From positions 28,448-92,447 of the IMG/VR virus record IMGVR_UViG_3300017613_000561: a DNA stretch of 64,000 nucleotides; one strand, given 5' to 3'. A program made the translations under genes and the position numbers. The notes below the pieces were generated by a model. It did not search any database, was not told the DNA's origin, and saw only the letters and a program-made list of their open reading frames with translations. Source of the stretch: a virus. Shown here in pieces: positions 1 through 64,000 of this stretch. How positions within the stretch are numbered: the stretch's first letter is position 1; each line of letters starts with the position of its first letter.

Positions 1-1
1 T

Positions 2-892
2 TTGGCACACCACGCAGATAAAGCGGGAAAGTGCTGGCCTTCATTCAGGTATATCCAGAAAAGCACCGGTCTTAGTCGAAGCACTGTAGCCAGAGGTATT
101 TTGAAGCTAAAAAACTGGGGCTTTATAACCACTACGCCCCGATCCGGGAAGTGGGGCGGTCAAGTTTCCAGTCTGTACACCGTGCACATAAGTGCAGGAC
201 ATGTCACAGAAGATAGAAATTCCAAAGTCACTGTGACACCCACCCCATGTCAACATGACACCCCCCCCGTGTCACCACGACACCCCCATATATTATATAA
301 ATATAATATATTGAATAATAATGGGAACAGTAACAGTGAAGCGGGGAAAACCCCGCAGAAGAAGGAGCAGATTATGAAGATACCCCAAGGACAAAAGGCA
401 AAGGATATAATCACCTCTTGGGCAGGCAAAGGCCCGAAGCACGATTACGTTCCGCCTTCGGTAGGGAACAAGTTACAGAAGGTGTGGCACAGTTCTATAG
501 AAGAATACACGCACCCATGGACACAGGAGACCCTTGGAAAGGCCACGCACTTTGGAAAGACACTAGGGTTTGAGAAGGCCAAGGCTGTTATGGAATATGT
601 TTTGGTGCATTGGTTGGATTATTGCCAGAGGGTCAAGTCAGATGTAGGGCTGTATAAGGCCCCTGTAAAGCCTAGCGTTGGATTCCTGCTTAAGCATGCT
701 GAGGTAGCGGTGAACATGTTTGAAGGCAGCACAGGGCTTAACAGCCCCTCAGAAAAGGGGCCGCAACCAGATGTAATGCATGCTGACGGCACCAAAACGA
801 CTATTCCAAAGCCTAAGGCTGGGCTGGCAGGTTCTCTTGGGGGCACGATACCCACGGTTAAGACCGCGCACTTAAGTGCAGATGAGGAGTAA
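2..892 (+). CDS. Phage replication initiator / HTH DNA-binding protein (likely 5'-truncated by the window edge)
   Basis: N-terminal CWPSFRYIQKSTGLSRSTVARGILKLKNWGFI is a typical winged-HTH of phage replisome organizers; lies upstream of loader and DnaB. Confidence 0.7.
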   Translation: MAHHADKAGKCWPSFRYIQKSTGLSRSTVARGILKLKNWGFITTTPRSGKWGGQVSSLYTVHISAGHVTEDRNSKVTVTPTPCQHDTPPVSPRHPHILYKYNILNNNGNSNSEAGKTPQKKEQIMKIPQGQKAKDIITSWAGKGPKHDYVPPSVGNKLQKVWHSSIEEYTHPWTQETLGKATHFGKTLGFEKAKAVMEYVLVHWLDYCQRVKSDVGLYKAPVKPSVGFLLKHAEVAVNMFEGSTGLNSPSEKGPQPDVMHADGTKTTIPKPKAGLAGSLGGTIPTVKTAHLSADEE

Positions 893-895
893 ATT

Positions 896-1147
896 ATGGA
901 TCAGGAACACTCACAGATGGCTTTGCAAGCAGTATCCCACGCTGCTGAAATGGCTAGCTATGCCATACAGAATGCAGCGGCTTCTTATGACAGGTATTCG
1001 GTATTGATGCGCCCAAAATTGTATATTGACGGAGATCAATGGTGCGCCTTGTACGGAGACAATATACAGGATGGAGTCGCTGGCTTTGGGACCAGCCCCG
1101 CTAAGGCACTGGAAAACTTTGACAAAAATTTTATTGCTGCCCTATAG
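896..1147 (+). CDS. Small phage hypothetical protein
   Basis: 83-aa ORF with GAGGAG RBS; DGDQWCALYGDNIQDGVAGFG motif. Confidence 0.6.
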   Translation: MDQEHSQMALQAVSHAAEMASYAIQNAAASYDRYSVLMRPKLYIDGDQWCALYGDNIQDGVAGFGTSPAKALENFDKNFIAAL

Positions 1148-1169
1148 CCCAAGGATAGCTAAGGAAGAT

Positions 1170-1829
1170 ATGACCGACTACAATGACGGTAAGGAGAATG
1201 AGGGTGAAACCATGATGGCACAATCTGTACTCACAGCAGAAGATCGGAAGGCGATAGCTTTCCACCAAAAGAAGTACGCCAAGTATTATAAGCCGGGGAT
1301 ACTCCAGGTAGACCACCACCTAAGGCTTGTTGAGAGCATTACACAGTACGCTCGGCAGGCCAGTATTCCTGAGTATTTCATTTATCAGACCAAGCTGAGT
1401 GATTATTGCGGGGAGCATGAGATCAACTATGTTCGCAGGCTCCAGTTTTGGCCCGATGAAGGAATCGCGGGAATGGTGTATGTCGGTAGTGTACCGGGAA
1501 TGGAAGACCGGATGATGGCTATTGGCGGGGCAGTTACCAGAAACATGATCGGAGCCAAGATGTTGACTCTACAGGAGTTGATTGTTCTGTTGAAGAACGA
1601 TGATCCACCAGAAGAGACTGTGGTATTGATCCCGAACTTCTTCTTGGACGAGGGTTCCGGCGGGGGCATTCCGGGTTGGCAGATAGCTATGATCGTAGGG
1701 TGGTTGATGTCCAGGTTTTCGGGGGACAAGCAGACCATTCTTCATGTTTCCAACATGGCGGCATGTGCAGCCAAGTATGGAAAAGTGCTGACAAATCATA
1801 TATCTACGCATTACGTAGTCACTGAATAA
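1170..1829 (+). CDS. DnaC/IstB-like helicase-loader homolog, apparently degenerate ATPase
   Basis: Position between initiator and DnaB; ARQASIPE and hydrophobic strand pattern; no GKT Walker A. Confidence 0.45.
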   Translation: MTDYNDGKENEGETMMAQSVLTAEDRKAIAFHQKKYAKYYKPGILQVDHHLRLVESITQYARQASIPEYFIYQTKLSDYCGEHEINYVRRLQFWPDEGIAGMVYVGSVPGMEDRMMAIGGAVTRNMIGAKMLTLQELIVLLKNDDPPEETVVLIPNFFLDEGSGGGIPGWQIAMIVGWLMSRFSGDKQTILHVSNMAACAAKYGKVLTNHISTHYVVTE

Positions 1830-1845
1830 CAATAAGGGGATCGTT

Positions 1846-3120
1846 ATGCCAGTAAGTCCTGGACGAGCATTGGTGTCTTCCATTCTTAAGGGGGATATCA
1901 ACCAGTTGCACCATTTAGGTATCAAAGAAGAGTTTTTACAGGAGGATGAAAAAGACGCACTGAATTATTTAACAGAACACGTTTACAAGTTTGGGGTAAT
2001 TCCAAACCTGGAGACTCTCCAGGAGCATGTGGATACCTTTGTGCCGGTGGTGGTGTCTGAGCCTGCGGAGTATTACATTGACCAGCTGAAGAACCGATAT
2101 TTTTATCGGACCATGAACACGGCTATGAAGCAGGCGCGGGCAGAGATGCAGGTGCTTAATCCTACGGACAACATGTTGGCCCCGATGGATCTGTTATCGG
2201 AGGCCATGCTTGCACTTAAGTTCATTGAGCATGAACGGGATCTGTTCGATTTTCGGGATGCCTATAGTGTAATCAAGGCAGCCTATGTGGAAGCCTCTAA
2301 GGGTGGGCATGAGAACAGCATCACACTGGGGTGGGATACGATAGATGTCATGTCAGGGGGGCTGGTGCCGGGAGACGTGGTGTCTTACATAGGCAGGCCT
2401 GGGTTGGGTAAGACCTGGAGCATACTGCACTCCATGCACCACGCATGGTGGAACGAAGGCAAGACAGCTTTGCTGCTATCCATGGAGATGATCCCCAAGA
2501 TCATTATGCAGCGCATGACAGCCATGCATACCCATACCGGTCTCACTGCCTTGAAATCTGCTGAGCTGACGACCAAGACCAAGAACAAGGTGTTCAATGA
2601 GATGAAGGCCATTAAGGGACATGACAAGCCCTGTTGGATAGTGGATGGGAATCTGACAGCTACAGTGGATGATCTGAAAATTTTATGTGCCCAGCTTAAG
2701 CCCGATGTTGTGTTTGTGGATGGGGCGTATATGTTGAGCCCTTCAATCGGTTATCACAGTAAGTGGGATAAGGTGACCAATACGGTGGAGGAGATAAAGA
2801 GAGACATAGCCACCAACCTCGGAACCGTAAGTGTGCTGTCTTATCAGTTCAACCGGGAGGCGGCTAAGAAGGCCAAGAAAGCAGCTGACGATATAGGGCT
2901 GGAGGACATTGGTTTGTCGGATGCTATAGGGCAGATAAGTACATTGGTGTTGGCCCTGCTGGATAATGAGTCCATTCAGACTGAGGTCAAAAGAAAGATG
3001 ACGATTATGAAGGGCAGGAATGGTGAGCGCGGGGAGTTTTTCATGAACTGGTGTTTCAAGACCATGGACTTTTCAGAGATCCTGCCGGAGGATATGCAGT
3101 CTAATCTGTCGTTCCTGTAA
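1846..3120 (+). CDS. dnaB: Replicative DnaB-like helicase
   Basis: Walker A GRPGLGKT, LSMEM, VFVDGAY, SYQFNRE, KGRNGE motifs. Confidence 0.9.
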   Translation: MPVSPGRALVSSILKGDINQLHHLGIKEEFLQEDEKDALNYLTEHVYKFGVIPNLETLQEHVDTFVPVVVSEPAEYYIDQLKNRYFYRTMNTAMKQARAEMQVLNPTDNMLAPMDLLSEAMLALKFIEHERDLFDFRDAYSVIKAAYVEASKGGHENSITLGWDTIDVMSGGLVPGDVVSYIGRPGLGKTWSILHSMHHAWWNEGKTALLLSMEMIPKIIMQRMTAMHTHTGLTALKSAELTTKTKNKVFNEMKAIKGHDKPCWIVDGNLTATVDDLKILCAQLKPDVVFVDGAYMLSPSIGYHSKWDKVTNTVEEIKRDIATNLGTVSVLSYQFNREAAKKAKKAADDIGLEDIGLSDAIGQISTLVLALLDNESIQTEVKRKMTIMKGRNGERGEFFMNWCFKTMDFSEILPEDMQSNLSFL

Positions 3121-3170
3121 TGTACCCCATTGGACTCCAATAGACTCCAATGAACCCCAATAGACTCCAA
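3121..3170. repeat. Five tandem imperfect 10-bp repeats (consensus TRGACYCCAA)
   Basis: tgtaccccat tggactccaa tagactccaa tgaaccccaa tagactccaa directly after the dnaB stop codon. Confidence 0.85.
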
Positions 3171-3261
3171 TGAGCAGCAAAAAGGTGGACAGTTGTGGTT
3201 AGTTGTGTATACTTGTAGCTAGGTGTTGATCTTCCCTCCTGTTTTAAAAAAACAGCACCTT

Positions 3262-3299
3262 AAGGCTTCTGGAGCTGATCCCCTCCAGAGGCCTTTTTT
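3262..3299 (+). terminator. Intrinsic terminator
   Basis: aaggcttctggag / ctccagaggcctt stem followed by a T-run. Confidence 0.8.
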
Positions 3300-3313
3300 C
3301 ATGTAAATAATAT

Positions 3314-3341
3314 TTGACAAACGTAGTACATTTGCTATAGT
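3314..3341 (+). promoter_or_regulatory. sigma70-type promoter of the phage cassette family
   Basis: TTGACA-N16-TATAGT with TGn extension, in ATTTGACAAAC context. Confidence 0.8.
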
Positions 3342-3386
3342 TATTGTAAGTTACATATTTATTCCATCACAAGCTAGGAGCAGACG

Positions 3387-3521
3387 ATGCCTAACATGAT
3401 TCTGACAATCCCAAATGACAAGATTGGTGATGTTATTGCCCAATTAGTAATGAAGGGCCTGACATTTACAGCCACGACCAATGAAGATACCACCACTATT
3501 GAATTGACCGGTGGTTACTAG
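3387..3521 (+). CDS. 44-aa small protein (not in ORF track)
   Basis: AAGCTAGGAGC RBS, ATG at 3387, MPNMILTIPNDKIG...ELTGGY, TAG at 3519-3521. Confidence 0.6.
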   Translation: MPNMILTIPNDKIGDVIAQLVMKGLTFTATTNEDTTTIELTGGY

Positions 3522-3540
3522 GATCAAAAGCTAGGAGCAG

Positions 3541-4239
3541 ATGATGACTACACATAACGCACAATTAGTTGAAGAGTTTGTAACGATGATCCCTTCGATG
3601 CCTGGAAAGAATCAGGGCTTTGCAAAGTCCATGGCAGACCAGTTCAAGAAGAAGGGCTCACTGTCTGAAAAGCAGTGGTATTGGGTAGAGAAGCTGTTGA
3701 GAGAAGTGATCTCTCCGCCTGCCCCACCAGAGGCCGTACAGGTTGGAAAATTCTCCAAGGTGTACGAGTTGATGCACAAGGCCAAAGAAAATCTGAAATG
3801 GCCTAAGATGCGCCTGCAGATTGCAGACCCCAGTTACACCCCGTTGTTTGAAGACTCAGAGCCTGAGTACCTGCCGGTAGTGTTTGGTATGAGTGGCAAG
3901 AACTCCAAGCGTCCTGGTACCATCCATATGACAGATGGTGGACCCTTTGGCGACAACAGGTTTTTTGGTTGGATCGGTGAAGATGGTAGTTGGACCCAAC
4001 CACAGAACATGGATGACAAGGTAGCTGCTGGCCTACGGAGCCTGCTACACGCTTTAGCAGAAGATCCTATGAAGACCCTCAGCGAGTATGGTTCCATCAC
4101 TGGAAACTGCAGCTGCTGCGGATCAGGCCTTACCTCTGACAATTCAGTAGCCATGGGGATCGGCCCGGTATGTGCCAAAAATTACGGTCTACATGAGCAG
4201 TGGAAGAAAGCTGCCAAGACCATGGGCCTGAAAGTTTAG
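3541..4239 (+). CDS. DUF6011-like Zn-finger protein
   Basis: C-terminal CSCCGSGLTSDNSVAMGIGPVCA motif. Confidence 0.65.
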   Translation: MMTTHNAQLVEEFVTMIPSMPGKNQGFAKSMADQFKKKGSLSEKQWYWVEKLLREVISPPAPPEAVQVGKFSKVYELMHKAKENLKWPKMRLQIADPSYTPLFEDSEPEYLPVVFGMSGKNSKRPGTIHMTDGGPFGDNRFFGWIGEDGSWTQPQNMDDKVAAGLRSLLHALAEDPMKTLSEYGSITGNCSCCGSGLTSDNSVAMGIGPVCAKNYGLHEQWKKAAKTMGLKV

Positions 4240-4485
4240 TTATTGCACTTGAGTGCAGGAGGGGATATGAATGCTTGGAGGAGTAGGTCAACGGGGCAAT
4301 GGTTGACGGTGGATCAGACCAGGACCCATGTTAAAACGCAGGACTCTTATCGTATGGTGGATGATATACATCAGGCTTATGTGGGGCGTATTCCGAACAG
4401 GGTTATGTCTGCCTACAATTTGATACCGGTGCTGGTGACTGTCACCCGCGCTGTTAAAATCATGGATTAATCCCAGGAGAAAGAA

Positions 4486-4965
4486 ATGGCTGTAACGATT
4501 ATTAAGAAAGAAACCACAGAGCAGAAGAATGTTACTCACTCTGTAAAAGATGCGCTTATGCATGACCTGCAGGCAATGGTTCCAGACCTAGTGTTTGCAC
4601 TGGATAAGGTGGCGCTGTCCAAGGCTAATCTGAAGGTTCTGAATGCGAATCTGAAGAAGTTGGAGACCCCATTCCAGGAGCATGTAGCTGCGCTTGATAT
4701 GGAACCAGAACAGACTCTGGTAGTTGATAGCGATGAAACAAGTAGCTCTATTGAAGTGGGCAAGATACCCAAGAAGCGCACTGTAGAAGACAACGTAGCC
4801 ATCTTTAAACTGCTGAACGGTATCCAACCAGACTTAGCTTTTGAATTGATGGCGTTCAAGCTTACTGATTTGGACAAGTATTTGAACCCGAATCAGCTGG
4901 AGCTGGTATTGAATACCACGTATGTAGGTAAGCGTCCATTGAAGGCCCTGGATAAGAATGGATAA
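4486..4965 (+). CDS. Hypothetical protein
   Basis: 159-aa ORF with AGGAGA RBS, overlapping the primase start. Confidence 0.7.
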   Translation: MAVTIIKKETTEQKNVTHSVKDALMHDLQAMVPDLVFALDKVALSKANLKVLNANLKKLETPFQEHVAALDMEPEQTLVVDSDETSSSIEVGKIPKKRTVEDNVAIFKLLNGIQPDLAFELMAFKLTDLDKYLNPNQLELVLNTTYVGKRPLKALDKNG

Positions 4966-5899
4966 ACAAAAGATCCAGCTGTTGTTGGGGGCGTTGGGGA
5001 TAAAGGGGAGTCGGGTAGGTGACTGGATGCAAGCCAGCTGCCCGTTTGCCCCGTTCCGGCACAACAATGGGACAGATAATCATCCCAGCTGGGCCGTAAG
5101 TATTGCCGAGAACGGGGAAAGCCACCATGCCTGTTACAGCTGCCGGTCTCATGGGTCTATGTTTGAGTTGGTTATGGACCTTCGCAGGCTGTACAAGAAA
5201 AACGAAGTCCCGGCCGATGCAGATTGGAAGGCGGCGGTGGAGTTGTCTTTGGAAGACGGGGAGGATGCCTTAGTTGATGACTTTGATGATATGGAGACCA
5301 AGAAACCCACCCTTACCCTATTCCCAGAAGTATGGGTAAAAAGCTTCCTACCCGGCCACATGCATCCGTATCTGAAAGAACGTGGGATTCCACAGGGTAT
5401 AGCACATGAATTGGAGTTTAGGTATGACTCTGATAAGCAGAGGATCTGTCTGCCGTCCAGGGACAGGTGCGGCCGGTTGGTTGGGTTTTACGGTAGGGAT
5501 GTAACTGGGCTGTCTGACTTAAGGTATCTGACGTACAAGTACCAAGGGGGTTGGAACCCTCACCATTGGATTGGGGAAGACAAGGTGTCCTGGGACGACC
5601 CTGTGATTCTGACAGAAGGACCTATGGACTATGCCCGTGGGTATCTGACCACCAAGCAGATGTTGGCTTCAAACACCTCAGCTGTGACGTACAAGAAACT
5701 TGATAGGCTGAAAGATGCCCCTATGCTGATCACCATGTACGATCTGGGTACCGGTGGAGACAATGCCAGAAAGGAAATTACCAAGTGGTCCATGAAAAAC
5801 AAGGTGCCGCTGCTGAACCTGATTCCAGACACTGTGTACGGGGATTTGGGGGCGACCCCGCCAGAAAGATTCGCTGAGATGTTGGACTTAAATATTTGA
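4958..5899 (+). CDS. DNA primase (Zn-finger + TOPRIM)
   Basis: CPFAPFRH...HACYSC zinc-binding domain; YLKERGI; ILTEGPMD and MYDLGTGG TOPRIM-like motifs. Confidence 0.85.
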   Translation: MDKQKIQLLLGALGIKGSRVGDWMQASCPFAPFRHNNGTDNHPSWAVSIAENGESHHACYSCRSHGSMFELVMDLRRLYKKNEVPADADWKAAVELSLEDGEDALVDDFDDMETKKPTLTLFPEVWVKSFLPGHMHPYLKERGIPQGIAHELEFRYDSDKQRICLPSRDRCGRLVGFYGRDVTGLSDLRYLTYKYQGGWNPHHWIGEDKVSWDDPVILTEGPMDYARGYLTTKQMLASNTSAVTYKKLDRLKDAPMLITMYDLGTGGDNARKEITKWSMKNKVPLLNLIPDTVYGDLGATPPERFAEMLDLNI

Positions 5900-5924
5900 C
5901 AAACGTCTATACATTTGTTAAAGT
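5896..5924 (+). promoter_or_regulatory. sigma70-type promoter for ssb
   Basis: TTGACA-N17-TAAAGT in ATATTTGACAAAC context. Confidence 0.7.
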
Positions 5925-5969
5925 ATTAATGTCCAGATGGACAAATAATGTATTCTCTAGGAGATACCA

Positions 5970-6683
5970 ATGGCTGTAAACAAGACGAAAAAAGATAAAC
6001 CCTCATGGATGAAAACTGGCAAGTCTGCCAAAGATACGATGCACAAGGAAGACGCAGCAGAACAGAAGCGGAAAGAAGAGCAGGGCAAGTTGTGGCGGTT
6101 CTGGATGCCAGAAGGCAATCAGACTTCAATCACTTTTCTTGATGGGCATTTGGACGATGATGGTGTCCTGGATATGCTCATGTACTACGAGCACCAAGTC
6201 TTCATGAATGGCCGGTGGACCAACTGGTTTGTGTGCACTGCGGAAGAAGAGCCCTGTCCTATTTGTGAGGGAGGCAATAATCGTTCTCTGGTAGGGGCGT
6301 TGACTGTAATCGACCATACGGAATTTACCACGAATAGTGGTGAGCATAAGAAGGACGTGCGTAGATTGTTTGTTCCTAAGCGTCAGACCATTAAGCAGTT
6401 GCAGATGATTGCTGCCAAACGTGGAGGGCTGGCAGGGGCCACCTTTGATGTGATGCGTACCGGGGATAAGTCTCCTGGGTGCGGTAGCGTTTTTGATTTC
6501 ACGGAGAAGAGAAGCTTTGCTGAACTCAAAAAGCTGTACCCTGAGGCCAAAGACGGTATCGCAAACTATGGGGAGGAGATCACGTACATGCCTGCCGATA
6601 AGTTGCGGGAACTGGGCTTTGGCTCTACTCCTGTTGGTGGTGAAGAAGCCAGTGATTCAGCCTCTTATGACGAGGATTTGTAA
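5970..6683 (+). CDS. Single-stranded DNA-binding protein (gp32-like)
   Basis: H..C..CPIC zinc motif and acidic C-terminal tail (SDSASYDEDL). Confidence 0.7.
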   Translation: MAVNKTKKDKPSWMKTGKSAKDTMHKEDAAEQKRKEEQGKLWRFWMPEGNQTSITFLDGHLDDDGVLDMLMYYEHQVFMNGRWTNWFVCTAEEEPCPICEGGNNRSLVGALTVIDHTEFTTNSGEHKKDVRRLFVPKRQTIKQLQMIAAKRGGLAGATFDVMRTGDKSPGCGSVFDFTEKRSFAELKKLYPEAKDGIANYGEEITYMPADKLRELGFGSTPVGGEEASDSASYDEDL

Positions 6684-6737
6684 GGCCTAACCGTGTGCCC
6701 CCTGTTATGGGGGCGCACTTAAGTGCAAGGGATCAGA

Positions 6738-8051
6738 ATGCTGCGAAAATATAATGAAATTCCTGTTATGACTCATGCAGGTGCAGTGTATGAGTACAAT
6801 GAGCAACTGGCAAAGAAGTTTACAGTGTTGTCCACTTATGATGATGAAGTGGAACTGTTTAAGATACATAAGACAGTTGGTGGCAAATCCTGGATTTGGT
6901 TACCTAGAGCCTGCTGCCCTTTGGGAGAAGATCGTAGGAATCTTGGTACGATAGTTGATTTTAAACTACATTTCAAACCCAGGAATAAGGAGCAAGCCAG
7001 GGTAGTAGCAGAAGCTTCGGATCTTTTGGCAGCAGAAGAAAGTTTTATAATCAGAGCACCAACCGGTTTTGGTAAGACGGCTATAACCATGCCTTTGATT
7101 GCTGCTGTGAGCCGTAAGACTCTGATAGTGGTTACTAAGGAAGATGTGAAGGTTCAGTGGAGAAGGGCTCTGAAACAGTTTTTGGGACTGTCTGACAATG
7201 ATATTGGGTACATCCAAGGTGATGTGTGTAGTGTTGCTGGTAAAAAGGTTGTTATCGCTATGATTCAATCTGTTTGTAAGCCTGGACGATATCCCAAAGG
7301 AACCTTTGATGCTTTTGGGCTTGTGATTCCAGATGAAGTACATAGGTTGGGAGCAGATAAATTTAGTCAGGTAGCATGGCAAGTACCGGCGCTGTTACGG
7401 TTGGGGTTGTCTGCTACCCCCAAGCGGCAAGATGGTAAGGATATAGTATTCAGGAGTCACATTGGTCCTGTGCGGGTAAAGACAGACTTGGTGCCTATGG
7501 TACCAAAGGTAATAGTGGTTAAGAGTAATTGGAAGCCACCTTATAAGATAAAGATTTCAGCTGGTAGGACCATGCATGTAAATAAGATGCTGGCACGGTG
7601 TAGGGACAGAAACAATATGATGGCTAATTTTATCCAGCAGGCTTATGAGAAGGGGCGTAACATCGTTTTCTTTTCAGATCTGCGGGACGGGCATTTGTTA
7701 CCTATGCAAGATCTGTTATTAATGCGAGGGATACCCGGTAAGGATATTGGGTTTTATGTGGGGGGATTAACGGAGCACCAGCAGGACGTAGCTAAGGCTA
7801 AAAGAGTAGTGTTGACGACTTATAAGATGTGTTCGGAGGCAACCGATGCTCCATGGTGGGACACAGGTGTTTTTGGAACACCTAAGTCAGACGTAACACA
7901 GATTGTAGGGCGGGTTATCAGGGAATACCCAGATAAGCCAACCCCGATCATATTTGATGTGGAGGATGTATCACTTCCACTGTTTAAGGCCTACGCTAAA
8001 AAACGATTAGGTTTCTATCATAAGCTGGGAGCTGAGGTTGTCTTTCGCTAG
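6738..8051 (+). CDS. Superfamily 2 helicase (ResIII/UvsW-like)
   Basis: APTGFGKT, DEVH, GLSATP, QIVGRVIR motifs. Confidence 0.9.
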   Translation: MLRKYNEIPVMTHAGAVYEYNEQLAKKFTVLSTYDDEVELFKIHKTVGGKSWIWLPRACCPLGEDRRNLGTIVDFKLHFKPRNKEQARVVAEASDLLAAEESFIIRAPTGFGKTAITMPLIAAVSRKTLIVVTKEDVKVQWRRALKQFLGLSDNDIGYIQGDVCSVAGKKVVIAMIQSVCKPGRYPKGTFDAFGLVIPDEVHRLGADKFSQVAWQVPALLRLGLSATPKRQDGKDIVFRSHIGPVRVKTDLVPMVPKVIVVKSNWKPPYKIKISAGRTMHVNKMLARCRDRNNMMANFIQQAYEKGRNIVFFSDLRDGHLLPMQDLLLMRGIPGKDIGFYVGGLTEHQQDVAKAKRVVLTTYKMCSEATDAPWWDTGVFGTPKSDVTQIVGRVIREYPDKPTPIIFDVEDVSLPLFKAYAKKRLGFYHKLGAEVVFR

Positions 8052-8060
8052 GAGTAATTT

Positions 8061-8516
8061 ATGGGTAGAAAGAAACAATACGATGACGGTCTTACGCCAT
8101 ATCAGAGATGGTATGCCAGGAACAAAAAGGCACATAACAAAAAGCGTAGGGATAAGTATCAGGAAGATACTGACTATCGTGAAAAGAAGATTCAGGAGGC
8201 CAGGGACTACCGTAGTAGTGTTCGTATGCCAGAACACCATCTACAGATACAGACGGAAGAGGGTGTTCGGTTTGTTTATCAGATACAGGTGGCGGCTGAT
8301 TGGGCTGAATGTACGGTAGAGGAATTAGACTACTGGAGGAAGAAAGGGTTGTTGGGGGCTCCTCTGTATTACGGTAAGGAAAAGGTGTATTTGAAGAGGC
8401 ATATGCTGGTCATACATAGACTGGTTGCTTTGTTAAGTCAGGGGTCTATGGATAAAGAATCTAGGACTAAATGGAAGTCTTACCTTTCAGAGGTGTGGGA
8501 TGCCCGTGCCAGATAA
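8061..8516 (+). CDS. MerR-like HTH DNA-binding protein
   Basis: YQIQVAADWAECTVEELDYWRKKGLL matches the MerR HTH pattern. Confidence 0.55.
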   Translation: MGRKKQYDDGLTPYQRWYARNKKAHNKKRRDKYQEDTDYREKKIQEARDYRSSVRMPEHHLQIQTEEGVRFVYQIQVAADWAECTVEELDYWRKKGLLGAPLYYGKEKVYLKRHMLVIHRLVALLSQGSMDKESRTKWKSYLSEVWDARAR

Positions 8517-8814
8517 TATAACCATCCAGGTAGGGAAGGCCACCATTAGTAAGGTTTTTAAATCAGGAGGGCAAGTCGTGTCTGAAACAGAAAGTAATGA
8601 AGAGGTAGGTGAATCTCAATTGTACAATCAGCCTACGTGTAATGTTGGTGTGTCTGTTGGAGTCACCAAGAACACGGGTAACTTCAATAGCCTTAAGATC
8701 CAGGTGTCGTTGCATATGCCTTGTTACGTGGAGGAGATAGATCCGGTATATGAGTACACCAAGGAGTGGGTTGATAACAAGATGGATGCCATTGTAGCCG
8801 AGATAGAGGAGTAA
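8500..8814 (+). CDS. Hypothetical protein
   Basis: 104-aa ORF coupled to its neighbours. Confidence 0.65.
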   Translation: MPVPDNITIQVGKATISKVFKSGGQVVSETESNEEVGESQLYNQPTCNVGVSVGVTKNTGNFNSLKIQVSLHMPCYVEEIDPVYEYTKEWVDNKMDAIVAEIEE

Positions 8815-8816
8815 CC

Positions 8817-9884
8817 ATGTCTAAAGCTGCTGACGTAGCCTCAGAGCTACAAAAAAAGTTGGGTGAGACCGTTGTCACCACTGGTGAGTATTTGGTGGAT
8901 GTAGAACGCATACCTACAGGGGTGTTCCCTTTTGACTTATCTTGTGGGGGTGGTTTTCCAAGGGGTAAGGTTTCCATAGTTTATGGCCCTGAATCGTCAG
9001 GTAAGACCAACTTGTTTTTGTTGTCCATTGCTTTGGAACAGAAGTTGAACCCACACATGGAAAACGTGTTTGTGGATGTGGAGAACAGCTTTGATCCCTC
9101 CTGGGCCAAGAAGATGGGGGTGGATGTAGACAAGTTGCTGGTGTTGCATCCAGATCATGCAGAGCAGGCTGTTGATATGGTGGATGCCATGTTGCAGGCT
9201 GAGGATGTGTCGTTGATAGTGGTGGATTCACTGGCAGCAATGATCCCGCTTAATGAGCAGGATAGTACGGCTGCAAAGGCGCAGGTTGGTGGGGCCAGTG
9301 CGTTGATAGGAAAGTTGATCCGTAAGGGTGTAAGTCAGCAGTCTAAAGAGAAGCGCAAGGGACATTACCCTACACTGCTATTGGTGAATCAGATCCGTAT
9401 GAAGATCGGGGTCATGTTTGGTAGCCCTGAGACCATGCCTGGAGGTAACGCTATAAAGTTTGCCTCAGGCCTTACTGCCAGGATATACGGTAAGAATGAG
9501 ATGTTGGAGAGCATATCTAAGACCATGCCTGTATTGAAGGAGACTCAGGTTGTTATCCAGAAATGGAAGGTGCCTATTGTAGCGGTGAACAGTAAGTACA
9601 AGATGTGCATGATTCCACACAATGGAATGGTGCCTGGAGATGTGAGAGATAGGGGGACAGTGGAGACGTACCTCAGGGATATGGGTCAGATCGTAAAGCA
9701 GGGGGCCAAGTGGTTTTTCTTTGGCACGGAGTATAAGACCCTGACGGCTGGGTTGGATGCCCTGTACGCAGATGAAGAGGCCCTGACCTACGCTAAGCAG
9801 ATGATTATAGATGGTATGGTTAGCAAGATTCATGGATTACCCACGGAGTTTGATGATGTGGAAGAGAAAAACAACAAAAAATAA
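8817..9884 (+). CDS. recA: RecA-family recombinase
   Basis: GPESSGKT, IVVDSLAA, NQIRMKIGVMFGSPETMPGGNAIKF motifs. Confidence 0.95.
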   Translation: MSKAADVASELQKKLGETVVTTGEYLVDVERIPTGVFPFDLSCGGGFPRGKVSIVYGPESSGKTNLFLLSIALEQKLNPHMENVFVDVENSFDPSWAKKMGVDVDKLLVLHPDHAEQAVDMVDAMLQAEDVSLIVVDSLAAMIPLNEQDSTAAKAQVGGASALIGKLIRKGVSQQSKEKRKGHYPTLLLVNQIRMKIGVMFGSPETMPGGNAIKFASGLTARIYGKNEMLESISKTMPVLKETQVVIQKWKVPIVAVNSKYKMCMIPHNGMVPGDVRDRGTVETYLRDMGQIVKQGAKWFFFGTEYKTLTAGLDALYADEEALTYAKQMIIDGMVSKIHGLPTEFDDVEEKNNKK

Positions 9885-10263
9885 GAACCCCTTTGTCCCC
9901 GGCAATGATTCGGACCATGGTGGGAACTCAGAGGTACGGGTTGCGGAAAGTTTAGGTGCAGAGACGACTATGGCTAGTGGTGCAATGCCGGGGGATAAAG
10001 GTGATTTTGACTTGGAGGCCGGGGAGCATTATTCCTTTAAAGGTGAGTGTAAAGCCACCAGGAATGAAAGCATGTCCCTTAAGTTGTCTTGGCTACATAA
10101 GATAAGATTGGAGGCCTTGGAAGTTAATAAACTACCTTGCCTTACAGTGTCGTTTGTAACCCCAACTGGGGAGGCGAAAGACAATGGAGATTGGGTGCTC
10201 GTACCGGCTAGAGTATTCAAAGAAGTGTTTACTAATAATGGAGATAATGATGACTGCGATTAA
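9811..10263 (+). CDS. PD-(D/E)XK nuclease, Holliday-junction-resolvase-like (start uncertain)
   Basis: E..VA..LG, SGA..GDKGD..ECKAT motif. Confidence 0.6.
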   Translation: MVWLARFMDYPRSLMMWKRKTTKNKNPFVPGNDSDHGGNSEVRVAESLGAETTMASGAMPGDKGDFDLEAGEHYSFKGECKATRNESMSLKLSWLHKIRLEALEVNKLPCLTVSFVTPTGEAKDNGDWVLVPARVFKEVFTNNGDNDDCD

Positions 10264-10543
10264 AAAGCTACAGGTGTACCAGACCTCTGATGGGTCTGTT
10301 TATGAAGATGAGAACGAGGCTCTACGACATCAGGCCATGTTGGACTCAGGGGCTAGGGTGGACGATTACCTGAACGGGTTGAAGATCAGTGAGCAGGCCA
10401 AGGCTAGACGCAAGACCACCATTCTGGAGTGGGTTGCCTATGAAGCCGGGTTGCCTGTGGATGTTGGGGAAGAGGATACGCCTAAGAAAGAGTCCCCGGG
10501 TGCTGCCAAGAAAGAGGATGCTAAAAAGAAAGCTGCTGAGTAA
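10247..10543 (+). CDS. Hypothetical protein
   Basis: GGAG RBS; YQTSDGSVYEDENEALRH motif. Confidence 0.6.
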   Translation: MMTAIKKLQVYQTSDGSVYEDENEALRHQAMLDSGARVDDYLNGLKISEQAKARRKTTILEWVAYEAGLPVDVGEEDTPKKESPGAAKKEDAKKKAAE

Positions 10544-11481
10544 TGAAATTTGCTAAGAAGCTGTCGGAGCATATGCCCAAGGAAGGGCTTAAGCTCCATA
10601 TACATCGGTTGCTGGCTGGGTGGGACAAGCCTAGACCAGTAACGCATATTCATGCCAGTGATTTGACCAAGATGGATAAGAACACGGAGTATTGTCCCCG
10701 GGAGTTTGCACTTCTCCAACTCACAGGGTACAAGGCCAAGGACAGGTTCATAGGTACCAGTTTACAATACACTTTTGATATGGGCAGGCTATTAGAGCAC
10801 CAGATGCAAAATGTGTATGCCAAAGATATAGCCATAGGTGAATGGTTATGTTTCCACTGCAGTAAGAAGACTTCTTTTGGGAGCCATCCCGGTACTTGTA
10901 CGGTGTGTAACCGTAAGGATTGGAACTATATTGAGCCCAGATTTATGTCCCAATATTGTGGTGCGAGTGGCGGTATAGATTTGTTGGTAAAACTAAAGGG
11001 GGAGAAAAAGTTACGGTTGGTAGAAGTGAAGAGCATAGACAAGGATATGTATAAGCAGTTGGTAGCTCCATTAGCTGAACATACGCTAAGAACCAATCTG
11101 TACCTGCGGCTGGTAGAGGAGAGTAACTCCCCGTTCAAAGATATGGTGAACACCAAGGAAGGAATGGTGTTTTACATGTGTAAAGGTTTTGGGACTCAAG
11201 ATAATAGTCTGACTGATTTTGCTGTAACAGATGCTGGGTTCAGCCCGTTTAAGGAGTTCTTTGTTGGGCGCAATGATTCGGACACAGATGCGTTGGTAGA
11301 GCTGTCCCGGCAGTTGTTTGCCTGGAGAAATAAAGCGGCCGGTGTACCGCCCCCGATATGCTCCCATGGTATGTGTCCCCGGGCTAAAAAGTGCAAGGTA
11401 GCTAAGGTGTGTTGGTCTGGAGAATATCCTCCAGGGGCCAAAATATATCTGGAGGATAAAAATGAAAGTACTGGGGCTTGA
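10543..11481 (+). CDS. Cas4-like/PD-(D/E)XK exonuclease with Cys ligands
   Basis: N-terminal CPR, GGIDLL..LVEVKS, C-terminal C-x4-C-x5-C-x5-C. Confidence 0.75.
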   Translation: MKFAKKLSEHMPKEGLKLHIHRLLAGWDKPRPVTHIHASDLTKMDKNTEYCPREFALLQLTGYKAKDRFIGTSLQYTFDMGRLLEHQMQNVYAKDIAIGEWLCFHCSKKTSFGSHPGTCTVCNRKDWNYIEPRFMSQYCGASGGIDLLVKLKGEKKLRLVEVKSIDKDMYKQLVAPLAEHTLRTNLYLRLVEESNSPFKDMVNTKEGMVFYMCKGFGTQDNSLTDFAVTDAGFSPFKEFFVGRNDSDTDALVELSRQLFAWRNKAAGVPPPICSHGMCPRAKKCKVAKVCWSGEYPPGAKIYLEDKNESTGA

Positions 11482-12013
11482 TACCTCCACCAAAACTGGG
11501 GCAGTAGTTGTTGATTTCTTTGGGCATGATGGCCCTATAACAAATGGGTTTAAAATCTTGTTTGCTGAGGAGTTGGAGCATAAGAAGCTAAAGGATTTGG
11601 AACGCTGCGCTGCTTTAGCTGGGGATGTGATTGAGATTATGGAAACGCATACCCCTGATCTGGCTGTGATTGAAGGCTACGGGTATGGGAACGCAAATAC
11701 GCTGGTTACCTTGGTGGAGATAGGTACTATCATCAGGTACTTTCTGAAACAGTACCAGCTGCCCTATGTAGTGGTGGCCCCAACCACACTAAAGAAGTTT
11801 GTGACGGGTAAGGGTAATGCCACTAAAGATCAGATGATGCTGCAGGTTTACAAGCGTTGGAGGTACGAGGCAGACACCAACAATATTGCAGATGCAGTGG
11901 GCCTTGCTATGACAGGAGGTGCGTTGTATGGGCACTTAGACATGCCCAAGCAGAACATGGAGGCTTTAAAACCACTGCGTAGAGAACTACCTTCACTATC
12001 CCTCAGCACTTAA
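11462..12013 (+). CDS. ruvC: RuvC-like Holliday junction resolvase
   Basis: VLGLDTST, AVIEGY, KKFVTGKGNATKDQM, NIADAVGLA motifs. Confidence 0.85.
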   Translation: MKVLGLDTSTKTGAVVVDFFGHDGPITNGFKILFAEELEHKKLKDLERCAALAGDVIEIMETHTPDLAVIEGYGYGNANTLVTLVEIGTIIRYFLKQYQLPYVVVAPTTLKKFVTGKGNATKDQMMLQVYKRWRYEADTNNIADAVGLAMTGGALYGHLDMPKQNMEALKPLRRELPSLSLST

Positions 12014-12078
12014 GTGCAAAACTAATTAAGAACTTAAGTGCAAAACTATTTGACAAACGCAGTTAGCTATGTCATAGT
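12006..12078 (+). promoter_or_regulatory. Promoter preceded by two tandem GCACTTAAGTGC-type palindromes
   Basis: Sites at 12006-12017 and 12030-12041 (17-bp direct repeat ACTTAAGTGCAAAACTA); TTGACA 12050-12055, N17, CATAGT 12073-12078. Confidence 0.75.
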
Positions 12079-12124
12079 TAAGACACGGTTAACAACTTTT
12101 ACACGTAACGTAAGTAAGGAGAAT

Positions 12125-12994
12125 ATGATGGCTGAGTCACCCACAATGAAAGTCCTGACTAAAGGACAGAAGGACGGGAATAAAGCAACTGCAAAGACCA
12201 CCAAGGCCCCCGCTAAGAAGGCTGTGAAAACCACCAAGTCCAAGGTCAAGACCGGTGAGGTGGTGGGTAAAGATCTGATTCTGGACACAGTACAAGAGTT
12301 GGAGAACATGAACCAAGCGGCCACCCTTAAAGGTGTCAGGGCTTGTTTGGAAACAGCTGGTTATAGTAATTTCCAGTTGGGTGGGCTATTGCAGCGCATC
12401 CAGGAAGAAGGCTGGTGGGATAACGGAGAGCATGAATCCTTCAAGGACTTTATTCAGGCGGAGTATGGTTTGGGCCTGCGTAAAGCTGCTTACCTCATGG
12501 CGATATATACCGGGCTGGTTGAATCCGGTGTCAAGTGGGAGCAGGTTCAGGCTCTGGGTTGGACCAAGCTGCGTGAACTGGTCTCTATGCTGACTGTAGA
12601 TAATGTTGATGAATGGGTGGAGAAGGCCAAGGAGATGACCACTCTGCAGTTGATCGAATACATCAAGGCAGAGAAGGCACAGGGTAAGGGTGATAAAGAT
12701 GCACCTACCAAGGAAGAGGCACAGAAGATCAAGACCAAGACCTTCAAGCTCCATGCTGACCAGCTGGAGACCGTAGACACAGCACTTGAACGGGCTCGGG
12801 AAGAGGGTGAGACGGAGTATGACACGGTAGCACTTGATTACATCTGCATGCGGTACCTCAGTAATGATGCAGGTAAGGCCAAGACGACTAAGCCGCCTAC
12901 TTTGGAGAAGCAGTTCAAAGAAGCCGGTGTTGATAAGGTGCTGGAAGCCTTTGAAGAGGCGTTTCCAGAGTGCAACATCACGGTAGCTATGTAA
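12125..12994 (+). CDS. Putative DNA-binding protein
   Basis: Lys-rich N-terminus; SFKDFIQAEYGLGLRKAAYLM HTH-like segment; LGWTKLREL. Confidence 0.55.
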   Translation: MMAESPTMKVLTKGQKDGNKATAKTTKAPAKKAVKTTKSKVKTGEVVGKDLILDTVQELENMNQAATLKGVRACLETAGYSNFQLGGLLQRIQEEGWWDNGEHESFKDFIQAEYGLGLRKAAYLMAIYTGLVESGVKWEQVQALGWTKLRELVSMLTVDNVDEWVEKAKEMTTLQLIEYIKAEKAQGKGDKDAPTKEEAQKIKTKTFKLHADQLETVDTALERAREEGETEYDTVALDYICMRYLSNDAGKAKTTKPPTLEKQFKEAGVDKVLEAFEEAFPECNITVAM

Positions 12995-13246
12995 TTACCG
13001 GTGGGGGGCAAGAATGCCCCCCTATAGGATCAAGGAGAATAGATATGTTGTTTCTTAATCAGGTATATGTTCCAGGGATTCTGTATGAACACATCAGGGT
13101 TTTCCATATCGTAACAGGACTGCTGTTGACGGCGGTCACTGGTTGGTGGGCCTTCATTCTAGTTGTACAGGTGTTCTATGCTATTTGGGTTGCCTTTGAG
13201 AGGAATGATCTGCGTAAGGGCAGCACCATTTAGTAAGGAGGGGATC

Positions 13247-13651
13247 GTGAAGGTTATATGTCCGTATTGCGATAATCCGGCAGAGCTGGTGGATGGAACA
13301 ACGGTTTACCCACACAGGCCCGATCTAGGGCACTTGAAGTTTTGGAATTGTGCCCCTTGTAATGCCTACGTAGGAACACATAAGAATAGTCGTAGACATA
13401 AGCCATTAGGAAGATTAGCCAATGCAGAACTTAGAAACTGGAAAGGTTTTGCCCACGGTGCTTTCGATCCCTTATGGGAGACCATGGTAATACGGGATAA
13501 CATTAAGGCAGTAAAGGCCAGAGGTAGAGCCTACAAGTGGTTGGCTGCACAACTGGAGATAGATATTAAGGATTGTCATATTGGGATGTTTGATGTGGCT
13601 ATGTGTAAAAGAGTGGTAGGTCTTTGTCATAGAACGCGGGTCATTATGTAA
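13247..13651 (+). CDS. DUF3268-like zinc-finger protein
   Basis: CPYC...CAPCNAYVGTH...PLGRLA...AHGAFDPLW...CHIGMF; GTG start after AGGAGG. Confidence 0.75.
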   Translation: MKVICPYCDNPAELVDGTTVYPHRPDLGHLKFWNCAPCNAYVGTHKNSRRHKPLGRLANAELRNWKGFAHGAFDPLWETMVIRDNIKAVKARGRAYKWLAAQLEIDIKDCHIGMFDVAMCKRVVGLCHRTRVIM

Positions 13652-13859
13652 CGTAAATTATCAGGAGGGATCATGCCATATTTCAGGGTAACGTGGGAGA
13701 TGTATTTTGAAACAGACACACCACAGGAAGCAGCAGAGGAGGCTTTGAGGGTACAGCGAGATCCAGCCTCAGAAGCTACCTGCTTTGTTGTAGTCAACAT
13801 GGGTACTGGGGATCAGATGTATGTTGACATAGATATAGTAGATCCATAGGGAGATTATC

Positions 13860-14177
13860 ATGGGTAAGATTGCACAATTAGAAGAAAGCCTGACAATTGT
13901 CACTAATGAGTTGGAGAAGGCTAAGATTGAGTGTAGAGGTTTTGAACGCTCAGTAAAAGAACAGCAACGTATGCGGCAGGAGGCGGAGTCTGAGCTTACC
14001 TGCCTTAGGACACAGTTGGGTGACATACAGAAGGCTATCCAGTTAGTAACTGCCATAACGTATCCAGAAGCAGAACTGTACTCTGCGGAAGTATATATGC
14101 CTGCAGGTGGGCTAAAAGCTAAGGCAGAAGACGAGGAGCTGAGATTCCTTAGGTACATTTATAAGTTGTGCCGGTAA
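13860..14177 (+). CDS. Coiled-coil hypothetical protein
   Basis: 105-aa ORF with GGGAG RBS. Confidence 0.55.
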   Translation: MGKIAQLEESLTIVTNELEKAKIECRGFERSVKEQQRMRQEAESELTCLRTQLGDIQKAIQLVTAITYPEAELYSAEVYMPAGGLKAKAEDEELRFLRYIYKLCR

Positions 14178-14183
14178 TACTAT

Positions 14184-14212
14184 TTGACAAACGTCCCTCT
14201 AATTAGTACAGT
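14184..14212 (+). promoter_or_regulatory. sigma70-type promoter
   Basis: TTGACA-N17-TACAGT. Confidence 0.7.
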
Positions 14213-14241
14213 ATTAGGACAATAACACCCTAGGAGGGCTT

Positions 14242-14424
14242 ATGCCTAACCAACTTTTGCGTCTCCCCAGTGGCCATATTTTTATCCCGCTACATGATGA
14301 TGAGCTAGATAAATACCACACCATTTATCATTTTAGTTACCGTGGTGCTGTAGGTTTGCTTGGAAAATTAGCCCCAACCAGCCTAAATGGGTGGGAAGTG
14401 GTAGCTGTATATATAGAGGAGTAG
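14242..14424 (+). CDS. Small hypothetical protein
   Basis: 60-aa ORF with own promoter and GGAGG RBS. Confidence 0.55.
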   Translation: MPNQLLRLPSGHIFIPLHDDELDKYHTIYHFSYRGAVGLLGKLAPTSLNGWEVVAVYIEE

Positions 14425-14438
14425 GAAGTTATTATTGT

Positions 14439-14467
14439 TTGACAAACGTACAACTATACAGCATAGT
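14439..14467 (+). promoter_or_regulatory. sigma70-type promoter
   Basis: TTGACA-N17-CATAGT, followed by AAGCTAGGAGC RBS at 14487. Confidence 0.7.
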
Positions 14468-14501
14468 ATAGTTAGGGTACACATAAAAGCTAGGAGCTAA
14501 A

Positions 14502-15662
14502 ATGAAGCAGCTAGTAATATCAATGACAGATCCAAGTAAGAAGTATGAGGTGGACCTGGAGAAGGAAACCTGTAATTGTCCAGCCTATGCTAAGGGTAAG
14601 ACTCGCCCCTGTAAGCATCTGGTTGAGCTGGGAGTTAAGCCAAAAAAGAAGAAGGTAGTCACCAGCTATGTGAAGTCAGCTATCCAGAAGGCCTACCGTA
14701 GGAATGATCAGCCATTGTTAATCTGGAGCTTTAACTGGCTCTGGAAGAATGAGCGTAACTGGATCTGGTGGAGATACATGGTGCTACCAGCAGAAGACCA
14801 CTGGAAGGGTGTGGTGGAGATGGGCAGGGCTCATGATGAAGCTAAGATGGTCTATAAGCATGATCCTGTGGGGGCCAAGCATTTATTGCTATGTGGGTTG
14901 TTGAACACGATGGCTCAGAAGAAGAGTCAGGATTCTAACGGGATTCGCCAGTTAGCTGATGTAGTCAGATCTACTAGCCAGGTTAAGACCCCGCACTTGA
15001 TGGGGGCCATTATTAAGAAAGTAGATGTATCCCAGATGTTGTTCTTTGAGTTTTACCGCAGTATTTCTGACCCAGTAGCCGTTGATGCTAAGGGTCTGAT
15101 ATCCCCCATTGTTTGGGAGACTATCTGGCATAAGGTAGCTGAACTGAAAGAGTCGGGTATTAGTCTGGGGAAGTACGTAGATCTGTGTGATGGGATCAAG
15201 GCTATGCAGTACCGCGCAGCCATGGGGGGAGGCCCAGGATACACCACTCTGTTTCTGGCAGTAATTGCCCTCCAACTCTACTACACAGAGCTGGGACGAT
15301 CTATTACAGGGGAGCCTAGTGATGAGGTTCTGTCTTCTGGGGAATGGATTACCCCGCATGTAACCCCGCCGTGGTGCTGCTTGGATATGCATACAGGGCC
15401 TGGGAAGAGAGTGTTGGGCTACATCACCAAGATTGTCAGTAACACGCATATGGATGGTGCCGAATGTAAGGCAGCAGTAGAAGAGATTTGGTTCATAAAT
15501 GAAACCGCGCTGGTGAACGAAACCGATGAAGACAGTGTTTGGTGGAAGCTGGGATGTAACGCCTATCTGATCCAGCACGGAGTAAAGCCAAAAGAGATGA
15601 AGAAACTTTGGGACGAGAAGTTGAGAGATATCGTCCGTAAGAAGATCATATTGTGGAGCTAG
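14502..15662 (+). CDS. SWIM zinc-finger protein with RarA/MgsA-like helical region
   Basis: CNCPAY..PCKH (SWIM); KSAIQKAYRR..AED and LDMHTGPGK motifs. Confidence 0.55.
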   Translation: MKQLVISMTDPSKKYEVDLEKETCNCPAYAKGKTRPCKHLVELGVKPKKKKVVTSYVKSAIQKAYRRNDQPLLIWSFNWLWKNERNWIWWRYMVLPAEDHWKGVVEMGRAHDEAKMVYKHDPVGAKHLLLCGLLNTMAQKKSQDSNGIRQLADVVRSTSQVKTPHLMGAIIKKVDVSQMLFFEFYRSISDPVAVDAKGLISPIVWETIWHKVAELKESGISLGKYVDLCDGIKAMQYRAAMGGGPGYTTLFLAVIALQLYYTELGRSITGEPSDEVLSSGEWITPHVTPPWCCLDMHTGPGKRVLGYITKIVSNTHMDGAECKAAVEEIWFINETALVNETDEDSVWWKLGCNAYLIQHGVKPKEMKKLWDEKLRDIVRKKIILWS

Positions 15663-15882
15663 TGCACTCAAGTGCAGAGGATCAGAAGATGGATAGAAAC
15701 GAGCTGATAGAACGCATAGTAGCGGTGATGGACGATTGGGACCGGGATACCTTACTAGCGTGGGCCAAGACAGAGAGGCGGGAGGATCTTGATAGGTTGG
15801 AGGATGAAGACATCAGGAACATCGCTGACACTGTACTTGGGGACTGGGAGCAGGAAGAGTACGACAACGAGGGTTAGAACCA

Positions 15883-16317
15883 ATGGAATTTCCGATAACA
15901 GTAGAAAGCATAAAGGTCATCAACAAGGCCTACGAGCCCAGTAATTTTATGGCGGGGGCTGAGGTGGGAGACTTTGTATCTATCAGACCCTGCGCGGAGG
16001 AGTATGAGAATAAGACTTTCCTGGGTATATACATAGGGGAGATAAGTGTTGGGACCGCACACTTCTTTGAAGCATCGGATGATGAGTACCTTAAGGGGGT
16101 GTTGGAGCTAATGCATAACACCAACCCAGCTATCTTTGTACCCAACCTGAACAAGGTGATCTTTGGATGCGAGAGTTGGTGGGGTGTGATTAAGGATGAG
16201 TCCCACCTAAAGCAGATCACGGACGAGGACATAGAAAACGTCTGGTATGTAAAAGCCCTGAAAGCCATAGCAGAGACGCGGGAGAAAAAGGAGAACAGTA
16301 ATGGCGATAAGCTTTGA
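15883..16317 (+). CDS. Hypothetical phage protein
   Basis: 144-aa ORF, NPAIFVP..IFGCESWWG motif. Confidence 0.6.
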   Translation: MEFPITVESIKVINKAYEPSNFMAGAEVGDFVSIRPCAEEYENKTFLGIYIGEISVGTAHFFEASDDEYLKGVLELMHNTNPAIFVPNLNKVIFGCESWWGVIKDESHLKQITDEDIENVWYVKALKAIAETREKKENSNGDKL

Positions 16318-16700
16318 GGTTTCTAAACACGTTGATGGGCAGTTATGTATACAGATGAAGTCCACATACCCAGATGATTGCTTCAAGATGGGGAGGGTAT
16401 ATGCAGACATTATCACTCTTGGTGGCGGCGAGATATCGGATATTGTTCAGGGTGATTGGGGACAGGGTAAGTTCATACGCATACCGCTTGCTGGTAAAGC
16501 CAAAGAAGATTAAGACATACCATACTGACATAGGTAGACACCTAAGGTAGTTCCCTATAGTATGGCTATTGTCTTGAGACAAAGCTTGAGACAAAAAACC
16601 GGTACCAGCATTGAAAGGTGAAACCCCACCAGTATAGGGCCAAATCGGTGGGTTGGTGTTTTGGGATCGGGAGACTAATACTAATAACTGCGAGGGGTCT

Positions 16701-17846
16701 ATGAATATTGATTTGTGGGACAGAGTAGTACCGTACTTCAAGCCGTATGTAACGCCAGAGATGGGGGAGGCAGTAGCTAAGACAGTAGCCAGTGGTTGGC
16801 TGACCACCGGTAAGAAGGTAAAGGAACTGGAAAGTGAGTTCCAGAAGATGTTTCCTTCCAAGCAGGTACTGATGACGAACTCAGCTACAGCCGCCTCCCT
16901 TATCGCATTTGACGCCCTAGATCTGAGATGGTCTGAAGTAATCACCACACCGTACACGTTCAGCTCACCAGCTATGATGCTCCACCATTTGGGCGCTAAG
17001 CTTGTCATGGTTGACATTGATCCCAACACATTCAATATCGACCCCCACAAGGTACTGGACGCTGTAAACCCTAATACGAAAGCCATACTGCTCACCCACT
17101 TCGGTGGACGGGCCTGTGACTTGACAAGTATTTATGAGATAGCCAGTCAGTGTAACCTCAAGGTGATAGAAGACTGTGCTCATGCATTGCCTGCACGGTA
17201 CAAGGGCAGAACAGTGGGAGACATGGAGGCAGACGCTTCCTTTTTCAGCTTCTATGCCAACAAGACCATGACCACGGGCGAGGGGGGCATGCTGCTTTTG
17301 AAGGATGGAGCTGTAGCTGAGCATGCACGTAAGTTGTTGCTGCATGGATTTTCCACAGATGCCTATGACCGGTACACGAACTCAGGTGCGTCCTGGTTCT
17401 ATGATGTTGGAGTCGCCGGGTGGAAGGCCAATATGACAGATGTGGCTGCTACGCTGGGCTTGGAGCAGTTACGGTATTTGTACAGCATGTCAGATGATAG
17501 AACCCGAGTTGCAGAGATGTACACGTTGGCCCTGAAATCCTTGGAGTTGCACTGCCCGAGATTCACTTACGATTCAGCATGGCATGTATACCCGATCCTG
17601 GTGGATGCTGCCTACCGTGATGCCTTTATTGAGAGCATGAAGGAGAAAGGCGTTCACTGTTCAGTGCACTTCCGGCCGATAAACCAGCATTCCTTTTGGA
17701 AGGAAGTATTGCCTAGACACAGTACCCCAGTATCTGACAGTGTTGGAGCCCGAGTAGTGTCCCTGCCTATCTATCCGAACATGCCTATGGATAACGTGAC
17801 GTATGTAGTACGGGCTGTAACCGCTACGTTGAAAGAATTTGTATGA
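16701..17846 (+). CDS. DegT/DnrJ/EryC1/StrS PLP-dependent sugar aminotransferase
   Basis: SGWLTTG, NSATAA, IEDCAHA, FSFYANKTMTTGEGG (PLP lysine), SLPIYP motifs. Confidence 0.95.
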   Translation: MNIDLWDRVVPYFKPYVTPEMGEAVAKTVASGWLTTGKKVKELESEFQKMFPSKQVLMTNSATAASLIAFDALDLRWSEVITTPYTFSSPAMMLHHLGAKLVMVDIDPNTFNIDPHKVLDAVNPNTKAILLTHFGGRACDLTSIYEIASQCNLKVIEDCAHALPARYKGRTVGDMEADASFFSFYANKTMTTGEGGMLLLKDGAVAEHARKLLLHGFSTDAYDRYTNSGASWFYDVGVAGWKANMTDVAATLGLEQLRYLYSMSDDRTRVAEMYTLALKSLELHCPRFTYDSAWHVYPILVDAAYRDAFIESMKEKGVHCSVHFRPINQHSFWKEVLPRHSTPVSDSVGARVVSLPIYPNMPMDNVTYVVRAVTATLKEFV

Positions 17847-18466
17847 CTCCGCAAGAATACGTCAGCAAGGTCATAACTTTTTCAGATAGGGCCTCATGGG
17901 AGATGGAAGTGCTCAGTGTTTTAGACTGGGCCAATGTCTGTGGGGTCTATGCTTTGGACTATGGTAGTGGTTCTGGAAAGCTATGCTCTATCCTGAAGCG
18001 GCACTATGACTTTCAGTATGTTTGTGGTGTTGACATAAACACTGGGTTGTTGGCATATGCCAGGAAGACATACCCAGCCTTTACGTTTACGAACCCCATA
18101 GCCTTGCTTAGCAGCCCAATGACCTATGATATGGTGACCATGTTTCATGTGTTGGGGCGTGTACCTAATCCAATAACCACTTTGCAGATGATCAGGAATG
18201 TTTTGGTCGATAGGGGTAGGTTGTTGATAGTGATTCCCAATAAGGTGTATGACACCCTGATGGTACCGTACAATACGGTTACGGGTTATAAGGGTGATCC
18301 TACTATTTGTCACAGCTGGACACGAAGAGAAGCCATGAAGCTATTGCGAGCTTGTGGGTTTATTGACCTGGAGTACACCTATTTTGGTGAGCCAGTTAAG
18401 GGGTTTCCAGATATCCCCTGTCTTAGGTCACGCATAGCTATTCATGGGGTTGTGGATGAGCGTTGA
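17843..18466 (+). CDS. Class I SAM-dependent methyltransferase
   Basis: LDYGSGSG, GVDIN, YDMVTMFHVL..VPNP motifs. Confidence 0.85.
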   Translation: MTPQEYVSKVITFSDRASWEMEVLSVLDWANVCGVYALDYGSGSGKLCSILKRHYDFQYVCGVDINTGLLAYARKTYPAFTFTNPIALLSSPMTYDMVTMFHVLGRVPNPITTLQMIRNVLVDRGRLLIVIPNKVYDTLMVPYNTVTGYKGDPTICHSWTRREAMKLLRACGFIDLEYTYFGEPVKGFPDIPCLRSRIAIHGVVDER

Positions 18467-19484
18467 AGGTAAGGTAGTGTTAGTCACAGGGGCAGGTGGG
18501 TCTATAGGAACCCGTCTGGTTAATGAGCTGTTGAATAACCCTAAGCCAAAGAGCCTTATACTTGTAGACCTGTGTGAGTACAATTTGTATCAGGTACAGC
18601 GAGTAGTCGAAGAATCCGGCGTAGCACTTAAGTGCAAGTACCTGTTGGCAGACATCCGGCACCGACATCTGATGGACTGTGTGTTTAGAGCAGAGGCCCC
18701 AGATGTGGTGTTTCACGCGGCAGCTCTGAAGCATGTTCCAATGTTGGAGACTCCGCATAATACGTTGGAGGCCATACGTACAAATATCCTGGGGACTAAG
18801 AATGTGCTGGACATGTCTGTGAGGTATGGAGCAGAACAGTTCCTACTGATATCGACAGATAAGGCCGTGAACCCTGTGTCCATGATGGGGGCCACCAAGA
18901 CCTTTGCTGAGGGCTATGTGCGGGAGGCAGCTACATCAGTCAGCCTGAATGTGTCCATAGTGCGCTTCGGTAATGTTCTTGGTAGTTCCGGGTCAGTAGT
19001 GCCTCTGTTTGCTCGTCAGGTTGCTGAGGGCGGGCCTGTAACCGTAACGCATCCAGATATCATTAGGTATTTCATGTCTATAGATGATGCTGTGCGTTTA
19101 GTAGTTGAATCCGCACACCTGACGATAGCTTCGCATAAGACCTCATGCACTTACGTGCTGAACATGGGAGATCCTGTGAAGATAGATGACTTGGCTAAGA
19201 AAATGATCTGGGAGTCGGGTAAGGATATAGCCATAAAGTACATAGGGCTCAGAGCCGGTGAGAAGATGGAGGAGGAGCTGCATTATGCTAATGAGTTCCT
19301 GGTACCGACAAGTCGTAAGAATATCAATATAGTACGGCAGAGCGACCACCTTAGAAGGGGGTTTGTTCGCGTAGCCAATGAGCTTGTTACCTTGTGTGAT
19401 GAACGTGAGTTGCCTGATGCCTTTGTTGCCATTAAAGAAAAAGTTCCGTATCAAGGAGATACGATATTATGCGAGAGTTTGTAG
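18456..19484 (+). CDS. UDP-GlcNAc 4,6-dehydratase (CapD/PglF/WbpM catalytic domain)
   Basis: VTGAGGSIG, FHAAALKHVP, ISTDKAVNP..MGATK, VRFGNVLGSSGSVVP, GLRAGEK motifs. Confidence 0.95.
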   Translation: MSVEGKVVLVTGAGGSIGTRLVNELLNNPKPKSLILVDLCEYNLYQVQRVVEESGVALKCKYLLADIRHRHLMDCVFRAEAPDVVFHAAALKHVPMLETPHNTLEAIRTNILGTKNVLDMSVRYGAEQFLLISTDKAVNPVSMMGATKTFAEGYVREAATSVSLNVSIVRFGNVLGSSGSVVPLFARQVAEGGPVTVTHPDIIRYFMSIDDAVRLVVESAHLTIASHKTSCTYVLNMGDPVKIDDLAKKMIWESGKDIAIKYIGLRAGEKMEEELHYANEFLVPTSRKNINIVRQSDHLRRGFVRVANELVTLCDERELPDAFVAIKEKVPYQGDTILCESL

Positions 19485-29174: not shown

Positions 29175-29459
29175 CGCAAGAAGTAAGCAGTGATGGATAA
29201 GAAAGAAAGTAAAGAAGGCTGTTAAGCATGTAGATCCCCCTAAGGGTTCAGGTTGGGGAACCACGTTTGATATGAAAGAGGCTATGGCTAAGGGGTATAT
29301 CGGGGAGGTAGTCGTGATGCCCAGGAAAATAGTGAATGTCTACCGTACCTTACGAGGACGAAAGACTATTGGTCCGGCGACCATGTTTTACTACGGGGAG
29401 ATAGATGACTATCTCAGGGACAAGTTTCAGATAGTGAGCACTTAAGTGCAGTGGGGATC

Positions 29460-29747
29460 ATGACTAAGTTAATGAAGATAATTGTAGCGGCCAAGGCGAA
29501 CAAGCCAGCCATGGGGGAGGAGTGCAACCACTGTGGTTGGTGTTGTATGTCAGAGGTATGTTACTTGGGGCAGGAGGCTACCGGGTCAGAGACCATTCCC
29601 TGCGAACTCCTGGAGATGAAGGAAGGCAAGTATTACTGCTCTCTTGCAGACACAGATGAGGCGAAGGAACGGCTTGGTATAGGTAAAGGTTGTTGCGCCA
29701 AGACCCAGGAAGAAGCCATGGCTGAGTTCTATGATTGCAGCGAATGA
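29460..29747 (+). CDS. Cys-rich metal-binding protein
   Basis: CNHCGWCC..C..C..C..GCCA. Confidence 0.6.
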   Translation: MTKLMKIIVAAKANKPAMGEECNHCGWCCMSEVCYLGQEATGSETIPCELLEMKEGKYYCSLADTDEAKERLGIGKGCCAKTQEEAMAEFYDCSE

Positions 29748-29756
29748 AAATAACAT

Positions 29757-29784
29757 TTGACAAACCCAGTACATTTGCTATAGT
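29757..29784 (+). promoter_or_regulatory. sigma70-type promoter
   Basis: TTGACA-N16-TATAGT, near-identical to the 3314 promoter; AAGCTAGGAGC at 29810. Confidence 0.8.
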
Positions 29785-29825
29785 TAAGTCATAGATTAAT
29801 AAAACATCCAAGCTAGGAGCATAAG

Positions 29826-30035
29826 ATGGCTAAGCAGAATTGGTTCCCCACATTGAACGAAGCCCTTGAGTCGGAAGATCTGATGGATTCCTGGGACTGC
29901 TACAACCCGCCCATCCATTATGGTGAGACCTGCGATTACAGACATGATGACGGCACTAAGTATGGTCGGCATGTTTCCATTTATCGAAATGAGCGCGGCA
30001 TGTATGAGCGGCCTGTTCATTACAGCTGCAACTAG
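29826..30035 (+). CDS. Small phage protein
   Basis: WFPTLNEALESE...SIYRNERGMYERPVHY; follows cassette RBS. Confidence 0.7.
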   Translation: MAKQNWFPTLNEALESEDLMDSWDCYNPPIHYGETCDYRHDDGTKYGRHVSIYRNERGMYERPVHYSCN

Positions 30036-30044
30036 GAGAATATC

Positions 30045-30317
30045 ATGAGCCCACAGAAGACAATGCACACCGCCTCTTTCATAGACCTGTTGGGTGTCTA
30101 CTCGTCAGGTGCTACCAATGTAGATCTGGCCCAACGGCTTGTTTCCTTAGGGGATGTCCCTAAATTGCTTGACTATCTTGGCACGGTTGCTGGGATCAGA
30201 TCAGCAGAGGTGTACAAGCACTTTGGTTTGGACGTTGAGATGTCGGTGCTGATAACCATACTGGGCCAGGAGAACTGGTGGAAGCGTCTTACAGGTGCAA
30301 CTAGGGGTGGAGCATGA
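30045..30317 (+). CDS. Hypothetical protein
   Basis: AGGAG RBS, 90 aa. Confidence 0.55.
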   Translation: MSPQKTMHTASFIDLLGVYSSGATNVDLAQRLVSLGDVPKLLDYLGTVAGIRSAEVYKHFGLDVEMSVLITILGQENWWKRLTGATRGGA

Positions 30318-30512
30318 AAGTTATGAGGAGAAGGTGTAATGGAAGAAGAAGTTCAAAAGTTGATAGATATAGCTGGGTATTGGGCGGAACACCCGGACTA
30401 CTCCGTAGACGACTGGCAGTATGAGGTTGCCAACGGGGACACCAGACAAGGTTACTGGTGGTGGGTAGCGGCCCAGTTGGGCGTAATTGAACTGTAAGCT
30501 AGGAGCGGGATC

Positions 30513-30842
30513 ATGTGTAAATTTAAGTTTGACAGAGAGACCAGAAGTGGGACCTATGATATGGATCTCCAGGTTTCATGTCTGATTGATGATGAAGGTA
30601 TGTATGAAGATGTACCTGCCAAGAATGTTGCAATCACATTAGAGTTTGACTTTGTGATCGGAAGGCCTGCCAAGACAGATGGACCACCTGAGAGGTGCTA
30701 CCCTGCTGAGGACTTTGAGTTGACGATCACGGATGTTACGTGTGCAGAGACCATGCATCAGGAATTGGCAGATGCCATGATTGAATCCCAGCGCGACAAG
30801 CTGGAGGAGTATCTGTCAGAAAAAGTACAGGAGAATTACTGA
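30513..30842 (+). CDS. Hypothetical acidic protein
   Basis: AAGCTAGGAGC RBS; GPPERCYPAE motif. Confidence 0.6.
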   Translation: MCKFKFDRETRSGTYDMDLQVSCLIDDEGMYEDVPAKNVAITLEFDFVIGRPAKTDGPPERCYPAEDFELTITDVTCAETMHQELADAMIESQRDKLEEYLSEKVQENY

Positions 30843-31164
30843 TGGGCGTACCGACAGAAAAGATCAGGAACAGGTTGGCAGACATAGAGTATGCCCTCAG
30901 GTACCTGGAGACCTCAGCCAACACGTATGTACTGACAGAGGAGCAGTTTGAGTATATGGAGGCCTTGGGCAATCGTATACATGCAGTAGTGCGACAGGTA
31001 CGGGCATCCAGGGGGGGCCATGATTAGGAACTGGGTAGCGTCCATCTACAGGGGTGGGTTCTCATACAGGAGACCCCTGAGGAACATGACATATGACTAC
31101 GCCTGTAGTGTGATGCGGTGCTGCCCCCCTGGATACATCTGGATAATAGTACCGGAGGAAGAAG

Positions 31165-31371
31165 ATGAGCGAAGAAACCATAGAACTTGATTTGGAGTAT
31201 GTGAACCAGACAGATGAGGCGTATCTGGTAAAAGACGCTGACGATAAAAAGCATTGGTTGCCTAAGTCCGTGGTTGAGGTGGAGGATGCCATAAACATGG
31301 ATCTGGACAAGGGAGAGGGCTACATGTTTCTGATGCCCGGGTGGTTGGCCTGGAAAGAAGGGTTGATATGA
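31165..31371 (+). CDS. Small phage protein
   Basis: TDEAYLV..WLPKS..MPGWLA..EGLI motif. Confidence 0.65.
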   Translation: MSEETIELDLEYVNQTDEAYLVKDADDKKHWLPKSVVEVEDAINMDLDKGEGYMFLMPGWLAWKEGLI

Positions 31372-32004
31372 GCACTAAAGGTGACAGCCATCAGCTTGAC
31401 GACTACACATCTTTTTTGATGCCCATAATGGTTAAGGAAGGACGCATGCATATGTGGCACAGCATCTGTAGTATACATAGAAGCCATGTTGATACCTGCC
31501 CTGTATGCAAGACCGGATTCTGGGCCGAGATAGTGTACCCAGAAGAAAAAACAAGTGTTGGTGAACATGAACCCTGAAAAGTTACTGCGGGTCTGTGCCT
31601 CATGTGAATGGGTGTTTAAGACAGGCTCGGTGGAGTGCCCCATGTGTGGGTTCGGATCGTATGGTGCCCACTATGTATATGGGCGCAAGGCTTATAAGTA
31701 TGCCCACACTCAGAAACCTTGGCGCGACAATAAGATGTTTAAATACAGCATGCACTTAAGTGCAGAGATAAGGAGAGCGTTAGATGAGCAAAAAACGAAA
31801 GAAAGAACCGCCAGTGCAGGAGTACAAGGAGCGGTACATTTGTCGTTGTAACAAGGTGTATCGGGTGAAGCTTAAGCCAACAGATTATTATGCGATCCAC
31901 CATGGAAGTTTTACGTCAGTACAGGATGCCAAAGATTTTGTGGATGAGCGGCAACGCCAGCTGTCCATGAGTAAGGCAGAGGCTAATCGGTTGAGGGTCA
32001 TACA

Positions 32005-32373
32005 ATGATTGAAGTAAAAGATAATGCCCAAGTTGTAAAGTTAACGGTCATGATGACCAACCTGCAACGCAGGGTAAGTAATATAGAGAAGGTGTTGTCT
32101 CAGCCGGGACCAGGACCAAAGCTTGACCCGATACCCATGATTACGCCCCTGTCCAGCACCGCAGCCCTTATGAAGGAAGTCACCCTATACAAAGAGGCTC
32201 TGATTACCATACGTGGGCTAGGGAGTGTGTGTAAGGAGTTTGCTACCTGTAAGCATGAGCCCTGTAAGGACTCGGCAGCAGCTTGTCTAGTAGCTACAGA
32301 AGCTCTGGAGCAGGGGGAGCGGGTAGATCCTTTCATGTCTGATATATCCAATGTATTTATAGGAGGAGAGTGA
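32005..32373 (+). CDS. Hypothetical protein
   Basis: 122-aa ORF coupled to neighbours. Confidence 0.5.
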   Translation: MIEVKDNAQVVKLTVMMTNLQRRVSNIEKVLSQPGPGPKLDPIPMITPLSSTAALMKEVTLYKEALITIRGLGSVCKEFATCKHEPCKDSAAACLVATEALEQGERVDPFMSDISNVFIGGE

Positions 32374-32374
32374 T

Positions 32375-32866
32375 ATGTCAACTAATGATGTGCCGGGGGC
32401 AAACCCCATACATAACGATGTTCTGGCTATGGGTTGCTGGGCGGAACATGATGATGGTTCCTTGATATATGTTCAGTCTGCTGAGGGTGGGCGGATCGTA
32501 TATCAAATGTTCGATCTGTCAGAAGATCCTATTGTTGAGTATAGAGATGCTATGCCGGAGCAAGGCTTTAAGAAAACCTTTTCCTGGGATGCTTCTGATC
32601 CTGATTCTGAGAAATGGACTTGGCATGACAAGACTCCGTTTCCATGGGGTAGGGTTATTCAGCATGGAGCCAAAGACGGTGTGCACCATGCGTCTGCCCA
32701 TGACCTGCTCAGTGCTGCTGCCCGGGTAGCCACTTCTCTTAAGACTAAGGGTCGTGAGTACAAGAAGGGGATAGACGATCACATGATGGACATTAAAGCC
32801 AAGGGACCAGTGAGGAATCGGATCATTGACAAGGTACAGAGCGCGATAGACAGAATGAGGGCTTAG
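32375..32866 (+). CDS. Hypothetical protein
   Basis: 163-aa ORF, AGGAG RBS, WTWHDKTPFPW motif. Confidence 0.7.
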   Translation: MSTNDVPGANPIHNDVLAMGCWAEHDDGSLIYVQSAEGGRIVYQMFDLSEDPIVEYRDAMPEQGFKKTFSWDASDPDSEKWTWHDKTPFPWGRVIQHGAKDGVHHASAHDLLSAAARVATSLKTKGREYKKGIDDHMMDIKAKGPVRNRIIDKVQSAIDRMRA

Positions 32867-32867
32867 T

Positions 32868-33191
32868 ATGTCTGAGGTTATTGAACGGGAATGTGATAGG
32901 TATGCTGGTAGGGTGCGTACTGATATGCATTGTCATGATTGCAGTAAAGATTTTATTGGGGTGATTGACTTTGATGTTAATGGCAATCATGAATTGATCT
33001 GTCCTCATTGTGGTCATGTACATTGCAGGGTAGTTACTGATGGAAGAATAACCGGCGAGCGGTGGGATTCCAGGCACGGTAATAAAGAGATCTGCCGTAC
33101 AGAAAGGATATGGACTCATAACACTGTTAGGGCTCAGACCAGTTCAGCTGCTCATTTTCTTAGAGACCGTTGGCTAAATAGGAGTGATTGA
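32868..33191 (+). CDS. Zinc-ribbon protein
   Basis: CHDC...CPHCGHVHC. Confidence 0.65.
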   Translation: MSEVIERECDRYAGRVRTDMHCHDCSKDFIGVIDFDVNGNHELICPHCGHVHCRVVTDGRITGERWDSRHGNKEICRTERIWTHNTVRAQTSSAAHFLRDRWLNRSD

Positions 33192-33814
33192 TGGCAGCTT
33201 GGACTGATCAATATTTTACTGATACAGGTGGTACATCTACTTATGAAACTGTGTATGTAACCACTAGCAGTACTGGAACGGCAACAGCTTCGACTACATT
33301 TCCAGATACAGCTCCGGTTAGGGTGGTTAGAAGTGTTGAGTATCAGGAAGTACCAGTAAAGGCTGGAAGGCGTAAGGTAGAGAGGGGGACTACTTTGGAA
33401 CTGCCTGATGGATCTGTATTGCATGTAGACCACAGCGGTAACTTTGAGGTGTTGGGCCACAATGCCAAGATAACATACAAGGGCAATCAGATACGTGAAT
33501 TTAATAAGTATATCAATGCCAGCGATCTGCTTGAAGCCTTCATTGATGATCTTGGGCAGGCTGGGGTAAAGCAGGGAGAAGTATTGGCAGTACCCATAGA
33601 GATGTTCATCAATTGGTTGATACATAAGGCAGCTGAACAGGATGGAGATCCGGTACCCAGAGGGGTGCCCTTGTTGGAGGCAGATGCCCATAAGAAGCAG
33701 CATCCAAGGTGTAAGTGTTGCGGCCGGTTCATAAAAAAAGTCCTGGCTAACGATGGGATGATGTTTTGTAATGGCGAGCATTATCAGCAACAGTTAGCAA
33801 AGGTAGGTGCGTAA
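33191..33814 (+). CDS. Hypothetical protein with C-terminal Zn finger
   Basis: Thr-rich N-terminus; CKCCGRF..FCNGEH. Confidence 0.65.
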   Translation: MAAWTDQYFTDTGGTSTYETVYVTTSSTGTATASTTFPDTAPVRVVRSVEYQEVPVKAGRRKVERGTTLELPDGSVLHVDHSGNFEVLGHNAKITYKGNQIREFNKYINASDLLEAFIDDLGQAGVKQGEVLAVPIEMFINWLIHKAAEQDGDPVPRGVPLLEADAHKKQHPRCKCCGRFIKKVLANDGMMFCNGEHYQQQLAKVGA

Positions 33815-34182
33815 TGCGATGGGTACTGTTTATAGTATTGATGTCGGTTTCTTCATGGGCGTGGGCAGGGCATAAGCATACGGAAGATTGGTATGTACAA
33901 AAGTGGTGTCCTAAGAAGGGTGGAGTTATAGAGTATCGACTGCCTAATAGTACAAGGGTAGATTGTCTTACAGAACATAATGCCATTGAGTTCGATTTTG
34001 TAAGAAAGTTTTATGAAGCTGTGGGGCAGTCTTTGTTCTATGCCATGTTTACCGGTAGGAGGGCCATGATTGCTTTGATAATAGAAGATGATGAAAAGGA
34101 CCTGAAGTATTACCGCAGGGCTTGGGCCTTGATTGATCACTATGGTTTACCGATAGATGTTTGGCCTGTACGTGAAGAATAA
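33814..34182 (+). CDS. Signal-peptide-bearing restriction-endonuclease-fold protein
   Basis: MRWVLFIVLMSVSSWAWA signal-like N-terminus; RVDCLT..AIEFD..EAVGQSLFY. Confidence 0.55.
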   Translation: MRWVLFIVLMSVSSWAWAGHKHTEDWYVQKWCPKKGGVIEYRLPNSTRVDCLTEHNAIEFDFVRKFYEAVGQSLFYAMFTGRRAMIALIIEDDEKDLKYYRRAWALIDHYGLPIDVWPVREE

Positions 34183-34438
34183 CATTAATAACGGGGTAGT
34201 AGTATGTATAGCGCGAGGAGGCTAGAGCAGAACCGGGATAGGTTCTACAGATATATAGAGCGGTTGTTGGATTTGGCTAGGGCAGGTGATCCAGAAGCAC
34301 AAGAAAGATTGGGGCTACCGGTAGAGCTTAGGCACTATTCAGATTTGTATGTACCAAATGGGAAGGTGGTAGATGATGCTGGAGAATAGAATAGGAAGGT
34401 TTCCTGACATTATTTCAGGGAAATAATGTAAATACTAT

Positions 34439-34467
34439 TTGACAAACGTAGTTACAATTGTTATAGT
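34439..34467 (+). promoter_or_regulatory. sigma70-type promoter with upstream perfect inverted repeat
   Basis: TTGACA-N17-TATAGT; ACATTATTTC-agg-GAAATAATGT at 34407-34429. Confidence 0.8.
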
Positions 34468-34894
34468 TATAGTAAGTTAAATATTTATCCAAGACCCATG
34501 AGGGGCACACCATGTTAGAAATTATCTTAGCTGCAATTACCATCCTAGTGGCACCTGTGGCGATTGCAGCCATTATACAGTTTGAGATGAATATGAGTGA
34601 TGTGGTTTATTTGGACCCAGAAACAGATGTGGAGACTCGTAGCACTAGAGTCTTTGGTATTGAGTTGGAAGTTAAGCAATAGGAGGCGGGATGAGCAAGT
34701 TAGGATTGGTAGTTGTAATCATGTACGGAACCCTGCTTCTGTTGGGTTTGGGAGTTTTGATATTGGATCTTAGAGGTATGGGCGTAGTGTGTGGCCTATT
34801 AGGTGGCTGGGGTAGTACCATGCTAGTTACTTACCTGTACCTGCGGCGCTATTCAGTCAGGAGAAATCCGTATTTTTAATCCAGGAGGGGCAAG

Positions 34895-35323
34895 ATGGGA
34901 TCAGCAAGTAACAAATCATATGTAACAGTAGAACAGCATATCTGCCCAGTCTGTGGGGTGGAGCATGACTCGGGAGCAATACTGATGGACCGTAGGATGC
35001 GAGATAGGTTTGAGCACACCACACTTACGGGCTATTCGCTGTGCGATGTACATCAGAAGCAGAATGACGAAGGCTATGTATTCCTGATAGGCGCAATTCC
35101 TAAGGGTGTGCACAGTGACAGAAAGTCCAATTTCAAAGAAGATGATGTGACCCGCACCGGGGAGTTGGTGTCCATCAAAAGGCATGTTGCTGAGCAGCTG
35201 TTTAATTGTGAGGTAGCACCTATGATGTACGTTGAACCGGCAGCAGTTAAGAAGATTCAAGAAATCTGTACCGCACACGGCATAGATCCAAACCTGGAGG
35301 GTGATGATGGCAACGAAACGTAA
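34895..35323 (+). CDS. Hypothetical phage protein
   Basis: KSYVTVEQHICPVCGVEHDSGAILMDRR motif. Confidence 0.7.
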   Translation: MGSASNKSYVTVEQHICPVCGVEHDSGAILMDRRMRDRFEHTTLTGYSLCDVHQKQNDEGYVFLIGAIPKGVHSDRKSNFKEDDVTRTGELVSIKRHVAEQLFNCEVAPMMYVEPAAVKKIQEICTAHGIDPNLEGDDGNET

Positions 35324-35555
35324 GATCAGAAAACGCAGTAGGGTGAAAAAGAGGAAGGAGGCATGGCAGATAGCCTTCGATAAGGTGCTTGATGCTTTGT
35401 GGGAGAGAGATTATGAGATAGCCTACATAGCAGAGCAAGCTGGGGTAGCCCCCAGTACTCTACGTAACTGGATGATAGGTGCAACGTATGCTCCACGTCT
35501 GGTCACCATAGGTAAGGTGCTGCCGGTGCTTGGCCTGACCATCAGTGTTGAGTAG
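35301..35555 (+). CDS. XRE-like HTH protein
   Basis: IAEQAGVAPSTLRNW..G..P.L.TI.KV. Confidence 0.7.
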   Translation: MMMATKRKIRKRSRVKKRKEAWQIAFDKVLDALWERDYEIAYIAEQAGVAPSTLRNWMIGATYAPRLVTIGKVLPVLGLTISVE

Positions 35556-35786
35556 GCTATGGCAGTCACCATTGTGCGGGGCCTCCCCGCAGTAGAACAA
35601 AATGAGGAGGTTATGGTGTTGGTGTGCAAGGCCTGGGATAAGAATGTAGACTTCAGTTCTTACGCCCGGGGCCTTGCTCTCTTGTCACTTACGACTACAG
35701 AAAAACAAGAGTTGCTTTGGTTAGCCAAGGTGTGGAGTTACAAGTTCTGTTTGTAGAAAGTATGCACTTAAGTGCGAGGAGAAGGA

Positions 35787-36176
35787 ATGAAGCGGCCTCA
35801 TCGTCTGGACAATACGACCTATAAGATTCGCCCACCTGTTATTGATGAGTCGGTATACATTACTGTATGCGACTATCATGGCAGACCGGTGGAACTATTC
35901 ATCAACAGCAAGAACATGCAGTCCTTCCACTGGATCAGCTACCTGACCCGTTCTGTGAGCCATCGCCTGCAGGAAGGTGAATGTGTAGACAAGATCATCC
36001 AGGAAATGAGGGATACCTATGATACCAAAGGTGGGTATATAATCCCTAAGTCCAAGGGTATCAGGGCCAACAGCGTGGTAGATCATATAGGTCATGTGCT
36101 GGCGCTGCACATGGTAAGACTGGCAAGAAAGAAGGAGTCCAAGCGTGTCGAAACTGATGTACAGCGAGAGCCATAG
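35787..36176 (+). CDS. Stand-alone TSCPD-like domain (as found C-terminal in class II ribonucleotide reductases)
   Basis: TYKIR..YITV..GRPVELFINSK..LTRSVS..S..DHIG. Confidence 0.6.
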   Translation: MKRPHRLDNTTYKIRPPVIDESVYITVCDYHGRPVELFINSKNMQSFHWISYLTRSVSHRLQEGECVDKIIQEMRDTYDTKGGYIIPKSKGIRANSVVDHIGHVLALHMVRLARKKESKRVETDVQREP

Positions 36177-36365
36177 TCTTCTTTGTAGGGTTGACACGGA
36201 TGGCGCATACCGTGTCATCAACGGGGGTTGGGAGGGCAAGAGGGATGGGGATCGGTTTGTTATACAGCATACGAAAAAGGTGCTGACGATAACTGATTGG
36301 GTCGAGTATTCAAGATCACAGTTTAAGAAGAAGTACCCGGCTTTCGGGTACTAGGAGGAACAAGC

Positions 36366-36962
36366 ATGAAGAACCAACAGTATGTAGAGGCGTCAGCCAG
36401 AACAGAACCTGCCATGCCTGAGGGCATGCATATAGAGGCTCAGACTGCCAGAATATCCCATGCCATTCTGGGCATTGTGGGTGAGGCCGGTGAGGTACTG
36501 GATTGGTTGCGGGACGGGCCGATCAACATGTCCGTGGATGTAATACTGGAACTCAAAGAGGAGATGGGCGACATATATTGGTATCTGGCGGTGTATAGTC
36601 GGGTCAGGTGTAAGCCCTTGGATGCTCTGGTGGATTGTGGTGAGTGTATCTATGATGAAGAAACAGCTACGGAAGCCAGTGTGGGCCTGATGTTGAAAGC
36701 TACCAATATCATGGACTACTGGAAGAAGTGTCTGTTTTACGGGAAGGAGAAGGACTTTGTGTTGCTGGACTGTATGTTTGGTGAGTACATTCGGGCATTA
36801 CGCAGAGTAATGACCTGTTGTGGTTTCATAGAAGAGCAGATCCTGCAGATGAACTACGACAAGTTGAAGGCCCGGTACCCAGATGGGTTCTCAGAGGATA
36901 ACGCCATCAACCGGGATAAGGGGGCTGAAAAGGAGGCCATGGCAGAGAGTACAGTATCATGA
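36366..36962 (+). CDS. MazG-like nucleoside triphosphate pyrophosphohydrolase
   Basis: LGIVGEAGEV..EEMGDIYWY..NYDKLKARYPDGFS. Confidence 0.85.
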   Translation: MKNQQYVEASARTEPAMPEGMHIEAQTARISHAILGIVGEAGEVLDWLRDGPINMSVDVILELKEEMGDIYWYLAVYSRVRCKPLDALVDCGECIYDEETATEASVGLMLKATNIMDYWKKCLFYGKEKDFVLLDCMFGEYIRALRRVMTCCGFIEEQILQMNYDKLKARYPDGFSEDNAINRDKGAEKEAMAESTVS

Positions 36963-37210
36963 GTGACATGCTCAAAGTCAGGATGTTTGACCAGCCCAGT
37001 GATGCCCCCACCTACAGGCCCCCGGAGTATGAGGCTGTCACGTTGAAGTCAGTCAATGTTGTGGGGAACGGGACGACAGATGGGAACCCCACTGTAGATC
37101 TGATCTTGATAGATGATAGAGGTCAGAAGTATGTGGCCTTGGTAAAGGGCTCGTTCATTGAGGCCGTGGGTGGGGCGGTATCTGGTAAACGCAAGAAGAG
37201 TAAGCACTAA
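36959..37210 (+). CDS. Small hypothetical protein
   Basis: GTTDGNPTVDL..GQKYVA motif; ATGA-coupled to the MazG gene. Confidence 0.6.
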   Translation: MSDMLKVRMFDQPSDAPTYRPPEYEAVTLKSVNVVGNGTTDGNPTVDLILIDDRGQKYVALVKGSFIEAVGGAVSGKRKKSKH

Positions 37211-37217
37211 ATAACAT

Positions 37218-37245
37218 TTGACAAACCCAGTATATCTGGTATAGT
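37218..37245 (+). promoter_or_regulatory. sigma70-type promoter for the PPDK-like gene
   Basis: TTGACA-N16-TATAGT. Confidence 0.75.
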
Positions 37246-37280
37246 TATTGTATAGTTTATGAAATCTCAAGGAGGGACAC

Positions 37281-39401
37281 ATGTTAGAAGTATCCGCATT
37301 TGGAGCCATTGGTGATTCTGCCACGGTCTGCCAGAAAGAATTGGTAGGGGGCAAGGGTGCAGCACTAGCTGAGATGGCTTCTCTAGGGTTGCCAGTACCA
37401 CCGGGTTTCACCCTGACCACAGAGCTTTGTAATCTCTACCGCTGGCTACATCAATATGGCCGAAAGGCAGAGGACAAAGATGCTGTCATTGAAGACATCA
37501 TGGAGCTGATAGTAACGCCCATGTTGGAACGGTTGGAGAGCCATTTTGGATACATGCCTTTGTTAAGTGTTCGTTCCGGTGCTCGGGTGTCGATGCCTGG
37601 AATGATGGACACAGTTTTAAATGTTGGGCTAGTTGAATCCAACCTTGTGGAATGGGCAGATCGTATAGGTGGACGGGCTACATTAGATAGCTACCGTAGA
37701 CTTATTCAGATGTATGGTTCGGTAGTCCTCAATGTTGAAGATAGACATTTTGAAGGAATACTCCAAAGTGTTAAGGATCGTGCCGGAGTGGAGGACGATG
37801 CAGGGCTTGAAAATGAGCATTTGTTTGGTTTGAACGAGAAGTACCTGCAGCTGTTGGACAGCATCAATGAGCCGCTTCCTCAGACCTTGGAAGAGCAGCT
37901 GGCTGGAGCTATTCGGGCAGTATTTGATAGTTGGGATAATGACAGGGCTAAGCACTATCGTAAGATGCATGGGTACCCAGATGATTGGGGTACAGCTGTA
38001 GTCGTTCAGGCCATGGTGTTTGGCAATATGAATGAGCAGTCCTGTTCCGGCGTGTTGTTCACCAGAGACCCAGCCACTGGGCAACCTGGAGTTGTTGGTG
38101 AGTTCCTTCCCAATGCTCAAGGCGAAGATGTAGTTGCCGGAGTCAGAACCCCGCAACCTCTTATTGATATGTTTGATTGGAATGAGTCGGCACATATAGA
38201 GTTGTTTGAATTGGCTCATAAGATGGAATTGCATTATCGTGATATGCAGGACATGGAGTTCACAGTTCAGGATGGGAAGTTGTATATCCTGCAAACCAGA
38301 GATGGTAAGCGTACTGCCAAAGCAGCCTTTAGGATTGCCCACAATATGTATACGGAAGAGATGATATCCAAGGAGGATATGAGAAAGCGGCTGACTGGTA
38401 AGATGTATGATGCACTCAAGTGCACCAAGATTGACCCAGAGCATTATGTTGAGCCCTGCCACAAGGGGATTCCAGCGGGGGGTAATGTAGTTTCGGGAGT
38501 AATCGCTACCTCAAGTTCCATGGCGGTAGCCTTGGCAGGCAAAGCCAACGTAATCCTGGTAACGAATGAGACGACCCCTAACGACATCAAGGGTATGGAG
38601 GCTAGTGTAGGTATCCTGACACGTACAGGAGGAGCTACTAGCCACGCTGCAGTGGTTGCTAGGGGCCTAAACAAGGCCTGTGTGGTGGGGTGTCAGGACC
38701 TGGACCTTGATACTGTGGCAGATAATACGCATGTAACCATAGACGGTGCCACTGGGGAGGTCTGGTTGAAAGACATGCCCCTGGTGGGGGGTGGTAGTGA
38801 TTCCTATGCTGAGACAGTGCTTGAAATTCTGAGAGGCGCTAAGGAGAAAGCGCCAGCATATGTTTTTAGCGGCACCCTGCAGGAAGGAGAGCCTGTCTGG
38901 ATAGATACAGCCCACATGTCCGTGTCTAATATGGTGGATGTTATTGCTGCCCTGACGTATCACCCGCTGGTAGTCATAGAGTTGTCGGATTGGTTCAGTA
39001 ACGGTGATGGCCTGGATGATAATTTTTTCAAGACCATGATAACTCCGCAGTACATTAAGGAGGCTAGGTTGGAAGGTCTAAAGACTAAGGTACTGGCCTT
39101 AGAAGCAATAGCAGTAACCAAGCATCCGGTGGTGTTCGTAAAGCTGCCAGATATTGCCCCAGCCGCTTATAAGAAGTCACTGGAGAAGGCAGGATACACG
39201 GTACTGGGATCGGTGAACACAGTAGCTGATTTGTTGAAGGGCGGGGTGGTAGACCCCTCAACTGACTTTATCAAGAAGGTCATGGGTGGGAAGACGGCGT
39301 ACAACAAAATGATAGCGATGTTGAAGAAGAACGGTGTGGAGTTTATGGACATGCCGAAACCAGTATACAAAGAAATGGAAGTATACGAATTGCTGGGTTA
39401 G
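37281..39401 (+). CDS. Pyruvate,phosphate-dikinase-like protein: ATP-grasp + phosphohistidine domains, no recognisable pyruvate-binding barrel
   Basis: GGKGAALAEM, SVRSGARVSMPGMMDT, QAMVFGN, AQGEDVVAG, QDMEFT..LQTR, TSHAAVVARG; then ~200 aa unlike the PPDK C-terminal domain. Confidence 0.9.
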   Translation: MLEVSAFGAIGDSATVCQKELVGGKGAALAEMASLGLPVPPGFTLTTELCNLYRWLHQYGRKAEDKDAVIEDIMELIVTPMLERLESHFGYMPLLSVRSGARVSMPGMMDTVLNVGLVESNLVEWADRIGGRATLDSYRRLIQMYGSVVLNVEDRHFEGILQSVKDRAGVEDDAGLENEHLFGLNEKYLQLLDSINEPLPQTLEEQLAGAIRAVFDSWDNDRAKHYRKMHGYPDDWGTAVVVQAMVFGNMNEQSCSGVLFTRDPATGQPGVVGEFLPNAQGEDVVAGVRTPQPLIDMFDWNESAHIELFELAHKMELHYRDMQDMEFTVQDGKLYILQTRDGKRTAKAAFRIAHNMYTEEMISKEDMRKRLTGKMYDALKCTKIDPEHYVEPCHKGIPAGGNVVSGVIATSSSMAVALAGKANVILVTNETTPNDIKGMEASVGILTRTGGATSHAAVVARGLNKACVVGCQDLDLDTVADNTHVTIDGATGEVWLKDMPLVGGGSDSYAETVLEILRGAKEKAPAYVFSGTLQEGEPVWIDTAHMSVSNMVDVIAALTYHPLVVIELSDWFSNGDGLDDNFFKTMITPQYIKEARLEGLKTKVLALEAIAVTKHPVVFVKLPDIAPAAYKKSLEKAGYTVLGSVNTVADLLKGGVVDPSTDFIKKVMGGKTAYNKMIAMLKKNGVEFMDMPKPVYKEMEVYELLG

Positions 39402-39447
39402 GGGTAAGACGGTACACTACGGGAGTCCCTAAGTATGGAACCTCCGT

Positions 39448-39861
39448 ATGACAATAAAGACAAGGCATAGGTGCCCCAAGTGTACAGGGGCGGCATGGTT
39501 GGAAATAGAAGACAGAGAGGTGGTGATTCGATGCCTCTGTGGGTTTCTAAAGATAGTGGAAGAAATTCGGGACGGTATGGTAATCACCCGGACTGAACAT
39601 CCCACACTCCATTCCCTGCCAAGGACCGGAACAAAGCTCTCAAAGTGCCTTGGAGCCCTGTATGTTTACTCTCCTCAAAGCACTGGAGAGTTGGCTGTAA
39701 AACTAGACCAGACGAACAATGAAACAGCAGTTCAGTTGACCGTACTGCAGACCAAAGGATTGGCAGTTAAGGTGACGCAGGGGAAAGGAATCCCCGGTGG
39801 TAGTGTTTGGGATATGAGTAGCATTGGTAATCGTCTATTGGATGGAGGAAGAAATGAGTAA
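39448..39861 (+). CDS. Zn-ribbon + winged-HTH regulator
   Basis: CPKC..CLCG followed by STGELA..L..L..KGL. Confidence 0.6.
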   Translation: MTIKTRHRCPKCTGAAWLEIEDREVVIRCLCGFLKIVEEIRDGMVITRTEHPTLHSLPRTGTKLSKCLGALYVYSPQSTGELAVKLDQTNNETAVQLTVLQTKGLAVKVTQGKGIPGGSVWDMSSIGNRLLDGGRNE

Positions 39862-40198
39862 GTTGACCACATTAGTACTAGGGATCAAAGAAGATAAGAG
39901 TTTTTATCTGAACGACATTAGGGTGACAGTTACAGGAGTGCCTACAGACCGCAGTTTCGTAGTGTCTGTCGGTGGGGAAAACATACCTGTAGTTGGTAGC
40001 CAACCGATACCCTTAGGCATGACACCAGAAGTATTTCTTATGGTGGGGCCGGGGACACACAGGACTTCCATGCATCGTAAAGGCACAGCAAAGGTGGTGA
40101 TTCAAGCCCCTAAGGAAGTGACTATCCTGCGGGAAGACCTCTATTTGAAGGGTTTTGATGAGCGTAACCATAGTAAGGAAGTCCCAGGTACAGCCTAA
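39854..40198 (+). CDS. Protein with CsrA-like C-terminus
   Basis: AKVVIQAPKEVTILREDL resembles the CsrA VRIGI.APK.V.V.REEI motif. Confidence 0.5.
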   Translation: MSKLTTLVLGIKEDKSFYLNDIRVTVTGVPTDRSFVVSVGGENIPVVGSQPIPLGMTPEVFLMVGPGTHRTSMHRKGTAKVVIQAPKEVTILREDLYLKGFDERNHSKEVPGTA

Positions 40199-40640
40199 TC
40201 TGGTGCTGCAAGGATTTGAAATAACCCCAGAGGCCTTGGATGATTATTATCACATGTTCCCCGGTGGGTCGGAGGAGCACCTGGATGGTTTGCTCCGAAA
40301 GATGGTCAAAGTAAAGGTGAAGGGCGGAACGCATGCAGTTGGAGAGGCCCTGTTTCAAGTGAATAAAGCCAGGGTGTTTGGGATCGGTTTCTTAGCAGGA
40401 ATGGGAGCCAAGCCAGGACCCCTCAGTTGCCCAGTGTGTGGTGGGCGGGGAAGTCTGGTCTTTTATGATGAATGCCCTTTGTGCCATGGAAGTGGATGCC
40501 CGTCATGTTCTGATGGGATGGTTAAGGTAGAGAAGCCATGTACGCATGGCACTTGTATAGTAAAAGCGAGAGGGAAGGGAAATGCTAGGAAAAAGACTCA
40601 GCGGAAGCATCATTTTCAACAACGGCATCGTAGACGGTAG
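40158..40640 (+). CDS. DnaJ-type Cys-rich zinc-finger protein
   Basis: CPVCGGRG, CPLCHGSG, CPSC repeats. Confidence 0.6.
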   Translation: MSVTIVRKSQVQPNLVLQGFEITPEALDDYYHMFPGGSEEHLDGLLRKMVKVKVKGGTHAVGEALFQVNKARVFGIGFLAGMGAKPGPLSCPVCGGRGSLVFYDECPLCHGSGCPSCSDGMVKVEKPCTHGTCIVKARGKGNARKKTQRKHHFQQRHRRR

Positions 40641-41130
40641 GATCTACGGCGGATCATATCTCGACAGGCCAAGACAGCTGCCAGGAGTAAAGATGGCCGT
40701 AGAGATTCCTTTGACCTGCGATGTCAGCATACCTACGAAAGATTTCAGTGTCCCGCCTGCAAAGGTGATGGAGCGGGGTATGATACATGCCTATGTACTG
40801 TTACAGAAGCACGGCATGATCTATGTCGGCTGCATGGGTGGGGTTGGTAGGACCGGGTTGTTCATGGCCCTCATGGTCCGGTGGATGAATGAGACTATGG
40901 CCCGGTACTCTAAGAGGACAAGGATTGGCCCCCAAACAAAGGTACGACACCTTTTGCGCGGTCCCGGGTCTGGATGGGGTAAGGAAGCTATTGGGGACTG
41001 TGAATATGTCCCGCCTATTGCTTATGTACGGAAGGCATATTCGCCTCATGCCGTGGAGACAGAACAGCAGAAGAAGTACGTTACTGACTTCGACATGACT
41101 AGACTGAATGCCTTGGTGGGGTGGCTGTAA
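40582..41130 (+). CDS. CX5R (PTP/dual-specificity-like) phosphatase 1
   Basis: YVGCMGGVGRTG P-loop; DF acid loop; YVR..Y..HAVET..Q. Confidence 0.85.
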   Translation: MLGKRLSGSIIFNNGIVDGRIYGGSYLDRPRQLPGVKMAVEIPLTCDVSIPTKDFSVPPAKVMERGMIHAYVLLQKHGMIYVGCMGGVGRTGLFMALMVRWMNETMARYSKRTRIGPQTKVRHLLRGPGSGWGKEAIGDCEYVPPIAYVRKAYSPHAVETEQQKKYVTDFDMTRLNALVGWL

Positions 41131-41137
41131 ATAACAT

Positions 41138-41166
41138 TTGACAAACCTACCTGACTATGACATAGT
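41138..41166 (+). promoter_or_regulatory. sigma70-type promoter
   Basis: TTGACA-N17-CATAGT. Confidence 0.7.
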
Positions 41167-41196
41167 TATGGTATAAATAAACACAAGGACGGGATC

Positions 41197-42243
41197 ATGG
41201 AAACAGTAGCACAGCCTCTTGCGCTCCAAAAGAATAGGCCATTGGTATCAAAGATAAAGCTGGGTAACCTGCCTCTTATAGGTACGGCATACCAGATGAG
41301 AAAGGCTCTGCCCAAGCTGGGCGATGGGGCGACCCCAGACTCTGAAGCCATCAAGTTCTATTTGCATAATCATGCTTACATGCTGGTACAGCAAAGAAAA
41401 TCAGAGTACGAACCCCTAGGAAAGTATCAGCCTGTTGTAGAGGCTTACTTCTCAGTAGGCACCGAGGTTTTTCAGCGTTTGTTTTATTACCTGCTTGTCA
41501 TATGCACTAGGGAAGCAAGGCATGTGCATAACAGCAACAACATTTTTAATAAGGTGGAGCAAAAGTTTGGGATTATGTTGGCAGAGTACCTGCAGAAACT
41601 TAAAGCGTCCGGTGGTGACGGTGCAATAGACCTTATTAAGGATACCACGATGGATATCAGCTTGGGGCAGTACACCACGTTCCTAGAGTTCGTGTTTGAC
41701 ATGGGTGGTTTTAGTGGTGGTTACGGTGGTCAGCCTTGGGTAGATGTAGCTGGGTGCCTTAATAGATTTGTGCATGGTAAGACCAGCGGGGAGACTATGG
41801 TAGACACCGGGTTTACGTTGGCCCACAACAATGGTCCCATATTTAATAAGCCGCTGTTGTATAGCAAGTATTCTGCGAATTTTGGACCCCTGCTGGATGT
41901 TCAGCGTGGGGGCATGATTCCACAGTTGGTCTGGGAAGCCCGTAAGGGCTGCACCTATATGAAGGCAGCAACGAACTCCCCGGCGATACAGGGTATGCAT
42001 AAGCACCTGGAGGCCATTGTAGGGAACGAGTTCTCTGGTAGGGTTGATTGGGATCAGGTTAAGAACCTCGGGGCGGAGTACCCGGTGGATACGTTCAAAC
42101 AGAAGGCTCTGATGCATTATGGTACAGCACCTAAGGTAGTAGCTGTAGACCTTGCTAAGGATGAGAAACAGGATGTGTACTTTGTGACTCCAAGTCAGAC
42201 TGTACCTAAATTGACACGTAAGCAATTAGTATTGGGATCATAG
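41197..42243 (+). CDS. Hypothetical protein
   Basis: 348 aa; ICTREARH, GYGGQPW, LAHNNGPIFNK, LLDVQR motifs. Confidence 0.75.
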   Translation: METVAQPLALQKNRPLVSKIKLGNLPLIGTAYQMRKALPKLGDGATPDSEAIKFYLHNHAYMLVQQRKSEYEPLGKYQPVVEAYFSVGTEVFQRLFYYLLVICTREARHVHNSNNIFNKVEQKFGIMLAEYLQKLKASGGDGAIDLIKDTTMDISLGQYTTFLEFVFDMGGFSGGYGGQPWVDVAGCLNRFVHGKTSGETMVDTGFTLAHNNGPIFNKPLLYSKYSANFGPLLDVQRGGMIPQLVWEARKGCTYMKAATNSPAIQGMHKHLEAIVGNEFSGRVDWDQVKNLGAEYPVDTFKQKALMHYGTAPKVVAVDLAKDEKQDVYFVTPSQTVPKLTRKQLVLGS

Positions 42244-42252
42244 GAGCAAGAC

Positions 42253-43053
42253 ATGAAAAAGATAGGATTCGTACCAGAGGTGTCCACTACGGAAGACATG
42301 TATGATGACCTGCCGTCTGGAGGTAGTCCCGGTGGTGTCTGGGACAATGACCTGGAGCAGTATAACCAGCAGGATTTCTTCTCCAAGGGAAGTAGTAAGT
42401 CCAAGGGGGGTAAGGGTGGGTTTAAGCGGTGTTGGGAGACGCATCCACCCCTGCCTATTGTAGTAGAAGGCAAGACGTACTTTGTACGTGGCGGAAGCTG
42501 CCACTATGAGCCTAAGGAGACGGATATTTTTCTGGGCTTTGATTATGGCATGTCCAGAAGTAGTTCTTTGGCGTACCCATGGGTGAAAGGTGAGGCGTTC
42601 CTGTATGAGATTATGGATATGCATGCCCCTAGTGACCCAAAGAGTTTCAAGCAGCTGATTGGCTATCTGGCTAAGAGCATCCTGGCAGGTAAGCGGGTGT
42701 ATATGGGCTGCATAGGTGGGCATGGTAGAACCGGGCTAGTACTTGCTGCACTGGTTACGTACATGACCGGGGAGCTGGACAGCATAGCCTATGTGAGGAA
42801 GCACTACTGCAAGAAGGCGGTGGAGGCCAAGTGTCAGGTGACGTTCCTGAACAAGCATTTTGGGATCACGAAAGCAGAGCCGACTAAAACCTACGGAGAC
42901 TTTGGTGATGCTTGGGGGACGAACTCCAAGAAGAAAAGGAACGCGGCCTATGATTCTCGTAAGAAAGCTTCGGAGCCCAAGGACAAGACCTCGTACATCA
43001 GGCCGGTGAAGACGCATATGTGCATCCATGGAAAGAAAGCACATCTGAAATAA
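42253..43053 (+). CDS. CX5R (PTP/dual-specificity-like) phosphatase 2
   Basis: IMDMHAP acid loop; YMGCIGGHGRTG; YVRKHYCKKAVE..Q. Confidence 0.85.
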   Translation: MKKIGFVPEVSTTEDMYDDLPSGGSPGGVWDNDLEQYNQQDFFSKGSSKSKGGKGGFKRCWETHPPLPIVVEGKTYFVRGGSCHYEPKETDIFLGFDYGMSRSSSLAYPWVKGEAFLYEIMDMHAPSDPKSFKQLIGYLAKSILAGKRVYMGCIGGHGRTGLVLAALVTYMTGELDSIAYVRKHYCKKAVEAKCQVTFLNKHFGITKAEPTKTYGDFGDAWGTNSKKKRNAAYDSRKKASEPKDKTSYIRPVKTHMCIHGKKAHLK

Positions 43054-43056
43054 CAT

Positions 43057-43085
43057 TTGACAAACGTAGCCACCCATGGCATAGT
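43057..43085 (+). promoter_or_regulatory. sigma70-type promoter
   Basis: TTGACA-N17-CATAGT. Confidence 0.7.
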
Positions 43086-43108
43086 TATATTATAGAGAGG
43101 GCAAACTC

Positions 43109-43993
43109 ATGGAGGGAAAGATGGCCGTAAATATAGACAGCAAGAGCGTATTCAAAAAGCTCGGAATATCCGGCAGTTACGAAGAAGCATTAGCCAATGA
43201 TATAACGGTGGATACAGTGTTGGCCGGTATCACGCTCACTAACAAGCATCAGTTTAAGAATTACATCCCGTTTGGAGAGGGTGTGATTGGCATGTTGATG
43301 AAAGACACCCTTGGGCAGTACAGCAAGTCTCATCTGTCTCATCTGGTAAAGGTTGCTGTAGATAAGTTGGTGACCCAGACGGTAGAGCAGGCAGACCCTG
43401 GTGGTAAAACTTCAGAGTGGCCTAATTGGAGCGATGAGATTGAGACTAAGGGCACTGTTACTGTAGATGGTAAGAAGGTAGGTGATGTCACCAATGTATC
43501 TATCAAGGTAGGAGACCCGGATGTATTGGCGGGGGATGATGCGGTTGTCTTGAATGCCCTGGACACCTTCGTTGCCAACAAGAAAAAGAAACCAAAAGGT
43601 GTGCCTCTCAAGAAGACAGCCACTAAGAAGGGACCAAATCTTGATGCCCCATCGGTGTCATTGAAGAAGGCTAATTATTTGTATCAGCCGGTAACTGGTA
43701 CCAGTGATCATAGTAGGTACTTCCTGATAGCCAAAGCAAAGAATGTTCGTGTTGCTGCCAGGATCAAGGGGCATAAGTTAAGCCTCAGGGTAGAAAGCCC
43801 TAATTTGGAAAAGTACACTGCCCAGTTGTCAGGAGCAGGGTTGGATTTGATGGGTACGCATGCATCCATACATCTGGGTGTTGGTAATCTTAAGATGGCT
43901 AAGCGTACTGTTGGAGCCCTCCTGTTGGATATGGGTTTTGATTGGGATACCAAGATGCCTGATATTAAGCAGATTTACGGGAAGGGGGTGTAG
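43109..43993 (+). CDS. Hypothetical protein
   Basis: 294-aa ORF behind its own promoter; LYQPVTGTS..RY motif. Confidence 0.7.
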   Translation: MEGKMAVNIDSKSVFKKLGISGSYEEALANDITVDTVLAGITLTNKHQFKNYIPFGEGVIGMLMKDTLGQYSKSHLSHLVKVAVDKLVTQTVEQADPGGKTSEWPNWSDEIETKGTVTVDGKKVGDVTNVSIKVGDPDVLAGDDAVVLNALDTFVANKKKKPKGVPLKKTATKKGPNLDAPSVSLKKANYLYQPVTGTSDHSRYFLIAKAKNVRVAARIKGHKLSLRVESPNLEKYTAQLSGAGLDLMGTHASIHLGVGNLKMAKRTVGALLLDMGFDWDTKMPDIKQIYGKGV

Positions 43994-43994
43994 G

Positions 43995-44219
43995 ATGTTA
44001 ACGCAAGAACAGTTTGACAGCCTAGAGATTGGGGAGGTCATAGAAGCCGGGGTTCTGTTTGGCAGCATGACCAATGAACCTATCTGCTGGTCGATCCTGG
44101 GTAAGAGCGAGGCCACGATGCACTTAAGTGCTCACTGGGAGGGGGTGCTCATGGGGGAGTACACCTATAAGTTGAATAAGACCTCGTTAGGGTATCTGTT
44201 ACGGAGGGTGGAGTTATGA
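43995..44219 (+). CDS. Small hypothetical protein
   Basis: ATG right after the previous stop; coupled to the next gene. Confidence 0.5.
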   Translation: MLTQEQFDSLEIGEVIEAGVLFGSMTNEPICWSILGKSEATMHLSAHWEGVLMGEYTYKLNKTSLGYLLRRVEL

Positions 44220-44638
44220 AATACTGGGCAAAGCTATATCACATGGCTAGTAAGATTTCTGATGTGATGCACATGGGGATACATCTTAGGGCGCAAGCGG
44301 GTAAGTATCCCATAGTGGATGGCTCCATGAGTTTTAGGGTGGAAGGAATGACCGGTATGGAGCTGACTGCAAAGATCATAGGGTACAATTACTATGAGAA
44401 GGATGAGGCCCTGGATGTTCTGGTTTCAGTATCTGGTAACCTCGCTTTGTTGATACATGCCACAGAAGACGACTTGCATGTTTGGGTCATGGATATGAGT
44501 CGATTCACTGAGAAGTTTGTAAACGGAGTGAAGGCCAGTATGCTAAGTAGGAAAAGTCACGACACCATGATTACTTTGTTGAAGAAGGGCAGGGTTAATA
44601 TGTATGCCTATAAGCAGGGGGAGTGGGCCGCATGCTAA
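44216..44638 (+). CDS. Hypothetical protein
   Basis: 140-aa ORF coupled to the polymerase gene. Confidence 0.55.
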   Translation: MKYWAKLYHMASKISDVMHMGIHLRAQAGKYPIVDGSMSFRVEGMTGMELTAKIIGYNYYEKDEALDVLVSVSGNLALLIHATEDDLHVWVMDMSRFTEKFVNGVKASMLSRKSHDTMITLLKKGRVNMYAYKQGEWAAC

Positions 44639-46953
44639 GGATATGGACCTCCTCCAAGCCGGGGGACATCAAGAAGGCGGTTCTAAGCGTCCTACAGGAG
44701 CAAAAGTACCCGACCCCACATAAGATACACAGTTTGAAAACCAACGAGCCTCCATCCCTTTCCAAGGGCGAGGTTTGTTTGTCGTTAGGGGCCAAGGCTT
44801 TAGCTAAGTTGCAGGATTTGGGGCTATGTCCGAAAGGTAGGACGATCACCTCCATGCGTGGAAAGGAGATCCCGTATTCAGGTGGGGTGATCCTTGTAAC
44901 CTATGACCCCGGTATTGGGATGATAGATTACAGTAAGTACACGGATATGCAGATAGACGTAGCCATGGCTAACCGCAGGGTTATGACTGGCACGTTGGAG
45001 CCTGAGGTGGGGAACTACCGGTGGGTAAAGGACTTCAATGACCTAGTTATGCAGGTGAAGGTCAGGTACGCAGAGAAAGGCAGGCCAGTACCGTTGACCT
45101 ATGACCTGGAGACCGTTGGGCTGATTGAGTACAACGAAGAAGCCTGGATCGTCAGTATCAGTTTTACGATTGATGATGGTATGGCCGATGTCATATATTT
45201 TGAAGGCCTGCATGACCAGCCAACAAGTGGTCTGTTGGAACAGATAGACTGGTTACTGAACACCAAAGAGGTGATTACCAGAGGGGCCAATGCCAAGTTT
45301 GACCGTAGGTGGATCAAGTATAAGTGGGGCCTGGAGAACGACAATTACAAGATGGACACCACGCTGGTTGGGTCTCTGCTAGATGAGAACAGATCCAATA
45401 GTCTGAATACGCATGCCAAGGTGTACACGTCCATGGGGGGCTATGATGATGCCTTCAATGCCAAGTTTGATAAGTCCCAGATGCATAAGGTGCCAAAGAA
45501 GGATCTGCTCCCTTATGCCGGGGGGGATACTGATGCAGACTACCGTGTAGCCAATGTTATGCGTAGTAAGTTGTTGCAGGACAGTAAGTTAGCCAACTTT
45601 TATGTGAAGTTGTTGCACCCAGCCAGTATTACGATCCAGCACATGGAGGAGGTGGGTATATTGCTTGACGTTCCGTACTACATGGAACTCCAGCAGAAAT
45701 GGACAGCAGAGCTTGCTCGAGTGGAGAAGATGGCGATAAGTCTGATGTCCAGACGGTTGCAGATAAAGCACCGGGGCAATCTGAAACTCACCAGAGCTGC
45801 TTTGTTGAAGGATCACATGTTCAGTAGGCAGGGCCTGCATCTGAAACCGTACAAGGTAACGGAAAAGACTGGGCAACCCAGCACGGCAAAAGATCATCTG
45901 ATAATGTTTGCTGACAAGCCAGAAGTGGCGGCATTCTTAGAGCTGTACCAGGAGTACACCACACTATCAAAGACTCTGAATACCTACGTCACAGGGTTCT
46001 TAAAGCACCTCAGGAGTGATGGGAGGTTTCACCCCACAGGATTGCTGCACCGGGGAGACTACATGGGGTCTGGGGAATCTGGGACTGTGACCGGCCGCTT
46101 GGCCTTTAAAGATCCAGCAGCACAGACGATTCCCAAGCACACGAAGTATGCCAAGCCCCTGCGTAAGGGGTACATAGCTCCACCGGGGTTTGTTGTAGTC
46201 AACTTCGATTACAGTCAGGGGGAGTTGAAAGTAACGGCCTGTGTTGCCAATGAGCCCACCATGATACGACTGTACAAGGAGGGTATTGACCTGCATATGG
46301 TTACTGGGGGGCAGCTGAATGGCTATACCCAGGAAGATATGTTGGAGATGAAGACGAAAGATTCTGCGTTGTTCAAGGTGATTAGGCAGGGAGGCAAGGC
46401 AGGTAATTTTGGGCTGATTTATGGTATGAGTGCAGGCGGGTATCAGACCTATGCAAAGGATACGTTTTTTGTAACGCTCAATCAGGCAGAAGCCAACTAT
46501 CAGAGAGAGGAGTTTTTCAGGATGTATCCAGGGCTGGTTGAATGGCATAGGCAATACAAGGCAGGAGCCCACAGGTGGGGGTATATTAGGTCACCGCTTG
46601 GTAGAATACGGCACCTGCCGTTGATAAACAGCCCTGATCAGGCCTCTTCGTCAAAGGCTGAGAGACAATCCATCAATAGTCCTGTACAGTCTACGTTATC
46701 GGATCTAACGCAGTATGCTCTGGTGTTGTTTAATGCCAGATACGGTAGGCCGCATGGTTGCCAGTTCTTTATGACGACACATGATTCATTGGCAGCTTAT
46801 ATCCTGGAGGATGAGGTAGATGCTTGGGTACCAAGAATGACGGATATCATGGAGAATCTGCCTCTGGAAGAAACCTTTGGGTGGGAGGCCCAGCTACAGT
46901 TCACCACTGATGCTGAGATGGGACCGAACCTAGCAGAGATGGAAGAACTTTAA
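44632..46953 (+). CDS. Family A DNA polymerase with 3'-5' exonuclease
   Basis: Exonuclease YDLET, NAKFD, YAGGD; polymerase TGRL, DYSQGEL, KAGNFGLIYG, NSPVQS, HDS motifs. Confidence 0.95.
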   Translation: MLRIWTSSKPGDIKKAVLSVLQEQKYPTPHKIHSLKTNEPPSLSKGEVCLSLGAKALAKLQDLGLCPKGRTITSMRGKEIPYSGGVILVTYDPGIGMIDYSKYTDMQIDVAMANRRVMTGTLEPEVGNYRWVKDFNDLVMQVKVRYAEKGRPVPLTYDLETVGLIEYNEEAWIVSISFTIDDGMADVIYFEGLHDQPTSGLLEQIDWLLNTKEVITRGANAKFDRRWIKYKWGLENDNYKMDTTLVGSLLDENRSNSLNTHAKVYTSMGGYDDAFNAKFDKSQMHKVPKKDLLPYAGGDTDADYRVANVMRSKLLQDSKLANFYVKLLHPASITIQHMEEVGILLDVPYYMELQQKWTAELARVEKMAISLMSRRLQIKHRGNLKLTRAALLKDHMFSRQGLHLKPYKVTEKTGQPSTAKDHLIMFADKPEVAAFLELYQEYTTLSKTLNTYVTGFLKHLRSDGRFHPTGLLHRGDYMGSGESGTVTGRLAFKDPAAQTIPKHTKYAKPLRKGYIAPPGFVVVNFDYSQGELKVTACVANEPTMIRLYKEGIDLHMVTGGQLNGYTQEDMLEMKTKDSALFKVIRQGGKAGNFGLIYGMSAGGYQTYAKDTFFVTLNQAEANYQREEFFRMYPGLVEWHRQYKAGAHRWGYIRSPLGRIRHLPLINSPDQASSSKAERQSINSPVQSTLSDLTQYALVLFNARYGRPHGCQFFMTTHDSLAAYILEDEVDAWVPRMTDIMENLPLEETFGWEAQLQFTTDAEMGPNLAEMEEL

Positions 46954-47001
46954 TAGAAGTCGTAGAATCAGAAGATACCCCATAAATGGTTGGAGATAGC
47001 T

Positions 47002-48804
47002 ATGTCGGAAGATAGGTCTGAAGAAGTCAAAAGTGAAACTTCTTTGACGGTCATTAAGGCAGTAGACCCTGTGAGTTCTGCTGGTGTTCTAACTTCTAAT
47101 GCTTTGCGGGAAGAAGACGACTTTTCTGAAATGTACTTCTCAGCAGCCTCTGGGGAGGGTAATGTTATACAGCCCCCGTATGATCCAGGTACTTTGTTAC
47201 GGATGGGGACTGAGAACAATACCTTGTCCCAGTGCATTACCGCCTATGAAGTGAACATAGATGGCACCGGATTTGAGTTAGAAAACAAAGACTTGGAAGC
47301 GGAGGATGCCGAGGAAGAAAAGGATTCTGATGGCATTAAGGATTTCTTTAATGAGTGTTGGCCTAGAGAGTCCTTTGGCACTCATAGGCGCAGGCTCCGC
47401 AGGGATGTAGAGGGCAGTGGTAACGGGTACCTGGAAGTAATACGCAACGCAGCAAGTCAGTTGGTCTTTACTAGGCAGGTAGCTACTCAGACCATGAGGA
47501 TATGTAAGTTGACTGCTCCGGTGCCAGTAAAGAAAAAGATTACCCGGGCAGGTAAGGAGTTAGAAGTCACTGTAATGGTCAGGGATCGTGCCTTTGTACA
47601 GAAGGTAGCGGATAAGACAGTGTATTTTAAGGAATATGGGGCCTCCAGAGATATCAATAAAGATACTGGGGAGTGGTCTGCTCCAGGGGCAAGATTGCCA
47701 GCTGCCTTGCGAGGAACTGAGATCCTGCACTTTACTGCTTTGAAGGATGTGGATACCCCGTATGGTGTTCCACGCTGGATCAATCAGGTTCCCTCGGTAT
47801 TGGGGTCTCGTAAGGCAGAAGAGCTGAACCTGGACTTCTTTGATTATGGAGGTATCCCACCAGTTCTGCTTATGATTCAGGGTGGTCAGATGGATGAGGC
47901 CTCCAAGAAGCAGCTGGAACGGATCATGAATAAGGGGCCGAAAGCCCAGCTACGTGCTGCCATATTGGAGGTGCATTCTACCACAGGTACCCTGGATAGT
48001 AATTCTGCTGCCAAGATTGACGTTGAGAAGTTTGGGGATGAGCAGCAGAAAGATTCCATGTATGAGACCTATGATGATAGGTGTGAGCGCAGGGTGCGGT
48101 CCAGTTTCAGACTCCCGCCGCTGTTCCTGGGTAAGGCTGAGGACTACAACTATGCCACAGCCTTTGCCAGTTATACCGTGACGGAGACACAGGTGTTTCA
48201 GCCGGAGAGGGTAGAGTTTGATGAGATCGTGAACAATACTATCATGAAGGAGTTTGGGGACCATGATCTTGTATATCGGTCTTCGCCACTGGCAGTAAAT
48301 GATGCAACCATGCAGTTAGATGGGTTGGAGCACGTTAAAGAGAGCATTTCTGGTGAAGATCTGGTGGATGCCGTGAATGAGATTACCAATCAGAACTTGA
48401 AGTTTGATCAGGAAGCTGAGACTGAGCGTAAGGGTAAGGAAGAGGAAGATCGGGCTCTGGAGCATGAAGTGAAGAGAAGTATCATAGCTCCACAGGCAGG
48501 CCCCGGAACCCCGAAAGCAGCACCGGCCCCTGGTAAAGGGTCGCCAACTCCGGTAAAGAAATCAGACCATATGGAGTTGATGAAGCTGGCTTCTGAGTGG
48601 GCGGATCTGGTGGCTTCTCCAGTACAGGACAATGGGGCGTTGACTCTGACCACGCATAGGGTGTCTCTGCTGAGCAAAGAAGAGCGGGATATCCTGGATA
48701 GTATGCTGTCTATTAAGCTGTATAGTCACCCTGACAGGGATTGGGACGGAGCCATGGATGTGTGTGGCTGTGCTGCTGACCTTTTGTCTAGGGGCAAGAA
48801 GTAA
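47002..48804 (+). CDS. Portal protein (PBSX-like)
   Basis: GNGYLEVIRN, EILHF..YGVPRW, FRLPPLFLG..DYNYATA. Confidence 0.85.
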   Translation: MSEDRSEEVKSETSLTVIKAVDPVSSAGVLTSNALREEDDFSEMYFSAASGEGNVIQPPYDPGTLLRMGTENNTLSQCITAYEVNIDGTGFELENKDLEAEDAEEEKDSDGIKDFFNECWPRESFGTHRRRLRRDVEGSGNGYLEVIRNAASQLVFTRQVATQTMRICKLTAPVPVKKKITRAGKELEVTVMVRDRAFVQKVADKTVYFKEYGASRDINKDTGEWSAPGARLPAALRGTEILHFTALKDVDTPYGVPRWINQVPSVLGSRKAEELNLDFFDYGGIPPVLLMIQGGQMDEASKKQLERIMNKGPKAQLRAAILEVHSTTGTLDSNSAAKIDVEKFGDEQQKDSMYETYDDRCERRVRSSFRLPPLFLGKAEDYNYATAFASYTVTETQVFQPERVEFDEIVNNTIMKEFGDHDLVYRSSPLAVNDATMQLDGLEHVKESISGEDLVDAVNEITNQNLKFDQEAETERKGKEEEDRALEHEVKRSIIAPQAGPGTPKAAPAPGKGSPTPVKKSDHMELMKLASEWADLVASPVQDNGALTLTTHRVSLLSKEERDILDSMLSIKLYSHPDRDWDGAMDVCGCAADLLSRGKK

Positions 48805-48806
48805 TA

Positions 48807-50117
48807 ATGGCTAAGCCAGAGCTGCTGCTATCTCTGGAGGGAGCCCTTAACGACAAGCTTGAGGGTAAGTGGGACAAGGTCGCTCGTAGATTGGCTACGC
48901 GGCTGGTAAAAGCCCTGGAAGAAGACGATCTGGCTAAGGTAGATAAGCTGATCAATGAGGCTAGGACAGCCAATCTGCATAAGGGGGAGCACAAGTACAT
49001 CCGGTATATAGGCCTGTCTTCCATGCTGTTCGGGGCCTCCTTAGTATCCGGTACTGCCAAGAAGTCCTCTATTGCCAAGGCTAAGAAGCCGCCACAGATT
49101 CTAGTTCCAGCTGTTAAGCAGATGAAAGTTATGCTGGAAGAGGGGGACAAGACCCTTAGAAAAGAACTGGGGAGGATGGTCCAGAAAGCTATCGAAGTGC
49201 GGGACTCTAATCAGGTACAGAAAGCTGCCAAGGTTAGAACCATGGAAGAGATAGTCAAGATGGGTACAGGTAGGGTAGGTAAAGGCATTATCAACATAGC
49301 TGCAAGCCTGCATACTTCCAGATTGTCAGCTTATGGGTTCTGTGTAGAAGCGCAGGTTACCGGCATTACCCGCTACGGTATTAATGAGCAGTTGGACAAC
49401 CGTATTTGTCCTGTATGTCGTGAGATGCACGGTAAGACATTTGAGGTTCAGCAGGCGTATACCCGCCTGGATAGTCTGTTACGGGTAGAGAACACAGAGG
49501 ATTTAAAGCAGCTGGCCCCTTGGCCCAAGCAGGATAAGAACAGCCTGGAAAGGTTCAAGCGCATGAATGAAAGTGATCTTGTATCCGCAGGTTGGAGTAT
49601 TCCGCCATTTCATCCTGGGTGTCGTGGGTTATTGTCCAAGACTATGGATGTCCCAGCATTGCCTGCTGCAGCTGCAGATGTGCCTGTATCTACGGATATA
49701 GCTGGCGTAGACCTTGGTACCCCAACAGGAATCGTATCCTCCGGGGTTATAGATTTAGCTGTAGAGGGCGCGACCAAGACCTTTAGTATGCCTAAGAGGG
49801 CGATAACTTCTGGTGACAAGCTGGTACTGGTGGATACTTTAGAGCTGGATAAGATCTGGAAGAAGGACAAGGATTATTACATTGGTGTGGGCGGAGAAGG
49901 GGGCATCAGTGGTAGGTACGCAAGGTTTGAGAAGTACCTGGATGAGCATGACGATATCCTGGTTTCAGAACTTGGGATCAATGAATATGGCATGTCGTTT
50001 ACCAATGGAAGACATAGAGCCGCTGTCCTGAGAGACAAGGGGATGATATACCTGCCGGTAGCTATGGATGATGAAAGTATCCAGTGGGCCAAGAGTCTGA
50101 AACTAATTGAAGATTAA
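48807..50117 (+). CDS. MuF/SPP1 gp7-like head morphogenesis protein with C-terminal extension
   Basis: DNRICPVCREMHGK..PPFHPGCR; after a linker, FTNGRHRAAVL..G..LPV. Confidence 0.8.
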   Translation: MAKPELLLSLEGALNDKLEGKWDKVARRLATRLVKALEEDDLAKVDKLINEARTANLHKGEHKYIRYIGLSSMLFGASLVSGTAKKSSIAKAKKPPQILVPAVKQMKVMLEEGDKTLRKELGRMVQKAIEVRDSNQVQKAAKVRTMEEIVKMGTGRVGKGIINIAASLHTSRLSAYGFCVEAQVTGITRYGINEQLDNRICPVCREMHGKTFEVQQAYTRLDSLLRVENTEDLKQLAPWPKQDKNSLERFKRMNESDLVSAGWSIPPFHPGCRGLLSKTMDVPALPAAAADVPVSTDIAGVDLGTPTGIVSSGVIDLAVEGATKTFSMPKRAITSGDKLVLVDTLELDKIWKKDKDYYIGVGGEGGISGRYARFEKYLDEHDDILVSELGINEYGMSFTNGRHRAAVLRDKGMIYLPVAMDDESIQWAKSLKLIED

Positions 50118-50129
50118 TGAAATAAACCT

Positions 50130-50157
50130 TTGACATACGTTACTCCCCCAGTATAAT
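50130..50157 (+). promoter_or_regulatory. Near-consensus sigma70 promoter for the non-coding unit
   Basis: TTGACA-N16-TATAAT. Confidence 0.8.
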
Positions 50158-50162
50158 ACGTC

Positions 50163-50990
50163 CCATCGCTTAGGAACATATTGTCAGGTAACTGGCAGAA
50201 AGGGGTGAAGGCAACGCAGCCCCGGGTGTTTCGACATCCTATCCAAGCAAGCCGAGGTGGTGGGGCAAGCCCCATAATTCGATGCACTATCGGAGATATC
50301 TGACGAGTAATTAGGCAGAAGTAGCCCATAATAACCAAAGGGGCCGCTGTGAAGTGATCTGCTAAAAGCAAGTCGGGGACACCAAAGGGTAGTCATATAG
50401 TCTGAGTCGGTAGATAAGGGCATATGGTAGTTGAGGCGAACAGGGCGAAGGTTCAATGTTCGTTGAAAACAGACAATTAGCAGACATGTGAAAGTCATTA
50501 GGTGTGTGGTATTTTGGCCCCGAAAGGGATTGAAGCCACTGACAGACCCACATCTTGGTTGTATTATGTAGCTCATCTGGTAGAGCTACGGCCTTTGAAG
50601 CCGTTGGTAACTGGTTCGATCCCAGTCGTAAACAAGTGAAAGAGGTCTGTCGGTGTTGGATTAAAGTGGCTTAATGCTGTACCACCTCGGTGGAATACAG
50701 TGCCATGACACCTCACAAGGTAGATTGGTTTGGCTAGAGGTAGCACTTTGGGAGCGGCCACTCTCGGGGGTATACTGAAAGTTGAGTGATTCAACAGTAT
50801 GAAGGTACCGCCACCTTCTAAAAAAAGGCAGTCATGCTAGGTACACCTCTGCACTTCGGTGGGGGGTGTGGATAACTGAAGAACTCCAGGTTGGTAGCCT
50901 GTAGGTAATGTCAGTAAAGTTTAGTACGAGAGGTTGTAGTCTCAGACCGATCAAATCGAAACCCTGATCTCACAAGGATCGGGGTTTTAT
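50163..50990 (+). ncRNA. Large structured ncRNA candidate (GOLLD-like)
   Basis: ~830 nt with no + strand ORF of 60 aa or more, bounded by a promoter and a terminator; CCC-GAAA-GGG (50519-50528) and CAC-TTCG-GTG (50852-50861) tetraloop hairpins; embedded tRNA-like element. Confidence 0.6.
50562..50634 (+). tRNA. tRNA-Gln(UUG)-like element, imperfect acceptor stem, no encoded CCA
   Basis: D arm GCTC/GAGC, anticodon stem ACGGC/GCCGT with loop CT-TTG-AA, T arm ACTGG-TTCGATC-CCAGT. Confidence 0.7.
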
Positions 50991-50993
50991 TTT
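50959..50993 (+). terminator. Intrinsic terminator
   Basis: aaaccctgatc-tcacaag-gatcggggttt followed by TATTTT. Confidence 0.85.
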
Positions 50994-50999
50994 GCCTAT

Positions 51000-51122
51000 G
51001 CACTTAAGTGCGTCTCCTTGCATTTCGGAGCACTCACAACCCCCCAACCCTAAAACATAAGCCCACAAGCAGCACTTAAGTGCGTAGAAAGTCTTGCATT
51101 CGTTGGTTAGAGGTCATATTCT
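51000..51122 (+). promoter_or_regulatory. Head-operon promoter region with two GCACTTAAGTGC sites
   Basis: Sites at 51000 and 51072; TTGCAT(51094)-N17-TATTCT(51117). Confidence 0.55.
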
Positions 51123-51128
51123 CACCTC

Positions 51129-51704
51129 ATGCGGGTACTTAAATACGATGACGAGAAACAGATTGTCTACGGGGAAGTTTATGCCCCGGGGGTACCCGAT
51201 GCCCATGGAGATTTCATGACTGAAGACTCCATCCTGGATATGGCCCATAATTTTCTAGCCAATAACCGTGTTGAGAAGATTGATAGAAATCACGATCATA
51301 ATCAGATCGATGCCGTTGTTGTGGAATCGTTTATTGCAAGACCGGGAGATCCTGACTTCATTGTTGGAAGTTGGGTAGCTGCGGTTAAAGTACACGATCC
51401 TGAAACTTGGGGGCAGATCAAAAAGGGGGACCTGAATGGGTTCTCTTTGGATGGTGCAGCTAAAGGTTCAATAACGGAACTAGAGGTTGAAATCCCTGAC
51501 TTTGTGGAAGGACGCACTACCAAAGCAGAAGATGACCATGACCACACTTTTAAAGTCGCATTTGATGACGAAGGTAATTTTGTGGGTGGTGAGACTGACG
51601 AGGTGGCCGGACATATCCATGCCATAGTTAAGGGCACTGTAACCGAAGAAGCGGGTGGGCACAACCATAGATTCTCATACATAGAGGCACTGATTGATGG
51701 CTAG
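51129..51704 (+). CDS. XkdF-like prohead protease
   Basis: QIVYGEVYAP..DAHGD..H..VVESFIA..GSW..GDLNGFS. Confidence 0.85.
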   Translation: MRVLKYDDEKQIVYGEVYAPGVPDAHGDFMTEDSILDMAHNFLANNRVEKIDRNHDHNQIDAVVVESFIARPGDPDFIVGSWVAAVKVHDPETWGQIKKGDLNGFSLDGAAKGSITELEVEIPDFVEGRTTKAEDDHDHTFKVAFDDEGNFVGGETDEVAGHIHAIVKGTVTEEAGGHNHRFSYIEALIDG

Positions 51705-52902
51705 ACGTAAAATCAAGATATTTGCCAAGCAGTTGGAAGATGTGGATGTGCAGTATTTGTCTCTGGTAACCAGAGCTGCCAGCCGTATTCCATTCCGATT
51801 TACGAAATCTGCAGGAGACGATGACATGAGTATTGATCTAGGCGCTATTTTTTCTCTGCGTAAGAAAGAGACTATCCCCACTGTTGCTTTTGTGGCTCTG
51901 TCAGCCGATGCTGACGTTGAAGCCTACACTGCGCTGTTGAAAAGTGAGGGGTTTGAAAATGTTGTATTGGAGGAGCAGGATTCAGGACGTATTCTGAAGA
52001 CCGATGATTCCCCGACTGACGACATCACTATCCTTAAGGTAAACGAAGCTGTAGCTGTTGGCGTGGCTAATATTGCCAAGGCCCTGCAAGGCTTCCCCGA
52101 TAGCAATATGTTCATGGAGAATGTCCAGAAAGCTGGCTTTGCCCCAAGTGTTCGTATGGCTACCGATATCATGATGGATACCCTTGGCAACATTATGTAT
52201 GCCGATGGTGACCGCACTGGTGTTGTTGAGAATTTGACCAAGTGCCTGGAAGACTACAAGGGATATGTGGTTAAAATGGCTGAGGCCATCCCAGAGAATG
52301 CCTTTAAGTTGGAAGATGCCATTGTAAAGAAGGGCATGCTCCTGGCAGGTACTGGTGGTGCTGAGGAAACCACTGAGGAAACCACTGAGGAAACCACTGA
52401 GGTTGTGGAAGATGATGCCGGTGATACTGCAGCGGTTGCTGCAGATACTGGAGGCGAGGGTACTGAGATTGTAGACGACCCAGATGCAGATGTTGCGGCT
52501 TCCGTAGCCGCTGCCGATGCCGCTCAAGAAACTGCTGACGCTGGCGGTGAAGTTCAGAAAACTGAACTAGAGGTTGCAGCCGGAGATAAGACCTCGCAAA
52601 CTAAGGACATGGACGCTTTGTTTGCAGGTATGAAAGAACACATGACTACCCATATGGGTGAGTTGCAGGCTACTGTGAAGAGTGAGATCACCGCTATTAA
52701 TGGTCGCCTGGATTCCATGGAGGAAAGCAATAAGGAAATTGCAGGACGGGTGTCCAAGGCTGAGGAAGCCGTTAACGGCACAGTGCTTGACGGGGCTGGT
52801 ACTCCTGAGATCGCTGGTCGTGGGTCTGATGTGCAGAAGAGTGATAGTGCTGGGGGTTTGTTTGAATCCGCCCTTAGTTTTGATGGGTTTGAAGTGGCTT
52901 AA
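51697..52902 (+). CDS. Putative scaffold protein
   Basis: LSLVTRAA N-terminus, long acidic linker, coiled-coil C-terminus; between protease and capsid. Confidence 0.6.
   Translation: MARRKIKIFAKQLEDVDVQYLSLVTRAASRIPFRFTKSAGDDDMSIDLGAIFSLRKKETIPTVAFVALSADADVEAYTALLKSEGFENVVLEEQDSGRILKTDDSPTDDITILKVNEAVAVGVANIAKALQGFPDSNMFMENVQKAGFAPSVRMATDIMMDTLGNIMYADGDRTGVVENLTKCLEDYKGYVVKMAEAIPENAFKLEDAIVKKGMLLAGTGGAEETTEETTEETTEVVEDDAGDTAAVAADTGGEGTEIVDDPDADVAASVAAADAAQETADAGGEVQKTELEVAAGDKTSQTKDMDALFAGMKEHMTTHMGELQATVKSEITAINGRLDSMEESNKEIAGRVSKAEEAVNGTVLDGAGTPEIAGRGSDVQKSDSAGGLFESALSFDGFEVA
52361..52402 (+). repeat. 12-bp tandem repeat x3 (encodes EETT)
   Basis: CTGAGGAAACCA x3, in frame within the acidic linker. 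Confidence 0.85.
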
Positions 52903-52949
52903 CGGCCAACCCACCGAACTGGTAAATTTTTAATTAGGAGATATGAACG

Positions 52950-53942
52950 ATGAGTTCAAATAAAGAAATTATTCAGAAGGCGGATTTCGCACTAGCTGAC
53001 CTCGCTTCTGGTGGATTGCTGAACGATGAACAGGCCAATAAGTTCATCCGTGACCTGCTGGTACAGCCGACCATTCTGAAACAGTCCCGTACCGTTGTTA
53101 TGGGTGGGCCTAGCCGACAGATCAACAAGATCGGATTCGGTAAGCGTATCCTCCGTGCGGCCACTTCAGGTACTGCCCTGGACACCGCTGCTATTACCGG
53201 AGCTTTCGATCCTGCGGCTGAAGCAACTGCCCGTGCTAAGCCTGTAACCGATCAGGTCCTGTTGAACACCAAGGAAGTGATCGCTGAGGTTCGTCTGCCT
53301 TATGACGTAATCGAAGACAACATTGAGCGGGGCAGTATCAATGCTGCCGGTGCCAACTCCAGCCCACAGCCTCTGCAGGGTGGTTTGAAAGACACTCTGG
53401 TAGCCATGATCGCTGAACGTGCGGCTCTGGACCTGGAAGAGCTGGCTATTAAAGGTGACGAGTCTCTGGGTGCTGCTGACCCATACCTGGATCTGGTTGA
53501 TGGTTATCTGGTGCAGGCGACATCCAACACCGTTAATGTTGGTGACAACATTTCCCGTACTGCGTTCAAGAATGGTCTCATCACCATGCCTGACCAGTAC
53601 CTGAGAAACCGGTCTGCTCTGCGTCATTATGTTTCGCATGATAACGAGATCCAGTATCGGGATACTCTGGCTCAGCGTGAAACCGCTGGCGGTGACGGTA
53701 TCATCCAGGGTTACGCCCCTGTGTATGCCTTCGGCACCATGGTAGAGCCCGTATCTCTGATGCCTGAGGCTAACGGTCTGTTCACCTTCCCGAAGAACCT
53801 GATTTTCGGTATCCAACGTAAGATCAGCATCGAAGTGGACAAGATCATCACTGAGCGTCAGTTTGTTATCGTCCTGACCGCCCGTATCGACTTCAAGATT
53901 GAAGAAGAGAACGCGGTAGTCAAGTACACTAACATCACCTGA
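52950..53942 (+). CDS. Major capsid protein (HK97 fold, XkdG-like)
   Basis: GGLLNDEQANKFI..IEDNIE..DLEELAIKGD..MPDQY..NLIFGI; strong RBS and codon bias. Confidence 0.9.
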   Translation: MSSNKEIIQKADFALADLASGGLLNDEQANKFIRDLLVQPTILKQSRTVVMGGPSRQINKIGFGKRILRAATSGTALDTAAITGAFDPAAEATARAKPVTDQVLLNTKEVIAEVRLPYDVIEDNIERGSINAAGANSSPQPLQGGLKDTLVAMIAERAALDLEELAIKGDESLGAADPYLDLVDGYLVQATSNTVNVGDNISRTAFKNGLITMPDQYLRNRSALRHYVSHDNEIQYRDTLAQRETAGGDGIIQGYAPVYAFGTMVEPVSLMPEANGLFTFPKNLIFGIQRKISIEVDKIITERQFVIVLTARIDFKIEEENAVVKYTNIT

Positions 53943-54032
53943 TGACTGGCTGGGGTTCCCCTAGCTAGTCTGGGGGACCCCGATTGGTACCTTGAGCTGT
54001 AAAAGGTAAGATTTGAATTTTAGGAGAAAGGT

Positions 54033-54686
54033 ATGGATAGTCCTGCTGTGAACACCATCAAGGGCCAAAAACTGCTTGATGGTATGACAGGTGTGTATGC
54101 GAAGGGGTACATTCTTATCGCAGCCAATGTTGCTGACGAAGAGACTGTTACTGTAGATGGTGTGGTGTATGAGTTTGACCGGGCAGATGATGGCGTAGCC
54201 ACTACTGGAGCTGTTGCTGTAACCACTCAGTCTGATGACACCCCGGCCGAAGCTACCGATGCTTTGATTGCTATGATCAATGCCAACACCTCAGACACCG
54301 TGCGAGCTATCGACATTGACGATAACACCATTCTGATTCTGTCGAATAACCCGCGTAACCAGACAACTGCAATGGCCGAAGATATGGCCGGAAGCGGAAA
54401 CACTGTAACTGCAGCCCTGTATGGCGGCGTTGCTCCAACCCTGGATGGTGTACGTGGTTTTTCCATTGTGCCTACCGCTGACGATGTGATTACCGGGGAG
54501 ATCCATATCCCGATGGTAGCTACGATCACTGGGGCAGTTGTGCAGGTTCGGACCACCGCAACTGGTGATGCCGAAGCATGGGACGGTGGAGTGAACATTG
54601 ACGCCACTAATAACATGTTGGTGTTGGATAACGGTGGGTCTACGGACTGGGCCGTAACCAGTACCATTAATGTGATTGTATTCTGA
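54033..54686 (+). CDS. Putative head decoration protein
   Basis: Beta-rich A/T/D-rich protein directly after the capsid gene and before a terminator. Confidence 0.5.
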   Translation: MDSPAVNTIKGQKLLDGMTGVYAKGYILIAANVADEETVTVDGVVYEFDRADDGVATTGAVAVTTQSDDTPAEATDALIAMINANTSDTVRAIDIDDNTILILSNNPRNQTTAMAEDMAGSGNTVTAALYGGVAPTLDGVRGFSIVPTADDVITGEIHIPMVATITGAVVQVRTTATGDAEAWDGGVNIDATNNMLVLDNGGSTDWAVTSTINVIVF

Positions 54687-54735
54687 TCGTAGGTGAATGA
54701 ATCGCAGCCCGTCCCTCCTTCATCTGGGGACACTT

Positions 54736-54765
54736 GGGTAGGTGCTATTGCGCCTACCCTTTTTT
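54736..54765 (+). terminator. Intrinsic terminator
   Basis: gggtaggtgc-tatt-gcgcctaccc followed by T6. Confidence 0.85.
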
Positions 54766-54824
54766 ATGCTTACACTGAACCTGCTGTAAGTATCCCAGAT
54801 GAATAACCAACGAGAGGACTAGAT

Positions 54825-55037
54825 ATGATTACGATATCGCTGCAACGTGGAAGTCGGTATAACTATAAGGGTGAGCTGTACCAGCGTGGAAAGGGGCGGT
54901 CTGTTAGTAACAATTTGGCAAAAGAGCTACTTGCCTTAACAGACGATAAGGATGTACCTTGGTTCCTTAGGGTGGATACTAAGGAGTCTGAGGAGCCTGC
55001 AGGTGATGGGTCCAAGGAGCCTGTAACCGAGGTTTAG
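54825..55037 (+). CDS. Small virion-associated hypothetical protein
   Basis: 70 aa, GAGGA RBS. Confidence 0.55.
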   Translation: MITISLQRGSRYNYKGELYQRGKGRSVSNNLAKELLALTDDKDVPWFLRVDTKESEEPAGDGSKEPVTEV

Positions 55038-55063
55038 CACTTAAGTGCATAAGGGGCGACATC

Positions 55064-55690
55064 ATGGCTAAATTGGTACCAGTAGAAAATGTGAGCAAAC
55101 TAATCGCAGGGTGTAGCGGGTCAGATTCGTTATCACTGCTGGACTCAGTGCTTCTGTTGGCTACTACGGTATTGGCCGGGGTTATAGGCACCACTTTTGA
55201 GGCCGCTACAGGGGTAGTTAATCGGTTTCTTTTGACAGACCGAGATGTTCTGCAGCAAGGTGATGTCCCCCTTATGCTTAAGCTGACCCATGGTTTTATA
55301 GATCAGACCACTACGGCTGTGGTGGTGGAATCCAAGGGGAGCTGGGATACGGACACATGGGAAGTGGTACCCCCAGAAGATTACATAATTGATGATGTGG
55401 CGGGTATAGTTTCAGTTATGAAGCACCCGGATTTAAACCAGATTCTTGTTAGGGTGACTTACGATCACGGGTTTGCAGAAAGAAATGATACCGTGGGAAA
55501 GTACCTGAAGGATATTCCAGACTGGCTGGTATCAGCAGCGCAACTTCTGTCCATGCACCTGTATGATGTAGCCCTTTCTGCCAAGTCCTCCAAGGTGAAA
55601 ACCACCCCGATAGATAGATTGCCGCCAATGGTAGGGACCATGGTGCAGCCCTATGTTCGTAGAGGGTCAGGTACCATTACGCCATTATGA
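55064..55690 (+). CDS. Head-tail connector/adaptor
   Basis: DYIID..GIV..VRVTYDHGF..IPDWL..A; position in the module. Confidence 0.65.
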   Translation: MAKLVPVENVSKLIAGCSGSDSLSLLDSVLLLATTVLAGVIGTTFEAATGVVNRFLLTDRDVLQQGDVPLMLKLTHGFIDQTTTAVVVESKGSWDTDTWEVVPPEDYIIDDVAGIVSVMKHPDLNQILVRVTYDHGFAERNDTVGKYLKDIPDWLVSAAQLLSMHLYDVALSAKSSKVKTTPIDRLPPMVGTMVQPYVRRGSGTITPL

Positions 55691-56136
55691 CTGGTCTGGA
55701 GACTTCCTTTGCATCAACTGCGGCTATCCGCAAGTTACAAAAAGGGCTGATAAGTTTAGTTCCAGATGTAGATGAAGTGCTGGATTCTGCAGTAGCTGTT
55801 ATCCTGAACCGGGTACGTACAAGGTTTTTAGCGGAGACTGACCCTGATGGTAAAAAGTGGATTCCATCCAAAGCAGGACTGCAGAGGAGAGCTACTGGGG
55901 GATCTGGCACCCTGTTTGATACTGGCACTCTGTTTCATAGTATTCATGCTATCCGTAAGTCTGATTATGAGCGTATCGTTACTTTTGATAGAAGTCGGGC
56001 ACCATACGGAGAGAAGCATCAATTGGGTAAAGACGGTTTTCCAAAACGTGTGTTCATAGGTACCAACCAAGATGATGCCGATGGGGTAACCAAAGTGTTG
56101 GCCTTAGCTCTGAAAAGGAAGACGGCAAAGATATGA
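55687..56136 (+). CDS. Virion morphogenesis protein (Mu gpG / P2 gpS-like)
   Basis: RF..ETDPDGKKW..LFDTG.L..SI..Y..HQLG..PKR.FIG. Confidence 0.8.
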   Translation: MTGLETSFASTAAIRKLQKGLISLVPDVDEVLDSAVAVILNRVRTRFLAETDPDGKKWIPSKAGLQRRATGGSGTLFDTGTLFHSIHAIRKSDYERIVTFDRSRAPYGEKHQLGKDGFPKRVFIGTNQDDADGVTKVLALALKRKTAKI

Positions 56137-56555
56137 ATAAAGTACAGCTCTCTGTGGATGACCTTAAGACCAAGGTTGAATCCGTACCCGCATTAAGAAA
56201 GAAGGTGGCGTTTTACTATAGTATTGATCAGTTGTTGGACGACAATGTTATATTAAGTTTTCCAGCTGTTTCAATAGTTTACGAGGGCATGATACCCACG
56301 GACGCTAAGAATAAGGGTCTGTCTAATGAGGCTGGCTTTGGGGTGTACCTTGTTTCCTGTAAGGGAGCCCCCAAGCATAATTCTGCGGAGACCTTGGTGC
56401 TGTTGAAGGCTTTGCGGGATGCAATAAGAGATACCAAGGGTCCAGGGGGACATGATTGGAATTATGCTGGAGAACACCCGGTTAATCTGCCGATTACAGC
56501 TGATACAGGTATAGCTTACCGGCAAGGTTGGATGACACAATTAAACATGCCTTGA
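56133..56555 (+). CDS. Tail completion/terminator protein
   Basis: FPAVSIVYEG motif; upstream of the tail tube gene. Confidence 0.55.
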   Translation: MNKVQLSVDDLKTKVESVPALRKKVAFYYSIDQLLDDNVILSFPAVSIVYEGMIPTDAKNKGLSNEAGFGVYLVSCKGAPKHNSAETLVLLKALRDAIRDTKGPGGHDWNYAGEHPVNLPITADTGIAYRQGWMTQLNMP

Positions 56556-56625
56556 TTGCTCGTAGTAATTAGAGGGTATATGCTTGCTGTGTACGCTCTG
56601 CTTGTATATTTTTTGGGAGATATTG

Positions 56626-56817
56626 ATGGTTGAAATGGTCGAAGTTGAACTGCTGGAATATACCTTAAAGCATAAGGGTGTCCAGAAAAAGAAGGGGGAC
56701 AAGATTAAGGTTTCCCCTGCAATTGCAGACTGGTTGATTAACCGCAAGAAACCACTTGCTAAGCGTGTTACTGGATCTGGTGGTCGTAGAACTTCGACTG
56801 CCAAGACCACTGATTAA
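56626..56817 (+). CDS. Small protein upstream of the tail tube gene
   Basis: VELL..H.G..KKGDKI.V..A.WL; GGAG RBS. Confidence 0.55.
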   Translation: MVEMVEVELLEYTLKHKGVQKKKGDKIKVSPAIADWLINRKKPLAKRVTGSGGRRTSTAKTTD

Positions 56818-56837
56818 TCTTATAGGAGATTTGAACC

Positions 56838-57626
56838 ATGGCACAGCACATTGTAACCTCTGATTACTTCAGTGGTCAGGGCCTCATTCTTTTGGCGACT
56901 AAAGATGGGACCACTGGTGAACCTGAAGGCTTTACTCCGGTGGGTAACGTAACAGCCCTTGGTGTCACCACCGAAATTACCAAGGATGAACACAAGGAAT
57001 CTATGACAGGTCTTCGGGCCGTGGATAAAGTCTTGTCTACTGAGACCAAGGTTAATTTCAGTATGACTATGGAATCCATTAATCAGGAAAATCTGGCGTA
57101 TGCCCTACGGGGTACTACCTCAGATGTGGCCGGTGGATCTCAAGCCGCTACTGCTTACACTGCCAAGCTGGGTAAGATTGTACCTCTGGGGTACATCCAG
57201 GTGTCCAGTGTTGTAATCCAGGATGATGCAGATACCATCACCTATGTTGAGGGTGATAACTATCGCATTGATGTTGCAGCAGGCTCCATATACTTTTTCA
57301 CTACTGCAGAGCAGACCGCTGCAAGTGCTGGGGATATGATCGCTGACGATGATGAAGTGCACATCGCTTTTGATTATGCAGACCAGAAGGTGATGCAGGC
57401 CATGGTATCGGCTACTCAGACTCGTTGGGTACGTTTTGAAGGCCTGAATACTGCCGACAGCAATAACCCTGTTGTGGTTGATATGTTCAAGGTGGAGACC
57501 GATCTTCTGGCGGAGCTGAGTTTCATATCTGATGATATTCAAGGTATGGAAGTAACTGGTGTTGTTCTGTCTGATGATACTAGACAGACAGGTTCCAAGC
57601 ACTTCAAGCAAACCAGCTTGACCTGA
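56838..57626 (+). CDS. Major tail tube protein
   Basis: YFSGQG..VGNV..EHKESMTG.R..RFEGLNTA..PVVVDMFKV. Confidence 0.8.
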   Translation: MAQHIVTSDYFSGQGLILLATKDGTTGEPEGFTPVGNVTALGVTTEITKDEHKESMTGLRAVDKVLSTETKVNFSMTMESINQENLAYALRGTTSDVAGGSQAATAYTAKLGKIVPLGYIQVSSVVIQDDADTITYVEGDNYRIDVAAGSIYFFTTAEQTAASAGDMIADDDEVHIAFDYADQKVMQAMVSATQTRWVRFEGLNTADSNNPVVVDMFKVETDLLAELSFISDDIQGMEVTGVVLSDDTRQTGSKHFKQTSLT

Positions 57627-57650
57627 TAATCACATAACGGGACTATAATA

Positions 57651-58070
57651 ATGAGCCTTGCTGATTTGTTGGAAGATGAAGTTGCGGTAGAGGCCCCGAA
57701 TGGTAAGTCTGTAATGGTTCGCCCCCTCACTTTAGAGGGGGTGGCCTTATTGATGAAGAACTACGGGCCTGAATTAGAATCTCTGTTTACTGGGAAAGTA
57801 CAAACCAAAGAGCTGTTATTGTCTGCTCCTGGGTTTGTTCACGCTATGATTGCCTCAGCAACCGGGGATGCATCTAAACAGAATGTTGAAATAGCTGGGA
57901 AGTTGCCAGTAGGCCTACAGCTTAAAATCCTGAATGCAATTTGGGAGTTGTCGGCTGTGGATGCCGAAGAGGTGGGAAAGTTCGTAAACCGTCTGATAGA
58001 GGCAATGACCAAGGCAGCAGACGGTTTAGAAACTGGGTCGGGTCTATCGCTAGTGCAGCAGAGTTCCTAG
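57651..58070 (+). CDS. Tail assembly chaperone (gpG-like)
   Basis: Between tail tube and tape measure; contains in-frame G GGA AAG. Confidence 0.75.
   Translation: MSLADLLEDEVAVEAPNGKSVMVRPLTLEGVALLMKNYGPELESLFTGKVQTKELLLSAPGFVHAMIASATGDASKQNVEIAGKLPVGLQLKILNAIWELSAVDAEEVGKFVNRLIEAMTKAADGLETGSGLSLVQQSS
57974..57980 (+). other. Programmed -1 frameshift site giving a gpGT-like extension to 58258
   Basis: G-GGA-AAG in the chaperone frame (same heptamer as lambda G/T); the -1 frame stays open to 58258. Confidence 0.8.
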
Positions 58071-58247
58071 TAGCTAATGGTCATGACTGGGGAGTTGTAC
58101 GTAAGCTCACCATAAAGCAGATTACTGCTTTTGTTGGGCTGGCTAAAACCAGGGCAGGTGGTGAGCTTGTAGACTTAGCCACTGCCATGAGAGCTTCTAG
58201 GTGGGCCAATGATAAGGCCTTTGCTAAGTACATTTCTGGGTTGAAAA

Positions 58248-61200
58248 ATGGCCGATAGTGAACTACAAATTCTAATCCAAGCTCGGGATGAGATGTCCCG
58301 GGTTATTGATGCCCTTACTAAAAAGCTCACTAATTTAGAAAAGTCTTTGAACCGCTTAGGCGGGGATGAGATGGAGGATCTTGGGGACGATACCAAGAAG
58401 GCCTCTGTTGCTGCTGAAAAACTGTCTGAAGACATCAAAGATGTACATACCAATGCTCAGAAGCTTAGTAAGAGTGGGGCTAAAAAGCTTGGTAAGGACT
58501 TAGATTCTGCTGAGAAAAAAGCCAGAAAATTAAACGCTACTATGGTAAAGGTAGCAGCTGCAGGACGTAGGTTAGTAATTGCAGGCACTGCTATTGCTGC
58601 GGTGTTTGGATCTGCTGCCAAGGGTAGTGCTGAGTTCCAGAAAGGTGTTGCAGAAGTAGCCACCCTTACCGATGAAGGCGGGAAGGCTATTGATAGGTTA
58701 TCTAAGACTGTACTTAACTTGTCAGATACCTATGGTCAGGCCAAGGAGGAGGTAACTGGTGGGTTGTATGATGCCATATCAGCTGGTGTGCCTGATGGTG
58801 TTGAGGCTGTTAAGTTTATGGATGTGGCCCTTAAGACCAGTGTTGGTGGGGTTACGGATGTAAAGACGGCTGTAAGTGGACTCACTACTGTTTTGAATGC
58901 TTGGAAGTTGGAGTCTTCTGATGTAACTAGAGTGTCTGACATTTTATTCACGACAGTGAAAAATGGTAAGACGACCATGGAAGAGTTGTCCAGGTATATG
59001 TTTCAGGCAGCTCCATTGGCAGCATCTTTGGGAGTTAGGTTTGAAGAAATAGCGGCAGCTACTGCCACTATGACTAAGCAGGGTACGCCCACCAGTATTG
59101 CTATGACCCAGATAAGGGCTGCAATGCAGGGTATTATCAGGCCTACCAATGAATTGAGTGCAGTATTTCAGGATGCCACTGGGAAGTCTGCTGAGTGGGT
59201 TGTTCAGAACCAAGGCCTTAAAGCTGCCTTCGATATTTTGATAGATGCTACCAAGGGTAGTAAAGGTGAACTACTGAAGTTGGTTGGTTCAGTAGAGGGC
59301 ATGAATGCCATCCTGTCTATTACAGGTAAGAACGCCAAGACCTTTGCTTCTGATATGAAGTCCGTGGAAGAGTCGGCTGGAGCGGCACAGAAGGCCTTTG
59401 ATGTTATAGATGCTGAGGAGGCCAGGGACTTCACCAAGGCCATGAACAAGGTATCCAACGCTTGGACAAGGTTTGGTACTGCTGTGCTACCGATAGTGGC
59501 TCAGTGGTTCACGGTAGCCTCCGAGTGGATTGATTCCATGACGACATGGATTGTTGCAAATGAAGAGTTGGTGAACACTCTAGCTACGCTTTTGGGGACG
59601 ATAGCCGCAGTTTCAGTATCTCTGGGAGCCCTGCTGCTAATATTCAGTCCACTGGTTAGGGCTATGCTGGCCCTGCATACCCATGGTGGGAAAATAGCCA
59701 CCGTGTTACTTTCTATATTAGTTCCAGGCAAGAAGTTTCGGGCCTGGATGGTAACCACAACGATCTCCGCCACTTCTTTAGGGGGAGCACTTAGATTATT
59801 GGCGTTGGCAGCACAGAGGATGCTTTTAGTTTGGGGGCCTATAGGAGCTTTAGTATACGCTGTTTATAAAATTTGGGAGTTTGTTGATGCTACCAATGCT
59901 GCCATAGAAAACTCCAAAAAACTGGGAGTTGCCTACAGAAACAATACCAATGCCCTGAAGGAAATGAACAAGTATGCAGGCAAGAAGGTTGAAGAGTTCT
60001 CGGATGAAGAGCTGAGTAAGTATAAAGCCACGTTGAATGAGGTGATAACCACATATGCTGAGTTGGCGGTTGTGGCTAAGGATATTGGTAGGGAGGATGT
60101 GACCAAGAAGACAGCTGAGAATCTAGTATTCTTCAAGTCCCGCCTTAAAGAGTTGAATACTGAGGTTGCACGTAGGGCCACACTGTCTGCCCAAGCTGCT
60201 GAGGCGGAGAAGAAGGCCCAGAATCAGGTGGCAATCTCTTTGAAGAGAACAGAAGTAAATGCGACTAGGACAGTTGAAGAGTTGTCACGTCTGAACGATC
60301 TGGACTTTGCCTCTGGGGTAGAGCAGCTGGACCGGCTGACAGAGGCTACAAGGCAGGCACTTGTTGGTAGTGGAGATACTGCCGGGTTATCAGCCCTTGA
60401 GCAGCAGTACACGGATACCCTGTTAGGTTTGGCTGAGAAACGGATGCAGCAACAGATTACTATTGAGCAGCGCAGGGCTGTTGAAACCAAGCGTATTCTG
60501 GATGCCTCTACAAAGACGGAGAAGGAAAAGGCAGAAGAGACTATAGAAATTACCCGTACATTGGTAGATGCACGGTTGGCTGCCATGCAGCAGTATTACG
60601 ATATTCTGAACAGGGAAATAGACGGGGCTTTAGCTAACCAGAGAAAGTACGCGGCCGAAGTAATTGCTTTAGAGCAGTCCATCAAGGATGAGAAAGAGAG
60701 GCAGGGAAGTACTATTGAGGATCTGGTTAATCAGGGCCTTACTGCTTATGAGCTGTACACCAAGCGTAAGAAAGAACTCAGTAAGCTGAGTTCTGACTAT
60801 ACAAGGGCCTATCTGCGTGGAGATTATGAAGAGGCTGAAAGGATTGCCAGAAAACAGGAAGAGCTGTCGAAGAAATTAAATCAGGAAGTGGAAGGGTCGG
60901 ATGGTTCAGTTATTGTCTCCAAAGAAAAAGCTAGGTTGGATACCATAAAACGGTTAGAAGAAGTGTATGGGCGCATCAATCAGTCTCAGGAGGCCCAAAA
61001 GAGGGTGGCTGAAAATACGGCTGAGACAGAAGGTGTTCGTGCAGACAATATCAAAGAACAGTTGGCTAGACTGAAAGATCAGATAGCTCAGGTTTCTGAC
61101 CAGAAGATAGATATTGAAGTGAATATGAGTTTGGAGGCCGCAGAAAGTAAGTTGAAAGAATTACGGGCCGAGTTTGATGACTTCGGGGGCTCGAAAGCAG

Positions 61201-61676
61201 TTATTTTTGAAGCACAGGATAACGGTGTAGGAAAGTTGTTTGAGGAAATAGAAAATTTTACTGCAAAGACATATCCGATCAAATTGGTGTATCAGGTTAC
61301 CGGTAACCTACCTCAGGGCAATAGCTCTGGATTTGCTGTGGGTGGCCCTGTGTTTGGTCCAGGCACTAGTATCTCCGATAGCATCATGGCATGGCTCTCT
61401 AATGGTGAGTTTGTTATGCGGGCAGCTGCTGTTAAGCATTATGGTATGGATTTTTTCAAGATGCTCAATTCAATGTCCATGCCAAAAAGCAGATCCCCGG
61501 GCTTTGCTAACGGTGGGCCTGTGGTTTCCTCAAGCAGTAGTGGTGGTTCTTCTGGAACCGTGAATCGTGACATAGTGGATCTGAATTTGTCTTTAGGTGG
61601 GTCTACTGTAGAACTCATGGGTGAAAGGGATCAGGTTCGGGCCTTGGTAACCACGTTGAAAGGTATGAGAAGGTAG
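58248..61676 (+). CDS. Tail tape measure protein (TP901-like core)
   Basis: 1142-aa helical protein; GLYDAISAG, TVKNGKTTMEEL; C-terminal FAVGGPV.GPGT..SDSI.A.LSNGEFV. Confidence 0.9.
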   Translation: MADSELQILIQARDEMSRVIDALTKKLTNLEKSLNRLGGDEMEDLGDDTKKASVAAEKLSEDIKDVHTNAQKLSKSGAKKLGKDLDSAEKKARKLNATMVKVAAAGRRLVIAGTAIAAVFGSAAKGSAEFQKGVAEVATLTDEGGKAIDRLSKTVLNLSDTYGQAKEEVTGGLYDAISAGVPDGVEAVKFMDVALKTSVGGVTDVKTAVSGLTTVLNAWKLESSDVTRVSDILFTTVKNGKTTMEELSRYMFQAAPLAASLGVRFEEIAAATATMTKQGTPTSIAMTQIRAAMQGIIRPTNELSAVFQDATGKSAEWVVQNQGLKAAFDILIDATKGSKGELLKLVGSVEGMNAILSITGKNAKTFASDMKSVEESAGAAQKAFDVIDAEEARDFTKAMNKVSNAWTRFGTAVLPIVAQWFTVASEWIDSMTTWIVANEELVNTLATLLGTIAAVSVSLGALLLIFSPLVRAMLALHTHGGKIATVLLSILVPGKKFRAWMVTTTISATSLGGALRLLALAAQRMLLVWGPIGALVYAVYKIWEFVDATNAAIENSKKLGVAYRNNTNALKEMNKYAGKKVEEFSDEELSKYKATLNEVITTYAELAVVAKDIGREDVTKKTAENLVFFKSRLKELNTEVARRATLSAQAAEAEKKAQNQVAISLKRTEVNATRTVEELSRLNDLDFASGVEQLDRLTEATRQALVGSGDTAGLSALEQQYTDTLLGLAEKRMQQQITIEQRRAVETKRILDASTKTEKEKAEETIEITRTLVDARLAAMQQYYDILNREIDGALANQRKYAAEVIALEQSIKDEKERQGSTIEDLVNQGLTAYELYTKRKKELSKLSSDYTRAYLRGDYEEAERIARKQEELSKKLNQEVEGSDGSVIVSKEKARLDTIKRLEEVYGRINQSQEAQKRVAENTAETEGVRADNIKEQLARLKDQIAQVSDQKIDIEVNMSLEAAESKLKELRAEFDDFGGSKAVIFEAQDNGVGKLFEEIENFTAKTYPIKLVYQVTGNLPQGNSSGFAVGGPVFGPGTSISDSIMAWLSNGEFVMRAAAVKHYGMDFFKMLNSMSMPKSRSPGFANGGPVVSSSSSGGSSGTVNRDIVDLNLSLGGSTVELMGERDQVRALVTTLKGMRR

Positions 61677-61679
61677 ATT

Positions 61680-62063
61680 ATGGCTATCACATTAGGTGGA
61701 GTGACCTTAAGCCCCCATATGCTATGGCCTGATGAAAGGATTCAGGATCAAGTAGCCCAGTCTGCTGTACGTACTGTAGGAGGTACCCTTAAGATAAGGG
61801 AACAGGTTCTAACAGCAGGTAGAGAAATTACGCTGGCGGCTATTCGGGATCAAGGCTGGCTAACTACAGCTCAAGTAGATGCTGTGGTAGCATTGGCCCT
61901 AGTACCGAATGCACAGTACAGTTTGGTCATAGGGGCACAGTCTTTTACAGTGATGTTCAGGCATACAGATGCCCCAGCAGTGGAATTTTCTCCGTTGGTG
62001 TTTAGAGTAGATGCCCCTGCAGAGGACTATTTCATAGGGTCCATAAAGTTGATAACGGTTTAG
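61680..62063 (+). CDS. Tail tip / distal-tail-like protein
   Basis: Follows tape measure; L.WPDE..RT..G..GREITL..GW. Confidence 0.55.
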   Translation: MAITLGGVTLSPHMLWPDERIQDQVAQSAVRTVGGTLKIREQVLTAGREITLAAIRDQGWLTTAQVDAVVALALVPNAQYSLVIGAQSFTVMFRHTDAPAVEFSPLVFRVDAPAEDYFIGSIKLITV

Positions 62064-62074
62064 GAGATACGTAA

Positions 62075-62617
62075 ATGGGTACAGTACATGTGCAGAATGT
62101 GGTTACCAGATCTGCTGTTGTGGCGGCTGCAGGAGAGAAAGTATTTATTGCCCCCAAGGAAACTTTCAGTTTTCAGATTGTTCCTGGGGCCAGCGGGACT
62201 TTGCAGGCGTTGATTACCTTGGATGGTGCAGATGCTGCTAATGGTGTTAATGCTGAGTTTACCGCTACCAATGCAACAAATCTCCTGACTTCGGTTATGC
62301 ACGGGTTGGTGGATGGTAGGTCTCTGGAGGTATCCAACTCAGGGGGAGCCCTTCCAGGGGGGTTGTCAGCCAGTACCATGTACTGGGTAGTGAATGCTAC
62401 GGCAGATACTTTCCAGCTGTCAGCTACTCCTGGTGGCTCAGCTATAGCCCTCAGTAATGACGGTACCGGAACTCAGACCTGGACCCTGACTGCTACCTGG
62501 ACAGCATTGGAGGCCGCACAATCTGCAGCAAAAACGTACCTGTTGAACTACCCGATTGTGGCTATCAAGGCGATTGCTGCCACTGCCAACGGACAGGTTT
62601 TCTTAGCGAGGAAATAA
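62075..62617 (+). CDS. Virion structural protein
   Basis: Beta-rich; HGL..G..LPGGL..T.YWVV..TFQLSAT.GG motif. Confidence 0.55.
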   Translation: MGTVHVQNVVTRSAVVAAAGEKVFIAPKETFSFQIVPGASGTLQALITLDGADAANGVNAEFTATNATNLLTSVMHGLVDGRSLEVSNSGGALPGGLSASTMYWVVNATADTFQLSATPGGSAIALSNDGTGTQTWTLTATWTALEAAQSAAKTYLLNYPIVAIKAIAATANGQVFLARK

Positions 62618-62621
62618 GGTA

Positions 62622-63629
62622 ATGAGTATACAAGCAAGTGAGATCATCTGGAGAGAAGCCGGTGTTATGGTGGACGGGGCCAGTAACGGTGGGCGTATGG
62701 TGTCAGTTGCTATCCCTACCGGAGTCAAGAACAACCTCTGGCCGGATATTCCCCAGAGTGAACGTACTGCTGGCTCTACCAAGTACCGCAAGGTATTTCT
62801 GCACATTGCCAACGATACGGATCTGGCTTTGGTTCAGCCCTACATATTTGTGGAGACCAATTCCCCGGGGGATGATGCTGTAGTATTGTTCGAAGGTACC
62901 CAGATAGATACTGAGGCTACCCTGGACGATACCAGAGTCTATGGCTGTGGACCTTTGAATGCCAACGTATCTCAGGGGGCCTCCACCTTTGATGTGAATA
63001 CTGAGGGTGTAGGGTTTGATATGTTCCAGGACGGGGATACCATTCGGATATCGGACAAGGATGACGTGGACGATACCAACCCAGCACATCATGAGCAGTA
63101 TGTGACTATCAATGGTGATCCAAGTTACGCGGGGGATGTGGCTACGATTGTCATTGACCAGACTTTGGATTTTGCATACACCACTGCTGAGAATACTAGG
63201 GTGTCCTCAGTTATTGCTCCTGCAGATATCGAAGGTTCGGTTGACAGTTTTTCAGTAACCAGTGGTTCCGGTACTTATGATGATACTACGTATCCAGTTC
63301 TGGTAGATCATATTGGTGGTATTGAGCAGGATTGGACCCTGACTTTCCAGGCAGATGGAACAACTTTTGACCTAAGTGGTGACACCCTTGGAGCAGTGGG
63401 GGAGTTTACCACCGCTTCAGATCTGAATCCCACCAACAGTGATTTTTCCAAGCCGTATTTTGTTATGGATAACGCCGGGTTTGGGGGCACTTTTGCAGAT
63501 GGGGACACCATTACTTTCACGACCCACCCAGCAGCATATCCGCTGTGGTACAAGAGGGTGGTCCCGGCCGCAGCTTCAAGTCTGTCTGCTGATCAGGTTA
63601 TTGTTGCTGTAGACGGGCAGTCAGCCTAA
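62622..63629 (+). CDS. Tail protein
   Basis: NGGRM..NNLWPDI..ER.AG..YRKVF..PLWYKRVVPA. Confidence 0.65.
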   Translation: MSIQASEIIWREAGVMVDGASNGGRMVSVAIPTGVKNNLWPDIPQSERTAGSTKYRKVFLHIANDTDLALVQPYIFVETNSPGDDAVVLFEGTQIDTEATLDDTRVYGCGPLNANVSQGASTFDVNTEGVGFDMFQDGDTIRISDKDDVDDTNPAHHEQYVTINGDPSYAGDVATIVIDQTLDFAYTTAENTRVSSVIAPADIEGSVDSFSVTSGSGTYDDTTYPVLVDHIGGIEQDWTLTFQADGTTFDLSGDTLGAVGEFTTASDLNPTNSDFSKPYFVMDNAGFGGTFADGDTITFTTHPAAYPLWYKRVVPAAASSLSADQVIVAVDGQSA

Positions 63630-63638
63630 GGGGGCTAC

Positions 63639-64000
63639 ATGCCTGAGGTAGTACAGACAACTCTGCAGCCGCACTTAAGTGCAGACTACTCGTCTGGAGG
63701 GTTGTCTTGGGCCTCGGATGGCAGGGCGGCAACCTTTCCGGCGCAGTATGTGCGGTTGTATGGCACGTATACGCATAAGCATACTACCTCGGGGTCTCTG
63801 GTCAGTGCTGGAGCAGAAACTGAGGCGATAGACACCTTCATGGCGTTTACCGGTGGTAGGGAAATATCCCTATCTCATGCTAATCCCTTGAGCCTTTCTT
63901 ACAGTAAGGTGGGGGATGCTTATGATTCAGATGGTAATGTGCTATCAGGGGTAGTGCTGTCTTACGATGCCACCAGTAATAAGATTATGTCCAACAAGGA
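63639..64000 (+). CDS. Tail-region protein, truncated by the window end (not in ORF track)
   Basis: ATG at 63639 after AAGGGGG; frame open to the end (MPEVVQTTLQPHLSADYS...). Confidence 0.6.
   Translation, partial: MPEVVQTTLQPHLSADYSSGGLSWASDGRAATFPAQYVRLYGTYTHKHTTSGSLVSAGAETEAIDTFMAFTGGREISLSHANPLSLSYSKVGDAYDSDGNVLSGVVLSYDATSNKIMSNK

What the first reader, a model, noticed from the sequence alone, without database searches (positions are those of the whole stretch)
184..63682. Genome-wide set of a perfect 12-bp palindrome (GCACTTAAGTGC), maintained inside coding genes
Seen: at least 13 exact and 8 one-mismatch copies (counted by eye), on average one per ~3 kb, in every module. About 0.004 exact copies are expected by chance in 64 kb (64000/4^12). 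Inside genes it is read in different frames (HLSA in the initiator and tail ORFs; ALKC in the dehydratase and PPDK-like genes; ST-stop at the end of ruvC), so the constraint acts on the DNA, not the protein. Most copies are not at promoters. Inference: it is a binding site for a dimeric phage protein that marks or organises the whole genome. Possible roles are parS/matS-like loading or compaction, a transcription roadblock like mycobacteriophage stoperators, or a self tag directing modification and packaging. Candidate binders are the ParB-like protein (22296-23135) and the 12125-12994 protein.
Basis: partly seen in the sequence, partly recalled or inferred. Interest (0 to 1): 0.9.

Follow-up and report, generated by a model that had tools for sequence, protein, structure and literature searches.

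The report
Genome-wide operator set of a phage regulator
The repeated 12-bp palindrome is real and is most likely the DNA-binding site of the phage's own uncharacterised ParB/KorB-like helix-turn-helix protein (gene 12125-12994); the site-protein pair is conserved, with co-varying specificity, across a whole lineage of about 80-100 kb siphoviruses and has not been described.

Summary
GCACTTAAGTGC occurs 13 times exactly and 9 times with one mismatch in the window (0.01 and 0.18 expected), and 15 + 10 times in the 92,447-bp phage genome.

64% of copies lie at gene junctions or in intergenic DNA (background 12.5%). Typically the palindrome is followed by 10-20 nt containing the Shine-Dalgarno sequence and then the start codon. 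Some copies abut sigma70-like -35 boxes.

Every relative examined carries its own variant, TGCA-N6-TGCA. This holds for Vibrio SIO-2 and V-YDF132, Stenotrophomonas DLP5, Rhodobacter RcZahn, Rhizobium TM16 and about 70 metagenomic loci.

Four results point to the 289-aa protein at 12125-12994 as the binder:
- Its fold matches ParB, KorB and Noc DNA-binding domains.
- It is predicted to form a homodimer.
- In 42 of 76 related loci a site lies within 300 nt upstream of its gene. In the five genomes inspected that site ends 7-9 bp before the -35 box.
- Residue 150 co-varies with base 5 of the half-site (R with C, K with A). R arose 5-7 times, and this is the best-associated column by far.

The ParB-like CTPase at 22296-23135 is not the binder; SIO-2 lacks it.

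The function is inferred: a KorB- or stoperator-like global regulator or organiser. No binding was measured. The scan had noted this same palindrome once before, from an overlapping window of this genome (e1-6075832).

The parts
184..195 (.). one-mismatch copy GCACATAAGTGC, inside the HTH_36 initiator-like gene
868..879 (.). exact copy in the last codons of ORF 2-892, 16 nt before ATG 896
2212..2223 (.). one-mismatch copy inside the DnaB-like helicase gene
4245..4256 (.). one-mismatch copy (GCACTTGAGTGC), 6 nt after the stop at 4239 and 10 nt before ATG 4267
6715..6726 (.). exact copy in the spacer, 11 nt before ATG 6738 of the SF2 helicase gene
12006..12017 (.). exact copy, distal operator of a tandem pair; its TAA is the stop codon of ORF 11462-12013; predicted centre about -73.5 of the promoter of the binder gene
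12030..12041 (.). one-mismatch copy (GAACTTAAGTGC), proximal operator; ends 8 bp before the -35 box TTGACA (12050-12055), 83 nt before ATG 12125
12125..12994 (+). gene of the proposed binder: 289 aa, disordered K/A/T-rich N-terminal tail (1-47), helical ParB/KorB/Noc-like DNA-binding core (about 61-190), C-terminal helical domain; no Pfam family, phrog_17202
15664..15675 (.). one-mismatch copy (GCACTCAAGTGC), 2 nt after the stop at 15662 and 13 nt before ATG 15689
18624..18635 (.). exact copy inside ORF 18444-19484
19147..19158 (.). one-mismatch copy inside ORF 18444-19484
20694..20705 (.). one-mismatch copy near the end of ORF 20125-20805
25738..25749 (.). one-mismatch copy, 2 nt after the stop of the terminase large subunit gene (25736) and 11 nt before ATG 25761
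27911..27922 (.). exact copy; its TAA ends ORF 27745-27918; 13 nt before GTG 27936
29438..29449 (.). exact copy; its TAA ends ORF 29272-29445; 10 nt before ATG 29460
31752..31763 (.). exact copy, 20 nt before ATG 31784
35764..35775 (.). exact copy, 8 nt after the stop at 35756 and 11 nt before ATG 35787 (TSCPD-domain gene)
38412..38423 (.). one-mismatch copy inside the PPDK-like kinase gene, at the same place as a DLP5 site in the orthologous gene
44120..44131 (.). exact copy in the gap between ORF 43109-43993 and ORF 44216-44638
51000..51011 (.). exact copy directly after the terminator-like hairpin 50958-50988, upstream of the head-gene block
51072..51083 (.). exact copy; the 12-mer ends 10 bp (the 14-mer 9 bp) before a -35-like TTGCAT (51094) - 17 nt - TATTCT (51117), ahead of the prohead protease gene (ATG 51129); a site before this gene is kept in 5 of 6 genomes
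55037..55048 (.). exact copy overlapping the stop of ORF 54825-55037, 15 nt before ATG 55064
63671..63682 (.). exact copy 42 nt after the stop at 63629; start of the next gene uncertain

Best explanation
The palindrome (T)GCACTTAAGTGC(A) is the DNA operator of the phage's own 289-aa protein encoded at 12125-12994. This protein has a helix-turn-helix DNA-binding core of the ParB/KorB/Noc type but no CTPase domain. It binds as a homodimer, one subunit per half-site TGCACTT.

A tandem pair of sites abuts the -35 box of the protein's own sigma70-type promoter, which implies autoregulation. Another site precedes the head-gene (protease) promoter. About 20 further sites are spread over the genome, mainly in the short spacers between genes.

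Inferred function: bound dimers act as a genome-wide transcription brake or silencer. The closest analogies are KorB at its O_B operators and mycobacteriophage stoperators. This may operate in a plasmid-like carrier state such as the one reported for the relative DLP5.

What is shown here: the enrichment, the placement of the sites, their conservation across the lineage, and the protein-site co-variation. What is inferred: the binding itself, the direction of regulation and the physiological role.
For: 1. Enrichment and placement. There are 15 exact and 10 one-mismatch copies against about 0.01 and 0.2 expected. 64% lie at gene boundaries or in intergenic DNA against 12.5% background, P = 2e-9.

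2. Lineage-wide family. DLP5 carries TGCAATCAATTGCA (27 exact copies counting both orientations), V-YDF132 TGCAATTAATTGCA (33), RcZahn 28, TM16 18, and SIO-2 25 copies within 2 mismatches. Most of the 76 IMG/VR loci carry a variant of the family.

3. Fold. The AF2 model (pLDDT 79) matches:
- Noc DNA-binding domain with DNA, Foldseek probability 0.93
- ParB-parS, Z 7.8
- Spo0J, Z 7.3
- KorB-operator, Z 6.9
- SopB, VirB and P1 ParB, Z 4.4-4.6

4. Homodimer model. The score is 0.61 against a best control of 0.00. That mark was reached by 20 of 30 proteins solved as pairs of one chain and by 1 of 23 solved as single chains. The runs agree in at least 92% of contacts, and the partner pLDDT is at least 77.

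5. Conserved operator. In 42 of 76 loci a site lies within 300 nt upstream of the homolog's start codon, mostly 56-106 nt (83 nt here). A tandem pair 23-24 bp apart recurs in L084, L097 and L145. In five genomes the site ends 7-9 bp before the -35 box.

6. Specificity co-variation. Residue 150 is R in all 9 loci of that set that have R (C5 share at least 0.3). It is K where base 5 is A, and S or A where base 5 is a mix of A and G. Of 89 loci with both traits, the counts are R and C5 9, R without C5 0, non-R with C5 4, non-R without C5 76. R arose 5-7 times on the tree. Column 150 gives Fisher p = 1.9e-7 and the next best column 5e-3. Eight neighbouring conserved proteins give at best 8.8e-5. 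L111, whose motif has C instead of G at position 2, uniquely changes the otherwise invariant R119 and Y123.

7. Half-sites are often unequal. In RcZahn 12 of 22 sites are non-complementary at positions 5/10. This fits a protein dimer and not an RNA stem.
Against: No binding was measured. The fold matches have middling Z scores for an all-helical protein, and the top VIA-align hit is the Raf1 alpha-domain (Z 9.7). There is no sequence-level similarity to ParB.

The phylogenetically independent test has few pairs: 3-4 on well-supported branches, all concordant, sign-test p 0.125-0.25. There are exceptions. Some K150 proteins have sites with C5 in part of their half-sites (SIO-2 12%, L106 38%, L125 33%, L101 38%). 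L091 and L093 also carry R150, but no motif could be determined for them and they were left out of the counts.

The roadblock or silencer role is analogy only. In four relatives (DLP5, SIO-2, RcZahn, TM16) 64-69% of sites lie inside genes, and in V-YDF132 42%. In several relatives the spacing is more even than random. That would also fit an architectural role.

Only two site positions are conserved relative to genes. The motif is nearly the same in phages of hosts from different bacterial classes, which is unlike fast-evolving immunity specificities.
Confidence: 0.6

Rival explanations
1. Same binder, different purpose. The evenly spread sites serve genome architecture, segregation or compaction (centromere-, matS- or Noc-like) and not transcription. 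Only the two promoter-linked sites would be regulatory.
For: Spacing is more even than random in DLP5 (CV 0.49), V-YDF132 (0.38), RcZahn (0.59) and TM16 (0.56), all with P <= 0.001. In this genome it is weakly so (CV 0.60, P = 0.03). Many sites in relatives are intragenic, and most positions are not conserved relative to genes. The fold is of the ParB/Noc type. The motif is conserved across very distant phages, as parS is across bacteria. DLP5 persists as a phagemid (PMC5834331, PMC7326821).
Against: No ParA-type ATPase is present. The binder has no CTPase domain for clamping or spreading. Sites are strongly enriched at gene boundaries in all six genomes. In this phage the tail-gene region (genome 1-25.5 kb) has only 2 sites.
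Confidence: 0.22
2. The ParB-like CTPase protein (22296-23135) is the binder. The palindromes would be parS-like loading sites from which it slides.
For: It is a true ParB/Noc homolog over residues 7-150, covering the arginine-containing GxxRxxA-type motif and the start of the HTH region (phmmer against Noc 7nfu, E = 7e-11; Pfam ParB_N). parS and O_B sites are palindromes of similar size.
Against: SIO-2 has no ParB_N protein. The family search finds none, and tblastn gives nothing below E = 0.02 with the V-YDF132 copy as query and nothing below 3.6 with this phage's own copy. SIO-2 nevertheless keeps about 25 sites. The V-YDF132 copy is only 24% identical to ours, although its motif is the common one. 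No ParA is present. The co-varying residue lies in the other protein. I saw no site at a conserved position before this gene, though I did not look for one specifically.
Confidence: 0.07
3. The element works in RNA. A short hairpin (GCAC-UUAA-GUGC) just 5' of ribosome-binding sites would serve mRNA processing, stability or translational control.
For: Ten copies sit 10-20 nt before start codons, directly 5' of the Shine-Dalgarno sequence, and all genes are on one strand. In V-YDF132, SIO-2 and DLP5 the site before the protease gene lies just downstream of a -10 box, so it would be in the 5' end of the transcript.
Against: The stem is only 4-5 bp. The sequence is conserved, not merely the pairing. 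In relatives many sites have non-complementary positions that would break the stem: RcZahn 12 of 22 at positions 5/10, TM16 20 of 23 at 6/9, SIO-2 11 of 25 at 3/12. Sites also lie upstream of -35 boxes at a fixed 7-9 bp distance, outside those transcripts. The co-variation is with a DNA-binding-type protein residue.
Confidence: 0.05
4. The sites are targets of a host factor, or of a DNA modification or restriction-type enzyme, and not of the 12125-12994 protein.
For: The genome encodes a sugar pathway with a glycosyltransferase and several enzymes of unknown target (earlier notes e1-6075835 and e1-6075841). The core contains CTTAAG.
Against: Hosts span Alpha- and Gammaproteobacteria, yet the motif family is shared. 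Restriction targets are normally avoided, not enriched. One site per 3-4 kb is too sparse to protect DNA. Motif variants track a phage protein residue.
Confidence: 0.03

Closest known systems
KorB and its O_B operators on plasmid RK2 (ParB-family global repressor; PMC11790492)
   Same: A palindromic operator of 13-14 bp is present in a dozen or more copies spread over a 60-90 kb mobile replicon. The DNA-binding domain has the same fold class (KorB-operator 1r71, Z 6.9). Some operators lie directly upstream of a -35 box; here the gap is 7-9 bp. The binder's own gene is among the targets. That RK2 has 12 O_B sites and a class of sites next to the -35 box is from my own knowledge.
   Different: The phage protein has no ParB_N CTPase domain and therefore no sliding-clamp mechanism. 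No ParA/IncC partner and no KorA-like partner were identified. There is no sequence similarity to KorB. Most sites are at gene junctions, not near promoters.
Stoperators of Cluster A mycobacteriophages (L5 gp71-type repressor; PMC9283540, PMC6550527)
   Same: More than twenty copies of one short site are spread over a phage genome, preferentially in short intergenic spacers and at gene ends. The site and the binder co-evolve among related phages. One site regulates a promoter and the others lie within transcription units.
   Different: Stoperators are asymmetric, oriented, and bound by a monomeric two-domain repressor. Here the site is a palindrome and the binder is a predicted dimer of ParB-type fold. 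The motif is nearly invariant across very distant phages instead of diversifying into immunity groups. Blocking of transcription elongation is not shown here.
Noc/NBS, SlmA/SBS and MatP/matS (chromosome-wide palindromic site sets)
   Same: Dispersed 12-16 bp palindromes are bound by a dimeric protein, and Noc has the ParB fold (Foldseek probability 0.93 to the Noc DNA-binding domain). In relatives the distribution is roughly even.
   Different: Those are cellular systems for timing division or organising chromosome domains. Noc needs its CTPase domain and a membrane-targeting helix, and both are absent here.
P1 C1 repressor operators and the dispersed centromere sites of N15-type plasmid prophages (from my own knowledge)
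   Same: Plasmid-prophage genomes carry many dispersed binding sites for a single phage regulator or partition protein, and some of these sites influence late-gene expression.
   Different: P1 operators are asymmetric 17-mers at promoters. N15 sites work with SopA/SopB, and no ParA or SopA homolog is present here.

Membership tests
ParB/KorB/Noc CTPase family (binder 12125-12994) | N-terminal ParB_N CTP-binding domain with the GxxRxxA motif | tested here: not met
   No Pfam match at E <= 0.01. Residues 1-47 are disordered and the first helix begins at residue 51. The profile search of PDB sequences finds no ParB.
ParB/KorB/Noc CTPase family (binder 12125-12994) | ParB-type helix-turn-helix DNA-binding domain | tested here: inconclusive
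   Structural matches over residues about 61-190 to ParB-parS (Z 7.8), Spo0J (7.3), KorB-operator (6.9), Noc (Foldseek probability 0.93), SopB, VirB and P1 ParB. The Z values are in the range common for helical proteins, and the top hit is Raf1.
ParABS partition system | ParA-type Walker ATPase partner encoded with ParB and parS | tested here: not met
   PF13614 and PF01656 have no match in the 92-kb genome, while the control genomes match.
ParABS partition system | Palindromic centromere site bound by the HTH of a ParB dimer | tested here: inconclusive
   The site is palindromic, the homodimer model passes (0.61 against 0.00) and a residue co-varies with a base. No binding assay was done.
KorB-type global operator network | Multiple dispersed palindromic operators, including sites directly upstream of -35 boxes and at the regulator's own promoter | tested here: met
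   There are 25 sites. The site upstream of the binder gene ends 7-9 bp before the -35 box in five genomes. A site lies upstream of the gene in 42 of 76 loci.
KorB-type global operator network | CTP-dependent sliding clamp locked by a partner (KorA or TrbA) | tested here: not met
   The binder has no CTPase domain. The separate ParB_N protein is missing in SIO-2. A partner was not searched for.
Cluster A mycobacteriophage stoperators | Many dispersed copies in short intergenic regions of a phage genome | tested here: met
   64% of copies are at boundaries or in intergenic DNA against 12.5% background.
Cluster A mycobacteriophage stoperators | Asymmetric site in one orientation relative to transcription, bound by a monomeric repressor | tested here: not met
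   The site is a perfect palindrome and the binder is predicted to be a homodimer.
Cluster A mycobacteriophage stoperators | Bound repressor stops transcription elongation | not testable with these tools
   This needs RNA-seq or reporter assays with and without the protein.

The most novel reading that the evidence does not exclude
A previously unrecognised family of CTPase-less ParB-fold proteins marks whole phage genomes at roughly regular 2.5-4 kb intervals with a 14-bp palindrome. The pairing has been conserved since before the split of phages infecting Alpha- and Gammaproteobacteria. It would act as a genome-wide organiser or silencer of an extrachromosomal prophage, possibly together with the separate ParB_N CTPase as a split ParB. 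That would be a new mode of phage genome management, distinct from promoter-bound repressors.
Probability: 0.25. Interest if true: 0.85.

Novelty: new variant of a known kind. Interest (0 to 1): 0.62.

Why it matters
Three things follow if this holds.

First, it gives a function to a large family of viral proteins that has none. The family has no Pfam entry, falls in phrog_17202 ("unknown function"), and forms ESM Atlas clusters of 70-245 viral members.

Second, it provides a cognate site and a candidate specificity-determining residue (R or K at position 150 against C or A at base 5). That prediction can be tested with one mutant and two oligonucleotides.

Third, it supplies a candidate master regulator or organiser for a widespread siphovirus lineage whose lysogeny and gene-timing control are unknown. 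The lineage includes SIO-2/VHS1-like Vibrio phages, the Stenotrophomonas Delepquintavirus phages being considered for therapy, and Rhizobium and Rhodobacter phages. DLP5 is reported to persist as a phagemid. This genome has no tyrosine integrase, and no repressor was recognised among the proteins I scanned.

It would also be a ParB-type DNA-binding domain working without the CTP switch.

Tried and rejected
- Same motif in other viruses. An exact scan of IMG/VR for GCACTTAAGTGCAG gave 40 contigs with single, chance-level hits. The five largest had only 1-2 copies. There is no close relative with this exact motif.
- megablast of 20 kb against GenBank phages gave no match.
- The search for related loci with the single protein found nothing. 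The alignment A1 was needed.
The closest homologs, P0003 and P0004 (60-62% identity), could therefore not be examined in their DNA context.
- The MerR-like protein (8061-8516) was rejected as binder because it was found in only 3 of the related loci.
- A histone-like basic tail is not a family feature. The N-terminal tails vary in length (15-183 aa) and charge.
- A virion protein of DLP3 called "gp_066" in PMC7326821 appears, by numbering and size (204 aa), to be the neighbouring gene and not the homolog. No conclusion was drawn from it.
- Literature. The DLP3 paper (which also discusses DLP5) and the RcZahn paper do not mention the repeats. Full-text search for four of the motif sequences returned only unrelated primers.
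- The independent-pairs sign test cannot reach 0.05 with the 3-4 well-supported pairs available.
- Even spacing in this genome is only marginal (P = 0.03 for exact copies, not significant with one-mismatch copies).
- The codon shuffle is a weak test here, because I expect the copies that remained to be those outside the shuffled codons.

Full report
**1. Observation**

GCACTTAAGTGC occurs 13 times exactly and 9 more times with one mismatch in the window. Dinucleotide-preserving shuffles give 0.01 and 0.18. The window is bases 28448-92447 of a 92,447-bp virus record rated 100% complete. The whole genome holds 15 exact and 10 one-mismatch copies, and the reversed pattern holds none. It is the commonest 12-mer and the only enriched palindrome in the genome. 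The only other repeated word family is a set of about 18 sigma70-like promoters, aaATAAcaTTTGACAAAC-N12-TATAGTTA. Flanking bases extend the motif weakly to TGCACTTAAGTGCA.

**2. Anatomy**

All long ORFs are on the + strand. 16 of 25 lie in intergenic DNA or within 30 nt of a gene end, against 12.5% of the genome (P = 2e-9).

Ten copies share one layout: palindrome, then 10-20 nt holding a purine-rich Shine-Dalgarno sequence, then the start codon. These are at 868, 4245, 6715, 15664, 25738, 27911, 29438, 31752, 35764 and 55037. In three genes the TAA inside the palindrome is the stop codon (ORFs ending at 12013, 27918 and 29445).

Two places in the window have copies next to promoter-like sequences:
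- The tandem pair 12006/12030 ends 8 bp before the -35 box TTGACA of the promoter for gene 12125-12994.
- The pair 51000/51072 lies between a terminator-like hairpin and the prohead protease gene. The second copy lies 9-10 bp before TTGCAT-17-TATTCT.

A further copy lies outside the window at genome position 25563, 76 nt before the first early promoter. About eight copies are truly intragenic.

**3. What phage this is**

The capsid protein is 50-55% identical to those of Stenotrophomonas phages DLP5, DLP3 and Summit, Rhodobacter phage RcZahn, and the SIO-2/VHS1 group of Vibrio phages. Rhizobium phage RHph_TM16 also belongs to this group; its homolog of the proposed binder is 35.5% identical. 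Gene order matches DLP5. DLP5 is reported to be temperate and kept as a phagemid (PMC5834331, PMC7326821). This genome has no tyrosine integrase and no ParA-type ATPase.

**4. The motif is a lineage-wide family**

Every relative carries its own dispersed palindrome of the form TGCA-N6-TGCA.

| Phage or locus | Motif | Copies |
|---|---|---|
| DLP5 | TGCAATCAATTGCA | 19 + 8 in reverse orientation |
| V-YDF132 | (T)TGCAATTAATTGCA(A) | 33 |
| RcZahn | TGCARTYRAYTGCA | 28 |
| TM16 | TGCAACATATTGCA and similar | 18 |
| SIO-2 | family consensus | 25 within two mismatches |

Reversed-pattern controls gave 0-2.

An alignment-based scan of IMG/VR returned 76 loci of about 20 kb around homologs of gene 12125-12994. 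Most of them show a locus-specific variant:
- TGACATTAATGTCA (L088)
- TGAACTYAAGTTCA (L135)
- TGCACTCAAGTGCA (L126)
- TCCAATCAATTGGA (L111)
- GGCAATCAATTGCC (L143, L144)
- TGAAATTAATTTCA (L134)
- TGATCTTAGTATCA (L076, L078, L079)

In all six complete genomes the sites are enriched at gene boundaries (31-64% against 12-16% background, P from 0.02 down to 6e-10). In four of the relatives 64-69% of sites are nevertheless inside genes, and in V-YDF132 42%.

Spacing is more even than random in DLP5, V-YDF132, RcZahn and TM16 (CV 0.38-0.59, P <= 0.001). It is only marginally so here.

The DLP3 paper and the RcZahn paper do not mention these repeats, and four of the motif sequences do not occur in the searchable literature in this context.

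**5. Who binds it**

The protein at 12125-12994 has 289 aa, no Pfam family, and falls in phrog_17202 of unknown function. It has about 100 homologs, many on contigs of 90-100 kb. Five lines of evidence point to it.

(a) Fold. The AF2 model (pLDDT 79) has a disordered tail (residues 1-47) and a helical core. Residues about 61-190 match many different ParB-family DNA-binding domains solved with DNA:
- Noc, Foldseek probability 0.93
- ParB-parS, Z 7.8
- Spo0J, Z 7.3
- KorB-operator, Z 6.9
- SopB, VirB and P1 ParB, Z 4.4-4.6

Each Z alone is unremarkable for a helical protein, and the top hit is the Raf1 alpha-domain. I take the recurrence of the ParB family as moderate evidence.

(b) Dimer. The homodimer model scores 0.61 against a best control of 0.00. 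That mark was reached by 20 of 30 proteins solved as pairs of one chain and by 1 of 23 solved as single chains. The runs agree in at least 92% of contacts, and the partner pLDDT is at least 77. This supports dimerisation but does not show it.

(c) Conserved operator. In 42 of 76 loci a motif copy lies within 300 nt upstream of the homolog's start codon, mostly 56-106 nt (83 nt here). A tandem pair 23-24 bp apart recurs in L084, L097 and L145. In this phage, DLP5, V-YDF132, RcZahn and TM16 the site ends 7-9 bp before the -35 hexamer. At one site per 2.5-4 kb, chance would give a few per cent of loci.

(d) Co-variation. Residue 150, in the conserved helix GWTKL[K/R], tracks base 5 of the half-site:
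- R where base 5 is C. This phage, L089, L126 and L135 have C in 100% of half-sites. The L076 group, L154 and L185 have it in part.
- K where base 5 is A.
- S or A where base 5 is a mix of A and G (RcZahn, L105, L102, L077).

Among 89 loci with both traits, the counts are R with C5 9, R without C5 0, other residues with C5 4, and other residues without C5 76. L091 and L093 also carry R150, but their motif could not be determined and they were left out. On a tree built without that column, R arose 5 times (7 in the larger set). The 3-4 pairs on well-supported branches all agree, but that is too few for a significant sign test.

Column 150 is far the best of all columns (Fisher 1.9e-7, next 5e-3). 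Eight neighbouring conserved proteins, scanned in the same way, reach at best 8.8e-5 and otherwise no better than 1e-3. The signal is therefore not general shared ancestry. Arginine reading the G of a C:G pair is chemically ordinary (my inference).

(e) L111. This is the only locus whose motif has C instead of G at position 2. It is also the only one that replaces the otherwise invariant R119 and Y123.

**6. Rival binders**

The ParB-like protein at 22296-23135 is a true ParB/Noc homolog with the CTPase motif. However:
- SIO-2 has none. The family search finds no match, and tblastn gives nothing below E = 0.02.
- The V-YDF132 copy is 24% identical to ours.

Both phages keep full site sets. The MerR-like protein at 8061-8516 occurs in only 3 related loci.

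An RNA-hairpin reading is weakened in two ways. Many sites in relatives have unequal half-sites that would break a stem. Sites also lie at a fixed distance upstream of -35 boxes.

**7. What it does (inferred)**

Two site positions are conserved relative to genes. One is before the binder's own gene. The other is before the prohead protease gene that opens the head block, in 5 of 6 genomes.

At the binder's own promoter the geometry, a site abutting the -35 box, resembles KorB operators of the promoter-adjacent class. That suggests autoregulation.

At the protease gene the site is upstream of the -35 box in this phage, but just downstream of the -10 box in V-YDF132, SIO-2 and DLP5. The downstream position is a classical repressor position.

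The remaining sites sit mainly in inter-gene spacers. I think the most likely role is a genome-wide brake on transcription, comparable to a KorB network or to stoperators. It may matter in a plasmid-like carrier state. An architectural or segregation role for the same protein-site pair is the main alternative. It is favoured by the even spacing and by the deep conservation of the motif.

**8. Comparison and novelty**

In function this resembles KorB/O_B, stoperators and Noc/NBS. It is not a member of any of these. It has no CTPase domain and no ParA. The site is a palindrome, not an asymmetric oriented site. There is no sequence similarity to the known families. I rate it a new variant of a known kind (a dispersed operator set), with an unannotated binder family and a specific, testable recognition rule.

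**9. Limits**

The number of independent lineages is small.

The earlier scan notes e1-6075832 and e1-6075833 had proposed the same palindrome and the same candidate gene from reading alone. I tested both here.

Noticed in passing
window 1118-50129 and genome 25639-27621: About 18 sigma70-like promoters belong to one family, aaATAAcaTTTGACAAAC-N12-TATAGTTA. They are spread over the early and middle region and are separate from the palindromes, apart from the one at 12049.
   Followed up: partly
window 51094-51131: The prohead protease gene (ATG 51129) has no Shine-Dalgarno sequence. The predicted promoter TTGCAT-17-TATTCT would start transcription at or next to the ATG, which suggests a leaderless mRNA.
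   Followed up: no
window 12011-12013, 27916-27918, 29443-29445: The TAA in the centre of the palindrome serves as the stop codon of three genes.
   Followed up: yes
window 38412-38423; DLP5 (L046) record position 86707: A site lies at the same place (+1136 and +1133 nt) inside the PPDK-like kinase gene of this phage and of DLP5. It looks like an old intragenic site kept in position.
   Followed up: partly
window 22296-23135: This ParB/Noc-like protein has an intact CTPase-type motif and lies directly upstream of the putative small and large terminase genes. It is absent from SIO-2 and very divergent in V-YDF132. Its role is unknown, and it might cooperate with the palindrome binder.
   Followed up: partly
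window 50130-50993: This roughly 860-nt gene-free stretch has a perfect TTGACA-16-TATAAT promoter (50130) and a terminator-like hairpin (50958-50988), directly followed by a palindrome copy.
   Followed up: no
window 39824-40198: A small protein matches the CsrA family (E = 2.9e-7). Phage-encoded CsrA-like regulators are uncommon.
   Followed up: no
DLP5 and TM16 genomes (L045/L046, L067-L072): Where the motif centre is asymmetric, one orientation predominates on the coding strand: DLP5 CA 19 against TG 8, TM16 GCAACATATTGC 7 against 2. This is unexplained. It may reflect coding constraints or a directional function.
   Followed up: no
genome 25545-25995 (upstream of the window): The 450-bp gap between the late and early gene blocks holds a palindrome copy (25563), several further inverted repeats built on ACTAAGTA, and two family promoters. 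It is a possible control or origin region.
   Followed up: no

Follow-up and report, generated by a model that had tools for sequence, protein, structure and literature searches.

Which kind of gene fills the 1011 nt between the genes of a MuF-like minor head protein and a prohead protease in this phage, and does this position among head genes say something about its role? The gap (50118-51128) is the largest non-coding one in the 92,447-nt virus record, the second and third largest gaps of the whole genome being 449 and 420 nt long. The IMG/VR virus contig is 100% complete according to CheckV, and the locus has head genes on either side. All coordinates are those of the window, which is the whole 64,000-nt stretch of DNA that was analysed (positions 28,448 to 92,447 of record IMGVR_UViG_3300017613_000561), unless another locus is named. 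The first-pass annotation had described a gene-free stretch of about 1 kb, filled by a structured, GOLLD-like noncoding RNA of about 830 nt having its own TTGACA-N16-TATAAT promoter and terminator, GNRA- and UUCG-capped hairpins, a 3' segment GGTTGTAGTCTCAGACC and an internal tRNA-like cloverleaf. These elements are all recovered in the present analysis, and the RNA is very probably a divergent, genuine GOLLD (RF02032) gene, present as an independent cassette in an uncultured, probably marine, 92-kb tailed phage.

GOLLD RNA (Rfam entry RF02032), reportedly described by Weinberg et al. in 2009, is among the largest noncoding RNAs of bacteria and phages.

The transcription unit and its surroundings

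The genes around this locus are ordered as DNA polymerase, portal, MuF-like, GOLLD, protease, a 402-aa protein and capsid (Table 1), and the capsid gene resembles the capsid genes of Stenotrophomonas, Rhizobium and Vibrio siphophages. The DNA polymerase gene (44623-46953, family-A-like; PHROG 17, E 4e-107) has the portal gene directly downstream; the replication and head genes therefore abut, with no terminase between them. In a seawater DNA run, a single 202-nt contig is identical to 49999-50200, besides tRNA-only pieces of other organisms. This contig is a weak hint of a marine habitat and of a genuine MuF-to-GOLLD junction, the run possibly being the source sample. The phage that carries the RNA is an uncultured, tailed and probably marine phage of 92 kb.

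The promoter (TTGACATAC...TATAAT) is the sole perfect sigma-70 match in the 92-kb genome, and the start of the RNA is predicted near 50164. Six promoters of the TTGACAAAC-N-TATAGT form match the consensus at 11 of the 12 positions (window positions 3314, 25943, 27408, 29757, 34439 and 37218), all of them being plus-strand promoters that precede the structural module. This extended form has a close variant in the GOLLD promoter. The promoter and the terminator are thus both present as had been proposed, with a 12/12 match and a 13-bp stem, respectively, and this own early-type promoter, together with the terminator, places the cassette outside the head operon. Flanking direct repeats of at least 8 nt were sought around the cassette and none were found.

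The minimum free energy of the 830-nt RNA is -286 kcal/mol, compared with -253 +/- 6 kcal/mol for 20 dinucleotide-preserving shuffles (z = -5.4), which indicates structure in excess of chance. When reading the sequence, GNRA loops are found at 50185-95 (GUAA) and 50518-28 (GAAA), UUCG loops at 50226-37 and 50851-62, and the segment GGTTGTAGTCTCAGACC at 50932-50948.

The palindrome GCACTTAAGTGC, which occurs genome-wide, has two copies (51000-51011 and 51072-51083) that follow the GOLLD terminator and precede the protease gene, each with CTTGCATT within 5-10 nt downstream (51017-24 and 51093-51100). The GCACTTAAGTGC/CTTGCATT pair is a candidate for a conserved late promoter or regulator site.

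Table 1. Features of the GOLLD locus and of its neighbouring genes (window coordinates)
Feature	Position	Strand	Basis or remark
Portal gene	46990-48804		
MuF-like minor head gene	48807-50117		5' neighbour of gene-free stretch
Sigma-70-type promoter, TTGACA-16-TATAAT	50130-50157	+	12/12 consensus match
GOLLD 5' domain, reduced, ~320 nt	50179-50498	+	nhmmer profile and consensus helices
First hairpin of conserved 3' domain (P13/P14)	50499-50556	+	RF02032 positions 1-63
8-bp helix GACAGACC / GGUCUGUC	50541-48 / 50644-51	+	Perfect complement
tRNA-Gln(UUG)-like cloverleaf	50562-50634	+	Rfam tRNA 50.6 bits, 50564-50631; ARAGORN 50563-50633
GUGA in J13/15, L20 partner	50636-39	+	Complementary to UCAC 50713-16
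Conserved GOLLD 3' core	50644-50948	+	RF02032 match
J17/18, UAAAGUGGCUUAAU	50662-75	+	
L20, UCAC	50713-16	+	
Single P21 sub-hairpin, palindromic loop CGGCCA	50750-65, loop 50755-60	+	
P22 pseudoknot	50801-29	+	
GUGGAUAA	50868-75	+	
Last hairpin, loop GUAGUCUCA	50932-48	+	
Intrinsic terminator	50958-50993	+	13-bp stem 50958-50988, 5 G-C pairs, 5-nt loop, then T run
XkdF/S78-type prohead protease gene	51129-51704		3' neighbour of gene-free stretch
Capsid gene	52950-53942		

Relationship to the GOLLD family

When using cmscan, the complete RF02032 (GOLLD) model (1-416 of 416) aligns to 50499-50948 with 127.7 bits (E 5.4e-35), and the same match is obtained when searching the whole genome (E 8.5e-37); ROOL and other large-RNA models have no match in 49900-51300 up to E = 10. 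After threading the RF02032 structure on the window, 80 of the 91 aligned model pairs are canonical. The score is below the Rfam gathering cut-off of 150 bits, which is an operational annotation threshold and no structural feature, and a gathering-mode scan reports the tRNA only. The low score is due to the deletion of a sub-hairpin of the P21 branch, to a shifted P22 pairing and to large insertions, which are, relative to RF02032, the cloverleaf and an extended loop (50886-50908). The P22 hairpin fits the model poorly and requires a re-registered pairing; it is better described by GAAGG/CCUUC (50801-18), with a pseudoknot between GCC (50810-12) and GGC (50827-29). In the P21 branch, the second sub-hairpin (P21b-like) is absent, a one-hairpin form that is shared by some 21 of the 104 GOLLDs sampled; the retained sub-hairpin has a palindromic loop, CGGCCA, that recurs in other GOLLDs. 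The P numbering used here is our own mapping, inferred from PMC12286853 and PMC12990946.

The junction and loop motifs of the family are all found, being the J17/18 motif AAAG..GCUUAAU, GUGGAUAA, GUA(A/G)UCUCA (50935-45) and the GNRA-capped first hairpin (50522-25). In this first hairpin of the 3' domain, which has the GAAA tetraloop at 50522-50525, 13 of the 13 consensus pairs of the inner helix are formed. The linker is closed by the GACAGACC/GGUCUGUC helix, which makes a pseudoknot with the outer stem of the first hairpin; in the 13-sequence alignment described below, its counterpart covaries, with GC, AU, CG and UA types being seen. The L20 and J13/15 sites also covary across 104 GOLLDs (GC/GC, CCC/GG, CUC/GAG and CAC/GUG), and the window keeps their complementarity by the double compensatory change CAC/GUG. 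[quoted passage not shown] As judged from the sequence, the kissing pair, the closing helix and the P21 loop argue for a working, assembling RNA over a decaying copy.

From IMG/VR, 119 GOLLD loci were gathered by means of a degenerate 3' motif. An alignment of 13 sequences was made of the window and the 12 IMG/VR GOLLDs that have a linker tRNA and score 159-213 bits, using MAFFT, with register slips being resolved by reading the sequence. RNAalifold finds 147 consensus pairs over both domains of these 13 sequences, and 114 of these pairs have compensatory changes. The window forms nearly all of the 3'-domain consensus pairs and, in nine 5'-domain consensus helices, 41 of the 44 pairs; one further short helix, the tenth, lies in the lineage-specific centre of this domain and is lost, one of its four pairs being present. 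An nhmmer profile made of the 12 other 5' domains, with the window excluded, matches 50380-50505 (E 3e-5) and 50179-50258 (E 0.041). These two matches are collinear and are the sole ones in the 92-kb genome. The profile matches and the preserved helices imply that the 5' half is GOLLD too. The middle of the 5' domain (~120 nt, 50259-50379) is lineage-specific and aligns to nothing; the 5' region is less conserved within the family (PMC12286853).

None of the sampled GOLLDs has more than 55% identity to this RNA, and no close homologue was found, such that the covariation supports the structure at the family level only. When comparing 50100-51010 with cultured phages by blastn, only tRNA-sized matches are obtained. 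An exact search for the 3' 17-mer in IMG/VR returns nothing, and neither does a metagenome pattern search for GOLLDs having the same CAC/GUG kissing pair.

Two other views of what the gap encodes have to be considered. The first-pass annotation had left room for a new class of large phage RNA, which would be GOLLD-like only at its 3' end, and the score under the gathering threshold, the low identity to the sampled GOLLDs and the unalignable middle of the 5' domain are in line with this. It is nevertheless extremely improbable, because RF02032 is matched end to end (E 5e-35), the 5' domain is recognised independently by the GOLLD 5' profile, and the family-specific junction motifs and the kissing-loop covariation are present; on these grounds the new class is rejected. 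Moreover, the missing sub-hairpin is also absent from about 20% of the accepted GOLLDs, and the solved structure of the Streptococcus agalactiae GOLLD is likewise without it (PMC12990946). That the gap codes for one or more small proteins, with the RNA features being incidental, is scarcely conceivable. Mechanical ORFs do exist in the gap, the two longest (130 and 73 aa) being on the minus strand and those on the plus strand having only 34-45 aa. However, the 130-aa and 73-aa ORFs have no match in a PHROG search, they are antisense whereas 105 of the 120 likely genes of the whole genome are on the plus strand, and the covarying RNA structure accounts for the region pair by pair. Clearly, the GOLLD assignment of the first-pass annotation agrees with the RF02032 match, with the 5'-domain homology and with the covariation.

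The linker cloverleaf and the relatives of the phage

The variable linker J13/15 is filled by the cloverleaf, which is the sole tRNA-like gene of the genome and has no adjacent tRNA array. Rfam and ARAGORN both identify it, the latter as tRNA-Gln(UUG); its Rfam score of 50.6 bits compares with a cut-off of 29 for the tRNA model (RF00005), of which positions 3-68 only are covered. The D, anticodon and T arms are intact and canonical. The acceptor stem has five of its seven pairs, with U.C at 1-72 and A.A at 2-71 (the top of the stem), and CCA is not encoded. A linker tRNA is found at the same place in 13 of the 102 other IMG/VR GOLLDs that have enough upstream sequence, and the distance from its 3' end to the end of the 3' motif is 308-328 nt in these 13 GOLLDs and 312 nt here. 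Embedded tRNAs and pseudo-tRNAs in J13/15 have already been published (PMC12990946, PMC6582537, PMC12286853). All seven acceptor pairs are formed in 2 of the 14 embedded cloverleaves, versus 395 of the 444 free tRNAs from these loci (Fisher p 8e-10, obtained with a generous register search and inflated, several of the embedded tRNAs sharing ancestry). The intact elbow and anticodon arm, combined with the frayed acceptor stem, favour a tethered tRNA mimic, and from these sequence features the cloverleaf is more likely such a mimic than a released, chargeable tRNA.

Odd anticodons are predicted by ARAGORN for linker tRNAs of other GOLLDs, being UCA and CUA, which read the opal and amber codons, respectively, and one of four bases in a loop that is enlarged; these are at the IMG/VR loci L020 (11095-11166), L041 (6492-6564) and L080 (2555-2626). 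In L020, a two-piece (permuted, alpha-type) tmRNA gene is located ~2 kb upstream of the GOLLD (8908-9279, Rfam 80 bits).

The closest relative that was found (L201), an 88-kb contig in the bin of a Helicobacteraceae MAG, has 57% identity in the MuF protein. It has the same portal-MuF-protease order, with a spacer of 366 nt between the MuF and protease genes. An Rfam scan of this spacer gives no match, and an RF02032 match that was sought throughout the MAG of L201 was not found. The spacer and the window are alike 3' of the terminator, both having GCACTTAAGTGC and then CTTGCA just before the protease gene; in L201 there is one copy of the palindrome (5923-5934). The L201 spacer also has, in place of the GOLLD cassette of the window, an ORF of ~59 aa (5620-5799) that is rich in acidic residues. 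Motif and Rfam scans of 80 more distant MuF loci find no GOLLD at this position, and the spacers between MuF and the next ORF are mostly 30-350 nt. A search for a relative with the protease protein as the query gave none. Since GOLLD is missing from L201 and from the 80 MuF loci, the cassette looks like an accessory (moron-like) insertion at a permissive operon boundary rather than a part of head assembly.

It is possible that the unit serves mainly as a tRNA-Gln gene, the remaining RNA being a precursor or scaffold that releases a CAA decoder for the phage. The score of the cloverleaf, well above the tRNA cut-off, its canonical anticodon, D and T loops and its being the only tRNA of the genome fit with this, as does the published picture of linked tRNAs that are exposed on opening of the cage (PMC12286853). 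This reading is nevertheless considered unlikely, in view of the two mismatches at the top of the acceptor stem and the absence of an encoded CCA, such defects being seen in 12 of the 14 embedded cloverleaves versus 11% of the free tRNAs. The glutamine codon usage also points away from it: CAG is preferred over CAA (614 versus 186 overall, 141 versus 27 in the late genes), and a codon-supply role for a tRNA-Gln(UUG) is therefore not obvious. In addition, the pseudo-tRNA of a Mycobacterium GOLLD was not detectably expressed (PMC6582537). It had also been hinted that the RNA acts in head assembly, and it could be imagined that it enters the proheads, given that it lies between the MuF and protease genes. 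Its position amid the portal, MuF-like, protease and capsid genes is the one point in favour, and this role is very improbable: the nearest relative keeps the head gene order without a GOLLD, none of the 80 MuF loci has one at this site, and tRNA genes surround more than half of the other GOLLD loci. The hint is therefore left unsupported by these comparisons, and a tethered mimic, carried by an accessory cassette, is the preferred reading.

A bolder extension of the tethered mimic, regarded as improbable, is that the linker cloverleaves, as present in about one-eighth of the phage GOLLDs, are permanently tethered, non-chargeable mimics, of which about a dozen would be displayed or hidden per cage. 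If this is true, the caged mimics could, for example, serve as decoys or sponges, the target being a host factor or defence nuclease for which the tRNA elbow and anticodon arm are the recognition elements. This phage would then have the minimal form of such a system, because it has no other tRNA and its RNA comes from its strongest promoter.

The predicted cage and the comparison with known systems

By homology to the solved GOLLDs (PMC12286853, PMC12990946), the RNA would fold into two domains, a 5' cap and a 3' ring, and copies of it would join into a closed cage of 10 to 14 subunits via the L20-J13/15 kissing pair and the palindromic loop CGGCCA. The linker would face the interior of this cage, and the tRNA-like domain with it. 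On the basis of this homology, a multimeric cage that encloses the tRNA-like domain is therefore to be expected. Transcription would start from the strongest sigma-70-type promoter of the phage, probably by the host RNA polymerase and independently of the surrounding head genes.

GOLLD RNAs are now known to build RNA-only cages, and the copy in the window adds little that is new in kind. It does indicate that real GOLLDs exist under the Rfam cut-off, where routine annotation misses them, and that a GOLLD can be a cassette of its own, with a strong promoter and at a distance from tRNA arrays; this cassette was gained in a phage lineage whose nearest relative is without it. Taken together with the 13 other cases, the embedded cloverleaves are systematically defective in the acceptor stem, which provides a testable handle on the cage cargo. 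The particular properties of this copy are its sub-threshold score, the lack of P21b and of a tRNA array, the strongest promoter of the phage and the absence of the cassette from the nearest relative.

ROOL RNA, which forms an octameric cage (PMC12286853), is likewise a large, phage-borne, cage-forming RNA that is often near tRNAs, but it is unrelated in sequence and fold, the ROOL model having no match at E <= 10. Compared with the RF02032 GOLLDs, the window has a score below the cut-off and is not beside a tRNA array. The GOLLD of S. agalactiae (700 nt, 12-mer, PDB entry: 9L0R; PMC12990946), when compared by its description, is similarly reduced, being without P21b and parts of the 5' cap, and it is also close in size, as the RNA of the window has ~710 nt when the tRNA insert is subtracted. 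It differs in being a bacterial or prophage copy from Firmicutes, for which no embedded tRNA is reported.

The env-38 GOLLD, which forms a 14-mer cage (PDB entry: 9MEE; Kretsch et al. 2025, PMC12286853), shares with the window the two-domain architecture of ~800 nt, the 3' helices and junction motifs, the L20-J13/15 kissing pair, the variable linker after the first 3' hairpin and the phage origin, and env-38 is also from a marine sample. The 5' domain is shorter in the window (~320 nt versus 420 nt in env-38), the second P21 sub-hairpin is absent from the window, and the linker is a 73-nt cloverleaf instead of the 42-nt disordered linker of env-38. With respect to the linker, the closest parallel is described for the Mycobacterium/Mycolicibacterium GOLLDs, which have a tRNA-Phe or pseudo-tRNA in J13/15 (PMC6582537; PMC12990946, citing Morgado et al. 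2020). There too, a tRNA-shaped element is in the same linker, and it was judged to be a pseudo-tRNA that is not detectably expressed alone. These copies are part of large tRNA arrays, acquired horizontally, that have an HNH endonuclease, whereas the cloverleaf of the window is the sole tRNA-like gene. A GOLLD with a pseudo-tRNA-like domain in J13/15 is a known arrangement in a known family, and no new class.
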